A stretch of 64,000 nucleotides of DNA from positions 128,001 through 192,000 of the forward strand of contig CALSNU010000002.1 of assembly GCA_943787795.1 (NCBI GenBank), given 5' to 3'. Below are positions 1 to 64,000 of the stretch, in pieces. The notes beneath the pieces were generated by a model. The model worked only from the letters and a program-made list of their open reading frames with translations. It was not told the origin of the DNA and did not search any database. Origin of the DNA: an uncultured bacterium. Lineage in GTDB: Bacteria > Planctomycetota > UBA1135 > GCA-002686595. Position numbers and translations under genes: made by a program. Position 1 is the first letter of the stretch, and every line of letters starts with the position of its first letter.

Positions 1-190
1 GGCTGCCCTTGGCGCCCAGCACCGCGTCGTACCCGATGTCCCCGCCCGTGAAGGCCGTGCGCGACTGCTCGGACACCGTGAAGACGCTCATCACGAGGCC
101 GCTGGCGAGGCCCGCGGAGACGACGGTGATGATGGTCGACAGCAGGTGCTGGCGGAGCGAGCGCGCGACGATGAAGAGGAGTGACCTCAC
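1..190 (-). CDS. ABC transporter permease (FtsX/MacB-like), 5' part only; runs off window start
   Basis: Manual translation from GTG at 190: [37 protein letters not shown]...YDAVLGAKGS. GTGA overlap with the stop of the upstream ABC ATPase. Confidence 0.8.
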   Translation of the reverse strand, partial: MRSLLFIVARSLRQHLLSTIITVVSAGLASGLVMSVFTVSEQSRTAFTGGDIGYDAVLGAKGS

Positions 191-873
191 GAGCCCTGGG
201 GCTCCTCGGTCATGGCCCGGTTGAGGGTTGCGAAGTCGAGGGCGTCGCCAAAGTCGTCGAGCACGCGCGGGTCGTGGCTGACGCAGATGAGCGCCGCCCC
301 CTGCTCACGGCAGAGGTCCCGCAGGAGCCCAAGCGCCTCCAGCGCGTAGCGCGGGTCCAGGTTGCCGGTCGGCTCGTCGGCGAGGACCAGCCGCGGGCGG
401 TTGGCGAGCGCGCGCGCCAGCGCCACGCGCTGCTGCTGGCCGATGGAGAGCTGGGCGGGGCGGTGCCCCATTCGATCCGAGAGCCCGAGCCGCTCCAGCA
501 GGGAGCTCGCGAACTCACGGTCCGGTCCAGGACCGAACATCATCCCGAGGGTGACGTTCTCCAGGGCGGTGTACCCCCCGAGCAGGTTGAAGGTCTGGAA
601 CACGTAACCCAGCTCCCGCGCCCGCCACGCGTCCCGCTTCGCCTCACCCAGGCTGGAGACAACCTCGCCGTCCCAGACGACCTCACCCGAGGTGGGCGCC
701 AAGAGCCCGGCGATGATGTTCAGGAAGGTGGTCTTCCCGGACCCGCTCGTGCCGGCGATGGCGACCTGCTGTCCCGCGTCCACATTGAAGGACGGCACGT
801 CAACGATCAGCTGATCGTCGCCGTCCGGGGACCGAAAGATCCGGCGGACGTCACGGAGTTCGAGGAGAGGCAT
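187..873 (-). CDS. ABC transporter ATP-binding protein (LolD/MacB-like)
   Basis: Walker A GTSGSGKT, signature LSIGQQQRV, Walker [14 protein letters not shown]-loop VSHD. Confidence 0.95.
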
Positions 874-957
874 GGACCGGATTGTAGGACCCCAGAGTCC
901 TGGCGTAACCGCCGTACAGACCTCTCACCGGATTCGCCCCTCCCGCGGGGCGCAGGC

Positions 958-1773
958 TCACAGGTGCGGTCCCGGATCCGGCAGCCCGCCCTCGGTCAAT
1001 TTGGAGGTGATGTACTCCACCGCCTCGTCCACCGAGTCCGTCTGGAAGAACAGGTCGACGTCGTCGGGGGAGATCGTGCCGAACTCGATCAGGGTCTCGA
1101 AGTTGATCACCTTGGACCAGAACTCCTTGCCGAACAGGACGATCGGCAGGGCCTTCTTGATCTTGAGCGTCTGGACGAGGGTCACCACCTCCATGAACTC
1201 GTCCAGGGTCCCGAACCCGCCCGGCATCACGACGATCGCCTTGGCCATGTAGGTGAACCAGAACTTGCGCATGAAGAAGTAGTGGAACTCCAGCGACAGG
1301 CCCTCGGTGATGTGCGGGTTGTCGTTCTGCTCGAACGGCAGGCTGATGTTGAGCCCGATGTTGAGCCCGTCCGCCTCCGAGGCCCCGCGGTTCGCCGCCT
1401 CCATGATCCCCGGGCCGCCTCCCGAGCAGATCACAAAGCGCTGCCGGCCCTCCTCGAGACCCTTGGCCCACTCCGTCAGCTTGAAGGACAGCTCCCGCGC
1501 CGCCTCGTAGTAGGCGGACATGCGCAGGTCCCGCTCGGCCTTCGCCACGTCGCCGCCGGAGGACTTCGCATCCGCGAGCCCTTTCTCCGCGTCGTCCTTC
1601 GGGAGGAGCCTCGCGGAGCCAAAGACCACGATCGTATCCTCGATCTTCATCTCCTCGAAGCGGGCCTCGGGCTCGAGGTACTCGGCCAGGATCCGCATGG
1701 GACGAGCGGTCCGGCTGTGGATCCAGGAAAGGTTCTCGTACGCCTTCACGGCGCGATAGCGGCTCTCTGACAT
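958..1773 (-). CDS. LOG family nucleotide monophosphate nucleosidase (TIGR00730-like)
   Basis: FGSAR, GGGPGIMEAANRGA, FHYFFMRK, PGGFGTLDE motifs. Confidence 0.95.
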   Translation of the reverse strand: MSESRYRAVKAYENLSWIHSRTARPMRILAEYLEPEARFEEMKIEDTIVVFGSARLLPKDDAEKGLADAKSSGGDVAKAERDLRMSAYYEAARELSFKLTEWAKGLEEGRQRFVICSGGGPGIMEAANRGASEADGLNIGLNISLPFEQNDNPHITEGLSLEFHYFFMRKFWFTYMAKAIVVMPGGFGTLDEFMEVVTLVQTLKIKKALPIVLFGKEFWSKVINFETLIEFGTISPDDVDLFFQTDSVDEAVEYITSKLTEGGLPDPGPHL

Positions 1774-1838
1774 GCCAGGAGTCTGGCGCCCTGCACTCCA
1801 GGAGGCCAGAGAACTCGACCGGCTCCTAGACTCTTCAC

Positions 1839-3467
1839 ATGAGCGACCCGACCTCTTCGAGCCCCGCCGACGCCGAGCCCAAGCGGCGCGGCCTCTTCGC
1901 CACCTTCCTGAGCATCGTGGAGAAGCTGGGGAACCTGCTGCCCCACCCCGTGACGCTGTTCGCGATCTTCGCGGCGGGGATCGTCCTCTTGAGCGGCCTG
2001 GCCTCGTGGCTCGACCTCTCCGTGCAGGACATCCGGCCGGACACCAAGGGCGAGGAGATCCGGGCCGTGAGCCTGATGTCCGCGGAGGGGCTGCGGCGGA
2101 TCTCCATGGGGCTGGTGACCAACTTCACCAGCTTCGCCCCCCTGGGTACCGTCCTCGTCGCGCTGCTCGGAGTCGGGGTTGCCGAGCGGTCTGGCCTGCT
2201 CTCTGCCGCCATCCGTGCGCTGGTGCTGGCGGCGCCGCGGCGGCTCCTGACCCCCACGATCGTGCTCGCCGCGGTCCTGTCGAACACGGCCTCGGAGATG
2301 GGCTACGTGGTCCTGATCCCCCTCGCGGCCGTGATCTACCACTCGGTCGGGCGGCACCCCTTCGTCGGTCTCGCCGCCGCCTTCGCGGGCGTGAGCGGCG
2401 GCTACAGCGCGAACCTGTTCATCGGGACGGTGGACCCGCTGCTGGCCGGCATCACCACCGAGGCCGCCGCCATCGTCGGCGGGGCTGACTACGAGCCAGG
2501 CGGCTCCAAGGAGGTCCTGGCCACGGCCAACTGGTACTTCATGGCCATCAGCACGCTGATGATCACCGTCCTCGGCACCCTGGTCACCGAGCGACTCGTG
2601 GCCCCGTGGCTCGGGGAGTACGACGAGTCCGCCGCCGAGGAGGGGGCGCTGGAGGCGAGCCAGGACGGGCTCCAGCCCCTCGACGCCCGCGAGAAGCGAG
2701 CCCTCCGATGGGCGGGCATCACGCTCGCCGGGCTGATCGCTGTGCTGCTCGCCCTGGTGCTGCCCGAGGGCGGCGCGTTCCGCGCACCCGGCGCGGCGGT
2801 GGACGCCACCTTCGTGGAGAAGATCCGCCCAGCCCTGAAGAGCGTGGTGGCGCTCATCTTCGTCTTCTTCATTGTCCCCGCGGTGGTCTACGGCCGGATC
2901 GCCGGGACCATGCGGACCGACCGGGACGTCATCGACGGGATGTCCAAGGCCATGTCGTCCATGGGGCTCTACATGGTGCTGGTGTTCTTCGCCGCCCAGT
3001 TCGTGGCCTTCTTCAAGTGGACGAACCTCGGGCTGATCCTCGCCATCTCGGGGGCGAACTTCATCGAGAGCGCGAACCTCTCGGGGCCGATCATCTTCCT
3101 GCCGTTCATCCTGATGTGCTGCTTCGTCAACCTGATGCTGGGAAGCGCATCTGCGCAGTGGGCGATCACCGCGCCGATCTTCGTGCCGATGCTGATGCTC
3201 TCCAACTACACGCCGGAGGTCATCCAGGCGGCGTACCGGATCGGCGACAGCACGACGAATCCGATCACGCCGATGATGAGCTACTTCGGGCTGATCCTCG
3301 CGTTCGCCACGCGGTACGACCGCAAGCTCGGGATCGGGACGATCGTGGCCACGATGCTCCCCTACTCCATCGTGTTCCTCACCGGGTGGATCGTGCTCTT
3401 CTATACCTGGGTCTTCGTCTTCGGGTTGCCGGTCGGCCCTGGCACGGAGCTCTACCTGCAGCCCTGA
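1839..3467 (+). CDS. AbgT family transporter
   Basis: EKLGNLLPHP, NFTSFAPLG, GVSGGYSAN, AYRIGDSTTNPITPM; many TM helices. Confidence 0.95.
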   Translation: MSDPTSSSPADAEPKRRGLFATFLSIVEKLGNLLPHPVTLFAIFAAGIVLLSGLASWLDLSVQDIRPDTKGEEIRAVSLMSAEGLRRISMGLVTNFTSFAPLGTVLVALLGVGVAERSGLLSAAIRALVLAAPRRLLTPTIVLAAVLSNTASEMGYVVLIPLAAVIYHSVGRHPFVGLAAAFAGVSGGYSANLFIGTVDPLLAGITTEAAAIVGGADYEPGGSKEVLATANWYFMAISTLMITVLGTLVTERLVAPWLGEYDESAAEEGALEASQDGLQPLDAREKRALRWAGITLAGLIAVLLALVLPEGGAFRAPGAAVDATFVEKIRPALKSVVALIFVFFIVPAVVYGRIAGTMRTDRDVIDGMSKAMSSMGLYMVLVFFAAQFVAFFKWTNLGLILAISGANFIESANLSGPIIFLPFILMCCFVNLMLGSASAQWAITAPIFVPMLMLSNYTPEVIQAAYRIGDSTTNPITPMMSYFGLILAFATRYDRKLGIGTIVATMLPYSIVFLTGWIVLFYTWVFVFGLPVGPGTELYLQP

Positions 3468-3493
3468 CAGCGTCGACGCTCAGGCCCTTCTCG

Positions 3494-3517
3494 GACGCCC
3501 CTCATCGGAGAGGCGTC
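3494..3517. terminator. Hairpin between convergent genes, possible terminator
   Basis: gacgcccctc-atcg-gagaggcgtc near-perfect inverted repeat, no clear U tract. Confidence 0.4.
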
Positions 3518-3579
3518 GGGCGCAACGCGCGCCCAGGTCCAACGGCTTTCCGGGCGCTCGCCCCGCGGCCCCGCGCGGC

Positions 3580-3876
3580 TCACTCGTCGTGCCGCTGCGC
3601 TCGATCGTCGACCTTCCCCTTCGCCTTCTTGAAGAGGTCATCAAGGTCGCGCGTCCTCGCCTTCTCTCGATTCAACGCGCTGTCGAAGGCGTCCTCGCTG
3701 CGCGACCCGCGGTCCGTGACCGTACGAGCCGCGGTGTCCCAGCGCTTCCCGTCCTGCACGGGCTTGCCGAACTCGTCGAGCGATGCCTTGGGGACGTGCC
3801 GGAGCACCTTCTGCGACCGGACGTCGACCAGCAGGCGCGAGTCGCAGCACGGGCAGTCGATTTCGATTTCCTTCAT
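3580..3876 (-). CDS. Small conserved hypothetical protein with N-terminal CPCC motif and charged helical tail
   Basis: MKEIEIDCPCCDSRLLVD...LDDLFKKAK; GC3-biased codons. Confidence 0.8.
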   Translation of the reverse strand: MKEIEIDCPCCDSRLLVDVRSQKVLRHVPKASLDEFGKPVQDGKRWDTAARTVTDRGSRSEDAFDSALNREKARTRDLDDLFKKAKGKVDDRAQRHDE

Positions 3877-4096
3877 ACAGGCGCAGGTCGGAGCGTTTGA
3901 ATCACGCCGTCAGGGCGATCCTCATCGCGTTTGAGGCGCCGCTGGAATGGCTTCGCCGATTTTATTACAGATTGATGGACGAGAGGTGACCCCGCTGCCG
4001 CTGAGGCGTAGGGACCTCTCCGGAACGAGCAGGAACTGCGCCGAGACCCGACGCGACCTCCCGCTTCACCGCACTGACCGCCTGCCCCACGATCCG

Positions 4097-4216
4097 ATGA
4101 CGCGACAGACCACGATTCGTAGCGCGTTCCAGACCTCGCTGCTCTTCGAGCGGGCCCTGGGCCTGGTGCTCTGGACAGGGCTGATCGCCGTACTGTTCAC
4201 GAAGTCCTACCTCTGA
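4097..4216 (+). CDS. Putative 39-aa single-TM small protein
   Basis: MTRQTTIRSAFQTSLLFERALGLVLWTGLIAVLFTKSYL; hydrophobic C-terminal helix, fills an intergenic gap. Confidence 0.45.
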   Translation: MTRQTTIRSAFQTSLLFERALGLVLWTGLIAVLFTKSYL

Positions 4217-4378
4217 TCGTCCCTTCGCCGGGTCCGATGGACGCCCAGGTGGCGCCCGAGAGGCGCCCAGAAGGCACTCAGATCAGCGACACGGTCGCGG
4301 CCGAGTTGGCCGACGAGACCTCGCTCCCGCGTGACCCCGTCCAGGCACCACCGGCGTCCGGCGCCGCTGATCACGCGA

Positions 4379-5401
4379 TCACTGACTCCGGGCCGCGTCC
4401 AGCGCCAGCGTTGCCTCGCCAAAGGCCCTGCCGATGTCGCTGAAGGTGCGAGGGCTGCCGAGATAGTGGAAGGGGTAGTCCGAGCCCACCAACTTCCACT
4501 CCTCGAGGTGCTCCCGCCAGCCCTTGTCGAAGATGGCCTGAGCCTCCTCGTCCCAGAACTGGTCGGTGCGCACGAGTCGGGTGTTCGACCGGAACTCGGG
4601 GAGCAGGGTGGGCGCTGCCTGCGCGGCCTTGAACAGGTCCCGCTTCGGGTCCGCCTGCTTCGTGCCGCCGACCCCGAGCTGCCCGACCACGAAGGGCAGG
4701 TCCGCCGCCTTGAGGTCACGACGGACATCACGAATCAGGCAGGCGAGGTTGCGAGAGTAGTCGGCCACCGCCTCGTCGCTCACGAGGTCATTCCACCCCT
4801 GGAACCAGACGAAGCCGCTGAGCTCGAACGCACCGCCCCCCATGCCCGGGAAGGCGCTGCGCGCCTCACCCAGCGCACGCTCGACCTCGCGGAGCATGCC
4901 GCGGTAGTCCCGGCCGAAGGACGCCTTCACGTCCTCCATCGTCTTCTCCGGGGTCCTCTTCTGCTCCGCCGCGAGCAGACGCTCCAGGGCCCCTTGGTCG
5001 GGGAGGCCGGCGCTCGGCGGACGGAAGTCCCGGTACAGGCTCCGGCCGCCCCAGGCCGCCTTGATGAGCAGCACAGGCTCCTCGAAGTGATCCCCCACCA
5101 CGTGCCCAAAGTCCAGCTCAACCCCCACTCGGCCCGGGCTGCCATAGCCGACCGTCAGGGGCCCGCGGCGGCCAAGAAAGTCGATCCAGACGTCATCTCG
5201 GACGCCCCAATCGCCGTCCTCTCGCAGGTGCGCAAAGCGCTTCGCGGTGGCGGGCTGGGTGGCGACATGCTCCATCAGCGGGAGCTGGACCTTGCCCTCC
5301 ATGTTCGACTGGCCGGCGAGGATGAAGACCTTGATCGTCTCCGACGCCGAGGCCGGCGAGGGGAGGAAGAGGCACGCAAGGAGGAGGAGGAGCTGCTTCA
5401 T
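4379..5401 (-). CDS. Secreted sialate O-acetylesterase-like (SASA/SGNH) hydrolase
   Basis: Signal peptide MKQLLLLL...ASA, LAGQSNMEG, KAAWGG, WFQGWND, FHY; start taken at ATG 5401. Confidence 0.9.
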   Translation of the reverse strand: MKQLLLLLACLFLPSPASASETIKVFILAGQSNMEGKVQLPLMEHVATQPATAKRFAHLREDGDWGVRDDVWIDFLGRRGPLTVGYGSPGRVGVELDFGHVVGDHFEEPVLLIKAAWGGRSLYRDFRPPSAGLPDQGALERLLAAEQKRTPEKTMEDVKASFGRDYRGMLREVERALGEARSAFPGMGGGAFELSGFVWFQGWNDLVSDEAVADYSRNLACLIRDVRRDLKAADLPFVVGQLGVGGTKQADPKRDLFKAAQAAPTLLPEFRSNTRLVRTDQFWDEEAQAIFDKGWREHLEEWKLVGSDYPFHYLGSPRTFSDIGRAFGEATLALDAARSQ

Positions 5402-5450
5402 CGTTGGTTGGCCGAAAGGTCCGTCCGTGGGCAGAGTGGCCCGGGCGAGG

Positions 5451-6518
5451 TCAAGAGGAGAGGTCCGCGGCGAGGAGGCGCTGGAAGTGATGGGGCCCGG
5501 CCTCGTGCTCGGGGGAGAACCGCCCGCCCGGGTAGAGCCGGGACCGGACGCCCTTCTGCACCGAGTGCACCACGGCCTGGTCCTCGAGCTCGACCTGATC
5601 GAGCCCGCTCCCGACCCCGGTCTCCACCAGCGCGGGCCGGGCGACCCAGCGCAGGTAGCGCACGCGGCATCGGCCGGGGCCAGTGGGCTCCACGAGATTG
5701 ACCGAGATCCCCCACGTGTAGACGTTGACCATGAGGTTGGGATAAAGCCACAGGTACTCAGCCACGAGCCCCGCCTCCCGCCGGAGGCAGCGCTCGTCCC
5801 CGGAGCCAAACCCCAGCTGGTTCACCGTCTGCCCCTCGATCTCCACGCGGTACTTCCCGAAGTCGAGCCCTGCGTTGAGGCCGGGATGCACGAAGGGGAT
5901 ATGGAAGCCCTCGAGGTAGTTCTCGCAGTACACCGCCCAGCTCGCGTCGAGGTCATAGGCGCGCGAGGCCTCCGGGGCGAAGGTGAACCTCTCACCCTCG
6001 AACTCGGTGAGGGCGGTGCGCAGCGGCCCAGACCAGCGTTCGAAGTCGATCCCCGGGGCGAGCGACAGGAACCGAAGGGGACCCAGGGCCTCGAGCCCCA
6101 CGCCGGCCAGGTCGTCCTCGGGACGCGGGAAGTCGAGGGCCCCCTCGAACCCGGGGCAGGACTCCATCTTCCCGTCGAGCCCGAACCTCCGGCCGTGATA
6201 CGCGCAGCGCAGCCCCCTGTTGTTCGAGCCACACTCGGCAAGCAGCGCGCCCCGGTGGGTGCAGACGTTCGAGAGCACGCGCTCCGCCTCCCCATCACGG
6301 ATCCAGACCAGCGGCTCGTTGAGCCCACCCTCGAGGAGCGTGAAGGGCTCCACCACGTGGGCGGGTTCCGGGACCGGGAGCAGCTGCCAGGAGGGCACAA
6401 AGACGCGTTCGAGGACCCGCTGGTGAGCCGCCGGGTCGAAGTGCAGGCCCGGGTGAATCGTGCCCGCCCGCCGGAGATCGGGGTGAACCGGGCTCGCTCC
6501 ATGTGACTCTTGACTCAT
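5451..6518 (-). CDS. Rieske non-heme iron oxygenase alpha subunit (choline monooxygenase-like)
   Basis: Rieske CTH...CAYH, mononuclear iron site ENYLEGFHIPFVH and ED...VQKG. Confidence 0.92.
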   Translation of the reverse strand: MSQESHGASPVHPDLRRAGTIHPGLHFDPAAHQRVLERVFVPSWQLLPVPEPAHVVEPFTLLEGGLNEPLVWIRDGEAERVLSNVCTHRGALLAECGSNNRGLRCAYHGRRFGLDGKMESCPGFEGALDFPRPEDDLAGVGLEALGPLRFLSLAPGIDFERWSGPLRTALTEFEGERFTFAPEASRAYDLDASWAVYCENYLEGFHIPFVHPGLNAGLDFGKYRVEIEGQTVNQLGFGSGDERCLRREAGLVAEYLWLYPNLMVNVYTWGISVNLVEPTGPGRCRVRYLRWVARPALVETGVGSGLDQVELEDQAVVHSVQKGVRSRLYPGGRFSPEHEAGPHHFQRLLAADLSS

Positions 6519-6530
6519 GCTCGACTCACT

Positions 6531-7226
6531 TCAGGAGGGCACGGAGGTCGACGCGCCGTTGTCGGCGGCGCCGAGGTTCAGGAAGAAGGGCGCCGCCCGA
6601 TGCGACCAGGCCTCGGGGGTCTCACAGTCCCCCGCCGCCTCTCCGCGCACCTGCCGCAGCATGCTCGTGTCGATCACTCCCGGACCGACTGCCACGGCCG
6701 CCATCCCGGCGGGGAGCTCCTGGGCGAGGGCGCTGATCATCCCCTCCACCGCGAACTTGCTGGCGCAGTAGGGCGCCACCTCGGGGGAGGCGAAGCGCCC
6801 CCAGCCCGACGAGAGCCCGACCAGCACCCCTCGTCCTCGCTGGATCATCGGGGGGGCGAGGGCCCGTACGACGTTGGCGATCCCGGAGACGTTGACCGCG
6901 AGCACGGCGTCGAACTCCTCGGCGGAGACCTCCCAGAGGGGGGCGGGGTCGTTGATCTTGCCAGCGTTGGCGATCACGAGGTCGGGTACCAGGCCGTGGG
7001 CGCACGCCTCCTCCGCCCAGGCCGCCACCTCGGCGGCAGAGCGGACGTCCACGGGTCGCGCGAAGACCCGGTCACCGCCCAGCTGTTCAAGCTCCTTCAG
7101 AGCCCCCTCGGACCGGCCGCAGGCCACGAGCCGGTGCCCGCCCTCCAGCAGGCGCTCCGCGAGGGCCCGGCCCAGGCCCCTCGTCGCGCCGGTCAGGGCC
7201 ACGGTCCGTTGCGTCACTTGCTCCAT
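6531..7226 (-). CDS. Short-chain dehydrogenase/reductase
   Basis: TGATRGLG, NAG, YCASK. Confidence 0.93.
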   Translation of the reverse strand: MEQVTQRTVALTGATRGLGRALAERLLEGGHRLVACGRSEGALKELEQLGGDRVFARPVDVRSAAEVAAWAEEACAHGLVPDLVIANAGKINDPAPLWEVSAEEFDAVLAVNVSGIANVVRALAPPMIQRGRGVLVGLSSGWGRFASPEVAPYCASKFAVEGMISALAQELPAGMAAVAVGPGVIDTSMLRQVRGEAAGDCETPEAWSHRAAPFFLNLGAADNGASTSVPS

Positions 7227-7264
7227 CCTCGACATTCGACCACGCCGGAAGCGACCCCGCCGCT

Positions 7265-7301
7265 CCCGTAGGGCCGAAAGCCCGCCACCCCGTAGGGCCG
7301 A
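7265..7301. repeat. 13-bp direct repeat x2 (cccgtagggccga), 24-bp period, in divergent promoter region
   Basis: Copies at 7265-7277 and 7289-7301. Confidence 0.7.
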
Positions 7302-7439
7302 GAGAGCGGCGGGTGCAGCGGGCCGCGGGGCGGATGACCGGGGGCGGGCGAAGCGCTCGGCCGCAGTATCGCTATCCTCGCCCCGAGTCCGCGCGGGCCT
7401 TTCCCCGCCCTCCTCCGACGTCCACTGCCCCGGCTAGCC

Positions 7440-8234
7440 GTGCTCGAGTCCCTCTTCACGCTCTTCATGCTCATCGTCCTCCAGGCCGTCCTGGGGTTCG
7501 ACAACCTGCTGTACATCTCCCTGGAGTCCAAGCGCGCGCCCGAGGCGGAGCGCAAGCGGGTCCGGCAGCTGGGTATCGGGATCGCGATCGGCCTGCGGAT
7601 CGTGCTGCTCTTCGCCCTGCTCCAGCTCATCGAGGTCGCGCAGAACGTGTTCTGGGAGCCCCACTGGGAGGGGGTCTTCATCGCCGAATTCAACGCTCAC
7701 AGCCTGATCGTGCTCTTCGGTGGCGCCTTCATCCTCTACACCGCGACCAAGGAGATCCTCCACATGATCGCGCTGGAGGACGTGGACTCGGGCGAGGGAA
7801 AGAAGGCCGCCTCGACGGCGCGCGTGGTGGCGCTGATCGTGCTCATGAACCTGGTGTTCTCCTTCGACTCGATCCTCAGCGCGATCGCGCTCGCCGGGCC
7901 GGACGGCGAGGTCATCATGTCCATCGCGATCATCGTCAGCGGCATCCTCATGATCGTCCTGGCCGAGCACGTGTCGACGTTCCTGGCGCGCAACCGGATG
8001 TACGAGGTGCTGGGGCTCTTCATCCTCTTCATCGTCGGCGTCATGCTCGTCACCGAAGGCGGTCACCTCGCCCACATCGAGCTCTTCGGGAGCGAGGTGA
8101 TGCCGATGACCAAGACGACCTTCTACTTCGTGATCGCCGTCCTCGTGCTCACCGACGTGGTCCAGACCCGCTACCAGAAGCGGCTCCAGCGCGCGCTTGA
8201 GGCACAGAAGGGCCGCCCCGTCGACGCCGCCTGA
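7440..8234 (+). CDS. TerC family integral membrane protein
   Basis: LQAVLGFDNL, NLVFSFDSILSA; multiple TM helices. Confidence 0.93.
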   Translation: MLESLFTLFMLIVLQAVLGFDNLLYISLESKRAPEAERKRVRQLGIGIAIGLRIVLLFALLQLIEVAQNVFWEPHWEGVFIAEFNAHSLIVLFGGAFILYTATKEILHMIALEDVDSGEGKKAASTARVVALIVLMNLVFSFDSILSAIALAGPDGEVIMSIAIIVSGILMIVLAEHVSTFLARNRMYEVLGLFILFIVGVMLVTEGGHLAHIELFGSEVMPMTKTTFYFVIAVLVLTDVVQTRYQKRLQRALEAQKGRPVDAA

Positions 8235-8398
8235 GGAACCAGCCGGCGGCGTGCAGAGCGCCAAGTCCAGGTTCGGCGACCGCGCCGGCCGAATCTCCGC
8301 GCCGAGCCTCCAAGCCAGATCCCGACGCCGGGTTCAAGCCGACCGCTTCATGGGCGCGACGGGGCGCGCCGGCGGCGCTGCCTGATCGCAGGCTCGCC

Positions 8399-9127
8399 CT
8401 AGGTCCGGCCCGGGAGGTGCGCGTTCGTGTGCGGGGCCCACTCCCGGAGCCGACCGCGGTAGACCCGAAGGTGCTCGTGATAGAAGCCGTCACGCAGCTC
8501 GTAGGCGCCCTCCACGTCCTCGATCTCCTCCATGAAGTGCTCGTCCTCGAAGTAGTAGTCGCGGAAGGGACCCGAGGTCGTGCCGATGACGTCCACGTCG
8601 AAACCATTCCGGTCCATCAGGCGCTCGGTCTCGCCGAAGTCCGCCATGGACGACTGGATGAAGATGAGCTCCCCGAGGGGCCGCAGCCGCTTGTGGGCGT
8701 CGAGGATGAGCGAGTCGATGAAGTAGCGTCGGTTCTGCTTCCCGCTCTGACAGAAGGGCGGGTTCGACACCACCGTGTCGAAGCGCCCTGGCGTTGAGAG
8801 CCAGTCGGCGACCCGGAACTCGATGTCCACGTCGTGGCCGCAGTTGCGCTCGAAGTTGGCCTTGGCGGTCACGAGCAGGTCCTCGGTGATCTCCGTCGCG
8901 ACGATGGACTTGGCGCCCTTGCGATGGATCAGGATCGTGTGATTCGCCACCCCAGCGCCGAGCTCCAGGACATCACGATCCTTGACGAGATCATTCTCCG
9001 CGATCATCCGGGCCAGCCAGTGACCGTGCGGCGTGGGGCTCCAGTCTGCGTCTCCAGCTCGGAGGTCCATCGAGAGCAAGCGGTCGGCTGATTCCATCTG
9101 CGTTCTCCGTCGTGGGGGCATGATCAC
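8399..9127 (-). CDS. Class I SAM-dependent methyltransferase (NPPF-type)
   Basis: VLELGAG, FDTVVSNPPF; exact start uncertain. Confidence 0.85.
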   Translation of the reverse strand: MIMPPRRRTQMESADRLLSMDLRAGDADWSPTPHGHWLARMIAENDLVKDRDVLELGAGVANHTILIHRKGAKSIVATEITEDLLVTAKANFERNCGHDVDIEFRVADWLSTPGRFDTVVSNPPFCQSGKQNRRYFIDSLILDAHKRLRPLGELIFIQSSMADFGETERLMDRNGFDVDVIGTTSGPFRDYYFEDEHFMEEIEDVEGAYELRDGFYHEHLRVYRGRLREWAPHTNAHLPGRT

Positions 9128-9187
9128 CCCGAGGTCGGCAGAGCATAGCAGGTCACGCCGATGATCCGGCGCGCCCCCTCGGCGCCC

Positions 9188-9292
9188 TCACCCGGGCGGC
9201 GTCACCCGACGGAAACACCCCGCGGAAACACCCCGCGGACTCACCCCGCCGAGTCTCCCCGCCGAGTCACCCCGAAGCGTCACCCGTCAACA
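9188..9292. repeat. Degenerate 13-bp tandem repeat (~8 units, tcaccccgcggag-like) ending at the apaG stop codon
   Basis: Units start at 9188, 9202, 9215, 9228, 9241, 9254, 9267 and 9280. Confidence 0.85.
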
Positions 9293-9708
9293 ATGGAGTT
9301 CGTGGCGGACTCCGCGAGGAAGAAGCGACCCACCTCGACCTCAACCGGCTCCCCCTCGTCCGGGGCGAAGGCGAAGCTGCCCTCCATCGTGCCCCAGTCT
9401 GTCGGGAGCTCGGCCATGCTCTGGTACTCGAAGTGGTCCCCCGGCTCCAGCCGCGGCTGCTCCCCCACGACCCCTGGGCCGCGAACCTCGCGCCGCTCGC
9501 CGTTGGCGTCCGTGATCACCCAGTGCCGCGTGCGAAGCGTGAGCGGGCGGTCCCCGACGTTCGTGATGGTGATCTGATAGGCGTAGACCCAGCCCCGCTC
9601 CCCCGGATCCGTGCGCTGCTCGAGCAGCTGCGCCTTGGCCGCCACCTCGATGCCGTGGGTCGTGGTCACGCTGTTCGGACCGTCGGTCTCGCCTGAGGAG
9701 GGTTTCAT
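9280..9708 (-). CDS. apaG: ApaG protein
   Basis: YAYQITITN, RHWVITD, GPGVVGEQP, GTMEGSF. Confidence 0.95.
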   Translation of the reverse strand: MKPSSGETDGPNSVTTTHGIEVAAKAQLLEQRTDPGERGWVYAYQITITNVGDRPLTLRTRHWVITDANGERREVRGPGVVGEQPRLEPGDHFEYQSMAELPTDWGTMEGSFAFAPDEGEPVEVEVGRFFLAESATNSIVDG

Positions 9709-9806
9709 GATCGCAGGGTGGGTGTCGGCAGGCTCATCCAGACCGGTGGGCGGGCCTCGGGAAGTGTAAGCCCAACCCGTTACTCTTTACATCGCGGCTC
9801 GCGACC

Positions 9807-11693
9807 ATGGTCCAACCTGCACACACCTCGAACTCGACCTTCGCGGTCCTCGTTCCGGGGGCCATCGCCTCCCTGACCCTGGCGCTCGCCGCCTGCGGTT
9901 CTGTCGGGTTGTTCTCCGAGGATCCGGGCGCCCCGAGGGACCGTGCCTCGAGGTTCGACCGTTTCGTGTCCGAACTGGACCTCGCGCTCACGGACACCGC
10001 CCCGCTGCTCGAGCAGGTTCGACGGAATTCCGATGGCGGCTCCGGGACGGCCTCGAGGCCGGGGTCCGACGTGGGGAACGTCGTGCTGAACGCCGAACGC
10101 CGCGACGCCGTGCGGCGCGCGGTGATCGAGAGCGGCCGGCGGCGGCTCGACCGCGAGTTTGCTCCCGGCCGACTGGACGAACCCCAGGCCACGACTTCGA
10201 GCATCCTGATCCGCGATCTCACCCAGCTGGCGGATCAGCGCGAGAGAGCGAGCCAGCGCCCCACGACCCCGTGGAACGGACCGCTCACCCAGGCGCCATC
10301 AGTCTTCCTGCGGGAGCACCAGCGCTCCACCAGCGCAGACCTCGAGCACTGGGAGGAGGCCCTGCGCGTCCTGGCGGCCACCGAGGACACCGAGCTCCCC
10401 AGCCCCTCCGACTCGCCGAGCGCCCGGGACGCCGCCGTCGCTGGCAGCGCCGGAGTCTTGCTCGATGCGCTCGCCCGGTCCGTCGGTCCTGGCGGGACTC
10501 CGGACCCACTCCTCGGCCCCCTGGATGCGGCCCTCGATGAGCTCAACGGGCGCCCGACCTCAAGCCTGACGTCCGACGCAGACCGCTCCGAACTGGGCGT
10601 CACGCTGCAGCGCCGATATGCCACCGCCGCCTCGGACGCCGCCATCGAGGAGGTGTTTGGCGCCTCTTCGTGGGAGGCCCTCGAAGGACCCGCGAAGGAA
10701 CGATGGCTCTCACCGCTGCAGGAGGCAGCGGGCATGGAGGCCTCCGCAGAGCGCCTCTCCGACATCGCTCGCTCCGAGCTCGATCGCCTGACCCTTGAGC
10801 TGGCGCAGGCCGCAGAGCTGGTCGACGAGGACGAGACGTCGCCCAGCGCCGCGAGGCTGGCTCTGCGGGATCTGCGATCCGGTGAGCGCTCTGTCCCCGG
10901 AAGCGGACGTCCCGTACGCCAGCCCGAACTCCTCTGGTCCGAGGCGCGCAAGGGCCTCGCCAAGCTGGTCGCGGGCGCGCCTCCGGTCACCATCGAGGTC
11001 GGGATCGCCCTCCCATTCGAGCGACCCTACGGCCGCTGGAGCCCGTTCATTCCGGGCAACCTCATCCCAGGAGAGGATCCCCGGGCCCGCGCCCCTCTCT
11101 ATCTCGCCGCGCCGGCGGAGGCGGAGTATCAGCCGCGCTGGCTTCGGGAGGCTGAAGCCTGGCGGAACGGCATCCCCGGTCGAGCCGTCGCGGATGCGTA
11201 CCGCCGCTCGGCCCTCGACGTCCCGCCCATGATCCGCTGGAAGACGCGGGAGGCGTTCGAGGAGGGCTGGGGCCTCTACGCCGTCGGGGCCGCCGCAGAA
11301 GCCGGGACACTCAACGAGGTCGACGGCGGATTCGGCCGGATCGCCCAGGAGCTCTGCGCCTTCGCGGCCATGCTCTCCGACCTCGGGGTCTATGGAGATG
11401 GGTGGTCCCAGGAACAGACCGTGGCCTTCCTGCTCGACGTGACCCCGCTCCCCGAGGCGTCGGCGGAGCTGCTCGCGCTTCGCTGCTTCGCCCAGCCAGG
11501 CCGCATCACGCTCCCCGCCATCGGGCTGCTCCGGTTCCGGGCGCTCCGTCGCGGGGTGGAAGCTGCGCTCGGTGGGCGCTTCGACCTCGCCTCATTCCAC
11601 GCGGCGCTCCTCGATGGCGGCCCGATCCCGATGAGTCAGGTGGATCCGCGGATCCAGAGCTGGCTCAGGCGCGGCGCTCCCGGCCCGCGCTGA
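9807..11693 (+). CDS. DUF885-like lipoprotein, divergent
   Basis: Lipobox LALAAC; C-terminal FEEGWGLYA, GWSQEQ, QPGR, FDLASFHAALLDGGPIPM typical of DUF885. Confidence 0.75.
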   Translation: MVQPAHTSNSTFAVLVPGAIASLTLALAACGSVGLFSEDPGAPRDRASRFDRFVSELDLALTDTAPLLEQVRRNSDGGSGTASRPGSDVGNVVLNAERRDAVRRAVIESGRRRLDREFAPGRLDEPQATTSSILIRDLTQLADQRERASQRPTTPWNGPLTQAPSVFLREHQRSTSADLEHWEEALRVLAATEDTELPSPSDSPSARDAAVAGSAGVLLDALARSVGPGGTPDPLLGPLDAALDELNGRPTSSLTSDADRSELGVTLQRRYATAASDAAIEEVFGASSWEALEGPAKERWLSPLQEAAGMEASAERLSDIARSELDRLTLELAQAAELVDEDETSPSAARLALRDLRSGERSVPGSGRPVRQPELLWSEARKGLAKLVAGAPPVTIEVGIALPFERPYGRWSPFIPGNLIPGEDPRARAPLYLAAPAEAEYQPRWLREAEAWRNGIPGRAVADAYRRSALDVPPMIRWKTREAFEEGWGLYAVGAAAEAGTLNEVDGGFGRIAQELCAFAAMLSDLGVYGDGWSQEQTVAFLLDVTPLPEASAELLALRCFAQPGRITLPAIGLLRFRALRRGVEAALGGRFDLASFHAALLDGGPIPMSQVDPRIQSWLRRGAPGPR

Positions 11694-11719
11694 GGCGCGC
11701 GACCGGGACCGTCAGATCG

Positions 11720-13387
11720 TCACTGGCTGGCGAGGTAGGCCTCGGCCAGCCACCCACCGAGCGCGACGATGCCCTCGGTGGAGATCACGAGCGGCTTCGC
11801 CTGCGGCGGCAAGTCGCTGATCGGGATGTGGACGGTGTACTTGTCTGCGGCGGCCAGGGCGGCGACCTCAGACATCACGTCGATCCCGTTCACGTCCTGG
11901 TGATCCGTCGGGGGCTGTTGGCTGATGAACCAGAGCAGGCTCTTCTCCTTGAGGTCCTTCCGGCTGGCCTCGACCAGCTCGCTGATGCGCGCCGCGGCGC
12001 CGCGCCGGAACGGGCCGAAGGACATGTCGTTCTCACCGACGTGATAGAAGATCCCCTCGAGCTCGACCCGGTACCCCTTGGAGCGGAGCTCCTTGATGGA
12101 GGCTTCCACGAACTCGATGAAGCGCGGGTACAGGTTGCGGCTCACCGCGACGCTCCCGCCGGGCGTCCAGTCGATGATCTGGCTGCCGCTATGGGTGAAC
12201 TTGGCGATGGCCACGTCCTTCACCTTCCCCTTCAGAAGGGCCGCGCCAAAGCTGAGCTCCGGGCCGAAGGTGTCATAGGGGCCGCAGGGTCCGAGGGGCT
12301 CCCAGCCGCTGGAGACCTTGAAGTCGCCGCCGACGCTGTAGCGGTAGGCGATGTCGTCCCGGTCCCTGAGCAGCGCCTTGCCGCCCTTGAGATTCCCGAG
12401 CTCCTGCACGAAGGCCCGCTCCCCCTCCATGTTGCGGTGCCCGGCGAGGACGAACAGCTTGACCTTCCGGCCCCGGCGATAGGGCAGCTTCTTGAGCCCG
12501 CGGTCCTCATCCTCGAGGGCGCCGATGTTCCGCAGGTACGCCCGCGCGTAGTTCACGCCGTGCTCCAGCTGGCCGAGGGTGCCGTAGTGGTAGTGCAGTC
12601 CCACGCCGCCGCCGATCTCCACGCCCACGTGGGAGGTCGGGACGTACTCCGAGAGCGGGTCCGCCTCGGTCACCGCGCGCTGGCCGACGCTGATCGCGTG
12701 CATGCGCGGCCGGAGATCCATGCCCCAGATCGTCTTGGTGCACAGCTCCCCCACATAGAACCGCAGGTCCGGCGCGTCGAGGTCCTTGCGCCAGCGGGCC
12801 ACGAAGTTGGCGAGGTTCTCGCCGTAGTTCTTCTGGTAGTCCTCGTTGAACATGTCGTTCTCGCCCTGGTGCCACATGACGCCCTCGAGGCGGTAGGGCA
12901 CCTTCTTGCGGTCGAGCTCGTCGAGGGCGGCGCGGATCAGCTCCATGGTCAGCGGGTACATCTCGAAGCCGCTGGGCTCGTCGGGGTTCCAGTCCCCGCC
13001 GAGGTGCGTCCCGCCCGCGGCGCACTTGATGATGGCGATGGGCGCGTCGATGGCGCCGGTCACCTCCCGGGCGAAGCTCAGCTCGGGCCCGACCACGCCG
13101 TTGACCGGCTGCAGATCGACCCAGCCGTCCGAGCGCATCTTCTGCTCGCGGCCGATGCAATACTGGAAGCGGACCTTCTGCTGGGGTTCACCCAGACCGG
13201 CGAAGGGCGGGAACCGCTCGATGTCCCTGACCTTCGAGTCGGAGCCGACCATGTTGGACTGGCCCGCGAAGATGAAGACCCGGACAGGCTCGCGCGCGGC
13301 GTCGCTCGGGGCGGGGTCGGAGGCCGCCAGAGCCGAGACGACGAGGACAGGGGCGAGGACCGCAGCGGCGAGGAAGCGGAGGATCAT
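11720..13387 (-). CDS. Secreted tandem SASA/SGNH-domain esterase
   Basis: Signal peptide; domain 1 AGQSNMVG...GPELSF...WHQGEND; domain 2 LAGHRNMEG...GPELSF...YHVGEND. Confidence 0.9.
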   Translation of the reverse strand: MILRFLAAAVLAPVLVVSALAASDPAPSDAAREPVRVFIFAGQSNMVGSDSKVRDIERFPPFAGLGEPQQKVRFQYCIGREQKMRSDGWVDLQPVNGVVGPELSFAREVTGAIDAPIAIIKCAAGGTHLGGDWNPDEPSGFEMYPLTMELIRAALDELDRKKVPYRLEGVMWHQGENDMFNEDYQKNYGENLANFVARWRKDLDAPDLRFYVGELCTKTIWGMDLRPRMHAISVGQRAVTEADPLSEYVPTSHVGVEIGGGVGLHYHYGTLGQLEHGVNYARAYLRNIGALEDEDRGLKKLPYRRGRKVKLFVLAGHRNMEGERAFVQELGNLKGGKALLRDRDDIAYRYSVGGDFKVSSGWEPLGPCGPYDTFGPELSFGAALLKGKVKDVAIAKFTHSGSQIIDWTPGGSVAVSRNLYPRFIEFVEASIKELRSKGYRVELEGIFYHVGENDMSFGPFRRGAAARISELVEASRKDLKEKSLLWFISQQPPTDHQDVNGIDVMSEVAALAAADKYTVHIPISDLPPQAKPLVISTEGIVALGGWLAEAYLASQ

Positions 13388-13438
13388 GGGGAGGTCCAGG
13401 TTCGGCCGGGCAGCGCCGGGGGGGGGGGAGGTCGCGAC

Positions 13439-14062
13439 TCAGTCGCGGAGCGATGGGTCGAAGAGGTCGCGGGGGATCCCGCCCTCGGCGAGGCGCTTGC
13501 GCAGCCGCTGCCAGCGGCGAGCCACGGCGCCCTCCGTGGAGTCGAGGCGCTGGGCCGCGACCTTGTAGCTGAGCCCCTCGAGCCCGCAGTAGCTCACGAG
13601 CTTGCGATCTCCCTCTTGCAGGGAGGAGACCGACTCGAGGAACCGGGCGAGGGAGTCGTCGCGCTCGATGCGCGCGCTGATGGCGGTCGCGGGGTCCATG
13701 ACCTGCTCGAAGACCGCGCGCTTGGTCTCGCTCCCCAGGTTCACCTGCCGGCGTCGGCGCCCGTCGCGGAGCAGCTCGAGCAGCACGATCTTCGCCACCC
13801 GGAAGATCCACTTGCGAAAGGGCGTCGTCTCGGCGTCGATCCGTTCGATCGAATTCCAGGCCCGCAGCCAGACCTCTTGCACCACGTCCTGGGCGTCGAT
13901 CTCCGAGCGGCGGTCCCGCGCGAGTCTCAGCGTGGCCCAGGCGTAGATGGACGGCGCCACGTGCTCATAGAGAACACCGAACTCCGTGACGCCGCCGTCC
14001 TGGGCACGCCGCAGCCAGTTCTGTGTCTCGCCTTCGGGCGGCTCTGCATCAGGATCAGACAA
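13439..14062 (-). CDS. ECF sigma-70 factor
   Basis: Region 2 DAQDVVQEVW...FRKWIFRVA; region 4 EGLSYKVAAQRLDSTEGAV. Confidence 0.9.
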   Translation of the reverse strand: MSDPDAEPPEGETQNWLRRAQDGGVTEFGVLYEHVAPSIYAWATLRLARDRRSEIDAQDVVQEVWLRAWNSIERIDAETTPFRKWIFRVAKIVLLELLRDGRRRRQVNLGSETKRAVFEQVMDPATAISARIERDDSLARFLESVSSLQEGDRKLVSYCGLEGLSYKVAAQRLDSTEGAVARRWQRLRKRLAEGGIPRDLFDPSLRD

Positions 14063-14181
14063 GCTGTTTGGATGATACCCCGTAGCGCGACGCCTACGGG
14101 GAAGACCCCATGACCCAGAGGCTTCCCGGGAGCATCGAGATTCCCACCGCGCTGCTAGGCTGAACCAAGAGCCTGCTGCCC

Positions 14182-17100
14182 TTGGAAGACCCCGAAGAGA
14201 TCGTCGACCCCGCCGTTCTGGACTTCATCCAGGACTTCGAGGACGACGTGGCCGAGGGGACGCACCGCCCCCTCGGGTTCTATCTCAAGCGCTACCCCGA
14301 AGCCGAGACCCAGGTCGCCGGGGAGTTCCTGCGTCGACGCGCGGCGACGGACGAGGAAGCCAAGCGCCAGGCCAACGAGCCGGACGGCGAGCGGATCGGG
14401 CGCTACCGGATCGTGGGCGCCCTGGGCCAGGGCGGACAGGGGATGGTCTACGAGGCCGTGGATGACCGCCTGGGCCGAAGCGTCGCCCTGAAGCTCCTCC
14501 AGGGGCGGCTCATCACCCCGACGCGTCGCCGACGATTCCAGCGGGAGGCCGAGATCCTGGCGCGGATCGAGCACCACGCCATCGCCGAGATCCTCGACGC
14601 AGACTTCGATGGCGAGGAGCCCTACATCGCCATGCGCTTCGTCCCCGGGACGGACCTGGCCGCCGAGGTCCGCGCCGCGCGGTCTGGGGCCCAAACGGTC
14701 CTGCCCCTCCCCCCCGCCAACGTGCAGGACCTGCACGAGGTGCTGCGCTTCTTCGAGGGCGTCGCGCTGGCGCTGGACGCCGCCCACGAGCTGGGTGTGG
14801 TCCACCGGGACGTGAAGCCCGGCAACCTGATGGTCCGCCCCGACGGCGAGCCGGTGGTCCTGGACTTCGGGCTGGCCACAGGCTCGGAGGGCGAGGCCCT
14901 CACCCGCGTCGGCGAGGGCATGGGGACACCGGAGTACATGGCCCCCGAGCAGATCGAGGAGGGGCGCGGCGCGGTCGACGCACGGACGGATGTGTATGGC
15001 CTCGGCGTCACCCTGTACGAGGTGCTGACCGGGACGCGCCCCTTCCAGGGCCCCAGCCCACACGAGATCCAGGCCTCGATCCTGCGGGACGCCACGGCCA
15101 CGGTGGATCGGCTGAACCCCGCCCTCAACGGGAGCGTCGCCGCCGTGGTGGCGGTGGCCATGGAGCGCGACCCGGCCCGCCGCTACGGGAGCGCGCGCGA
15201 CCTCGCCGAGGACCTGCGCCGCCTGCGAGCCTTCGAGCCGATCATGGCGAGGCCGCCCGGCCCCGCCGTCCGCGTCCAGCGCTGGGCCCAGCGCCAGCCC
15301 GCCCTCGCCGCCTCCCTCGCGGGGGTCTTCCTGGCGATCACCGCGGCCTTGCTGGTGGCCCTGCACGGCATCGACGTGCGGGACGGGCTGATCGCCGACA
15401 AGAACGACGCCCTCCGGGAGAAGACCGAGGCCCTCGACTTCGCGCGCTCGCGGCTCTACCTGGCCCGCGCGGAGGAGCGCCTCGAAGGCAACCCCAGCGC
15501 CGCCCTCGCCCTGGCCGAGTACGCCGACCGGCTGCACTCCACGCCCGAATCCCGCTCGGCCCTCTTCGCCCCGCTCCTGGCCACCCGCCTCGAGCGCCGC
15601 TTCACCGCCGAGGGGACGGGCCGAGTGCGGAGCGTGGCCATGTCGCCGGATGGGAGCAAGGTGGCCGGCGTCGCGGACCAGGACCAGCTCTGGATCTGGC
15701 CCGTGGGACCGGAGCCCGGACGGCGCCTCGACCTCCCGGGCGACGGCAAGGATCTCACCGTGGTGCGGTGGCTCGACAACGACGGCGGTCAACTCGTGGG
15801 CAGCGCAGGCGGAACGGTCCACCGGGTCCGCGGCGAGACGCTGCTCTGGTCCTCAACCGGCGGGCCAGCGGTGAGCTCCATCGAGGTCGACGGCACGCGC
15901 GCCTTGGTCTGGGGCGAGGAGGGCGGAAGGGTGCTCGACCTCGCCACGGGCAACCACGTGGAGGCCGACGGGAACGAAGCATCACACCTCGCCCTCATCC
16001 GGCACCGCGTGGAGTTGACTGCTCGCCCCGGCTCCACCGAGCGATTCCTCCAGGTGCGGAACTCGGACGGAGCGGTCTCCCTGGAGATCCCGTGCCCCCC
16101 CGGCGAGGTCACCGCCCGCGTCGTGTCCGCCGACGGCACCCGCGCCGCGGTGGCCCTCAAGCCCGGACGAGTCCTTGCGTGGTTAGTGGCAACCGGAGAC
16201 ATCCTTGCAGATGAGACCGGGGAGTTCATCGCAGACTCCTTGAGCTGGACGAACCGTGGGCGCCGATTGCTCATGACCACCGAGTCCCGCAACGCCTACC
16301 TCTGGCGGGCTGAGCCTCTACCCGAGCTCTTCGAGGTCCGAGAGGCGGGACCCGGGCTCCTGACCGCCGAGTTCATCGGCGATGGGCGACGCGCCCTCTT
16401 GGTCGACCGCAGCGGGCGTCTACAGCTGATCGCCACGCCCCATCGGAGCCGGGGCGTCATCGGGCATTCCCCCGGCAAGATTCTCTGGGAGATGGAGCTC
16501 CCTCGGAGCCTCGAATGCGCGTCGAAGATCCCGCCGAGTGGGCACCTGCTCACGATAGACGTCCGCGGAAAGGCGGCCCTCTGGCGCGTGGATCCTGAGG
16601 GCGACCAACTGGAGTTGGAACACACGGTGAATCTCGGCCGGACGGCCACGGCCTCATCGCTCACTGCTGACGGCACCTTCGGCCTCTTCACCTGCGAGGA
16701 TGGATCAGCTCACCTCTGGGAGCCCGCACGGGGCACCCTGATCGAGGTCGACGGGAGCCGGCAGGCCACCTCGTGCTGCCTGCTGGAGGGGGGGCGAGTG
16801 GCCCTCGGTCAGCCGGACGGTCAGATTCGGCTCCTCGGAGACCCCACGCGTCATCGGCCCTTCGATGACCCGGCGCTCCTGCCCCCCTTCGACGACCCTC
16901 GGCTGCACCCCGTGCTGACCATGGCCCTGAGCCCCGACGGGCGGCAACTGGCAGCCTGCTACTCTCCCACTTTCGTGGTGACCTGGAACCTGGAGACCCT
17001 GGAGGTGGTTGGCCGGCGGGTCACCGTGTTGCGCACGGACAGTCTCCTTTGGAGCAACGACTGCAGCCAGATCGCGGTGGGCGCGCGCGTCGCAGGGAAC

Positions 17101-17466
17101 ACCTTCAAGATCATCAACGTCGCCACGGCCACGGCCTCACCTCGAGTCCTCCCGATCAAGGCTGGGTTGACCAGCGCGTCATTCTCGACTGAGGACGGGC
17201 TTGCCGTCGTGGGGGCCCGGGATGGGCGCGCCTACGTCTTCGGAGCTGCGCCGGAGGCGAAGTTGACCTTCGGCCTGCACTCCGCGGCGGTCAACACCGT
17301 CGACCTTGATACGAGGGGGCCGGTCACGCGCGCACTCTCCAGCGACGACGATGGTGGTCTGTACCTCTGGCCGCTCCGCCCGACTCCGGTGGCGTCCGCC
17401 TCCCTGGCCCGCGGCGTGGACGACTGGGAGCAACAGCGGATCGACGGGAGCGTCTCCGATGGGTGA
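14182..17466 (+). CDS. Membrane Ser/Thr protein kinase with C-terminal WD40-like beta-propeller
   Basis: LGQGGQG, VALK, HRDVKPGN, DFG, GTPEYMAPE; TM helix; SPDG/SADG-type repeats. Confidence 0.93.
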   Translation: MEDPEEIVDPAVLDFIQDFEDDVAEGTHRPLGFYLKRYPEAETQVAGEFLRRRAATDEEAKRQANEPDGERIGRYRIVGALGQGGQGMVYEAVDDRLGRSVALKLLQGRLITPTRRRRFQREAEILARIEHHAIAEILDADFDGEEPYIAMRFVPGTDLAAEVRAARSGAQTVLPLPPANVQDLHEVLRFFEGVALALDAAHELGVVHRDVKPGNLMVRPDGEPVVLDFGLATGSEGEALTRVGEGMGTPEYMAPEQIEEGRGAVDARTDVYGLGVTLYEVLTGTRPFQGPSPHEIQASILRDATATVDRLNPALNGSVAAVVAVAMERDPARRYGSARDLAEDLRRLRAFEPIMARPPGPAVRVQRWAQRQPALAASLAGVFLAITAALLVALHGIDVRDGLIADKNDALREKTEALDFARSRLYLARAEERLEGNPSAALALAEYADRLHSTPESRSALFAPLLATRLERRFTAEGTGRVRSVAMSPDGSKVAGVADQDQLWIWPVGPEPGRRLDLPGDGKDLTVVRWLDNDGGQLVGSAGGTVHRVRGETLLWSSTGGPAVSSIEVDGTRALVWGEEGGRVLDLATGNHVEADGNEASHLALIRHRVELTARPGSTERFLQVRNSDGAVSLEIPCPPGEVTARVVSADGTRAAVALKPGRVLAWLVATGDILADETGEFIADSLSWTNRGRRLLMTTESRNAYLWRAEPLPELFEVREAGPGLLTAEFIGDGRRALLVDRSGRLQLIATPHRSRGVIGHSPGKILWEMELPRSLECASKIPPSGHLLTIDVRGKAALWRVDPEGDQLELEHTVNLGRTATASSLTADGTFGLFTCEDGSAHLWEPARGTLIEVDGSRQATSCCLLEGGRVALGQPDGQIRLLGDPTRHRPFDDPALLPPFDDPRLHPVLTMALSPDGRQLAACYSPTFVVTWNLETLEVVGRRVTVLRTDSLLWSNDCSQIAVGARVAGNTFKIINVATATASPRVLPIKAGLTSASFSTEDGLAVVGARDGRAYVFGAAPEAKLTFGLHSAAVNTVDLDTRGPVTRALSSDDDGGLYLWPLRPTPVASASLARGVDDWEQQRIDGSVSDG

Positions 17467-17598
17467 TCTCCGCCTCCAGATCAGATTCTTCCGGGATTCC
17501 TGTCGCGGAACCCGCGCCCGATTCACGTGAACGCGTCGGATGGGCCCCAAGGGCCCCCTCCGATACCCCCCCTGATGCCTCTTCTTCCCTTCCTCGCC

Positions 17599-19368
17599 AT
17601 GCCCCACGTCTTCCTCCTTCGCCCCCGGACCTCCGCCTGCGCCGTAGCGCTGGCGGCCCTCCAGGGCCTCTCGCTCGCCCAGAGCGGCCCTGTGTTCGAG
17701 ACCCCGTCCCGGGACGACATGTACTTCTCGATCACCTGGCGCGGCCCCTCCATCGGCCTGATGAGCGGCCCCAACACGGTGACCTCCGGCGACATCCTCC
17801 AGCCCGAGGCTCCCGGCACTGCCCTGGCGGCCCCAGCCCCCAAGATCTTCCTGCCTGCCGCCGCCATCGGCCTCCAGGGCCTGTGCGACGAGGTCCCCGG
17901 CCTCCCCTGCGCCCAGGAGCTCGACGCCCTCTCCTTCGGCTTCGACGCCAAGCTCGGCCACGCGGCCTCGCCCACCGAGGCCATCCACTTCTCGGTGGAC
18001 CGCCACGCAGAGGGCATCACCGCCTCGTTCCTCCAGCAGGGAGTGTGGACCGAGGCCGTCCTCCACGACCACGGCGCCGACGTCATGGCGTCGAACTGGT
18101 CCGGCGCCCCCGACCCCGCCGACCCCATGGCCATCGGGCACAACTTCATCTCCATCGACGGCAACGGGGTCGCCGCCTCCAGCGGTCTCGGCGCCGAGCG
18201 GCCGGGGAGCGGGCTCGTGGAGCCCAACGACCCCTCCACCGGCTGGCCCATGAACATCCACGATCGGGGGGACGAGCTGGACGCCCTCGACCTCGGCACG
18301 CCGCGGGAGCACACCCAGGGCCGCTTTTACTTCTCTGTGCAGGGCGGCGGCATCGACGTGTTCGACCCCATCGGTACGCCGCCCGTCCCCGACACCGCCG
18401 GCCTCGAGCGGGTCTCCCCCGCGGACGTGCTCATGGGTCGCCGCGGCGCCCCCCACAGGCTCTACGCCCGCTCGCGGATGCTCGGTCTCGACCCCCAGCG
18501 GGACGACATCGACGCCCTCATCATCGGTGAGAACGGTCAGCCGGGCTATCAGATGCCGCCCCGACCCTTCGAGTGGTCCAGCCAGGCCCACGACATGGTG
18601 ATTTTCTCGGTGCGCCGCGGCTCCGCCATCATCGGCACCCCCGACAGCGCCCTGGGCCTCCCCATCACCGAGGGCGACCTGCTCACCGCCCCAGGCCACA
18701 TGGGGGGTCCCCCCGCCATCGTGGCCACGGCCGAGAGCCTGGGCCTGCGCGCTGAGCGCGGCGGCGTCTCGGGGGAGAGCGACGAGCTCGACGGCGCCAC
18801 CGTGGACAAGTACGACTTTCCCGACTGCAACGACAACCTCGTGGATGACCGCATCGACATCACCTCCGGGGCGAGCTACGACGAGAACCATGACGGCATC
18901 CCCGACGACTGCCAGTACGAGGGCGGCGACTTCGGGTCCTGCCCCGACGGGTCGTCGCCCATCTGCGCCAACCTGGACTTCTGGGCGGGCTGCGAGAACA
19001 ACACCGGAGTCGGCGGCGGCCTCCACTGCATCGGGCCGGTGGACGCCCTGGACAGCTTTCGGTTCTCCGGCACGAACCTGCCGGCGTCCCAGCTCGCGGT
19101 GCTCTATCACTCGGACGGGTCGGCTCCCGTGCCCGCCGCCCTGGGGAACGGGCTCCTGTTCCTCGGCGGTTCGCTCACCGCCGCCAGTGGACTGATGAGC
19201 ACCTCATGGGACGGCACGCTCCTGACGGACGACGGCATCCTGTCCACGCTGGCCGGCGCCGCGCCGACAGCGGGCCAATCCTCGTTCTTCCAGCTGGTCT
19301 ACCGTGACGTCGGCGGCCCTTGCGGCAGCGTCTGGAACATCACCAACGGGGTCAAGCTGATCCTCTGA
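17599..19368 (+). CDS. Secreted hypothetical protein with ELDAL repeats, Ca-binding-like DCNDN/DENHDGIPDDC motifs and a divergent copy of the shared C-terminal module
   Basis: Signal-like N-terminus; ELDAL/DIDAL/ELDGA repeats; C-terminal NNTG...NLP...LFLGG...FQLVYRD...NITNG; start uncertain (17527-17599). Confidence 0.8.
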   Translation: MPHVFLLRPRTSACAVALAALQGLSLAQSGPVFETPSRDDMYFSITWRGPSIGLMSGPNTVTSGDILQPEAPGTALAAPAPKIFLPAAAIGLQGLCDEVPGLPCAQELDALSFGFDAKLGHAASPTEAIHFSVDRHAEGITASFLQQGVWTEAVLHDHGADVMASNWSGAPDPADPMAIGHNFISIDGNGVAASSGLGAERPGSGLVEPNDPSTGWPMNIHDRGDELDALDLGTPREHTQGRFYFSVQGGGIDVFDPIGTPPVPDTAGLERVSPADVLMGRRGAPHRLYARSRMLGLDPQRDDIDALIIGENGQPGYQMPPRPFEWSSQAHDMVIFSVRRGSAIIGTPDSALGLPITEGDLLTAPGHMGGPPAIVATAESLGLRAERGGVSGESDELDGATVDKYDFPDCNDNLVDDRIDITSGASYDENHDGIPDDCQYEGGDFGSCPDGSSPICANLDFWAGCENNTGVGGGLHCIGPVDALDSFRFSGTNLPASQLAVLYHSDGSAPVPAALGNGLLFLGGSLTAASGLMSTSWDGTLLTDDGILSTLAGAAPTAGQSSFFQLVYRDVGGPCGSVWNITNGVKLIL

Positions 19369-19393
19369 GCGGCCCGCGCTGCGGCGACGAAGG

Positions 19394-19428
19394 GGGCGCC
19401 CCGGAAGCTCGTGGCTTCCGGGGCGCCC
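19394..19428. terminator. Perfect 15-bp stem hairpin between convergent genes, probable bidirectional terminator
   Basis: gggcgccccggaagc-tcgtg-gcttccggggcgccc. Confidence 0.8.
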
Positions 19429-19453
19429 TTCCTCTTACGGGGAATCCGAGCGA

Positions 19454-21037
19454 TCAGTGGGTGAAGGCAGCCGGCTGGTGGAGGATCCCGCCGAAGCATG
19501 ACCCGTCGATCAGGTTCTGCAGGTCCTGACGGCGGCGTTCGAGGTCGCCGAAGGGCCTGACCACACCGGAACCGGCGGCGTCCGGCATGGAGATCCCGGT
19601 CAAGAACGGGGAGAGCGCCGGAGCCACACCGGGCTCGGTCCAGTTGATGTGGGTGAAGAAGGTCCCGACCTCACCGCCGTGGCAGCCGTTGCAGGTGTTG
19701 AGCGAGAAGTGGTGACGATCGTCCGTGAAGACGCCGCCGGAACCGAACCAGAAGAAGCTGGACGGGGGGAACGGTACCTCGGTCGCCGCCCCCTCGATCG
19801 ACTCGAGCAGCGTTCCCAGCGGGTCGAGACCGTTCATGATGTCCGTGACCTCCGGCCCTCCGTTCATGTTGTTGGGGGGGGTGAGCTTGACCGTGACCTG
19901 ATCGAGCATCCCCGCCGAGTCGAGGCGGAACTCTCGCATCTGCCAGATGGTGCCGGGGATGAACTCGTTTGTGCGGAGCTGACCCAGCTCGTTCGCGTTG
20001 GGGCTGCTCGTGGCGTCAGTGAACTGAGTCGTGAGCGCCGCGAGCGCGTCGTTATAGGCCGGCGTACCCATGGCAAGGTCGCTGAGATCGGCCCAGTCCT
20101 GGCCCCACTGGCGAACATCACAGCCCGTCTTGTTGATGGCGTACTCGAAGATGGCGAGGAACCCGAGGGGCCCAGCGTCGCAGTTCTCATCCACGAAGCT
20201 GTAGACGATACGCGCCTCGCCCGCGGACCCAGCGCTGTAGCCGTTGGTGTCCCGCAAGTCGACGCGTAGGACGATGGCGATCGGGTGGAACGGAGCCGCG
20301 TCCATGTCGAGCACCCCGGTCCCCATGGGATCCCAGACGTCCAGGATCGTGTTCATGGTCGCCGCGCGCGCGGGGGTGGTGTCGCCGTTGACGGTCTGAG
20401 CCGCCCCCCAATTTGACAGCCAGTCCATGGCGAAGGCAGAGGGGTCATTCGTCCCTGCAAGCTCGGTCATCACGTGGCCAAAGGACCAGGCGCCGTCGGG
20501 GTTCCCGACCCCCGTGCAGGGGTTGAAGCTGTGGTTCAGGTCCGCAAAGACCGTGGGGTTCGTGACCATCAACGAGTTGTCGACCTCCACGGTCGTGCTC
20601 GCGCTCGTCGTAATGATCGGGATCGTCATGGGCCTCGGGCGCTTGACGAGGGTGCGTGAATTCACGCGCTCGACGAGCTCGCGGCCCTCGAAGATCGGGA
20701 TCAGCACGCCGCGCTCGGCGGAGAGTTGCAGGTCTCGGGCAATCGCGCGCTCCTCCTGGAGATCGGCGCGGACGACGCCCGTATAGACGCCGTCACCGCC
20801 GCGCTCGTCCATGTCGCGGCCGTCGTCGCGGAACAGGGTCATCTTGCGGTCCTCGAGTTCGAGTCGAACCCGTCCGCCGCGGCTCCTGTCCGCCTTGAGT
20901 TCAAGGACAGCATCGCCGGGCCGCAGCTGCTGGGAGAGGTCGAGGCGGAACTGCGCCTCGGTGAAGGTCGGCTGGAGCTGCGCACTCGCGAGAGAGGTGA
21001 GGGCGAGCGCAGCGCCAACATGAATGGGGGTCTTCAT
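19454..21037 (-). CDS. Secreted hypothetical protein with DDG..D..GDGVYTG motif and C-terminal CxxCH (possible c-type cytochrome)
   Basis: Signal MKTPIHVGAALALTSLASA; LFRDDGRDMDERGGDGVYTG; QLRTNE, WQMREF, LNTCNGCH. Confidence 0.8.
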   Translation of the reverse strand: MKTPIHVGAALALTSLASAQLQPTFTEAQFRLDLSQQLRPGDAVLELKADRSRGGRVRLELEDRKMTLFRDDGRDMDERGGDGVYTGVVRADLQEERAIARDLQLSAERGVLIPIFEGRELVERVNSRTLVKRPRPMTIPIITTSASTTVEVDNSLMVTNPTVFADLNHSFNPCTGVGNPDGAWSFGHVMTELAGTNDPSAFAMDWLSNWGAAQTVNGDTTPARAATMNTILDVWDPMGTGVLDMDAAPFHPIAIVLRVDLRDTNGYSAGSAGEARIVYSFVDENCDAGPLGFLAIFEYAINKTGCDVRQWGQDWADLSDLAMGTPAYNDALAALTTQFTDATSSPNANELGQLRTNEFIPGTIWQMREFRLDSAGMLDQVTVKLTPPNNMNGGPEVTDIMNGLDPLGTLLESIEGAATEVPFPPSSFFWFGSGGVFTDDRHHFSLNTCNGCHGGEVGTFFTHINWTEPGVAPALSPFLTGISMPDAAGSGVVRPFGDLERRRQDLQNLIDGSCFGGILHQPAAFTH

Positions 21038-21460
21038 GGGGAGAGGGGTTAGGGCTTGAGTCTGAGCGCACCGCCGCGCGGCGCGCATACAAGGGCACGT
21101 GCGCCGAACCCCTCCGAACGCGACAGGAATCCGGGGGGAGATCGGCGATGCCCCATCGCGGGCAGCCCCGAGCTTCGACCGACGCAGGCGTCGAACAATC
21201 GAGCGAACCCTGTCGCGTTCACGCGACGCCGACACATGTGTGATCGACCGGCGCGACGGCGCCTCGAACCCCGAAGGGGGTCCGGCCGGGCGACGCGAGA
21301 GCCAGTCAACGGACGGGTCTGGCTCTCTCGGTCCAGCTCTCCCGCCTGATCTCGACTCGGCTCCGCGGCTCCTCTCCGCGGCTCCTCTCCGGGGCCCGAC
21401 CCGCCGAGTCCGCGACTCCATCTCCCCCCAGCCGACCTCCTCCCGCGCGGCCCTGACGTC

Positions 21461-21712
21461 ATGACTCCAATCCGAAAGATCCTGCGCAGCTATCGCGGCT
21501 CACTCCTCTTCTTGATCGCCCCGTCGATCCTCTTGTTTGTGACGGTGAAGGAGGTCCGCGCGCATACGTTGAGCGTCGTCACACAGCCCTCGCTCGCCGC
21601 GTCTGACGCCCCTACCGACCCCAACGACCCCAAAGACGCCGACGACGCCGACGACTCTGAAGCGAGGCCGCCCCTTGAGCGACGGGTCGCTCTCTCAGGG
21701 CCTCTCCCCTGA
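21461..21712 (+). CDS. Small hypothetical protein, one TM helix and acidic tail
   Basis: SLLFLIAPSILLFVTV then DPNDPKDADDADD. Confidence 0.5.
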   Translation: MTPIRKILRSYRGSLLFLIAPSILLFVTVKEVRAHTLSVVTQPSLAASDAPTDPNDPKDADDADDSEARPPLERRVALSGPLP

Positions 21713-21865
21713 GTTCTTCCCCCTGGCGCCTCGCCGCTCACCCCCAGGCGGCGGGGCGCTTGAGGCGCGGCTCACGCTCCAACGAGACGGACGCCGCCGC
21801 CCCATGGGGAGCAGACGGCGTCCGAGGCTCGTTCCGGCCAGGGGCGAGCCCTGGCGGTCAGCGGC

Positions 21866-22960
21866 TCACTGGAACTGGACCGAGATCCCGTCCGTGAAGT
21901 TGGAGGTCGCGACGCCGCCGACGGCGTCCCGGTGCCAGGCCTGGAAGTTCCAGGTCTCTCCCGCCGCGATGGCCACAAGGCCCGTGGGAGTCGGGGTCTG
22001 AGTCAGGTCGAGCGCCAGGGTGAAGGCTCCCACCGCCCCGGAGCTCAGGATCTGCCCCGGGCCCACGTAGCGACCGATGGAGCCGCCGAGGCAGAGGTTG
22101 CCCTGGCTCCCTCCAGGATTGGCGACGAAGCCCTGGGCCTGGCTCGTCAAGAAGAACCCAAAGGCGTTCAGGGGGAGGTCACCAGCGACGAGAGCGAGGT
22201 TGTTCTGCGAGACCGAGGCGCTCCCCGTGACCTCGACGCTGCTCGGCGCGCCGGTGGAGTTCGCGGAGCCGGGGCTGCAGTACCGGGTCCCGATCGACCC
22301 CACCCCGTCGAGGATGAAGTTGTCGAAGCTGATGATGTGGTTGCCGAACCAGAACGCGCCGCCAAAGGGCCGGTCCATGGCGATGCCAATGTAATCCACG
22401 TCCTGGATGATCGCGTTCCAAAGGGCGTCTCCGGAGAGGCCGCCCAGGGGACTGCCAGGCAGCGCAGCGAGGTCCCAGCCAGCGGGCGTGGTGGTCGAAG
22501 AGCTCGGAATGGGAGTCGAGACGGTCGTCCACGGCGAGGAGCCGAACTGGAAGAGGTCGCCGGTGTACACGAAGGCCCAGGCATCGTCAGCGAAGTCCGT
22601 CCGGGTCCCACCGTCGTTCGCGATCACAAGGAACGGGCGGGTGCCGAAGTTGGAGGAGCCCACCTCCACCTGACGATCGAAGGTGAACGACGTCACGCCC
22701 AGCCCGCGGAAGTCGCCCTTCCAGGGCTGGTTCACCGCCCCCGGCACCACCATGGCCGCCGGCAGCTGGGACGCAGAGTTCTGCACCGTCACCTCGATCC
22801 GGCCACCGGGGTTCCCGCCCGTGGTCATGTGGACGCCCACCAGAGCGGGGTTGAACTCAACGCCCCAATCGTCCGTGTTGGTGACCTCGAAGTCCTCGGT
22901 GGCGACCTGGGCCGCGGCGCTTGAGCTGAGGGCGAGGGCGAGAAGGAGGGAGTTGCGCAT
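21866..22960 (-). CDS. Secreted protein with shared C-terminal YC..NSTG/GNLCLGG/FQAWxRD module
   Basis: Signal MRNSLLLALALSSSAAA; C-terminal ~140 aa matches paralogs at 55775 and 60454. Confidence 0.9.
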   Translation of the reverse strand: MRNSLLLALALSSSAAAQVATEDFEVTNTDDWGVEFNPALVGVHMTTGGNPGGRIEVTVQNSASQLPAAMVVPGAVNQPWKGDFRGLGVTSFTFDRQVEVGSSNFGTRPFLVIANDGGTRTDFADDAWAFVYTGDLFQFGSSPWTTVSTPIPSSSTTTPAGWDLAALPGSPLGGLSGDALWNAIIQDVDYIGIAMDRPFGGAFWFGNHIISFDNFILDGVGSIGTRYCSPGSANSTGAPSSVEVTGSASVSQNNLALVAGDLPLNAFGFFLTSQAQGFVANPGGSQGNLCLGGSIGRYVGPGQILSSGAVGAFTLALDLTQTPTPTGLVAIAAGETWNFQAWHRDAVGGVATSNFTDGISVQFQ

Positions 22961-23060
22961 GACGGAGGCCGGGAGGGGGGAGGGGACGGCGGAGAGAACA
23001 AGATAGTCCCCGGATAGCAGACTCGCCGACCCGGGGAGGCCTGGAGGCTATGGGCGTGAC

Positions 23061-24341
23061 CTAGAGTGCGACAGCCGGGCCAGAGACCGCGATGGCGCAG
23101 GCGTCCGGGTGGAGGTGCTCGGCGGCCACGCGCAGCACATCCTCGACGTTGACCGCAGCGAACTCCGCGGGGAGGCGCTCCAGATGATCGGACGGGAAGC
23201 CGTGAATCTCGGCGCTCACGAGGTACTGGGCGCGACGCGCTGCGCGCTCGAAGCCCATGGCAAAGGACCCCACGAGGTAGCTCTTGGCCACCGAGAGTTC
23301 CTCCTCGGGCACGGGCTCTTGGCCGATGCGCCGCATCTCCGTGGCGAAGCCGTCCAGGGCCGTGTGCACGTGCTCCGGGCTCGTTCCGATGTAGGCGCGG
23401 AACATGCCCGGCAGCTTTCCGGCGGTCCCGTGAATGTCTGCATGCACGGTGTAGGCGAGGCCAAGCTCGTCCCGCAGGATCCGTGTGATTCGGTTCGTGA
23501 ACCCCGGCCCGGTACCGAGCACGTGATCCATGACTGCCAGCGGCACGTAGTCAGGGTGCGCACGCTCGATCCCGAGGTGGCCCAGGTGCACGTGAACCTG
23601 CTGCCGGTCACGCTCAAAGGCCGCAGTGCGGCGCTCGATGGGCGGGAATGACGGCTTGGTCCGCTCGTGGGGTGCCCCCACGGGCACGGCTCCAAACGCC
23701 CGCTCCGCGTGGTCGCGGACCTGGTCCGGGTCGACGTCACCGACGACCGCGATCACCAGCCGCGAGCCGCACCAGTTCGCCGCGCGATGAGCGCGGAGGT
23801 CCGCGGCCGTGATGCGCGAGACCGACTCGAAGTCGCCGTAGGTGTTGCGGCCCAGGAAGTGCTGGTCGCCGTACACCAGGCGCTTGAACAGGATCCCCCC
23901 CTGGGCCCGCGGGTCATCCGCCTCCACCTCGAGGCGCGTCTTCATCCGCTGGAGCTGTCGCTCGATCATGGCGTCGGGGTAAGCCGCGTCCGTGACGAGC
24001 TCACCCAGCACCTCCATCAGGACTCGCCACGCCGTCCCGGCCACGGCTCCAGAGAGGCCCATGGCATCTCCGCTGACGCCACCTCCCTCGGGCTCAAGCA
24101 GCGCCGCGATGTCCTGGTCTGTGCGCGCGGACGTGCCCTGATCCGCGAAGGCTCCGGTGAGGTGAACCACCCCCTCCTTGCCTGCCGGGTCGAGCCCCGG
24201 ACCGCCCCGCACATGGACGCGCACCGCTGTCACCGCCGAGGACGGCCGACGATGGACGAGGAGCACCGCCCCGCAGGCGAGGACGAACCGCTCCCTCTCC
24301 ACTTCGATCCTGGGGGCGTCTGCCTTGGACTGAGCGCTCAT
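23061..24341 (-). CDS. M16 (pitrilysin) peptidase, non-catalytic subunit
   Basis: HLTGA in place of HXXEH; RILRDELGLAYTV; ATGA overlap with partner. Confidence 0.9.
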   Translation of the reverse strand: MSAQSKADAPRIEVERERFVLACGAVLLVHRRPSSAVTAVRVHVRGGPGLDPAGKEGVVHLTGAFADQGTSARTDQDIAALLEPEGGGVSGDAMGLSGAVAGTAWRVLMEVLGELVTDAAYPDAMIERQLQRMKTRLEVEADDPRAQGGILFKRLVYGDQHFLGRNTYGDFESVSRITAADLRAHRAANWCGSRLVIAVVGDVDPDQVRDHAERAFGAVPVGAPHERTKPSFPPIERRTAAFERDRQQVHVHLGHLGIERAHPDYVPLAVMDHVLGTGPGFTNRITRILRDELGLAYTVHADIHGTAGKLPGMFRAYIGTSPEHVHTALDGFATEMRRIGQEPVPEEELSVAKSYLVGSFAMGFERAARRAQYLVSAEIHGFPSDHLERLPAEFAAVNVEDVLRVAAEHLHPDACAIAVSGPAVAL

Positions 24342-25636
24342 GCGGTCACCTCCGCCGGCGCCGGCCGGGACCAGGCGACCACTCGCCGATCAGGGCGCAG
24401 GAGGCGCTCGCAGGTGGCCATGAGCGAGCTGGCGTTCACCGATGCACGCCGCGCCTCGACCTCGAGGGCGTCCTGCCAGCGGAGGTCCGTCGCGTACTCT
24501 CCCAGGGTCTCGGCCACGTCCGTCACGGTCTCCGAATCAAAGGCCTCGCTCGCAGCCAGGAGCTTCTGGGCGCGGGTCATCTCGCCTTCTGCGACGAGCT
24601 CCACGCAGAGGCGCGCCACCTCCTCATGGATCGCCGCCTCGAGCTGCTCCGTGTCGGCGCCATGGACCGCCTCGGCATAGATCCAGAAGCCGCCGCCGCG
24701 GGCGCGCGCATCGTTGTTGGCGGACACGCTGGTGGCGAGCCCCTCGTCGATCACGAGCCGGCGGTAGAGCCGAGAGAGCTTCCCGCTCGTGAGCACGGAG
24801 ACCACGACGTCCATGGTGAAGTCCACGTCGGAACCGAAGGGCCCGCCCGGATAGGCCACGATCATGCGCGACGCGTTGTCGTCCCACGTGGTCTCGATCC
24901 TCACCTCGCCGTCCAGCTCGACCTCGAGCGCGGGGTCGGGCCGCCCTTCGCCAACTGCCTCGTCTGCGGCTTGGTCCTCGATCGCGCCGAAGCGGGCCGC
25001 GACGGCAGCCAGGGCCGCCTCCGGCTCGACGTCGCCAGCGACCACCAGCGTCGCGTTGCCAGGCCGATAGTGACGCAGGTAGTACGCCCGCATATCGTCG
25101 GCCGTCATGGGCTCAAGGGTCTCGCGATACCCGATGACGGGCCGGGCGTAGGGGTGCTCGCCGAAGAGCGCCTCCGAGACCTTTCGACTCAGTGAGCGCC
25201 AGGGGTCGTCGAGTCCCATGGAGAGCTCCTCCAGGACGACCTTCTTCTCCGCCGCGAACTCCTCCGGATCGAGGAGCAGGCCCTGCATCCGATCGGCCTC
25301 GAGGTCGAGCGCTCGCTCCCAACGGTCCGAGGCGAACTCGAACCAGTAGGCGGTGTGGTCCGGGGTCGTGAAGGCGTTGTTGCTCCCACCCAACACCGTG
25401 GTCTCCAGGTCGATGGCGCCCTTGCCGTGCGCCTCCGTGCCCTTGAACATCATGTGCTCGAGGAAGTGGCTCACGCCCGCCTCAGGACCGGTCTCGTGCC
25501 GCGCCCCCACGCCGTACCAGACCATGACCGCCACGACGGGGTCGAGGTGACGCTCGGCGATCAGAACGCGCATCCCGTTGTCGAGCCTTCGCTCGTGCAC
25601 GGTTGCGCCGCAGTAGGTGGGGAGAGTCTTCGTCAT
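24338..25636 (-). CDS. M16 zinc peptidase, catalytic subunit
   Basis: LDNGMRV, GVSHFLEHMMFKGT, NAFT; start at ATG 25636. Confidence 0.93.
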   Translation of the reverse strand: MTKTLPTYCGATVHERRLDNGMRVLIAERHLDPVVAVMVWYGVGARHETGPEAGVSHFLEHMMFKGTEAHGKGAIDLETTVLGGSNNAFTTPDHTAYWFEFASDRWERALDLEADRMQGLLLDPEEFAAEKKVVLEELSMGLDDPWRSLSRKVSEALFGEHPYARPVIGYRETLEPMTADDMRAYYLRHYRPGNATLVVAGDVEPEAALAAVAARFGAIEDQAADEAVGEGRPDPALEVELDGEVRIETTWDDNASRMIVAYPGGPFGSDVDFTMDVVVSVLTSGKLSRLYRRLVIDEGLATSVSANNDARARGGGFWIYAEAVHGADTEQLEAAIHEEVARLCVELVAEGEMTRAQKLLAASEAFDSETVTDVAETLGEYATDLRWQDALEVEARRASVNASSLMATCERLLRPDRRVVAWSRPAPAEVTA

Positions 25637-25650
25637 GGATGTTCTGGTTC

Positions 25651-26784
25651 TCAACGGCGCCGTCGACCGCCGCGGCGGCGTGAGCCGCGAGCGCTGCCGC
25701 CGCTTCCACGCGCCCCCCGGGAGGAGCGCGCGCCACGAGCGGAGCCGCCGCCGCGCGTGGATCCGCCCGAAGAGCCGCGCCGAGAGCCCCCGCCCGAGCC
25801 ACGGTCGAAACCAGCGCCGCCCGAAGAGCGGCGCACAGGTGTCCTGGGCAGCCCCTCCGGAGCCCCGCCGGCCTCCAGCGACTCGTGCTCCGCGAGGAGC
25901 GCCTCCACCTCCTCGCGGCTGAGGGCGCGCCATTTGCCCTCGCGCAGGCCCCGGATGCCAAGGGGTCCGATCTGGGTCCGGGTGAGCGACGTCACCTTGT
26001 AGCCGACGCGCACGAAGATGCGGCGCACCTCTCGGTTGCGCCCCTCCTGGATCGTGACCTCCAGGGTGGAGCCTTTCGCGGTCCGCCGCTTCACGATCAC
26101 CCGGGCGCCCGCGGTGCGTCCCTCGGCGAGGTAGACGCCCTCGCGGATCTTCTGGACGGCATCGTCTGTGATCTGCCCCGGGATACGCACGAGGTAGGTC
26201 TTGGGGACACCGAAGCGCGGGTGCGCGATGCGCTCCGCGAACTCACCGTCGCTGGTGAGCAGCAGCAGCCCCTTCGACTCCTCGTCGAGGCGGCCCACCG
26301 TGAAGATGCGGCCCTTCTTCGGATCCGTGATCAGGTCGATGGCGCGCGGCTTGGTCTCCCGGATCTCGCTGGTGCAGACCACGCCGGCCGGCTTGTGAAG
26401 GATGTAGTAGCGGCGCTCGCGAGGGTCGGACTTGAGGATGACCCCGTCGACGTCGACCTCCTGGGTGCGGGGGTCGATCTTGGTGCCGAGCTCGGTGACG
26501 ATGTCTCCATCCACGAGCACCTTGCCGCCGAGGATCAGCTCATCGCTTCGACGACGGGAGGCGACCCCGTTGTCCGCGAGGAACTTGTTCAGGCGCACCA
26601 TCTCGGCGTCGCGCTTCGCGTCCCGCGCCGAGGACGATCGAGCGGGGAGTCGCTTGCCGCCGACCTGCTTCAGGCGCGGCCGTCCGCCCCTGGCGCTTCT
26701 GGTGCCTCTGCCGCCTCTGGCGCCGCTGCCGCTCCTGGCACCGCTGCCGCCCGAACCACGTCGGGCTCTTCTCGCTCTTCTCAT
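25651..26784 (-). CDS. RsuA/RluB-family rRNA pseudouridine synthase with R/G/S-rich tails
   Basis: S4 domain RLNKFLADNGVASRR, HKPAG, GRLD, EGRNREVRR. Confidence 0.92.
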   Translation of the reverse strand: MRRARRARRGSGGSGARSGSGARGGRGTRSARGGRPRLKQVGGKRLPARSSSARDAKRDAEMVRLNKFLADNGVASRRRSDELILGGKVLVDGDIVTELGTKIDPRTQEVDVDGVILKSDPRERRYYILHKPAGVVCTSEIRETKPRAIDLITDPKKGRIFTVGRLDEESKGLLLLTSDGEFAERIAHPRFGVPKTYLVRIPGQITDDAVQKIREGVYLAEGRTAGARVIVKRRTAKGSTLEVTIQEGRNREVRRIFVRVGYKVTSLTRTQIGPLGIRGLREGKWRALSREEVEALLAEHESLEAGGAPEGLPRTPVRRSSGGAGFDRGSGGGSRRGSSGGSTRGGGSARGARSSRGARGSGGSARGSRRRGGRRRR

Positions 26785-26809
26785 GTCTAGCTGTCCTGCC
26801 TCACGGCGG

Positions 26810-27838
26810 TCAGTTCCTGATGGTCGGTCGGGCCCGGAGGACCCGTAGCTCCCCGTCCGCGTCGACGATGCGCGCGTTGGGAAGGTCTGCAGGGAGCACC
26901 CATGTGCCCCCACGTGTGAGGGGAAACGCCTCGTCGTCGACTCCGTCGACGTCCAGGCGACCCGACCCAGAGAGTACGAGGATCGCCGTCGGGCGTCCCT
27001 CCGATGCCATCTCTTCCGGATCGTGAACGTCCAGAATGTCCACTTCGAAGCGCTCGCCCCTGCGCAGGGGGGCGATCTGATTGACCGAATCGGCTCCCCC
27101 TGAGCCCTGGAACTTCAGCGGCCCCGGGGGCTGTGGGGCCGCGCCGAAGTCGATCGAGCGCAGGGCCTCGTCCAGGTGCGTCTCCCGGGGACGCCCGTCG
27201 AGGCCGACCCGATCCCAGTCGTAGATCCTGTAGGTGGTGGTCGAATTCAGCTGCACCTCGGCCAGGACCAGCCCGGCCCCCATCCCGTGCACCACCCCGG
27301 GTGAGACGTCGACGCCGTCTCCCGCTCGGATCGGATATCGGCCGAGGAGATCGACCACGTCCGGCGTTGAGGCGCCGACGGCGAAGGACGTCGCGTCCAC
27401 CCCGTCGCCGAGGCCGAGGAAGACCTCCGCTCCAGGATCAGCGTCGAGCAGGTACCAGCACTCGCTCTTGGGCTGCACGCCCAGCTTGCGAGCGGCGGTC
27501 TCGTCCGGATGGACCTGGAGCGACAGGTTGGTGCGCGCCTCCACGAGCTTCAGCACGAGGGGGAACTGCTCGTCGCCATCGAGCGTGACCGCTCCCATCA
27601 GCGCCTCTCGCTCGGAGAGCATGAGCCCGCGGAGCGAACGCCCCGCGAACGGACCGCAGGAGATCACCGAGGCGTGACGGTCCTGGTCACTGACCAGGAG
27701 CACCTCGCCCACCGGTTCGGACTCGGGCCACGCAGACTCCGCCACATCCTCTGCGCAGAGGACGTCGCGCAGCGCGCTGCCACCCCAGACCTTGGGGACA
27801 GCATGCGGCTGGAGTCGGAGAGGGCGGGCGATGACCAT
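26810..27838 (-). CDS. Type I phosphomannose isomerase (cupin)
   Basis: KVWGG, FPLVLK, LSLQVHP, KSECWY, TTYRIYDWDR. Confidence 0.9.
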   Translation of the reverse strand: MVIARPLRLQPHAVPKVWGGSALRDVLCAEDVAESAWPESEPVGEVLLVSDQDRHASVISCGPFAGRSLRGLMLSEREALMGAVTLDGDEQFPLVLKLVEARTNLSLQVHPDETAARKLGVQPKSECWYLLDADPGAEVFLGLGDGVDATSFAVGASTPDVVDLLGRYPIRAGDGVDVSPGVVHGMGAGLVLAEVQLNSTTTYRIYDWDRVGLDGRPRETHLDEALRSIDFGAAPQPPGPLKFQGSGGADSVNQIAPLRRGERFEVDILDVHDPEEMASEGRPTAILVLSGSGRLDVDGVDDEAFPLTRGGTWVLPADLPNARIVDADGELRVLRARPTIRN

Positions 27839-28041
27839 GGGGCAAGCGCGAGAGCCTAGCCGCAGGGGTCAGGCCTCGGGGGCGCCAGGTCCACAGAACC
27901 CCAGTTCCACGCCGGCCCCGCGCCCGCTCCGCGCCGGCTCCACCTGGGCAGACCGGTTCGCAACCCCTGGAAGCCGCAGGTCCCGCCTGCGACGCTTCCA
28001 ACTGCAGGGTGTCCGTCCGCCGGACCTCAGCCTGAGGGAGC

Positions 28042-29766
28042 TCAGTCCGCGAGAAGACGCTGCGCCTCGGCGAGCGCCGTGGGCTCTGCGGCCCCACCGG
28101 CAATCATGTCCGCAATCTCGGCCACGCGGCCCTCGCCAGAGAGCCACTGGATCCGCGTCCGCGTCCGGCCCCCGTCCACCTCCTTGGAGACCTGGAGGTG
28201 CCGGGTCGCGCGCGCGGCGATCGCCGGCAGGTGCGTCACGCAGAGGACCTGGTGGTGCTCCCCGAGCCGCTCGAGGTTGCCAGCGACCTTCGGGCCGAGC
28301 CGTCCCCCGACACCAGCGTCCACCTCGTCGAAGATCAGCGTCGGCGTCGAGCGCCGGACGGCCAGCGCGCCGCGGAGCGCGAGGAAGATCCTGGCCGCCT
28401 CGCCGCCGGACGCGACCGCGCGCAGGGGCTGCGGGTCCTCGCCCGGATTCGCCGCGAGGAGGAGCTCCACGGCCTCAGCGCCGCTGACGCCGAACCGGCG
28501 GCGATCCGTCTCGGGGTCAGCGTCCGCTTCGGCGACATGGGGAACGAGCGCCATGGAGAAGCGCGCGCGCTCGAGGCCGAGCTCGCCGAGCCCGCCCTCG
28601 ACGGACTCTTGAAGCTTGGCGCCGAGGGCGCCGCGCGCCGCCGTCAATCGCCTCGAGGACTCGGCCAGGCTCCCGCGGGCTGCAGCGACCTCGACCTCCA
28701 GGGCCTCGCGATCCACCGACCCGTTCGCCATGAGGTCCAGCTCGTCCCGCAGGGACTGCAGCCGCTCTTCGAGGCCCGCCACGTCGGTGCCGTACTTGCG
28801 CTCCAGCCGCTCCAGCAGGCCCAGGCGATCCTCGACGTGCTGCAGGCGCGCGGGGTCGGCGTCTACTCCGTCGAGGAAGCCGCCCAGGGAACGGCACGCC
28901 TCCTCGAGCTGAAGAGACGCCTCCCGGAAGCCCGCCGCGGGCTCCTCGAGGTCGGTCACCCGGCTCGACCAGTCGGTCACGGTGCGCTCCGCCCGGCGCA
29001 GCAGGTCGAGCGCGCTGTCCTCGGCCTCGGAGAGCCCGTGAAGCGCGGACCCAAGCTCCGTTCCCAGCTCGGCGGCGTGGCGCAGCACGCTCCGCTCGGC
29101 GCGGAGGTTCTCCGCCTCGAGGGCCGAGGGGTTCGACTCCTCGAGCTCGCCCACCTGAAACCGGACGAGGTCGAGGCGCTGAAGCCGCTCCGACTCCCCC
29201 GCCTCGAGGTCTTCGAGCTGGGTCACCAGCTCGAGCCAGCGAGCGCGCCGCTCCCGATAGCCCTCCAGGGTGTCCTGCAGCCCGCCAAAGGCGTCCACCA
29301 GGCGGAGCTGCTCCACGGGCTCGAACAGCCGCTGGTGCTCGTTCTGACCGTGGATCTCCACCAGCTGCCCGGCGAGGCCGCGCAGCAGCTTCTGGGTCAC
29401 GGGGCGGTGATTGACGTGGGCCCGTGTGCGCCCGTCGCGGCCGATGGTCCGCGTCAGGATGAGCTCCAGCTCGTCCTCCTGCTCCCGCTCCTCCAGGGCC
29501 TCGGGGAGATGCTCCGCGAGCCAGCGTCCCACGAGCTCGCCGTAGTCATCGAGAGGGAGGACAAACCGGCCCTCCACTCGAGCCCGCTCGGCTCCCTTGC
29601 GGACCATGGAGGCCCGTGCCCTGCGCCCCAGGAGCAGCTCGAGGGCGTCGACGAGGAGGCTCTTGCCCGCGCCGGTCTCCCCCGTCACCGCGTTCAGCCC
29701 TGTTCCAAATTCCAGCGCCGCCCGTTCAAAGAGGGCGAGGTCCTGCAGCGTGAGTTCAACCAGCAT
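28042..29766 (-). CDS. recN: DNA repair protein RecN
   Basis: TGETGAGKS, IHGQNEHQ, ANPGE..PL..VASGGE, FDEVDAGVGG, CVTHLP. Confidence 0.97.
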   Translation of the reverse strand: MLVELTLQDLALFERAALEFGTGLNAVTGETGAGKSLLVDALELLLGRRARASMVRKGAERARVEGRFVLPLDDYGELVGRWLAEHLPEALEEREQEDELELILTRTIGRDGRTRAHVNHRPVTQKLLRGLAGQLVEIHGQNEHQRLFEPVEQLRLVDAFGGLQDTLEGYRERRARWLELVTQLEDLEAGESERLQRLDLVRFQVGELEESNPSALEAENLRAERSVLRHAAELGTELGSALHGLSEAEDSALDLLRRAERTVTDWSSRVTDLEEPAAGFREASLQLEEACRSLGGFLDGVDADPARLQHVEDRLGLLERLERKYGTDVAGLEERLQSLRDELDLMANGSVDREALEVEVAAARGSLAESSRRLTAARGALGAKLQESVEGGLGELGLERARFSMALVPHVAEADADPETDRRRFGVSGAEAVELLLAANPGEDPQPLRAVASGGEAARIFLALRGALAVRRSTPTLIFDEVDAGVGGRLGPKVAGNLERLGEHHQVLCVTHLPAIAARATRHLQVSKEVDGGRTRTRIQWLSGEGRVAEIADMIAGGAAEPTALAEAQRLLAD

Positions 29767-30027
29767 CGTCCAGATGAAGATCGCACGGCCCCCCCGCCCG
29801 TTGCAACCACCATCGCCACGTCCGGGCCCCGACTCATGGGCGAGGCCCCGGTGGCGCTCTCCCCCCTGTCCGCCCCCGGACGCCGCTCGTCGGCGACAAG
29901 TCCTGATCAGCTGCAGACCCCCAAGGGGCAGAAGGCCACCAAGGAGCCGAGACTCCGAAGAGCAGAGGACCCCCAGGAGCTGGAGACCCCGAGCGGCGGC
30001 AGGCCCTGCCTGCTAGCCTGAGGAGCC

Positions 30028-30843
30028 ATGGACCTGAGCTTCCCCCATGAGCCGACTGCGGACCTCCTGGAGCAGTTCCAGCGGGACGGACACATCACCC
30101 TCCGTCGGCTCCTCGATCCGCTGGAACTCGAGGTTCTCGAGCCAGGCCTCTCCGCGGCGGTACACCGCGGCGACCCGACCGCCGGAGTCCCCTGGGAGGC
30201 GCGCTCGACCTACGACCGCGCCTTCATCCAGGTCGGCGACGTGCACCGGCGCTCAGAGGATGCCCGTCGCCTCGTCTTCTCTCGCCGGCTCGCCTCCGCG
30301 GCCGCGGCCTTGCTGCGCGTGCCGACGATCCGCCTCTATCATGATCAGGCCCTCTACAAGCTCCCCACCGAGGGAGAGGGCGGCCACACGCCCTGGCACG
30401 TGGACCAGTACTACTGGCCCATGGCCACAGACCGATGCGTCACGGCCTGGATCCCGCTGGTCGACGTCCCCGACGACATGGGGCCGCTCACCTTCGCCAG
30501 CGGCAGCCACCGGCTCGAGGAGGGCCGCGACATCGAGATCTCCGACGAGAGCGAGGCCCGCTGCGACCGTGCCCTGGCCGAGGGCGGGTACATGCGCAGC
30601 CGGGAGCCCTTCGATCTGGGCGACGTCTCGTTCCACCTGGGGTGGACGTACCACAGCGCGCCACCCAATCGCAGCACCAAGGAGCGCAAGGTCATGACGG
30701 TCATCTACATGGACGGCGAGATGCGAGTCGCCGCGCCGTCCAACAGCCACCAGCACGACGACCTGAGAAAGTGGCTGCCCGGCCTGGCACCCGGGGACCT
30801 CGCCGCCAGTGAGGCGAACCCCCAGCTGTGGCCCGCAGGATGA
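30028..30843 (+). CDS. Phytanoyl-CoA dioxygenase (PhyH) family Fe(II)/2OG enzyme
   Basis: TPWHVDQ, TAWIPL, GSH, TYHSAPPN...R; GGAG RBS. Confidence 0.92.
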   Translation: MDLSFPHEPTADLLEQFQRDGHITLRRLLDPLELEVLEPGLSAAVHRGDPTAGVPWEARSTYDRAFIQVGDVHRRSEDARRLVFSRRLASAAAALLRVPTIRLYHDQALYKLPTEGEGGHTPWHVDQYYWPMATDRCVTAWIPLVDVPDDMGPLTFASGSHRLEEGRDIEISDESEARCDRALAEGGYMRSREPFDLGDVSFHLGWTYHSAPPNRSTKERKVMTVIYMDGEMRVAAPSNSHQHDDLRKWLPGLAPGDLAASEANPQLWPAG

Positions 30844-30893
30844 GCACCGGCCTCCGGCGTTGATGCTCGGCGCTGCACCTTGGCAGCCGCCTC

Positions 30894-31541
30894 TCAGCGC
30901 TTGGCCAGCGCTTCGGTCTCCGCCGCACACTCCGCCTTGAGGCGCAGGAGCTCGGCGCGCACATGGGGCGGGAGGTTCGGTGCCAGGGCGCGGTCGAATT
31001 GGCCGCTGGCGAGCTCCCAGCCGTCCCTCTCCATCAGCTCCAGCGCACGGATGGCGTGGAGCACGGTCCCCGCTGGCGTCTGCTGCTCGGACCAGCGAGC
31101 CTCGGTCACCTCGATCCACGCCCGGCCCGCGTGCATCTCTCGAACGACGACCTGGAGCTCCAGGCGATCGTTGGAGCCCGCGGCGGCGAGGGCCGCAGCG
31201 GCCATCGAGCCGCGGCGCGCGAAGAGCCGCGCCTGGGGCGCGTCAAACTCCTGCTTGATCCAGAGGAACTGCTCGTCGGCCCAGAACTCGAAGGCGCGGA
31301 AGGCTCCCGGGTCGAAGCGAGTCAAGAAGGCGCTCCAGTCATCGACCTCCCGGCAGACCTGAGCCAGGACTCGCTGGGGTTCGCCGAGGCGAAGCTCTGG
31401 CCGCTGGCTCAGGTCGAGCACCGAGACCGTCGGCGCCTCTGCGACCGCGGTGGGCGAGCCACCCAGAGAGGCCGGGTCCGAGGGAGCCGGCGCCTGAAGC
31501 AGCATGGCAGCGGCGAGGGGTACGGTGAGGAGGTCGAGCAT
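30894..31541 (-). CDS. Exported hypothetical protein
   Basis: Signal-like N-terminus, GC3 bias, C-terminal TPR-like helices. Confidence 0.7.
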   Translation of the reverse strand: MLDLLTVPLAAAMLLQAPAPSDPASLGGSPTAVAEAPTVSVLDLSQRPELRLGEPQRVLAQVCREVDDWSAFLTRFDPGAFRAFEFWADEQFLWIKQEFDAPQARLFARRGSMAAAALAAAGSNDRLELQVVVREMHAGRAWIEVTEARWSEQQTPAGTVLHAIRALELMERDGWELASGQFDRALAPNLPPHVRAELLRLKAECAAETEALAKR

Positions 31542-31621
31542 GGGCGCGGGGTCCGAGCAAGCCCTCGGCGCCCCGACGCGATGACATCGACAGGATCTCC
31601 CCGCTCCTTGAGGTCCCTGGC

Positions 31622-33448
31622 TCAGCGCCCGTGAGCGGCCTGCCAGGCCGCCATGGACGCCCGCAGGTGCACCGGGGCTGGGAGTCCGATCCCGTAGGCC
31701 TGGAGGCCCACGGGGCCCTCGAAGCCCACCTCATCGAGTAGGCGGAGCAAGCCACCCAGATCGTGATCCCCCGCACCCAGAGGCTGGATCAGCTTCGCCC
31801 AGCTCTCCCCGTCGACGTCGGCTCCGTTGACGGTCACCGCGAACAGGCGCTCCCCCGCCCCACGCAAGGCGGCGGCGGGGTCCGTCGCGTCCTGGACCCT
31901 GAGGAAGTGACAGAGGTTGAAGCAGACACCCACCTGCGGGCTGTCGAGCTCCTCCGCCAGCGCGAGAGCCTCCTCGTCGGTCTCCATCCAGAAGCCCGCG
32001 TGCGGGTAGAGCGCGAGCTCCACCCCGGTGGACTCGGCCAGCGCCGCGAGGTCCGCGAGGAGGCCGAGGGCGACGCCGCGCTCCTCGCGGTCTGTCGGCC
32101 ACTCGAAGTCCCGGGGGAAGCTCGACCGAAGCCCGAGCCAGACCATCCCGGGCCCGCCCGTCATCGCGGTCATCGCAGCGCGCAGCTGCTCGACGCCAGA
32201 GCCCTCGGGGTCAGCCAGGTCCAGCACGTGGTAGGCACTCCACAGGTCGCCCCCCGCCGCCTCCGCGGCGGCCCGGACCTCGCCCACGCGATCGCTCCCC
32301 CAGGCGATGCCGTCAAAGCCGAGCTCGAGGGTCAAGCGGGCCTGGTCCGCGGGCGCGCCCGGTCCCGTCCCGGTGTGCATGGCGACGAACGGACGCCGCG
32401 AGCCGTGGGAGCGGCGGTCCGCCGTCGCCGGTCGCCAAGCCTCCACCGACCACACGCCGTCGTCATCGAACGACAGCAGGCACTCGTCCCGACCGATCAG
32501 CCGCCCGGAACCCGACGGCGAGGTGAAGCGGGCGCGCACGGAGCGATCCGGGCCGCTCGAGAGCTCCACGCGGGCCGCGCCAGGGAAGGGCGCGCCGCTG
32601 CCGCGCATGGTGCTCGCCAGCTCAACCGCCACCTTCTTGGCGGAGCGACGCTCCCCTCCGCCCTCGTCCACGGAGGACGCGAGGAAGGGCTCCACGATAC
32701 GCGGGTCCAGTCGAGACATGGCGTCAGCGAAGCCCAGCGCGAGGACCCGCGGCTCCAGCCGTGGATCAGGCGCGGCCACCCGGAAGGACATCACGTGCTG
32801 CCAGGGCAGGTCGTCGGTCTCGCGGGCGAGCTCGAAGCCGCCGGCCGCCATCTCGCGAAGGACCTGGGCCTTGCTCATCTTGTGCCGCAGCTTGATGGGG
32901 ACGGATCGGTCCTCGGAGCGGAACTCCACGAGCACCACCTCACCGCCCGGCCGCAGCGCCTTACGGATGTGGCCCAGCACTCGCACCGGGTGCGAGAGCT
33001 CGTGGTAGACGTCCACCATCAGCACGACGTCGCAGGAGCCCTCCGGGAGCCGCGGGTCATCCACCGTCGCCTCCACGTACTCGAGGTTCTCGAGGCCCTT
33101 GTCCTCTGCCCGCTCCCGCAGGAGCATCAGCATCTCTGGCTGCAGGTCGACGGCGAAGACCCGGCCCGCAGAGCCCACATCCCGCGCCAGCGGCAGGGTG
33201 TGGTAGCCGTTGCCGCACCCCAGATCACAGATCGCATCCCCAGGCGCCGCCGCCAGCCACGCGCGCAGCGCCGCACCGTTCTCTTCGTCCTCCCGGGTCT
33301 CTCGCAGGAGCCAGGGAGCGCCCGCCCAGTGCATGGTCCTCGCGATCCGTCGACCGAGGTATTCGTCTCGCCCTTCCGGCGATCCCTCGGGATCAGCTCC
33401 GTCCTGGAGGGAGAGGGCGAGGAGGCCGAGGCAGAGCAGGTGAATCAT
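31622..33448 (-). CDS. Fusion: exported class I SAM methyltransferase plus xylose-isomerase-like TIM barrel
   Basis: YLGRRIARTMHW.GA.WL, DLGCGNG, VDVYHE; C-terminal LYPHAGFW, FNLCHFL, LIQPLG.G, GPVGLQ. Confidence 0.88.
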   Translation of the reverse strand: MIHLLCLGLLALSLQDGADPEGSPEGRDEYLGRRIARTMHWAGAPWLLRETREDEENGAALRAWLAAAPGDAICDLGCGNGYHTLPLARDVGSAGRVFAVDLQPEMLMLLRERAEDKGLENLEYVEATVDDPRLPEGSCDVVLMVDVYHELSHPVRVLGHIRKALRPGGEVVLVEFRSEDRSVPIKLRHKMSKAQVLREMAAGGFELARETDDLPWQHVMSFRVAAPDPRLEPRVLALGFADAMSRLDPRIVEPFLASSVDEGGGERRSAKKVAVELASTMRGSGAPFPGAARVELSSGPDRSVRARFTSPSGSGRLIGRDECLLSFDDDGVWSVEAWRPATADRRSHGSRRPFVAMHTGTGPGAPADQARLTLELGFDGIAWGSDRVGEVRAAAEAAGGDLWSAYHVLDLADPEGSGVEQLRAAMTAMTGGPGMVWLGLRSSFPRDFEWPTDREERGVALGLLADLAALAESTGVELALYPHAGFWMETDEEALALAEELDSPQVGVCFNLCHFLRVQDATDPAAALRGAGERLFAVTVNGADVDGESWAKLIQPLGAGDHDLGGLLRLLDEVGFEGPVGLQAYGIGLPAPVHLRASMAAWQAAHGR

Positions 33449-33622
33449 GTCGGGACGCTGCGGGGGTGGGAAGCGCGAGGAGGCGGGAGAGGTGCCGGTC
33501 GAGGGACGAGCGGGGCTGTCTACGAATGTGACACGCTAAGGAATCGCCGACGGACGATCCGAGCGGTGTCTCGAATCGGTCGATGACGGGGCCATGCGGG
33601 CCGTCCCCTCCCGCTCCCCACC

Positions 33623-34225
33623 ATGCGCGATTCGTCTCACCAGCCCTCAGCGATGCCTCCTCTCCTGGAGCGTCCGCTCCAACGCAGCCCGTCCGGCGCC
33701 GGCTTCGCGCTCATCGAGATGGTGATCGCAGCCTCGATCCTGATGATCGGCGCCCTCGGCTTCCTGCAGCTCTTTACCGCCGCCGCCGATCTCAACGGGG
33801 CCAACCGGGAGGGGGCCGTCGCGCGCGAGGCCGCCCAGCGGGCCCTCACACGACTCGCCGCCTTCGAGCCCCGTGAGAGCCTCTTCGCGCTCCACAACGA
33901 GGACCCCGCTGATGACCCTGCGGGCGAGCCCCTCGCGGGCTTCCTGCTCTCGGGCTTCGAGGTCGACGGGCTCTCGCCACGGGCCAACGACCCCGACGGC
34001 CTCGTGGGGCGCGTGATCTTCCCGATCGATCCCATCACCGGCGCCCTGCACCCCGAGTTTCAGTCCTCTGACTTCTCCGTTGCTCCCGCCCTCATTGGCG
34101 CCGGCGTCTCGGCGGAGGTGGCCCAGGCCTATGGCCTGTTGCTCCCCATCGCCGTCCGCCTCGAGTGGCAGCACAAGGGCCGACCCGTCCAGCACGAGAT
34201 CGTCACGCTGATCTCACCTCGATGA
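33623..34225 (+). CDS. Prepilin-type minor pilin (PilV/GspI-like)
   Basis: Class III signal G|FALIEMVIA; start could be 33653. Confidence 0.85.
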   Translation: MRDSSHQPSAMPPLLERPLQRSPSGAGFALIEMVIAASILMIGALGFLQLFTAAADLNGANREGAVAREAAQRALTRLAAFEPRESLFALHNEDPADDPAGEPLAGFLLSGFEVDGLSPRANDPDGLVGRVIFPIDPITGALHPEFQSSDFSVAPALIGAGVSAEVAQAYGLLLPIAVRLEWQHKGRPVQHEIVTLISPR

Positions 34226-34887
34226 AGCACCTCCCGAAGACGTCCTTCTCCGGGGTTCGCGGGGGCTTCACCCTGCTCGAGGTCCTGATCGCGCTCACGG
34301 TCCTCGCCCTGCTGCTCTCCTCCGTCGGGCTCCTCGCGTCCGGCAGCAAGAACGCCTTCAGCCGCGGCACGACCGTCAGCGCCATGGAGCTGCGAACAGG
34401 GCTCACCAGCAGCGTCATCCGGAGCGAGCTCTCCCTCGCCCTGGCCGGCTCGCTCATGCCAGAGATCCAGTCCGGCCAGCGGGTAACGGAGCTCACCTAC
34501 GTCCGCGCCTTGGGCTGGGAAGGCGAGACCACCATCACGACCGCGCCGCGGACCCTGCGCTTCGAGATCGACCCCACGGAGGCCAACAACGGCGCCGATG
34601 ACGACGGTGACGGGCTCATCGATGAGGGCATCCTCGTGCTGATCGAGGATGTGGGGCTCCCCACCGAGCACCGCCGCGTCCTCGCCCGCGGCCTCGCGGA
34701 GTACGCGGAGGGAGAGGTCTTCAACGGCGTTGACGACAACGGTGACGGCCTGGTGGACGAGTCAGGCTTCGCCATCGAACGCATGGGCGCCGCTCTCGAG
34801 GTCACCGTGACCCTCGAACAACGACCCCCCGGGCGCGAAGAGACCATCCAGAGAACCCTGCGGAGCTCGATCCTCCTGCGAAACTGA
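34222..34887 (+). CDS. Prepilin-type minor pilin (PilW/GspJ-like)
   Basis: G|FTLLEVLIA; two NG.DD.GDGL.DE motifs; ATGA overlap with upstream gene. Confidence 0.88.
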   Translation: MKHLPKTSFSGVRGGFTLLEVLIALTVLALLLSSVGLLASGSKNAFSRGTTVSAMELRTGLTSSVIRSELSLALAGSLMPEIQSGQRVTELTYVRALGWEGETTITTAPRTLRFEIDPTEANNGADDDGDGLIDEGILVLIEDVGLPTEHRRVLARGLAEYAEGEVFNGVDDNGDGLVDESGFAIERMGAALEVTVTLEQRPPGREETIQRTLRSSILLRN

Positions 34888-36170
34888 TGAAGCTAACACG
34901 CCCCCTGAACCACGATGCGCCGACGACATCACGCGAAGCGAGCCGGTCCGGCTCGGTGCTCGTGACCGTCATCATCTTCGTGATGGTCCTCGCAGGACTG
35001 GGGAGCTCGATGCTCCGCGTTGACCTCTCGATCTCCAACAGTCGCCGCTCCGATGGCGCTGCGCAGCGGGCCTACTTCGCGGCCGAGTCCGGGATCGATG
35101 AGGCGTTCATTCTCCTCCGCTCGCGGCTGCTGGCACCTGAGGAAGGCGACACGGTCACCGTCGGCAGCGAGCAGATCCCGAGGACCCTCGCCAACTCAAG
35201 CTACTGGGCCGAGGTGACGCGGCTGGATGCCTGGCGCTTTCAGGTCATCGCCACCGGCGCCTGCGACGACGAGCGAAAGCGCCAGGAGTGCGTCTTCACC
35301 ACGGCCCCGGACGGCTTCTTCCAATACGCGGCCTTCGCGAGGGACGGCCTCTCCCTGGGCGACGGCTCGGTGACGAACAGCTACGACCCGACGCTGGGCA
35401 CCTTCGCCAGCCAGTCCTCCCGTGGCAACGGAGGCGTGGGAGCCAACGGCAACGTGACGCTGGGCGGGAACACGCTCATCAACGGGGACGCGGTCACGGG
35501 AGAGGGGGGCTCGATCATCGAGAACGGCGCCAATGTGGTCATCACCGGCGACCGAGGCTCCCTCGACGAGGGCATGACGTTCCCGCCCATCGAGCCGCCC
35601 GTGGTCACGTCGAGCGGTCCGCTGGACGCCACGGCGGACTCCACCATCGGGCCGGGTCTCATCGGCTTCGACGAGGTCTCGGCGGAGGGCGGTACGACGC
35701 TGACCATCGAGGGTCCCGCGCAGATCGTCATGTCGAGCTTCACCCTCGGCGGGGGGAGCTCGCTGGTCATCGACAGCTCCAACGGGCCCGTCGAGATCTA
35801 CACCGCGGGCGACTGGGACATCAGCGGCGACTCGGCGGTCCGGACCACCAGCGAGTCCGCGCGCGAGTTCCAGCTCTTCATCGGGGGTGACACCGACAGC
35901 GGCGCCGACCCCGCTACGGTGAGCTTGAACGCCAACACGGTGCTCCACGGGGCGATCTACGCCCCCGACGCTTCCATCAGCGTGCCGGCTGACTTCGAGC
36001 TCTTCGGGAGCCTGATTGCGCGCAGCCTCACCTTCGGCGAGGCCGCTCGCCTGCACTTCGACGAGTCGCTCCTCTACGAGTCTGACGAGGAGACCCTCTC
36101 GCTCGAGACGCTGATCTGGCGCCCCGTCTCCTCAGACGGGACCCCCGAGTCAGGCACGCCAGGCGCCTGA
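34887..36170 (+). CDS. PilX/GspK-like protein with C-terminal beta-helical domain
   Basis: G|SVLVTVIIF lacking E5, AYFAAESG; SYD...G, GAIYAP, LHFDESL; TGATG overlap. Confidence 0.85.
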   Translation: MKLTRPLNHDAPTTSREASRSGSVLVTVIIFVMVLAGLGSSMLRVDLSISNSRRSDGAAQRAYFAAESGIDEAFILLRSRLLAPEEGDTVTVGSEQIPRTLANSSYWAEVTRLDAWRFQVIATGACDDERKRQECVFTTAPDGFFQYAAFARDGLSLGDGSVTNSYDPTLGTFASQSSRGNGGVGANGNVTLGGNTLINGDAVTGEGGSIIENGANVVITGDRGSLDEGMTFPPIEPPVVTSSGPLDATADSTIGPGLIGFDEVSAEGGTTLTIEGPAQIVMSSFTLGGGSSLVIDSSNGPVEIYTAGDWDISGDSAVRTTSESAREFQLFIGGDTDSGADPATVSLNANTVLHGAIYAPDASISVPADFELFGSLIARSLTFGEAARLHFDESLLYESDEETLSLETLIWRPVSSDGTPESGTPGA

Positions 36171-36216
36171 CGGAGGCTCGCGGTCCCAGCGTTGGGCCCC
36201 TTGCCCCAAGGGTCCC

Positions 36217-36888
36217 CTACGCGCTGGGTTCTTCAGCGCCGGATTGTTCAGAGTCCGATTCTTCAGAGTCCGATTCTTCAGAGTCTGATTCTTCAGGGTC
36301 CGATTCTTCAGGGTCCGGAGCTCGCATGAACCAGAGCCCCGAGTTCCCGTAGACCCGCGGCTTCTCCTCGTCCGACAGTCCCAGATCCTCGGGTCGCAGG
36401 TCCTTGGGGTGGGTGTGAAGCACGAGGACCCCACCGGGAACCACGGCCTCGGCGAGGACGGCCCGGACCACGGCCAGCATGGTCGCGCGGTCCCCGGGAG
36501 CCCGCCAGATCGGATAGGGCGGGTCCAGGAAGGCCACATCCGCCCACCGACTGCCGTCAGGGCGACGCCAGGCGTCCCCGATCAGCGCGTCGCCGGGGGC
36601 ATGCTCCACCTGGTCGTCGGAGACGCCGCAGGCCTCACAGTTCTTGCGGAGGACCCTCCGTGCCGAGCTCTCTTGCTCCACGAAGCGGACCCGACGCGCC
36701 CCCCGGGAGAGCGCCTCCAGGCCGAGGCCCCCCGAGCCGCTGAACAGGTCGAGCACCTCCGCGTCCACGATCTCGTCTCCGAGGATGTTGAACAGGTTCT
36801 CCTTCACCCGGCCGAGCATGGGCCGGGTGTCCTCGCCCGGGGGCGCGGCAAGCCGCCTCCCCTTGAATTCTCCGGTGATGATGCGCAC
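36217..36888 (-). CDS. rsmD: 16S rRNA m2G966 methyltransferase RsmD-like, with acidic repeat tail
   Basis: RIITGEFKGRRL, TRP, KENLFNIL, LDLFSGSGGLGLEALSRGA, DPPY; GTG start 36888. Confidence 0.9.
   Translation of the reverse strand: MRIITGEFKGRRLAAPPGEDTRPMLGRVKENLFNILGDEIVDAEVLDLFSGSGGLGLEALSRGARRVRFVEQESSARRVLRKNCEACGVSDDQVEHAPGDALIGDAWRRPDGSRWADVAFLDPPYPIWRAPGDRATMLAVVRAVLAEAVVPGGVLVLHTHPKDLRPEDLGLSDEEKPRVYGNSGLWFMRAPDPEESDPEESDSEESDSEESDSEQSGAEEPSA
36242..36316. repeat. 15-bp coding tandem repeat x5 (gattcttcagagtcc; D[S/P]EES)
   Basis: Units at 36242, 36257, 36272, 36287 and 36302. Confidence 0.95.
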
Positions 36889-36948
36889 GAGCGGAAGAGT
36901 AGCAGGCCCCCCGTTGGAGCAGCCCCTCCCGGCACCTAGGATTCGTGG

Positions 36949-37695
36949 GTGAGCAATTCCGTTCCGGCCCCCATCCCCCGCCTCCACGTCAACATCGACC
37001 ACGTGGCCACCGTCCGGCAGGCCCGCCGGGAGGCGTTCCCTGACCCGGTCGAGTGGGCGCTGCGCTGTGAGACCGCCGGAGCCCACGGCATCACCTGCCA
37101 CCTCCGCAAGGACCGCCGCCACGTTCAGGATGCGGATATCCACCGGCTACGCGAGGCCGTCACGACCCTGCTCAACCTCGAGTGCAGCCTCGATGAGTCG
37201 ATGCTCACCATCGCCGAGAAGAGCGGCTCCGAGGCTTACTGCCTCGTCCCGGAGAACCGCCTGGAGATCTCCACGGAGGGCGGGCTTGACGTCATCCGGG
37301 AGACGCCCCGCCTGAGGGACGCCGTCCCGCGCCTCACCGAGGCCGGCGGGGTCGTGTCGATCTTCATCGACCCGGACCCAAGGCAACTCGACGCGGCCGC
37401 CGCCCTGGGAGCTCCCTTCGTCGAGCTGCACACCGGGGCCTACGCCAACGCCCGCGGCGCCGTCCAAGAGGCTGAGCTCGCACGGCTGGCGGAGGCGTCG
37501 CGCTACGCCCGTTCGCTCGGGCTGAGGGTCAACGCAGGGCACGGGCTCGACTTCGAGAACACCGCCCCCGTGGCCGCAATCGGGGGAATAGAGGAGCTGA
37601 ACATCGGCTTCGCCATGGTCGCTCGTTCGCTCTTCGACGGCGTGGACCGCTGCGTGAAGGACATGCTGCGCCTCATCGAGGGAGCTCGAAGTTGA
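36949..37695 (+). CDS. pdxJ: Pyridoxine 5'-phosphate synthase
   Basis: VNIDHVATVRQAR, HLRKDRRH, TEGGLD, ELHTG, NAGHGL, ELNIG. Confidence 0.97.
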   Translation: MSNSVPAPIPRLHVNIDHVATVRQARREAFPDPVEWALRCETAGAHGITCHLRKDRRHVQDADIHRLREAVTTLLNLECSLDESMLTIAEKSGSEAYCLVPENRLEISTEGGLDVIRETPRLRDAVPRLTEAGGVVSIFIDPDPRQLDAAAALGAPFVELHTGAYANARGAVQEAELARLAEASRYARSLGLRVNAGHGLDFENTAPVAAIGGIEELNIGFAMVARSLFDGVDRCVKDMLRLIEGARS

Positions 37696-38606
37696 GCTCG
37701 GAGGACCTCGCCTACCTGCGCGGCGCGATCACAGCGCTGCCGACGCCCTTCCGCGACGGGGTCATCGACCTCGAGGCCCTGGACCGACTCGTGCAGCATC
37801 AAGCTCGCCAACGGACGACCGCGGTCGTGGTCGGCGGCGCGACGGGTGAGGGTTGGTCCCTCGAGGTCGATGAGGTGGGCCAGCTCGTGGCCCGCACCGT
37901 GGCCAGCGCGGAGGAGAGCTCGGACTATCGGCTGCGCGTGATCTTTGGCGTGACCGAGGTCAGCTCGGAGCGAGCGGCCAGGGTCGCACGGAACGCCGCC
38001 CTGGCGGGCGCCGACGCCCTCCTCGTGAGCGCTCCCCCCTTCGCCATGCCGGACGTCAAGGGGGTCATTGCCCACCTGCGCCAGATCCTCGATGCGCTCC
38101 CCAGCGATCTCCCGCTCATCACGATCAACGAACCGGAGCGGACGGGAACAGACCTCGACCCCGAGGCGCTCAAGGAGATCCTCGAGAGGGTCCCTGAGGT
38201 CGCCGCGCACTGCGAGGCCGGGGGTCGCCCCACCCGGGCCCGGACCCTGGCGGCCGAGCTCTCGATCCCCCTGCTGGCCGGCGAAGATCGAATGATCGGC
38301 CCGATGATCCGCAACGGCGCCCAGGGCGCCATCACGGTCGTGGGCAACCTGGTGCCCGGCGAGGTGGCGTCCTTCATCGAGGCCACCCGCGCGGACGATC
38401 CGGAGGCCGACGCGCTGGAACGCAAGCTCGCGCCGCTCATCGACGCCCTGCGCATCACGACCAACCCCGTGCCCATCAAGGGTGCCCTCGCTGCCCTCGA
38501 GGCGGCGCGGAACGACGTGCGAGCGCCCCTCCTGCGCCTCGACACCCGCCAGCGCACCGCCTTGGAGCGGTCTCTGACCCTGGCGCGGCTGCTGATCCCC
38601 ACCTGA
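37692..38606 (+). CDS. DapA/DHDPS-family TIM barrel lacking the Schiff-base lysine
   Basis: GAITALPTPF, GATGE, GADALLV, PERTG, NPVPIK; HCEAGG in place of IKEA. Confidence 0.85.
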   Translation: MSSEDLAYLRGAITALPTPFRDGVIDLEALDRLVQHQARQRTTAVVVGGATGEGWSLEVDEVGQLVARTVASAEESSDYRLRVIFGVTEVSSERAARVARNAALAGADALLVSAPPFAMPDVKGVIAHLRQILDALPSDLPLITINEPERTGTDLDPEALKEILERVPEVAAHCEAGGRPTRARTLAAELSIPLLAGEDRMIGPMIRNGAQGAITVVGNLVPGEVASFIEATRADDPEADALERKLAPLIDALRITTNPVPIKGALAALEAARNDVRAPLLRLDTRQRTALERSLTLARLLIPT

Positions 38607-38632
38607 GCGAGGCCCTCTCGGGTCGGCGCCCC

Positions 38633-38679
38633 TGACAGTTAGGCGCGCCAAAGTGGCACCCATGGATGCCAAAAGGGCG
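38633..38679 (+). promoter_or_regulatory. Three 13-bp boxes upstream of clpB, putative activator sites
   Basis: TGACAGTTAGGCG (38633), CGCCAAAGTGGCA (38646), TGCCAAAAGGGCG (38667). Confidence 0.5.
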
Positions 38680-38742
38680 TCAATGGGCAGCCTGACCCGG
38701 CCTGAGGCTGCCCCGGGGGGGCAAAGAGCGCGATCGGGGGCA

Positions 38743-38757
38743 TGGCATGCCCGTTGC
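38743..38757 (+). promoter_or_regulatory. Putative sigma54 -24/-12 promoter of clpB
   Basis: TGGCATGCCCGTTGC = GG-N10-GC, about 50 bp before the ATG. Confidence 0.65.
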
Positions 38758-38808
38758 CTTCTGGAGTGTCCGGTCCGCGTTCTGCGGGCCGAGCAGAGGT
38801 ACTCCAAC

Positions 38809-41361
38809 ATGCAAGCTCAATACACCCACCGCTCCCAGGCTGCGCTCGCAGCCGCACAGGAGCTCGCCGTTCGCTCCGGGCACCCGGAGCTGACCCCCGC
38901 GCACCTGGCTTCGGCGCTCCTCGAGGAGCCCGAGGGGGTCACGTCCGCGGTCCTCGACAAGCTCGGGGTGGACCCCCGCGCCCTCCAAAGAGAGCTCGAA
39001 GAACAGCTCCAGCGGCTCCCCCGCATGAGCGGCGGCCAGGTCGCGGGGTCACGCGCCCTCGCGGAGGTGATCGCGGAGGCGAACGCCGCCGCGGGTCAGC
39101 GCGGCGATGAGTACGTCTCCACGGAGCACCTGCTGCTCGCGCTGGCGGCGAAGGGATCCCCCGAGGTCGCGGCCCTGTTCACCAGCCGCGACGCGGGACC
39201 CGATCGCATCGAGGCGGCCCTGGAGGACGTACGCGGGAACCGCAAGGTCACCTCCCCCGACCCCGAGGCGACCTTCGAGGCCCTGGAGAAGTACGCCCGC
39301 GACCTCACGGCCGACGCGAAGGCCCAGAAGCTGGACCCCGTCATTGGCCGGGACGGCGAGATCCGCCGCGTGATCCAGGTCCTCTCCCGGCGCCGCAAGA
39401 ACAACCCTGTGCTCATCGGCGAGCCCGGGGTTGGCAAGACGGCCATCGCCGAGGGGCTCGCCAACCGCATCGCGGTGGGCGACGTGCCCGACGGGCTCAA
39501 GGACAAGCGCGTCATGTCCCTCGACCTGGGCGCGCTCCTGGCGGGCGCGAAGTACCGCGGTGAGTTCGAGGAGCGCCTCAAGGCGGTCCTCGAGGAGATC
39601 AAGGAGGCAGAGGGCGAGATCGTCCTCTTCATCGACGAGCTCCACACCCTCGTGGGTGCAGGTGGCTCGGAGGGCGCTGTGGACGCCGCCAACATGCTCA
39701 AGCCCGCGCTCGCGCGAGGCGAGCTCAAGTGCGTGGGCGCGACGACCCTCGACGAGTACCGCAAGTACATCGAGAAGGACGCTGCCCTTGAGCGCCGCTT
39801 CATGCCAGTGACGGTCGACGAGCCCTCGGTCGACGACACCGTCGCGATCCTGCGCGGCCTCAAGGAGCGCTACGAGGTGCACCACGGCGTGCGGATCCTC
39901 GACAGCGCCCTGGTCGCGGCCTCACGTCTCGCGGACCGCCACATCACCGACCGCTTCATGCCCGACAAGGCCATCGACTGCGTCGACGAGGCCGCGGCGC
40001 AGCTGCGCACGGCCATCGACTCCCTGCCGCAAGAGCTCGACGAGATCGAGCGACGCCAGCGACAGCTTGAGATCGAGCGCACCGCCGCGTCAGGCGAGGA
40101 CACCGAGCGCAACGCCGCCCGCATCGGGCTCATCGGGGAGGAGCTCGCGGACCTCGAGGAGCGCGCCAGCGCCCTGCGGACCCGCTGGACCACCGAGAAG
40201 GACCTGATCCGCTCCATCCGAGCGGGTAAGGCCCTCCTGGAGGAGCTGCGGGCCGAAGCCGAGCGCGAGGAGCGCGCCGGCGACTTCGAGCGCGTGGGCC
40301 AGCTGCGCTTCGGCGAGATCCCCGAGACCGAGGCTGACATCGAGGCCTCCTCGGAGGAGCTCGACAGAGTCCAGGCCGAGGGCGCCATGCTCCCCGAGGC
40401 GGTGGATGACGAGATGATTGCCAGGGTCGTCGCCCGCTGGACAGGGATCCCTGCGGACAAGCTGCTCGAGACCGAGCGGCAGAAGCTGCTCCAGATGGAG
40501 GACGGCCTGCGCGCCCGCGTGGTCGGCCAGGACGACGCCCTCGCCTCGATCAGCCAGGCGGTCCGACGGGCCCGCGCCGGGCTCGTGGAAGAGACGCGTC
40601 CCCTGGGCGCCTTCCTGATGCTCGGGCCCACCGGCGTCGGCAAGACGGAGACGGCCAAGGCCGTCGCGGAGTTCCTCTTCGACGACGAGCGAAACATGAT
40701 CCGACTCGACATGAGCGAGTTCATGGAGAAGCACTCGGTGAGCCGCATGATCGGCGCGCCTCCCGGCTACGTCGGCCACGACGAGGGCGGCGTCCTCACC
40801 GAGGCCGTGCGGCGCAAGCCCCACAGCGTGATCCTGCTCGACGAGGTCGAGAAGGCCCACCCCGACGTGTTCAACGTGCTGCTGCAGGTCCTCGACGACG
40901 GCCGCCTCACGGACGGTCAGGGTCGCACCGTGGACTTCACGCAGACGCTGGTCCTCATGACGAGCAACCTGCGGGGGGAGGGCGCGGTGAAGGACTACTT
41001 CCGACCCGAGTTCATCAACCGCCTCGACGAGGTGCTGACCTTCAAGGCCCTTGAGAGGGACCAGATCCGCAGCATCGTGGATGTGCAGGTGCAGCGCCTC
41101 TCGCGCCAGCTCACGGACCGGGACATCGAGCTCGTCCTCACTGACGGCGCCCTCGAGGCCCTGGCCGAGGAGGGCTACGACCCCGAGTTCGGCGCCCGGC
41201 CGCTCAAGCGCGCCCTCCAGCGCAACGTGCAGAACCTGCTGGCCGAGGCGATCCTTCGGGACGACATCCGGCCGGGGCAGACGGTGACCGTGGACGTGCA
41301 TGAGGGCCTCTTCGGCATCTCGGCCAGGGAGACCCTGACGCCGACCCTGCTCGCCTCCTGA
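38809..41361 (+). CDS. clpB: ATP-dependent chaperone ClpB
   Basis: [22 protein letters not shown], coiled-coil middle domain, [15 protein letters not shown]; start at ATG 38809. Confidence 0.97.
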
Positions 41362-41516
41362 CCGAGGTGAGCTCGCCCCTGGGAGGCGAGGGGAGTGGTG
41401 GCGGCGCGCCGATCGCAGGAGCGATCGGCGCGCCGCGCTCATGACGCCTTTGGTCTGCGGCCGGCGCGGTCCCATACTCGGGGTCCACCCAGACCTCCTC
41501 TCCACCACCCAGAACC

Positions 41517-41915
41517 ATGCTCCGCCTCCTGCCCGCCACCCTCCTGCTCCTCACCGCCTGCGCCGGCCCGGGCCCCGCCCAACACTCCAGCGCGGACCTC
41601 CAGCAGACCCAGGTCGTCCACGACGTGTTCTTCATCCTCGAGGATGGCTCCCCAGAGGCCTGCGAGGCACTGGCCCAGGCGTGCTTGGCGCTGAGCAGCA
41701 TCCCCGGGGTCCTCCATTTGACCGCGGGGATCCGCGACGAGAGCCAGCAGGGCCGCGCGAACCGGCAGGACTTCCACGTGGGCCTCCACGTGGAGTTCGA
41801 CAGCCCGGAGGCGTACGCGGCCTACGGACCCCATCCCACCCACCAGACCCTGATCGAGGCCTTCAAGGACAACTGGAAGGCCGTGGAGGTCTTCGACTAC
41901 TTCCCCAGTCGCTGA
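41517..41915 (+). CDS. Dabb family lipoprotein
   Basis: Lipobox LLTAC; VHDVFF, IPGV, HVEF, YGPHPTH, VFDY. Confidence 0.88.
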   Translation: MLRLLPATLLLLTACAGPGPAQHSSADLQQTQVVHDVFFILEDGSPEACEALAQACLALSSIPGVLHLTAGIRDESQQGRANRQDFHVGLHVEFDSPEAYAAYGPHPTHQTLIEAFKDNWKAVEVFDYFPSR

Positions 41916-42069
41916 GCGGTCGCGCCCCGCCGGACCCCTTGCGCGGATGGGACCCCATCCGTGGCCCCACCACCGGCCTCGATCGAGGCTGCCCCAGGGT
42001 GGGGCGAGGTCTCGGTGCCCTGGTGGCCCCCGGTGCCCCCCCGCCGGGTACCCTTCCGCAGCCTCCCAC

Positions 42070-43311
42070 ATGCTCTACCTGCTCAAGTCCATCGCGCAGC
42101 ACAGCGCGCTGCTCAAGGATCTCATCGCCCGGGATCTGAAGGCGCGCTACGTGGGCTCGAGCATGGGGTTCTTCTGGTCGATCCTGTTCCCGGTGATCAA
42201 CCTCCTGGTCTTCACGTTCGTCTTCCGCGTGATCCTCAACACGCGCTGGGGCGACGAGCAAGGGGCGCTCGAGGTCTCCCTGGTGATGCTCGCCGGCATC
42301 ATCGTCTGGACCGCCTTCGCGGAGTCGTTGAGCCGGATCACCAACTGCCTGGTGGATAACTCGAACCTCATCCAGAAGGTCGTGTTCCCGTCCCAGATCC
42401 TGCCGACCTACATCACCACTTCGGCGGTGATCAACATGTGCATCGGGCTGCCCATCGTGCTCGGCGCGGTGGTCTGGTTCGGCTTCCTCTCCCCGCCCCA
42501 GGCGGCCATCGAACGCGAGCATGCCTTCGCCGAGATCTGGGAGGGCTACGACCCGGGCGCTGAGGGCGCGACGCCGCCCCCGCGGGTCTTCGTCTCCACC
42601 GAACGGTCCTGGCACAGCTCCACCCGCTACCGCCTCGAGTTCTCAGGCACCGCGACGCGGGGCGTCGACTACGCCGCCCCCACCGACATCGTCGAGCTCC
42701 CCGCGGACCGCTCGCGGATCTACGTCCCGATCATCCCGCTGCGTGACGCGGAGGCCGAGGGGGACGAGACGATCGAGGTGCGGCTCATCGCCGAGTCAAC
42801 GGTGGAGCTCTGGCAGCGCCAGGTGGTCCTGGTCCTCAAGGACAACGCGCTCCCTCCGACCGAGGTGCGAGACCTCGGCCTGTCCACGGCCCCCTACACG
42901 AGCGATTCCCTCGGACGGAGCCGCGCGCTCTCGCTGGGCGTCTCCCTGCTCGCGCTCCCTGGCCTGCTCCTGCTCTTGATCGGCTTCACCACCGGCCTCG
43001 GCGCAGGCCTCGCGACGCTCAACCTCTACTGGCGGGACACCTTCCACCTCGTCGGCGTGGGCACCACGGTCTGGATGTTCGCCACGCCGATCTTCTACCC
43101 CGGCCCGCTGGTGGAGCGGACGCCCTTCTGGTGGCTGCTGGACATCAACCCCATGCACTGGTTCATCGCCATGTTCCGGCAGGTGACCCTGTACGGCGAG
43201 TGGCCCGCCACGGGCGACCTCGTCAAGTTCACCGCAGCCACGGTGATGATCATGTGGCTGGGCTTGGGTCTCTTCAGGCGCCACCAGAGCCGCTTCCCCG
43301 ACCTCCTCTGA
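42070..43311 (+). CDS. ABC-2 (Wzm-type) permease with inserted Calx-beta-like domain
   Basis: RDLKARYVGS.MGFFW, NLIQKVVFP, RDTFHL, FATPIFYP, INPM; insert FSGTATRGVDY...DAEAEGDETIEVRL. Confidence 0.88.
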   Translation: MLYLLKSIAQHSALLKDLIARDLKARYVGSSMGFFWSILFPVINLLVFTFVFRVILNTRWGDEQGALEVSLVMLAGIIVWTAFAESLSRITNCLVDNSNLIQKVVFPSQILPTYITTSAVINMCIGLPIVLGAVVWFGFLSPPQAAIEREHAFAEIWEGYDPGAEGATPPPRVFVSTERSWHSSTRYRLEFSGTATRGVDYAAPTDIVELPADRSRIYVPIIPLRDAEAEGDETIEVRLIAESTVELWQRQVVLVLKDNALPPTEVRDLGLSTAPYTSDSLGRSRALSLGVSLLALPGLLLLLIGFTTGLGAGLATLNLYWRDTFHLVGVGTTVWMFATPIFYPGPLVERTPFWWLLDINPMHWFIAMFRQVTLYGEWPATGDLVKFTAATVMIMWLGLGLFRRHQSRFPDLL

Positions 43312-43318
43312 GGCACCG

Positions 43319-44008
43319 ATGGCTGACCCGACTCCGAGCGTGCTGATCGTCGACGACTTCCTCGACGAGGAGGCATGGACCGAGGTCTGGACCCACTTCC
43401 AGTTCGCCGACCTCTCGCCGGTCTCGCGCACTGCCGGTGCTTGGAAGCTCGGGGACGGCGTGCCGCTGGGCGGCGACGAGATCGTGACCCCCGCGCGCGA
43501 CGCCGAGATCGACGGCGACCAGCCGAAGGAGGGCGTCTACCCGAGCGGCACCGCCCTGGACCGGGTCGTGGAGGCACTCCTCGGCGAGGCGGCGGGCTTC
43601 ACCCCCCTCGTGGGCGAGGACTGGGCCCACGTCACTGCGCGGCCCTACGTCTACCCAGCCGGCGCCGGGCTCTCCTGGCACGGCGACGACAGCGCGGTCT
43701 ACTCGGGCGCCTACATCTACTACGCCCACCCCCACTGGAACGCCCACTGGGGCGGTGAGCTCCTGGTGGCCGACGCCGACGTCTCGGCCGACCTCCCGAT
43801 CATGGGGCACCGCTTCGACGACGAGGGTTACTCCGCCGCCCTGATGGAGCATGGCGAGGGACGGTTCGTCCTCCCGCGGCCCAATCGACTCGTGATCCTC
43901 GGCGGCGCACCCCACATGGTCACGCCCGTCCGACCGGCCGCGGGATCCAACGTCCGCGCGTCCGTCAGCGGCTTCTTCCTGCGCGAGCCGCTCCCCGAGG
44001 GCCGATGA
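43319..44008 (+). CDS. 2OG-Fe(II) oxygenase (prolyl-hydroxylase-like)
   Basis: LSWHGD, WNAHWGGEL, PRPNRLV, PHMV, RASVSGFF. Confidence 0.88.
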   Translation: MADPTPSVLIVDDFLDEEAWTEVWTHFQFADLSPVSRTAGAWKLGDGVPLGGDEIVTPARDAEIDGDQPKEGVYPSGTALDRVVEALLGEAAGFTPLVGEDWAHVTARPYVYPAGAGLSWHGDDSAVYSGAYIYYAHPHWNAHWGGELLVADADVSADLPIMGHRFDDEGYSAALMEHGEGRFVLPRPNRLVILGGAPHMVTPVRPAAGSNVRASVSGFFLREPLPEGR

Positions 44009-44775
44009 CCGCCGAGTCCGTCCACGCGGCGCTGCTGCTGTCCTACGACGGCCGCTTCTTCAACGGTTGGCAGCGTCACCCGGGCAAGCGCACGGTCCAG
44101 GGCGCCGTCGAGGACGCGGTCGCCTCCGCGTTCGGCGCGCCCGCGCTGATCGAAGGCGCCGGTCGGACCGACCGCGGGGCCCACGCGCTCGGGCAGGTCG
44201 CCACGGTGGAGCTCCCGGGCGCCGCCAGCGAGGACGAGATCGTCACCCGCCTCAACGAGGCGATGGAGGGCGACGTGATCGTCGAGGAGGCCCGCCATGT
44301 CCCCCCTGGATTCCACGCCCGCAAGGACTCCGTGAGCAAGGTCTACCGCTTCGCCCTCTGGAACGAGGAGGAGCTCCCGCTCGAGCTGGAGCGACGGGTA
44401 TGGCACGTGCACGGCAAGCTGGACGTGGACGCCATGGCCTTCGCCCTCGGGGCTCTGGAGGGAGAGCACGACTTCTCCTCCTTCGCCTCCAGCGGCGGCT
44501 TCGACCGCAAGAACAGCGTGCGGCACCTGCGCACCTGCACCCTCGGCGCCGAGGGGCCCCTCGTGGAGATGTCCTTCGAGGCAGACGGCTTCCTCTACAA
44601 GATGGTCCGTAACATGGTCCGCGCCGTGGTCCGCGTGGGCGAGGGCAAGCGGCGAGCCGAGGACATGCTCGATGTGCTCGCGGCCCGGGATCGCAAGGCA
44701 GCCCCTGGGTCCGCGCCGGCCTCCGGGCTCTACCTGGACCAGGTCCACTACGAGCAGCCCCTCTTCAACCGATGA
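44005..44775 (+). CDS. truA: tRNA pseudouridine(38-40) synthase
   Basis: YDG.FFNGWQ, AGRTDRGAHA, FHAR, GEHDFSSF, FLYKMVRNMV, APASGLYL. Confidence 0.95.
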   Translation: MTAESVHAALLLSYDGRFFNGWQRHPGKRTVQGAVEDAVASAFGAPALIEGAGRTDRGAHALGQVATVELPGAASEDEIVTRLNEAMEGDVIVEEARHVPPGFHARKDSVSKVYRFALWNEEELPLELERRVWHVHGKLDVDAMAFALGALEGEHDFSSFASSGGFDRKNSVRHLRTCTLGAEGPLVEMSFEADGFLYKMVRNMVRAVVRVGEGKRRAEDMLDVLAARDRKAAPGSAPASGLYLDQVHYEQPLFNR

Positions 44776-45398
44776 GCGCCGCGCCGGAGCGATTCACGAC
44801 CCTGGCCGCGGCCTCGCGCTACGAGCCAGAGAAGATCAAGGGATCGCGCTTCATCGCCTGCGTCGCCCCGGCCGCCACGTCCGAGGAAGCGTCCGGCTTC
44901 GTGGAGTCCGTGCGAGCAGACTTCTCGGACGCCCGACACGTGTGCTTCGCCTGGCGCCTCGGCGCCGCCGGCGACGTCACGCGCTCGAACGACGACGGCG
45001 AGCCCAGCGGATCCGCCGGCCGCCCGATCCTGATGCAGATCGAGGGGCACGAGGTGTCGAACGCCGTCGCCGCGGTGGTCCGGTACTTCGGCGGCGTCAA
45101 GCTCGGCGTCGGAGGCCTGATGCGCGCCTACGGCGGCGCTGCGGGACAGGCCTTGGACCGCGCGGAGCTCCTCGAGGTCGAGGTCCAGGTGCGCCTGCGC
45201 TGTGTCCACTCCTACGGCGACTCCGGCGCCGTCCAGGGCGTCCTGGCCGCCTGGGACCTGACCGCCCAGGATGAGGAGTACGGGGAGGCCGTCTGCTTCT
45301 CGATCGATGTCGGGCTGCGCGCCGTGGAGGCCGTCGAGACCGCCCTGAGAGACGCCACCGCCGCTCGCGCGACCACCGAACGCCTCGAGGGAGCCTGA
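44772..45398 (+). CDS. YigZ/IMPACT family protein
   Basis: IKGSRF, ARHVCFAW, DDGEPSGSAG, VRYFGGVKLGVGGL.RAY. Confidence 0.95.
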   Translation: MSAAPERFTTLAAASRYEPEKIKGSRFIACVAPAATSEEASGFVESVRADFSDARHVCFAWRLGAAGDVTRSNDDGEPSGSAGRPILMQIEGHEVSNAVAAVVRYFGGVKLGVGGLMRAYGGAAGQALDRAELLEVEVQVRLRCVHSYGDSGAVQGVLAAWDLTAQDEEYGEAVCFSIDVGLRAVEAVETALRDATAARATTERLEGA

Positions 45399-45403
45399 GC
45401 GCC

Positions 45404-45874
45404 ATGGCCCATGACCCATCCAAGAAGAGCGCGGCGCTGGTGAGCGCCTGCCTGCTGGGGCGAGAGTGCACCTACAAGGCCTCCCACAACGGAGACGGCG
45501 AGCTGTCCCGAAGTCTCGCCGCCGCGGGGATCGAGGCGGTGCCCTTCTGCCCCGAGGAGCACGGGGGCCTCGGCACGCCGCGACCGCCAGCCGATCTCAC
45601 CGCCCCCTCCGAGGATGTCCTGGACGGCAACGGGCAAGTCCTCACGAACACGGGCGAGGACGTGACCCTCGCCTTCGCCCGGGGCGCCGCGGGCGCCCTC
45701 GAGGTCTGCCAACGGCTCGGACTCACGCGCGCCTTCCTCAAGGAGCGGTCCCCCTCCTGCGGCTGCGCCACCACCCACGTGGACGGCGAGGTCGTCGAGG
45801 GCCCCGGGCTGACGGCGGCGCTCCTGCGCAGGCACGGCATCGAGTGCACTGGCGTAGAAGGTCGCAGGAACTGA
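45404..45874 (+). CDS. DUF523 / TudS-like thiouracil desulfidase (4Fe-4S)
   Basis: VSACLLG, CPEEHGGLGTPRP, LKERSPSCG. Confidence 0.92.
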   Translation: MAHDPSKKSAALVSACLLGRECTYKASHNGDGELSRSLAAAGIEAVPFCPEEHGGLGTPRPPADLTAPSEDVLDGNGQVLTNTGEDVTLAFARGAAGALEVCQRLGLTRAFLKERSPSCGCATTHVDGEVVEGPGLTAALLRRHGIECTGVEGRRN

Positions 45875-45981
45875 AGGGGGCTGGCCACAGCGCGGCGCGG
45901 CGCGGGGGAGATTCGGTCGAGGTCCTGTAAGGGCTGGCCTCCGGGCAGCGGTACCGGCCCCGACCCGGTACCTTCGGCCCC

Positions 45982-47466
45982 ATGGCCATCCACCGTCTGA
46001 CGACCTACTCGCTCGCCCTCTCCGTCCTGCCCCTCTTCGCCGCCTGCTCGGAACGCAGCAGCGGGAGCCTGCCGTCCATCGAGGGCGGCCCAGGCACCGA
46101 GGAGTCCGCCGCCCCCGCTGGCGCGACCCCGAAGCCGAAGATGCCCAAGCGGGGTGAGACCCCCGCCATGACGGCGGCCAAGGTCCCCGGCTCATCCTCC
46201 ACCGCCGCAGCAGCGTCCGCCGCAGCAGCGTCCGCCGCAGCAGCACCCGCCCCGGGGACGCCTGCCCCCAGCGCGGCCGCGCCGCCCAAGTTCGTGCCTC
46301 CGGCCGAGCTGAGTCGCTTCGCGGATCCGAACCAGATCGCCGACGAGGACCTCGGCAAGTACCACGTCAAGTTCCGCTGCTCCGTGAACGGCGAGGACGT
46401 GGGCACCATGACCTTCGCGATGTGGACGGACCTCGCCCCCATCACGACGCGGAACTTCCTCAGGCTGTGCGACGAGGGGTTCTACGACGGCCTCACCTAC
46501 CACCGCATCATGCGCGACTTCATGGTGCAGGGCGGCGACCCGACCGGGACGGGCGGAGGCAACGGACCCTACGGCACGATCCAAGGGGAGATGTCCGACG
46601 ACACAGAACGCGCCCACGGCTACGGCGTGCTGTCGATGGCCCGCATGGGCAATGACCTGAACTCGGCCTCGAGCCAGTTCTTCCTCTGCTGCGACGAGTC
46701 CCCGTCGGTCTGGGGCCTCGACGGCAAGTACGCGTCCTTCGGCCGGCTCACCTCGGGCGTCGAGACCCTCGAGAAGATCGCCAACGTCCCCACGCGCGCC
46801 GTCCGGTCCCGGGAAGCCTCGACGCCGCTCCAGACCGTCACGATCGAGGACGCCGAGGTGGTCGAGGGGCCCGCGCCCACGGGCGAGACCATCGCTCGCC
46901 CGGATGAGGGCCCCGACCTCGGCGGCGAGGCGCGCAAGATCGTCGTCCAGCACGTCCTGATCTCCTTCGACGGTTGCAACATCCCGGGCGTCACCCGCAC
47001 CAAAGAGGAGGCAGAGGCGCTCGCGAAGGAGATCGTCGCGAAGGTCGAGGCGGGCGAGGACATGGACCAGCTCGCGCGCGAGTACTCCGACGACCCCGTC
47101 GCCGACGCGGATCAGACCCCTGGCTGCTACACGCTCCTCAACACCGGCGTGCGGGATCGAGCGGGAGACCGCCTCGCGCTCAACCTCCAGAAGGAGCTTC
47201 AGGCCGAGTTCATGGAGAAGAGCACGGACTTCCAGGCGCAGCTCGCGGCGAAGACCCTGACCCAGGAGGAGTTCAACGCCGCCCTCGAGTCGCTGCAGGA
47301 GAGCCTGCAGATGAGGATGATGGACGCCGTCGCGAATCCTCGGGAGAAGATGGTGCCTGCGTTCGGCGACGTCGGGTTCAGCCTCGCGCCCGGCGCCGTA
47401 GGGCTCGCCATGTATGACACGAGCACGTCACCCTTTGGCTATCACGTGATCCGTCGCCTGGAGTGA
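45982..47466 (+). CDS. Lipoprotein PPIase, cyclophilin-parvulin fusion
   Basis: Lipobox LFAAC; APITTRNF, YHRIMRDFMVQGGDP, SMAR, SQFF; QHVLISF, REYSDD, MVPAF, SPFGYHVI. Confidence 0.92.
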   Translation: MAIHRLTTYSLALSVLPLFAACSERSSGSLPSIEGGPGTEESAAPAGATPKPKMPKRGETPAMTAAKVPGSSSTAAAASAAAASAAAAPAPGTPAPSAAAPPKFVPPAELSRFADPNQIADEDLGKYHVKFRCSVNGEDVGTMTFAMWTDLAPITTRNFLRLCDEGFYDGLTYHRIMRDFMVQGGDPTGTGGGNGPYGTIQGEMSDDTERAHGYGVLSMARMGNDLNSASSQFFLCCDESPSVWGLDGKYASFGRLTSGVETLEKIANVPTRAVRSREASTPLQTVTIEDAEVVEGPAPTGETIARPDEGPDLGGEARKIVVQHVLISFDGCNIPGVTRTKEEAEALAKEIVAKVEAGEDMDQLAREYSDDPVADADQTPGCYTLLNTGVRDRAGDRLALNLQKELQAEFMEKSTDFQAQLAAKTLTQEEFNAALESLQESLQMRMMDAVANPREKMVPAFGDVGFSLAPGAVGLAMYDTSTSPFGYHVIRRLE

Positions 47467-47485
47467 CGGGGCGCCGCCGCCCCGC

Positions 47486-49009
47486 TCAGCGGACGGCCCG
47501 CGGGGCCTCTTCGTTCCACCCGCCCTCGAGGCGCGCGAGCTCGGCGAGGGAGAGGTTGGACGCGCTCCCGTCCCTGGCCTGGCGGAACCGCTCGAAGGCG
47601 CCGTCCACCGCGGCGTCTTGCTCGTCCACAGCCAGGAAGGTCGCGCGGGTGGAGTCGAGGATGGAGTCTCCCTTCAAGGCGTCGAGGACATCCTGCATGT
47701 GAATCATCGAGGGGTCGGCCGCCAGCACGTAGCAGAGCTCGCCGTCGCCCGACTCGAGCTGGGCGAGCACGTGCGCATGCTCGAGGCTGCGGGCGACGTC
47801 CCCCACCACGCGCTCGGGACAGGCGAGCTCCTCGGCGAGCCCGGGGACCGTCCGGGGCGGCCGCGCCCCGATGAACGCGCGGGTCACGCGCACGGCGAGG
47901 CGCAGGGCGACCACCTCCTTGAGCGCCAGGTCGTAGTCACGGCTGAGGACCAGTTGGCCGTGCCGCTCCTCGTTCTGATGGGCGGAGGCGGCCTCCGCGC
48001 CGAGCAGGACGGCCATCCACGAGGACTGGACCCACACGAGGAAGATCGGGAGCGCGGCGAAGGTCGAGTAGATGGCGTTGTAGTTGGCGACGCCCATCTG
48101 GAGCTTGAGGAGCGCGACCTGGAAGAGCTGCCAGATCGTCCCGCCGACCACGCCCCCGAGCAGGGCGGAGGAGAGGCGCACCTGGGTGTTCGGCATGAAC
48201 ACGTAGGCGACCGTGAAGGCGGCCCACACGATGGCCTGGGAGCCGAAGAGCGCCAGCCCCGGACTCGTGGACCAGGGCCCGTCGATGATCTCGGTCCGCA
48301 CGACGCTGAGCGCGCCGGTCCCAGCCACCAGCAGCAGCGGGACGAGCACCACGGTCGAGAAGTAGTCCGCGAGCTTCCTGGGTAGCGAGCGGGCGCGCTG
48401 GACGCCCCAGATGTCATTGAAGGCCTGCTCGATGGAGCTCAACAACCGGATCACGGTCCAGAGCACGACCAGGAAGCCGACGATGCCGAGCTTGGAGACG
48501 TTCGTGCTCTGGACGAAGCCGAGCACCGTGTCGATGGCTTCCCTCACCTGGGACACCGGGGCCCCGTCAGCCGCGGCTCCCGCCTCCCCGAAGGTCGAGT
48601 CGAGGAAGGGCTTGATGGTCTGCTCGAGCAGCGTCTCGTAGGCGCCCATGCCCTTGGCCACGGAGAACGCCAGGGCGAGCAGGGGCACGAGGGAGAGAAC
48701 CGAGATGTAGGTCAGCGCCGAGGCTCTCCAGGTGCAGCGATCCTTGACGAAGTTGACGCAGGTGAGCTGGAGGACCCGCGCCACCGCGTACAGACCGCGC
48801 CGCATGGTCGGGAGGGTCGTGATCTCCATCGCCCACAGGTCCCTCGCGAAGAACCTCTGCACGGCCGCAGCCCGTGAGACGTCTTCCGACCCGCCGTGGC
48901 GCACTCCCCGCGGCCTGCTCGAGGGCGGCGCCTTGGGGGTTGGGCCAGGGCTCCCAGCCGACTCGGCGGGGCGCACAGGGGGCTCGGGTTGGTCAGTGGG
49001 ATCAGACAA
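47486..49009 (-). CDS. YihY/BrkB family membrane protein with C-terminal winged helix
   Basis: RASALTYISVLSLVP, IEQAFNDIW, MPNT.V, YNAIYSTFAALPIFL.W, LLGAE; start uncertain. Confidence 0.9.
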   Translation of the reverse strand: MSDPTDQPEPPVRPAESAGSPGPTPKAPPSSRPRGVRHGGSEDVSRAAAVQRFFARDLWAMEITTLPTMRRGLYAVARVLQLTCVNFVKDRCTWRASALTYISVLSLVPLLALAFSVAKGMGAYETLLEQTIKPFLDSTFGEAGAAADGAPVSQVREAIDTVLGFVQSTNVSKLGIVGFLVVLWTVIRLLSSIEQAFNDIWGVQRARSLPRKLADYFSTVVLVPLLLVAGTGALSVVRTEIIDGPWSTSPGLALFGSQAIVWAAFTVAYVFMPNTQVRLSSALLGGVVGGTIWQLFQVALLKLQMGVANYNAIYSTFAALPIFLVWVQSSWMAVLLGAEAASAHQNEERHGQLVLSRDYDLALKEVVALRLAVRVTRAFIGARPPRTVPGLAEELACPERVVGDVARSLEHAHVLAQLESGDGELCYVLAADPSMIHMQDVLDALKGDSILDSTRATFLAVDEQDAAVDGAFERFRQARDGSASNLSLAELARLEGGWNEEAPRAVR

Positions 49010-49455
49010 GGCGGGAGGGGTGGGCGGTCGGAGGGTCGACGGTTGATTCGGCCAAAGCCGGCGCGGGCCTGAGCCTCCCCCATGGAATCCGCAGGTGACC
49101 GGAGTATGGGGCAGATTCCAGCGGGTCGCCGCTCGATCCGGCGGTGACACCTACAGCAGGCGCCAGTCCCGCGTCGCATAGGCCCTCCACCACTGCCCGC
49201 GGGCGACATCCACTCAGCTCCACCGCGGCAGGGACCACCGCGGCAGCTCCGGGGCGCCGCCGCCGCAAGGGGATCAACACCCCGGTCTCCGGGAGCGCGA
49301 CGCGGGCTCGCCCGGGCGGAGTCTCCGCTGCTGGAGTCCGCTTCGCCGAAGTCGCGATCGCCCTCGTCGCGGTCGCTGACGTGACCGTCGATCGAGGTCC
49401 GCCCACCCCGAGACCGCGTTGCCCGGCAGCCCCGGCCCGATCAGGACGTGAGCAG

Positions 49456-49518
49456 CGTCGCCTGAGCTCACCAATCTCAGGTCGCTGGGTCCTCAGGTCG
49501 CTGGGGCCTCAGGCGACG
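49456..49518. repeat. 16-bp-period direct repeats plus an 11-bp inverted copy of the decarboxylase 3' end
   Basis: ctcaggtcgctggg at 49476 and 49492; ctcaggcgacg at 49508; cgtcgcctgag at 49456. Confidence 0.75.
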
Positions 49519-50903
49519 AGGGCCGCCCGGACGTCCTTGGCGATCATGCGGAGGCCCTCGAAGAGGCGGTCGAGCTCGGCCTCGTCCGCCTGTGCGTTGA
49601 CCAGGGCCAGCCGGACCACGGCCTCGCCGTCGACCATCGCATATCCGACCATGGCGAGGCCGCGCTCGGTCAACTCGGCGCAGAGGTCCTCGGCTCGGAT
49701 GCCGTCCACGCGAAAGCAGACGGTCAGGAACTCGGGGTCCCTCACGAGGTGCAGGTCGGACGCCTTCTGGACCAACCGCGCAGCGTGCAGGGCAAGCCGC
49801 CGCAGGCGAGCGACGCGTCCCGCCATGCCCTGATTCCCGAGCGACTGCCACAGGGTCCAGAGCTTGAGGGCGTCATTGCGGCGACCACACTGCAGGGAGC
49901 GCGTCCCCGGGTTCAGCTCCTCCTCGTCTCCCTGGAAGAGGTAGCTGGCGTTCTCGTCGAGGCTGGCGGAGAGCAGCCCGCGCTCGCGCACCAGGACCAC
50001 TGAACAGGAGAGCTGGGCGCCCATCACCTTGTGAGCGTCCCATGCCACAGAGTCCGCGCGCTCGCACCCCGCGAGGAGGTGCGCCTGATCCGGATCGAGC
50101 ACCGCGGAGCCGCCGAAGGCGCCGTCGACGTGGAGCCAGAGGCCCCGCCTCTCGCACACATCGGCGATCTCCTCGAGGGAGTCGAAGGCGCCGAGCACGG
50201 TCGTCCCGGCGGTGGCGTTGACCATCATGGGCTGATATCCCTTCGCGAGATCAGCGCAGATGACGGCGTCGAGAGCCACCGGATCCATGCGGCCGCGCTC
50301 GTCCACCGGGACGCGGACGAGGTTCTCTAGCCCGATCCCGATCAGACCGACGGCCTTGGTCACCGAGTAGTGGCTCTGACTGGAGGTGTAGACCCTCAGG
50401 CGCCGGCCGCCGACGCCCTCCTCGCGTGCCCGCGGGCGAGCGCGGTCACGGGCCAGGAGCAAGCCGGTCAGGTTGGACAGCGACCCACCCGGAGTGAAGA
50501 CGCCATCGGCGTGCTCGAATCCGATTCGGCGGCCCATCTGGCGCAGGAGCTCGAGCTCGACCAGCACCTGTGCGCCACCCACCTTGTAGGTGTACATCGA
50601 GCTGTTCAGCGCGGACGCCACCACCTCGCCGAGCAGCGACGCCGGCTCACGGCCGCCATAGAGCTGGTTGAAGAAGCTCCCCGACGCGGTGATCGGCGTG
50701 TGCCGGACGAGCTTGCGGAGGCGCTCGCCGACCTCCTTCAGCTCGAGCCCTTCTTCGGGGACCTCCAGATCCAGGAGCTGTCGCAGCTCCGCTGGGTCCT
50801 CGCGCGGCAGGACTCGCTCTCGAGTCTCCTGGTCGCTGCGCTCCAGCAGGATCTGGGTGAAAAGGTCGGCGACGTCTTCGAGCGGGGCGCTTTCGAGTGC
50901 CAT
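49509..50903 (-). CDS. Group II PLP-dependent decarboxylase, CSAD/GADL1-like
   Basis: FFNQLYGG, NSSMYTY, PGGSLSN, SHYS, TAGTTVLGAFD, WLHVDGAFGG, WDAHK, QCGR; start at ATG 50903. Confidence 0.93.
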   Translation of the reverse strand: MALESAPLEDVADLFTQILLERSDQETRERVLPREDPAELRQLLDLEVPEEGLELKEVGERLRKLVRHTPITASGSFFNQLYGGREPASLLGEVVASALNSSMYTYKVGGAQVLVELELLRQMGRRIGFEHADGVFTPGGSLSNLTGLLLARDRARPRAREEGVGGRRLRVYTSSQSHYSVTKAVGLIGIGLENLVRVPVDERGRMDPVALDAVICADLAKGYQPMMVNATAGTTVLGAFDSLEEIADVCERRGLWLHVDGAFGGSAVLDPDQAHLLAGCERADSVAWDAHKVMGAQLSCSVVLVRERGLLSASLDENASYLFQGDEEELNPGTRSLQCGRRNDALKLWTLWQSLGNQGMAGRVARLRRLALHAARLVQKASDLHLVRDPEFLTVCFRVDGIRAEDLCAELTERGLAMVGYAMVDGEAVVRLALVNAQADEAELDRLFEGLRMIAKDVRAALVA

Positions 50904-51152
50904 AACACCAAGGAGAGCTGGACGGCGGGCGGGGAGGCGCCTCGGGAGTAATGGCCGCTTCCGATCCTTGGAAGGGCAGGTTATCAGGTCCTGCCCCCAT
51001 GTCCAGTGGGGCAGGATGTATCGGGCCAGCCCCCCCACGACACGGCGTGCGATCGCGTGAGTAAGAGGAGGGTTGGCGCTCGGAGAGGGGCCTGACGTTG
51101 GTTCGCATCGGCACGACCCCCTCAACCTCAAGCGCAGCTCGCTCGAATCCAC

Positions 51153-52703
51153 ATGACGCCTGAACTCGCCATGAAGCTCCTGGCGGTCGGACTCTACGCC
51201 GCCGTCCTGATCGTGATCGGTTACCTCGCCTCCAAGCGTGTGAAGACGATCCGCGACTACTTCGCCTCCGGCAAGACCCTCGGGTTCTTCAACGTGGCCT
51301 TCTCTGCCCGCGCGACCGGGGAGAGCGCCTGGCTCCTCCTCGGGCTGACCGGGATGGGGTTTGCGGTTGGTGTACAGGCCTTCTGGGTCGTCCTCGGCGA
51401 GGTGCTTGGGGTCTGCGGCGCGTGGATGCTCATGGCCCGCCGCTTCAAGCGCCTGACCGACCGCTATGACTCCATCACCGTCCCGGACTACCTGGAGAGC
51501 CGCCTGCGCGACTCGGGTCACACGCTCCGACTGATCGCCGCCTTCGCGCTGGTGGTCTTTGTCCCGATCTACGCCGGCGCACAGGTCTTCGCCACCGGCA
51601 CCGCCTTCCACGCCTTCCTCGGCTGGAACCACTATGCCGGGGCCACGGTCGGCTTCGCGGTGGTCTTGCTCTACATCACCCAGGGCGGGTTCACCGCCGT
51701 GGTCTGGTCGGATGTCTTCCAGGGGAGCCTGATGGTGATCGGCCTCGTGGCCCTGCCCCTGGTCGCGCTCGCCCACGCAGGCGGATGGACCGAGATCGAG
51801 GCGGCCCTTCAGGCCATCGACCCGCACCTCTTGGCCTGGCATGGCCCCGGCGAAGACGGGCCGAGCAGCGGCACCTGGAATACGGCGAGCATCGTGACCG
51901 TCGTCGGCATGGCCGCGATTGGAATCGGCTTCCTGGGCTCGCCCCAGGTGTTCGTGCGCTACATCTCGATGAAAGACGAGAAGCAGATCCTGCCGGGCAC
52001 GATCACAGCGGGCGCCTGGACAATCCTCGCGGACTCCGGGGCCGTCCTGGTGGGCCTCTTCGGGCGCGCGCTCTACGAGCCGGCGGCGCTGGGCGGGAAC
52101 CCCGACAACATCCTGCCGGAGATGGCTCAGGGCCTGCTCCCCGCGTTCTTCGCGGGCCTCTTCATCGCGATGGTCCTCAGCGCCATCATGTCCACCATCG
52201 ACTCGCTGCTCCTCGTGGCCTCGAGCGCCGCCGTGCGCGACTACTGGCAGAAGTCGAAGAACCCGGGCATGGCCGACGAGCGCCTCATGAGCCTGACGCG
52301 CAAGGTCACCCTGGGGCTGTCCCTGGTCTCCTTCCTGATCGGCATCGGGATCATCATGGTCGACAGGGAGAACGGCGTCTTCTGGACCATCATCTTCGGC
52401 TGGTCGGGTATCGCCGCCACGTTCTGCCCGACCGTCATCCTGAGCCTCTGCTGGTCCCGCCTCACCGCGCTGGGCGCGAAGTGCGCCATGATCGCGGGCT
52501 TCGTGGGAGTGCCCGTCTTCAAGTGGCTCGTCCCCGCGCTGCTCGACCGCGCGGAGCTGCAAGAGTGGTCGGGATACCTCGCGTCCCTGGACGTGCTCCT
52601 CCCGTCCTTCGCCCTTGGCTTCATCGTCGCCATCGCGGTCAGCCTCTGTGACCGCAGCGGACAGGCACAGGTCGCGGGCGCGCTCGAGGAGCTCCGCGGG
52701 TGA
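51153..52703 (+). CDS. Sodium:solute symporter (PutP-like)
   Basis: SARATGESAWLLLGL, TVPDYLESR, GGFTAVVWSD, GFLGSPQ, SAIMSTIDS. Confidence 0.93.
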   Translation: MTPELAMKLLAVGLYAAVLIVIGYLASKRVKTIRDYFASGKTLGFFNVAFSARATGESAWLLLGLTGMGFAVGVQAFWVVLGEVLGVCGAWMLMARRFKRLTDRYDSITVPDYLESRLRDSGHTLRLIAAFALVVFVPIYAGAQVFATGTAFHAFLGWNHYAGATVGFAVVLLYITQGGFTAVVWSDVFQGSLMVIGLVALPLVALAHAGGWTEIEAALQAIDPHLLAWHGPGEDGPSSGTWNTASIVTVVGMAAIGIGFLGSPQVFVRYISMKDEKQILPGTITAGAWTILADSGAVLVGLFGRALYEPAALGGNPDNILPEMAQGLLPAFFAGLFIAMVLSAIMSTIDSLLLVASSAAVRDYWQKSKNPGMADERLMSLTRKVTLGLSLVSFLIGIGIIMVDRENGVFWTIIFGWSGIAATFCPTVILSLCWSRLTALGAKCAMIAGFVGVPVFKWLVPALLDRAELQEWSGYLASLDVLLPSFALGFIVAIAVSLCDRSGQAQVAGALEELRG

Positions 52704-52855
52704 CAGCGACCTCGCTCCCCTGAAGGGGCGCCCGGCCCAGCGATCCGCTCGGAGCCGGGGTCTCAGCGGAGCGGCCTGGGAGTAGGAGTGGCGAGCCAGC
52801 TCCTTCCCAGCGCCCGCGTACTCCGAGGCGCGGCCGCCTTGAGCGTGCACCGCGC

Positions 52856-53698
52856 CTAGCGGAAGAGCAGCAGCGGCGCGTGGCAGCGCTGCATCATCTG
52901 GGTGGTGGTACTGCCGACGATGAATCGTCGCAGGGGAGAGTGGCCATAGGCGCCCATGACCACCAGGCCCACGTTGGACTCGGCGACGAAGGCGGGGATG
53001 GCCTCGTCCGGCGCCGCGTCCAGGTGGCGAGCGTGGGCCTGGGGCAGGTGCCCCTTCGCCCAGGCGAGCTGCTCGGCCTCGTCCGACGAGTGCCGCCCGG
53101 CCATCACGATGTCGATCTCAAGGCCGCTGAACAGCGGGGAACGGCCGGCAAACTCGATGGCCTTTCGGGAGCTCGCGCCCCCGTCAAAGGCGATGAGTGC
53201 CCGCTCGGGAGTGCTGAACTCACGGGACGCCATCAAGACGGGTCGAATGCTCTCGCGGATCACGCGCTCGACGCGGCTCCCGAGGTGGTTGGTGGCGAAC
53301 TGTGAGGAGGCCCCCCGCTTCCCGAGGATCACCACGTCTGCGTCAGCCTCTCGCTCAATGATCGTCTCGACGGTTCCCCCGTGGCGATGGGTGGTCTCCA
53401 CGGCCACCACGCCGGCCTCCAGCAGGTGCTCCCGCGCAGCAGCGAGCATGATCTTGCCCCGCTCCCGGGCGTGCTTGGCCTCGGCCTCCTCGATCTGGAC
53501 CAGCTCCTCGAGGAGCGAGCTCTTGGCCCCCAGCCCCACCGCGCCGCTGAGGTCATGCCGTGCGGAGACCGCGTCCTTGCGCTGGATGACGTGCAGGATC
53601 TCCACCGACGCCTCCAAGCGGCCGGCCGCCCAGGCGGCGTGCTCCGTGACGCTCGCGGAGTAGGACGAGGCGTCGATGCAGGCGAGGATCTTCTTCAT
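52856..53698 (-). CDS. Tandem universal stress protein
   Basis: ILACIDAS, LGKRG, LGSRVERV, AFDGG, MGAYGHS...VGSTT. Confidence 0.93.
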   Translation of the reverse strand: MKKILACIDASSYSASVTEHAAWAAGRLEASVEILHVIQRKDAVSARHDLSGAVGLGAKSSLLEELVQIEEAEAKHARERGKIMLAAAREHLLEAGVVAVETTHRHGGTVETIIEREADADVVILGKRGASSQFATNHLGSRVERVIRESIRPVLMASREFSTPERALIAFDGGASSRKAIEFAGRSPLFSGLEIDIVMAGRHSSDEAEQLAWAKGHLPQAHARHLDAAPDEAIPAFVAESNVGLVVMGAYGHSPLRRFIVGSTTTQMMQRCHAPLLLFR

Positions 53699-53741
53699 GT
53701 GGAGGGGAACGGTGGAGGGGAGCCCGGCGGCGAGCTCCGGT

Positions 53742-55226
53742 TCAGTGTGCGGCAAGGGGAGCGTCGCTGGCCAGCTTGTCGTGCTCCGCGAACTGATCAA
53801 TCATGGTCGCGCTCGCCTCCGAGAGGCCCACGAGCTCCACCGTGGTGCCCTCGCGTCGGAACTTGACCACCACTCGGTCCAGCGCCGCGACGGCAGAGAT
53901 GTCCCAGAAGTGAGCCTCGCTGACGTCGATCTCGACGTGCTCGACGACCTCCTTGAAGTCGAAGGCGTTGATGAAGCGCTCCACCGAGGCGAAGAAGACC
54001 TGGCCCTGGACGATGTAGCGACGGCCCAGGCCGTCCAGGGTCGGCCGCGTCTTGACCCCGAAGAGCCGCCGGACCTTGCTGGCGAAGAACACCCCGCTGA
54101 GCAGGACACCGACGAGCACGCCCTGGGCGAGGTCATGGGTCCAGACCACGACCACCACGGTCGAGACCATCACGATCGAGGAGTGCGAAGGATGGCTCCG
54201 CAGCTTCTTGATCGAGGTCCAGCTGAAGGTACCCACGGACACCATGATCATCACCGCCACCAGCGCTGGCATCGGGATGCGGGCCACGAAGGGACCCAGG
54301 ACCACGATCAGGAACAGCAGGACGCTACCGGCGACGAGGGTGGAGAGCCGGGTGAATCCACCTGACTTCACGTTGATGACGGACTGGCCGATCATTGCGC
54401 AGCCGCCCATCCCGCCGAAGAAGCCCGTCACGAAGTTGGCGACCCCCTGCCCCATGGCCTCCCGGCGCTTGTTGCTCGGCGTGTCCGTGAGGTCGTCCAC
54501 GATCTGTGCCGTCAAGAGAGACTCGAGCAGCCCCACCGCGGCCATCGTGGCCGAGTACGGCAGCACGATCCGCAGCGTCTCGAGGGTGAAGGGCACCGAC
54601 GGGAGGGCGAACCAGGGCAGCGCCGAGGGCAGCTCCCCCATGTCGCCCACCCGGTTGACCGGGAGGTCGAAGCCGATGGCCACGGCCGTGAGCGCGACGA
54701 TCGCCACCAGGGGCGAGGGGATCGCGCGGGTCAAGAGCGGAAAGAGGTAGATGACGCCGAGGCCCGCAGCCACGAGCGCATAGGTCACCCACGTCACCCC
54801 CGTCAGCTCGGGGACCTGGGCCAGGAAGATCAGGATCGCGAGGGCATTGACGAAGCCGGTGATCACCGACCGCGACACGAATTGCATCAAGCGGTTGATC
54901 TTCAGCAGCCCCGCCGCGATCTGGATCAACCCCATCACGACCGTCGCGGCGAACAGATACTCCACGCCGTGGTCCCGCACGAGCGGCCCGATCAGCACCG
55001 CGATCGCCGCGGTGGCGGCCGAGATCATGCCCGGACGTCCGCCCACGAAGGCCGCCAGGACCGCGATGGTGAATGACGCGTAGAGGCCCACCTGCGGGTC
55101 CACACCCGCGATGACGGAGAAGCCAATGGCCTCGGGAATGAGCGCGAGCGCGACGACGATGCCCGCGAGCACATCGCCCCGGACGTTGGAGAGCCAGTCG
55201 CGGCGAAGCGACGTAGTGGTGATCAT
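53742..55226 (-). CDS. SulP family anion transporter with STAS domain
   Basis: [52 protein letters not shown]; start at ATG 55226. Confidence 0.95.
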
Positions 55227-55468
55227 CGGATCGGGGCAAGCGCCCACAAAACAGCGGCGCGCCGCCCCCGGGGACATCCCCCAGGCCGTGCCCGCCGCGA
55301 AAAAGCGCGGGGAGACTACGCGCGCGGCATCCCGGCCCGGGCCAGCAATCCGGTGGAACTGCGCGCTGCGGCAGCGCTGATCGAGAACGGGACCGGGCAC
55401 ATCGGAGCCCAAGCTCGGGAGCTGAACGGACTCCCTCGGTGGAGACTCACTCGCAGGAGAGGCCCGCT

Positions 55469-55546
55469 CAGCGGCCCTATTCACCGCTCCCATTCAGCGG
55501 CCCCATTCAGCGGCCCCATTTGCTGGCCCCATTTGCTGGCCCCACT
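55469..55546. repeat. 13-bp tandem repeat x6 (cagcggccccatt drifting to tgctggccccatt)
   Basis: Units at 55469, 55482, 55495, 55508, 55521 and 55534. Confidence 0.9.
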
Positions 55547-55668
55547 CACCGGTCCGAGACCGAGGGCCGCTTCGAACCCATCCTGGGGGACTCCGCAGCG
55601 CGTTCCCGAGGGAGGCCCGGTCAGCGGGTCGGCGGGCCCAAGCCGTGCCTGGCCTGATGAATAGCCGC

Positions 55669-55697
55669 GGGGCGAGCACCGCAAAGGCGCTCGCCCC
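55669..55697. terminator. Hairpin downstream of the 55775 gene
   Basis: ggggcgagc...gctcgcccc 9-bp stem. Confidence 0.45.
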
Positions 55698-55774
55698 GTC
55701 CAGGCGGTATCAGCCGCTCAGCCGGTTCCCGCTCGCACCCCGAAGAGGCGCGAGGGGTCGGGCTCGAGGTTGGC

Positions 55775-56755
55775 TCACTGGAACATGATCTCGTAGCCGT
55801 CCGTGAAGTTGCTCGTCGCCGTCCCGGCCACAGCGTCCCGGTACCACGCCTGGAAGCTCCAGGTCTCGCCCGCCGACACGGCGACGAACCCGTTGGGTTG
55901 CGGGATCTGGGTGTTGTCAGCGGCGAGGGAGATCTCACCCGTCGCACCCGAGTTCTGGATCTGGCCAGCGCCGACGTAGCGGCCGATCGATCCGCCAAGG
56001 CAGAGGTTGCCCTGGCTCCCCCCCGGGTTTGCAACCGCACCCTGGGTCAGGGACGTCAGAAAGAAGCCGAACGAGTTCAACGGGAGGTCGCTCGCCTCGA
56101 GGACCAGGTCGTTGCTCGCCACAGAGTTGGAGCCTGAGGCGCTCATGGTCCCGGCGACTCCGGTCGAGTTCACCACCGCCGTGCAGTAGTTGGTCCCGAC
56201 GCTCGGCGCCGACCCCGTGCAGAACGATCCGTTCCAGACTCGCGGGGTGAACACGCTCCCCCCGACGAAGGGGGCCGAGCAGCTCGACCCCAGCTCGATG
56301 GTCATGTTGCCGTCCGTGAAGAGCTGGTTGGCTCCGGTGCCGTTGGTGTAGGGGTTGCCTCCAACGGTGTAGACGATGGCGACGCCCGCGACACCGCCAG
56401 GCATGAAGTCAAAGGGTGCGACGAGCGGCACAGGCGTCGGAGTGCCCTGGCCCGCGGCCAGCGCGGTGCCGTCTCCCTGGGCGACCAGGGTCCATCCCGT
56501 CGGGTCCTGCTCGAAGCCGGCATAGCTCCCTGATCGGGTCCACACCTCCAGGTTGACCGGCGACCCGGCCGCCACGTTGAAGTTGGCCTCGAGGCTCACA
56601 ACCGTGGTCGGGTTGAGCACCGTGACATCCATGTAGTTGGCCCAGCCGGTGGCACCGCCGTTGTTACTGACGAAGGTGGTCTCGAGGCAGGTCTGGGCGC
56701 TGGACGCTGCGCTGCAAAGCACAGCGGCGGAGATCGAGAGGAGCAGTCGCTTCAT
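55775..56755 (-). CDS. Secreted protein with shared C-terminal module
   Basis: Signal MKRLLLSISAAVLCSAASSA; GTNYC..NSTG...GSQGNLCLGGSIGRY...FQAWYRD...SNFTDG. Confidence 0.9.
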   Translation of the reverse strand: MKRLLLSISAAVLCSAASSAQTCLETTFVSNNGGATGWANYMDVTVLNPTTVVSLEANFNVAAGSPVNLEVWTRSGSYAGFEQDPTGWTLVAQGDGTALAAGQGTPTPVPLVAPFDFMPGGVAGVAIVYTVGGNPYTNGTGANQLFTDGNMTIELGSSCSAPFVGGSVFTPRVWNGSFCTGSAPSVGTNYCTAVVNSTGVAGTMSASGSNSVASNDLVLEASDLPLNSFGFFLTSLTQGAVANPGGSQGNLCLGGSIGRYVGAGQIQNSGATGEISLAADNTQIPQPNGFVAVSAGETWSFQAWYRDAVAGTATSNFTDGYEIMFQ

Positions 56756-57086
56756 GATTGGATAGACAGGTTGGGGTAAGGAAGACTCGTTTCACCACTC
56801 TAGGTACTTCCCACCACCTCGCTCGCTGGGCGGGCAACGAACCCGCAGCGATCGCTGCTCAGGCTCCTCAGAGCAGCTAACGCGGCGTGCTCACTGCCGC
56901 TGACCGGGGTCTTGATTCGGAGCACCCGCTGCCGGCTGAGTCCCCCGCTCGGGCCCTTGAAGGCCTTTGCATTCCGTTCCTGGCGAATTCCGGACGGGGG
57001 GGTACCGAGCCCCATGAGACTCGGAGTCCTGGGCGGTCGGATCCGTCACCTCGGTCGCGGGAGCAGCGTCATGACCCCGCGATCCG

Positions 57087-57710
57087 ATGACCCGAGCCCA
57101 GCAATTCCAGGACCACCTCTTCACGGAGCTTGCGTTCCGCGCGCGACACCTCAGCCCCCTGCGCCGGCTGTATCGCCAGATGCTCTCCGACTGCCTGGGA
57201 GAGCAGTTCTCGTTTCATGCCTCCCCAGGCCTGCACGCCAACATGACCTGGCACTACGCGACGAGCCCGCCCACGCTCGCCGCGTTTCATCGGTGCCTGA
57301 CGGACAGCGATCTCGGCGAGAGCCTCTCCATCGTCCACGGTGATTCAAGACTCCTCGCGGCCTGCTTTGTCGTCGTCGAGGGCGACACCCCTGTCCTCGA
57401 CTATCACGTCGACTACGGACAGGCCGAGATCCCTGCGGGCGTCACGGGGACCATGCTGACTCCCCTCATCGCCTTCGAACCGCCGTTTGGCCACCTCGAC
57501 TGCCGAGACGGCACGCGCGACTTCGAGTACCGCTACAAGGTCGGCGACGCGATCCTCTTCGACGGCAAGTTCGAACACCGATCACAGGCAGCTGGATCCG
57601 TCGCCAATCAGGCGCGGGTCCTGGTCTCCTGGAGCATCGCGACCGAGGACACCCGGTACAGCTTTGCCATCAAGCGGGTCATCGACAGTCAGATGCCCCC
57701 CCTCGACTGA
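57087..57710 (+). CDS. Hypothetical protein, 2OG-Fe(II) oxygenase-like double-stranded beta-helix
   Basis: YHVDY...YKVGDAILFDGKFEHRS...RVLVSW (HxD...H...R). Confidence 0.65.
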   Translation: MTRAQQFQDHLFTELAFRARHLSPLRRLYRQMLSDCLGEQFSFHASPGLHANMTWHYATSPPTLAAFHRCLTDSDLGESLSIVHGDSRLLAACFVVVEGDTPVLDYHVDYGQAEIPAGVTGTMLTPLIAFEPPFGHLDCRDGTRDFEYRYKVGDAILFDGKFEHRSQAAGSVANQARVLVSWSIATEDTRYSFAIKRVIDSQMPPLD

Positions 57711-57807
57711 TCCTGAATCGGCGGCCGCCGCGGCCAGGCGCCGCTCCGATGGGGCCTCCCTCCGCAAAACGAGACCAGCCCCTCGAGCGCGGCGAGAGCC
57801 GCGCCCA

Positions 57808-57840
57808 GAGAGGACGCGGAGAGGACGCGGAGAGGACGCG
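57808..57840. repeat. 11-bp tandem repeat x3 (gagaggacgcg) between convergent genes
   Basis: Exact copies at 57808, 57819 and 57830. Confidence 0.9.
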
Positions 57841-57872
57841 CCCGCGCAATGAATCATCCCCCGTCCCCTCGC

Positions 57873-60305
57873 TCAGAGCGTCCGCCGCGCGCGTACGCGG
57901 CCGCTACGATCTCGAAGAAGAATGGTCTCGCCGATGGCGAGGTTGCCGTCGAAGGGTCCCACGACGAAGTGCCCCTCACCGCCCGTTGGCGCCACGGCGC
58001 GGCTGCGGAAGTCACCCGGGCTCGCGCTGATGAAGACGCGGCCCCCCGCCTCCACCACCGTGCCCGGGGGCAGCGTCATCTCCACGCCACCCTCCACGCG
58101 ATAGCCCGAGAGGTCCGTCGACCAAGGGGCGTCGTTGGTGATCTCGATGAACTCCTCGTCGTTGTTCCCCGACACCGGTGAGGCATCGAAGGCCGTGATC
58201 CGAAGGCGCGTCCGGCCTGACTCGGGCCCAGGAACAAGGCCCCCGTTGGCCTCGAGCTGCGACCCGTAGAGGTGAAGCCGTCGGTTGGCCACGTAGTCGG
58301 TGAGCAGCCGATCCTTGGCCTGCTGGAAGTTCCTGGGTGTTCCCCAGGTGGGCACCCCCCAGCGGGCCTCATCCAAGGCGACGTCCGCGGCCATCAGCGC
58401 GTAGGCCTCGTTGACCAGATCCTCGAGGTAGCGATCGGCGGCGGGGGTCCCCGGCTCCTGCAGGAGGTCGTCGCAGACCGTCCGCAGCCGGCGAACGTAC
58501 ATCTCCCGCAGGCGCGGGCTCTGGTAGATCCGATTGATCAACCGGTTCCAGAAGTTGTCCGAGGTGCGGTGCGCGCTGTCCCCGAACAACACGTGGCTGT
58601 ACTGAGGGTGGTTGTACGTGATCCGGTCGTTCAGGACCCCGCCCGACGGGTTGTAGTTACGGCCCCAGGTCAGGTCCTTGTCCCAAGGGATGAACTGCCA
58701 CTCGCCGTCCCCGTCCGAGTCCCTGTACAGGAAGTGATTCTTGTGGAGGTGATCGTTCTCGTGGATCAACCAGCACCCGACCAGGTAGCTGATCACCCGC
58801 GGCACATCGAGCACGTCAAAGAGGTAGTCCTCGATCCCCGCACCCCCCTGAACCACCGTCGAGACAAACGCCGTGAGGTCCGCGTTGTTCTCGTTGGTGC
58901 GGGTCACCTTCTCGACGCTGGAGGTCCCGCTGGTGAACGGGTTGTACATCTTGTACAGAGCCCCGTCCGGGTCCTCTCCCACACGCTCCAGGAAGAACCG
59001 GTCCAGCTCCTCCACGAAGGTCTGGACGGAGAAGAACTCGCCGTTCTGCTGGAGGCGCACCGGGAACGACTTCGAGACCAGCGCGCCCACCTCCTCGTAC
59101 ATGCCGTAGCCCAGGTATTGCCGCAGGTGAGCCTTGTCGGCCCAGTGAGTGTTGAGGTTGGCCTCGTCGATCGGCGCATCGAAGATGGCCAGCTCCGGGC
59201 GGTCGTCCGGGTTGAAGTCAAACTTGTAGCTCTTGCGCGGATACCCCGCCGAGCTCTGCCCGCGCCGGTTCACCTTGACGTTGTCGTAGAACTCGCCCTC
59301 GATCCAGACGGAGCAACGCGTCCCGTTGCCCGTGTTGGCGGCCCCGGGGTTCTGCACAAACCACTCCCAGACGTCCAGCGGGCTCGCCGCATGGCTGGGG
59401 TCCGCGACGACCGTCCCGAACCACTCGGGCGAGCCAAGCGGCTCGAGGAAGAGCGGTAGCGCGGTCGAGCTGATCCCGTCCGCCACCGTGACGCGGTAGC
59501 GGACCATGTCCCCGGGCCCACTCACGCCGGCGGGGATCACGCCCGTGTACACACCGTCGCCAGCCACGAGGTCGGGGGCCACGCCGCCATCGGTCATCGG
59601 CGCTGTCTGGACCCCGCCGTACATGACGCGGTAGTCCAGGTCCACGATGGGCGCCGAGGAGGTCGTCGTCGGCGCATGCACCGACACGACGAGGTCCTCT
59701 TGGTCAGTGGGTTGCTGGGGCGTGTGGGTGACACCCCAGACCGGCGGCGCGCCGACCGAGTTGGCGCCGCCCGGAGTCGGTGCGGTGAAGAGTCGCTCCA
59801 CGGCGAGCGGGCCGGGGTTGAAGGACAGCCCGTAGGAGACGTCCTCCTCCTGGGGTGGGTACTCCGGGGCGTACTCCGTGACGATCGAGCCTGTCGAGTT
59901 CACCAGGGCGAGGTACTCCCCGCCGCCAGAGAGCTTGAAGTTGGTATGCAGGGGGCCGGCAGGGTCCCGGCGATCCTTGTCCGAGGCGAAGACCACGAGG
60001 TACCCCCCGTCCGGGAGCACGGTCCCGGGCCCAAAGACCCAGAGGGCGAGATCGCCTGAGTCGTCGGTCAGCGCCCAGCCAGACAGGTCCACCGCACCGG
60101 CCCCGGGGACGTTGTGGATCTCGATCCAGTCCGGCCGGTCACCATCCTCGTCCTCGAGCCCGCCGTCGTTGCGGGCGAGAAACTCGGTGAGGGCAGGGCC
60201 CGCTCCGAGCGCGGCGCCAGACGATTGGCTGAAGGCCAGAGCCTGGTCGGAGAAGAACGAGACGGTCAGGAGGCCGACGGCGAGGAGCGTTTGGATGAGG
60301 CGCAT
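57873..60305 (-). CDS. Secreted CotH-kinase-family protein with lamin-tail domains
   Basis: EFLARN..DEDGD..DWIEIHN, HTNFKLSGGGE; RRGQSS, KSYKF, DHLHKN, PWDKDLTWG; C-terminal EFIEITN..DLSGY. Confidence 0.9.
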   Translation of the reverse strand: MRLIQTLLAVGLLTVSFFSDQALAFSQSSGAALGAGPALTEFLARNDGGLEDEDGDRPDWIEIHNVPGAGAVDLSGWALTDDSGDLALWVFGPGTVLPDGGYLVVFASDKDRRDPAGPLHTNFKLSGGGEYLALVNSTGSIVTEYAPEYPPQEEDVSYGLSFNPGPLAVERLFTAPTPGGANSVGAPPVWGVTHTPQQPTDQEDLVVSVHAPTTTSSAPIVDLDYRVMYGGVQTAPMTDGGVAPDLVAGDGVYTGVIPAGVSGPGDMVRYRVTVADGISSTALPLFLEPLGSPEWFGTVVADPSHAASPLDVWEWFVQNPGAANTGNGTRCSVWIEGEFYDNVKVNRRGQSSAGYPRKSYKFDFNPDDRPELAIFDAPIDEANLNTHWADKAHLRQYLGYGMYEEVGALVSKSFPVRLQQNGEFFSVQTFVEELDRFFLERVGEDPDGALYKMYNPFTSGTSSVEKVTRTNENNADLTAFVSTVVQGGAGIEDYLFDVLDVPRVISYLVGCWLIHENDHLHKNHFLYRDSDGDGEWQFIPWDKDLTWGRNYNPSGGVLNDRITYNHPQYSHVLFGDSAHRTSDNFWNRLINRIYQSPRLREMYVRRLRTVCDDLLQEPGTPAADRYLEDLVNEAYALMAADVALDEARWGVPTWGTPRNFQQAKDRLLTDYVANRRLHLYGSQLEANGGLVPGPESGRTRLRITAFDASPVSGNNDEEFIEITNDAPWSTDLSGYRVEGGVEMTLPPGTVVEAGGRVFISASPGDFRSRAVAPTGGEGHFVVGPFDGNLAIGETILLRDRSGRVRARRTL

Positions 60306-60453
60306 GGTGGTTGATCCAGGGATGTCTCGATCATGGCACGGCCAGGTCGAGAGCGCCGCGCTGAAGGCCACTTCCGAGCGAGAATGAGAGGTCCCGTGCT
60401 ACCTTGGGAACAAGCCGAGCGGACGTCTTCGATCCCCCCCCGCCGCTGATCCC

Positions 60454-61533
60454 ATGCGCGCCTCCACCAACATCATCCTGTGGGCCTGCGGCCTCTTTGT
60501 CGCACCCTCGGCCACCGCACAAGTCGGGCTCAACCTCGACTTTGGACCGTCCGACGTGCACGGCACCCCGGGCCCAAGCGAGGGCGCCGCGGCCCAGGTC
60601 GGTGGCGCGTGGAACGGCGTCGACACGGACGCCCTCTCCGGCGGCACGTTCCCGGTCACGATCGCAGGGCTCGTGGACACGAGCGGCGTACCGACCCCTG
60701 TCACCCTGGTCATCAACGACCTCGGCACCGGGCTCCAGAGCTTCCTCTACGACGACCCCGCCACCGTCGGAGGCGACGACGCGCTCCTCGACGACCTCGC
60801 CTTCTTCGGGGGCGCGGCCACCCTCGAGATCCGGGGGCTCGCCGCGGGCCAGTACGACATCTTCACCTACGCCGCCGTCCCGAGCGGCGCCGACCACCGG
60901 ACCCGCGTCCGGATCCCGAGCTCGTCCGACCCTATTCAGACGGTGGGCGGCGACTTCTCTGGCGGGTACCAGGCTGGGGTGACTCACGCCCGGCACGCGG
61001 TCAACGTCGCGCCTGGCAGCGCCGTCACCCTCCAGCTCAACGTCGCGGCAGAGTTCATGTCACTCAACGGGATCCAGGTGGTTCCGTTCGGTGCCACGGG
61101 CGACCTCGGCGCCCGCTACTGCACACCGGGGGCGACCAACTCCACGGGCTTCCCCGGCGAGGTCTCTGCCTTCGGGAGCCCCCGCCGCGTCGACAACGAC
61201 GTCGCGCTCACCGCGAGTTCGCTCCCGACCAACACCTTCGGCTTCTTTCTGACCAGCCAGGATCAGGGCTTCACCGCCACCCCTGGCGGGAGCCTGGGCA
61301 ACCTGTGCCTGGGAGGCGCCATCGGGCGCTACGTCGGAGCGGGTCAGATCCTCAACTCCGGCACCAACGGATCCTTCACCCTCCCCCTCGATCTCGCGGC
61401 CACGCCGACACCCACCGGGCTCGTGTCCATCACCGCGGGCGAGGCCTGGAACTTCCAGGCCTGGTATCGGGACTCGCTCCTCGGCATCCCGCTCTCCAAC
61501 CTGACGGACGCGCTGGTCCTCACTCTGCTCTGA
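60454..61533 (+). CDS. Secreted protein with shared C-terminal module
   Basis: Signal ...APSATA; LNLDFG; RYC..NSTG...GNLCLGGAIGRY...FQAWYRD...SNLTDA. Confidence 0.9.
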   Translation: MRASTNIILWACGLFVAPSATAQVGLNLDFGPSDVHGTPGPSEGAAAQVGGAWNGVDTDALSGGTFPVTIAGLVDTSGVPTPVTLVINDLGTGLQSFLYDDPATVGGDDALLDDLAFFGGAATLEIRGLAAGQYDIFTYAAVPSGADHRTRVRIPSSSDPIQTVGGDFSGGYQAGVTHARHAVNVAPGSAVTLQLNVAAEFMSLNGIQVVPFGATGDLGARYCTPGATNSTGFPGEVSAFGSPRRVDNDVALTASSLPTNTFGFFLTSQDQGFTATPGGSLGNLCLGGAIGRYVGAGQILNSGTNGSFTLPLDLAATPTPTGLVSITAGEAWNFQAWYRDSLLGIPLSNLTDALVLTLL

Positions 61534-61542
61534 CCCCTCCCC

Positions 61543-61675
61543 CTGAGGACAGATCGACACTGAGGACAGATCGACCCTGGGGCCAGATCGATCCTGCGGC
61601 CAGATCGATCCTGCGGCCAGATCGATCCTGAGACGAGGTCAACCCTGAGAGGTCAACCCTGAGGCGAGGCCGACC
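61543..61675. repeat. 17-bp drifting tandem repeat (~8 units) between convergent genes
   Basis: ctgaggacagatcgac x2, ctg(g/c)ggccagatcgatc x3, ctgagacgaggtcaacc, ctgagaggtcaacc, ctgaggcgaggccgacc. Confidence 0.9.
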
Positions 61676-61693
61676 CCGGACGAGCAGCTGGCT

Positions 61694-62779
61694 CTAGCGC
61701 GAGGCCGACTCGAGCGGGAGCTCGGCCGCCCGGGGAACCGTCAGGATCCCCTGGGTCGCCAGGGCGCAGCGGATCACGACCGCGTCGTTCTCCGCCTGCT
61801 GCAGCTCGACCAGCTCGGTCTGCAGGCCCACGTTGGCAAGCTCGATGTACCCCTGCAGGAGGCGGCCCGCCCCCGCGGTGGTGGGCTGGACCGCGACGGG
61901 ATCCCCCGAAAGGGTCGTGGCGGCGTAGCCGTTGCTCTCGCCCTTCAGGTCCGAGGGGTTGCGGAAGACGTGCAGGCGGATCAGGCCGATCTGGTTCTGG
62001 ATGTTCCCCTCATCGAGGGAGTACACCTCACCGTCGGCGGAGATCGAGATGCCCTGGCTGTCCGGGGGGATCTGGACCTGGTCGCTGAGCAGGTAGCCCT
62101 CGGCGGTCACGAGGCGACCGTTGGCGTCCTGCCGGAACGTGCCGTTCCGGGTGTAGCGCTGCTCGCCGCTGGGGAGCTCGATCTCGAAGAAGCCAGCCCC
62201 CTCAACCCCGAGGTCGAGGGAGTTCCCCGTTAGCTTGAGGGCGCCCTGGGTCACGTCCAGCTGCACACCAGCGGACCGCGGGTGACGGACGTCGTTCATG
62301 GTGTCCGCGCTGGAGATCGGCAGCGGCCTGCGCCGCTTGTAGCCAGGGACCCCGAGGTTCGCGATGTTCTCGCAGTGCAGAGCGCACTGCTCATCGAGCG
62401 CAGCCAGCGCTCCCTTGAGTGACTCGACGCCAGCGCCCACCTCGACCCCATGGCTGGCCTCCACCGGCTGTGCGGTGGCCCCCGCCAGCGTGGCCAGGCG
62501 AAGCTGTTCCACCGTGCGGCTCAGCCCCTCGATTCGAGCGGCCAGCTGGATACCCCCGGCCGAGTCGACCTGCGAGGCCAGGCTCGAGCGCTCCAGGAGC
62601 GCCGCCCTGGCCTCTGCCTCCACAAGACGCATCTCGAGCTCCTGGATCTGCTGCTGCAGCTCGGCCCTCGAGGGTTCGCCCGTGTCCACCGGGTGCGCGG
62701 TCGTCGAGGGGCTGCTGGACCTCCCCTGGCAAGAGGCCAGCAGGAGAACGGCGGTGAGGGCAGTGGCACGCTGGATCAT
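61694..62779 (-). CDS. FlgG/FlgF-like rod-domain protein with N-terminal lipoprotein signal and coiled coil
   Basis: LLLASC; ENIAN..PGYKR; QGAL.LTGNSLDLGVEGAGFF, YTRNGTF, GRLVTAEGY, QGYIELANV. Confidence 0.85.
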   Translation of the reverse strand: MIQRATALTAVLLLASCQGRSSSPSTTAHPVDTGEPSRAELQQQIQELEMRLVEAEARAALLERSSLASQVDSAGGIQLAARIEGLSRTVEQLRLATLAGATAQPVEASHGVEVGAGVESLKGALAALDEQCALHCENIANLGVPGYKRRRPLPISSADTMNDVRHPRSAGVQLDVTQGALKLTGNSLDLGVEGAGFFEIELPSGEQRYTRNGTFRQDANGRLVTAEGYLLSDQVQIPPDSQGISISADGEVYSLDEGNIQNQIGLIRLHVFRNPSDLKGESNGYAATTLSGDPVAVQPTTAGAGRLLQGYIELANVGLQTELVELQQAENDAVVIRCALATQGILTVPRAAELPLESASR

Positions 62780-62995
62780 GGTGAGTTCCTGGCTGGGGCG
62801 GGCGGCGTTGGCCGGGCGTGCCTGGATCATCGGCCGGGTCCCTCCATTCCTTGACGCCTGCCCGCGGCTCGATGGGGTTCAACCGAGGCCCGGTGCCCCA
62901 GGCCCCTGGGCCGGGACGACCCAGGGCGAGGCTCGCCCCGACGGGGCTGGATGGAATCCCCTGCGGGTCCACATTCCGGACATAGACTGGAACCC

Positions 62996-64000
62996 ATGAG
63001 CGCCCCCCTCGCCTTCATGGTCCTCGCCCTCACCGCATGGCCCTCCGGCTCCGCCGGACCTGAAGACCGAGTCGAGGACAAGGCGCCCGTGGACTTCGCG
63101 CGTGAGGTGCGGCCGATCCTCTCGGACAAGTGCTTCCAGTGCCACGGCCCCGACCCCGAGACGCGCGAGGCGGGCCTGCGCGTGGACTCCCTCGAGGGGA
63201 TCACCGCGGAGCTCAGCACCGGCGGGCACGCCGTCGTCGCGGGGGACGTCGAGGACAGCGAACTGCTCTACCGGATCGCCCCGGAATTCGAGGACGACCT
63301 GATGCCGCCCGAACGCTCGGGCAAGTCCCTCTCGGAGTCCGAACGCTCGGTGCTGCGGCGCTGGATCGAGGAGGGCGCGCCCTGGGATGAGCACTGGTCC
63401 TTCCAGCGCCCGGTCAAGCCGACGGTCGCGCAGGGTGGAGAAGACGGCGACGCCATCGACGCGCTGCTCGACGGGCCCATGGCCGCCGCCGGGCTCGCGT
63501 TCCAGCCCGAGGCCGACGCCGCGACGCTCCAGCGTCGGGTGAGCCTGGATCTCACCGGCCTCCCCCCGGCCCCGGAGGAGTCGGCCGCGTTCCACGCCGA
63601 CGTGGCGCTCCGCGGGCTCGACGCCGCCTACCGCGCCGAGGTGAAGCGGCTGATGGCCTCCGAGCGCTACGGGGTGCACATGGCGCGGACCTGGCTCGAC
63701 GCCGCCCGCTACGCCGACACCCACGGCCTCCACCTGGACAACCGGCGGTCCATGTGGCCGTACCGGGACTGGGTCGTGCGGGCGCTGAACGACAACAAGC
63801 CCTTCGACGAGTTTGTCATCGAGCAGCTCGCCGGCGACCTGCTGCCGAACGCGACCCTGGACCAGCAGGTCGCCTCGGGCTTCAACCGGTGCAACCCCAC
63901 CAGCGCCGAGGGCGGGATGATCGCGCAGGAGTACCTGTCGATCTACGCCAAGGACCGCGCCGACACCACGGCCAAGGTCTTCCTGGGTCTGACGCTCGAG
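62996..64000 (+). CDS. Planctomycete cytochrome c / DUF1549 (PSD1-associated) protein, 3' truncated by window end
   Basis: VDFAREVRPILSDKCFQCHGPD, LMPP, HWSF, RRVSLDLTGLPP, WLDAARYADTHG, YRDWV. Confidence 0.93.
   Translation, partial: MSAPLAFMVLALTAWPSGSAGPEDRVEDKAPVDFAREVRPILSDKCFQCHGPDPETREAGLRVDSLEGITAELSTGGHAVVAGDVEDSELLYRIAPEFEDDLMPPERSGKSLSESERSVLRRWIEEGAPWDEHWSFQRPVKPTVAQGGEDGDAIDALLDGPMAAAGLAFQPEADAATLQRRVSLDLTGLPPAPEESAAFHADVALRGLDAAYRAEVKRLMASERYGVHMARTWLDAARYADTHGLHLDNRRSMWPYRDWVVRALNDNKPFDEFVIEQLAGDLLPNATLDQQVASGFNRCNPTSAEGGMIAQEYLSIYAKDRADTTAKVFLGLTLE

Follow-up and report, generated by a model that had tools for sequence, protein, structure and literature searches.

A large family of terminal modules on exported-type planctomycete proteins, a candidate system for placing proteins at the cell envelope

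The closest described counterparts of the protein module reported here are the C-terminal domains (CTDs) of type IX secretion systems (T9SS), the PEP-CTERM tails processed by exosortase, and dockerin-type anchors. Structures of T9SS CTDs include those of PorU, PorZ, RgpB and HBP35, and a conserved lysine in the last strand is one of their features (PMC11285876). PEP-CTERM tails (PF07589, with exosortase PF09721; PMC1569441) occur on many unrelated signal-peptide proteins per genome, and so does the module. For the route by which folded planctomycete proteins come to lie at or beyond the outer membrane, the literature consulted gives no settled account. A third likeness is to the GC-type dockerin tail of Phycisphaerales proteins, with other non-covalent anchors of the dockerin and SLH kinds: in common is a class-restricted terminal domain that occurs on many exported planctomycete proteins, is exchangeable on one passenger and is presumed to dock non-covalently. 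The module resembles all three kinds of terminal domain, yet by sequence comparison it appears to belong to none of them.

The window, the whole stretch of 64 kb that was analysed, comes from an uncultured planctomycete whose genome (G000) measures 4.71 Mb at about 70% GC, is 85% complete and has 3,312 called genes. A preliminary description had noted three close copies and one divergent copy of a C-terminal module on dissimilar exported proteins, and proposed a lineage-specific sorting or anchoring system that would recur throughout the genome. All four ORFs lie where it placed them, on the strands it gave (Table 1). Its conserved motif stands as written in the three close copies, the final 143 residues of the other two being 66% and 62% identical to those of copy 1, and the four passengers share no BLAST similarity (best E 0.67). 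The fourth copy is divergent enough to be missed by an HMM of three sequences and was recovered on iteration. DNA identity among the close copies is 64-69%, which rules out recent duplication as their origin and marks them as old paralogous modules.

Table 1. Module-bearing genes, module copies and the twin-secretin locus. Positions are those of the 64-kb window unless another contig is named.
Feature	Position	Strand	Remarks
P0001 gene, 364 aa, exported-type	21866..22960	-	signal-peptide-like aa 1-17, passenger, C-terminal module
Module copy 1 (P0001 aa 222-364 + stop)	21866..22297	-	copy used for fold prediction
P0002 gene, 326 aa, exported-type	55775..56755	-	passenger aa 21-182; elsewhere with PEP-CTERM and other tails
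Module copy 2 (P0002 aa 184-326 + stop)	55775..56206	-	C-terminal
P0003 gene, 359 aa, exported-type	60454..61533	+	10/10 passenger homologues also module-bearing
Module copy 3 (P0003 aa 217-359 + stop)	61102..61533	+	C-terminal
P0004 gene, 589 aa, exported-type	17599..19368	+	divergent, more Cys-rich module, without second consensus Cys
Module copy 4 (P0004, divergent)	18946..19368	+	HMM iE 5e-18
Twin-secretin locus	G000:C5:96,000-110,000 (L171:10455 to L172:8818); also L180-L185		gene order in the text

Several neighbouring genes were seen in passing. Immediately upstream of the P0004 gene lies a Ser/Thr kinase with WD40 repeats (14182-17466, +; Pfam), from which a sigma-factor-like ORF diverges (13442-13960, -; by inspection). 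The P0003 gene is itself divergent from a gene for an exported protein with CotH kinase and lamin-tail domains and no module (57873-60371, -; Pfam), and three ORFs with pilin-like or pseudopilin-like N-termini, judged by inspection, follow one another at 33623-36170 (+).

The view that this is not a named domain agrees with our searches. PF18962, TIGR04183 and TIGR04131 matched none of the four whole window proteins at E<=1, and none of 59 modules run against Pfam or 40 run against NCBIfam at E<=0.1; the module had no sequence match in Pfam, NCBIfam or the PDB. The passenger of P0001 was likewise without a Pfam or NCBIfam match. No description of the family came up among the papers listed in literature searches. 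To judge from sequence, the family is real and very large, and it is in none of the catalogues searched.

An HMM seeded with the three close copies and iterated on the six-frame ORFs of G000 converged on 104 ORFs, and a model built solely from distant relatives recovered 103 of these and added 5. The module is found in 105 of the 3,312 called genes; across methods the family numbers 104-109, about 3% of called genes, which bears out the prediction of a large genome-wide family, and reversed-protein controls of the module searches gave 0 matches. Among the 14 largest tail clusters listed for the genome it is the sole passenger-independent C-terminal family, the other large clusters listed being, by inspection, ordinary enzyme and regulator families. 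Some short, apparently frameshifted ORFs with the module (G000:C3:534787, C4:699687, C6:187156, C1:288822, C6:155450 and C1:676649) may be assembly errors or pseudogenes. Two 620-aa proteins (G000:C4:661668-663524 and C4:709581-711443), identical in their last 60 residues and matched weakly by the widest module profile (E 2e-4), may have arisen by recent duplication from a distant variant.

The module was said to stand always at the extreme C-terminus, and this holds for some 98% of cases: it ends within 2 residues of the stop in 102 of 104 ORFs of G000 and is C-terminal in 149 of 150 database representatives listed, in 78 of 80 related loci (the remaining 2 are cut by contig ends) and in 29 of 32 members within the part examined of a genome outside the class of G000 (G328). 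The clear exceptions carry it right after a signal-peptide-like N-terminus (1/105 genes in G000, 3/32 in the part of G328, and 1/150 listed representatives, namely P0137, where it directly follows the signal peptide). The sole full-length example in G000 (C6:243723-244541, -) runs from signal peptide through module to a CxxCH c-type cytochrome domain. None of the 150 listed representatives has two copies; in these sets the module was single and at one or other end of the mature chain.

Its bearers look exported. By a crude rule, used in place of SignalP, a signal-like N-terminus is present in 81 of 100 genes with the module and in 1040 of 2594 without it, several of the misses going back to late start calls; no lipobox or Tat motif was found in the module genes, and a later transmembrane helix is almost absent. 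The 94 passengers from G000 form 60 clusters. Pfam scans of 109 of the 150 listed representatives returned LamG, FG-GAP, reprolysin, GBD_T9SS_assoc, PPC, C-type and legume lectins, BNR, Kelch and trypsin-like domains, with more than half of the 109 lacking a match and the best-matching stretches lying outside the module; overall the cargo comprises lectins, beta-propellers, proteases and c-type cytochromes. Five module genes have CxxCH, three of them cytochrome c peroxidase-like (the one scanned is CCP_MauG). Proteins of this last type are often periplasmic, and some cargo may therefore never cross the outer membrane. Taken with the copy number and placement above, the module matches no characterised domain in our searches, is not often internal or on proteins without signal peptides, and is not confined to a few copies, the three outcomes by which the proposal might have fallen.

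With a profile of 59 copies from G000, matches at E<=0.001 extended to 20,089 clusters (50% identity). The 12 genomes of the same genus that were searched were all positive, with 67 to at least 150 matches each, and the narrow profile matched 98 of 151 genomes of the class. In a set of 251 genomes from the phylum a broader one matched 49, mostly as blocks of whole families, four of the 49 having 1-3 matches among 16 scored candidates. Single-contig or near-complete relatives hold 30-113 matches, and one (G028) holds 7. A more distant profile, homologous to the first with a probability of 97.6, drew a blank in 31 of the 33 genomes that had been negative before and gave a single weak, partial match in each of the other 2. 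Most of the related loci are from MAGs of Planctomycetota, and Saltatorellus ferox Poly30 (L134, L137) is among their sources; the few labelled as other groups are presumed to be binning or labelling errors. The family is broader than "lineage-specific" implied, with many families inside and outside the class of G000.

Orthologous passengers in G328, such as the cytochrome c peroxidase-like proteins, keep divergent modules. Just past the window's end (G000:C2:198,400-211,000, L244), a locus of TonB-dependent receptor, DUF3450, ExbBD, TonB and TPR genes encodes a module-bearing 646-aa protein whose module is without both cysteines; receptor locus and module are kept in G328, at 59% identity over 498 aa. 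An exported HEAT-repeat protein with HGG-x-Y after its signal peptide (G000:C6:239254-241443, +; L214:5485-7563) is also kept there with its neighbours.

The module is about 140 residues long, and the predicted structure of copy 1 is an all-beta, Ig-like antiparallel sandwich for which Foldseek gave no match at E<=0.001. As modelled, this fold is shared with the T9SS CTD (Por_Secre_tail, PF18962/TIGR04183). However, T9SS CTDs have 67-108 residues, and the module shows no profile match to them, no conserved terminal lysine (its consensus ends SNFTDGLEVTF, with 0.27 Lys per module), a frequent, presumably disulfide-forming cysteine pair and an occasional N-terminal position. The cysteines had been called invariant. 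Of 100 full-length copies from G000, 93 have the two and 2 have lost them jointly, and in the fourth window copy Phe stands at the second position; this joint retention or loss of Cys7 and Cys68 fits a disulfide where the pair is present. In the broad family Gln119 alone is invariant, with Gly25, Gly90 and Asp124 nearly so.

Dockerins are built on a duplicated calcium-binding loop-helix, whereas the module model is all-beta, without a helix of dockerin or SLH type; sequence similarity is lacking, no cognate cohesin or receptor was identified, and cohesins are absent from the 50 fold matches listed. The module differs from PEP-CTERM in being a soluble-type folded domain that lacks the motif-TM-basic tail. 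A hydropathy window exceeds 1.6 in 1 of 100 modules, in accord with the earlier reading that it has neither a TM helix nor a PEP motif, and net charge has a median of -4. In 89 of 93 proteins of G000 (8% vs 16%) and 24 of 25 in G328 the module has a smaller share of charged residues (DEKR) than the passenger it is joined to, which could come simply from a tightly packed, disulfide-bonded fold. An autotransporter (type V) was rejected: the predicted 140-aa beta-sandwich is not a C-terminal transmembrane beta-barrel, and no Pfam autotransporter match was found.

The strongest evidence for a localisation role is the exchange of tails on one passenger, that of P0002. A search over a limited range of lengths gave 62 homologues. 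An independent profile assigns the module to 15 of these, and a profile that had the sequences in question among its seeds assigns it to 7 more; the other tails are 16 PEP-like TM, 13 IPTL-like TM, 3 dockerin-like, 3 FxDGFE and 5 other, and Pfam marks PEP-CTERM on one of the last five. The terms dockerin-like and FxDGFE are our own readings of motifs. Pfam placed PF07589 on 7 homologues and PF18203 on 2, and 2 more are named PEP-CTERM by their source. No protein among the 62 combines module and PEP motif; the module and the PEP-CTERM and IPTL-CTERM (PF18203) tails use the same passenger slot and are mutually exclusive in it. The P0003 passenger, joined to the module in all 10 homologues found (Table 1), is neutral in this respect. 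Such exchange suggests that the module does what sorting tails do, and we consider it very probable that it locates proteins at the cell envelope.

Our preferred account, to which we give a probability of roughly 0.45, is that the module is an uncleaved, non-covalent envelope anchor with a predicted Ig-like beta-sandwich fold, borne by about 105 unrelated proteins in G000. These proteins would be exported by Sec and lose their signal peptides, then fold in the periplasm, with formation of the Cys7-Cys68 disulfide where both residues are present. The folded protein would cross the outer membrane, most plausibly through the type II or the twin-secretin/ExbBD secretin, a putative route named because no other translocon was found. 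Retention would follow as the charge-poor, hydrophobic surface of the module binds a putative outer-membrane lipid, glycan or protein receptor. In favour of an anchor are the occurrence of the module right behind the signal peptide in some proteins, its large size and low charge, and the fact that no sortase-type enzyme was found together with it in G000.

Alternatively, and rather more doubtfully, the module may be an export signal like the T9SS CTD, read by an outer-membrane translocon (type II or twin-secretin/TPR/ExbB/ExbD) and perhaps then cleaved. Translocation rather than retention would then be its job, a proposal partly compatible with anchoring, and placement at the C-terminus in about 98% of cases is equally expected from it. 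The N-terminal placements speak against a strictly C-terminal export signal; they show that the module can occupy the opposite end of a chain, in the way open to a docking domain. A processing enzyme or translocon co-occurring with the module did not emerge from profile searches and genome comparison. SprA (PF14349) was found in 0 of 5 genomes and PorU-type C25 peptidases (PF01364) in neither G000 nor G012, with controls silent; C25 peptidases are present in G040, G131 and G328, the one in G328 lacking a recognisable module. Exosortase (PF09721) matched in three of five module-bearing genomes (G012, G040, G131) and in neither G000 nor G328, both about 85% complete, and its control rang in 1 of 14. 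PEP-CTERM tails (PF07589) number 0 in G000, again with a silent control, and STT3 gave nothing over the cut-off. Absences from G000 are weak because the genome is 85% complete. A comparison of G000 with 1.93 of the 2.38 Mb of G328 yielded 127 shared exported-looking genes, and the 50 of these scanned included no unknown barrel or sortase.

G000 has three Omp85-family matches and six secretins: one is in a type II operon, one in a Tad locus, one in a type IV pilus locus, one stands alone and two form a flanking pair. The pair is part of the twin-secretin locus, whose order is first secretin (with an N-terminal TPR), 996-aa TPR protein, 363-aa protein lacking a Pfam match, ExbB, ExbD, ExbD, second secretin and HAD hydrolase, an order repeated in G040, G131 and G026. 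Of 47 module-positive genomes, 45 have the secretin pair at E<1e-200, yet 30 of 33 hand-picked module-negative ones match it too (24 at E<1e-100), and overall it is found in 76 of 80 Planctomycetota searched at E<=1e-40; it is therefore available as a route without being module-specific. The giant TPR gene occurs in 40 of 49 module-positive vs 57 of 202 module-negative genomes. It is tempting to speculate, at long odds, that the module is the cargo tag of a proton-driven, secretin-based export machine (twin-secretin/giant-TPR/TPR/ExbB/ExbD/ExbD), parallel to T9SS and reading class-specific terminal domains, of which this would be the tag of the Saltatorellus-related clade. The locus could instead be an uptake or motility device.

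It is unlikely that the module self-associates into an S-layer-like lattice or coat, displaying a mosaic of passengers and replacing a rigid wall in shape-shifting cells. Module genes hold 4.3% of called residues in G000, genomes reach 150 or more scored matches, the composition is acidic, Lys-poor and hydrophobic, and identity of 60-70% within the genus with wide drift between families fits co-evolving self-contacts; Saltatorellota cells are described as fragile and shape-changing in 10.1101/817700. Against this, "S-layer" appears nowhere in the main text of that source, copies are few in some genomes (7 in G028), and neither an abundant module-only subunit nor a multi-copy one came to light. 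Quite unlikely, too, is an accessory ligand-binding or stabilising domain with no sorting role, for example a carbohydrate-binding module by which secreted or periplasmic enzymes would attach to substrate or biofilm matrix, as binding modules are usually internal and in tandem while this one is single, terminal and exchangeable with membrane-anchor tails, on cargo that includes the carbohydrate-unrelated reprolysin, trypsin-like and cytochrome c peroxidase proteins.

One domain outside the searched catalogues sits on about 3% of genes and marks much of the likely surface proteome of abundant, mostly uncultured planctomycetes, and with one profile some 20,000 protein clusters receive an annotation. 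Because the family is present in a cultured isolate, S. ferox Poly30, experiments could directly address where these proteins lie, whether the module is cleaved and what it binds. If the twin-secretin/ExbBD locus does read the module, it would represent a new class of secretion system; none of the papers listed in a literature search describes such a locus. Adjoining the HAD gene of this locus in G131 (L182:5481-6557) and G026 (L185:2434-3522) is a gene for an MreB/salactin-like actin (Pfam), possibly the MamK-like actin mentioned in 10.1101/817700.
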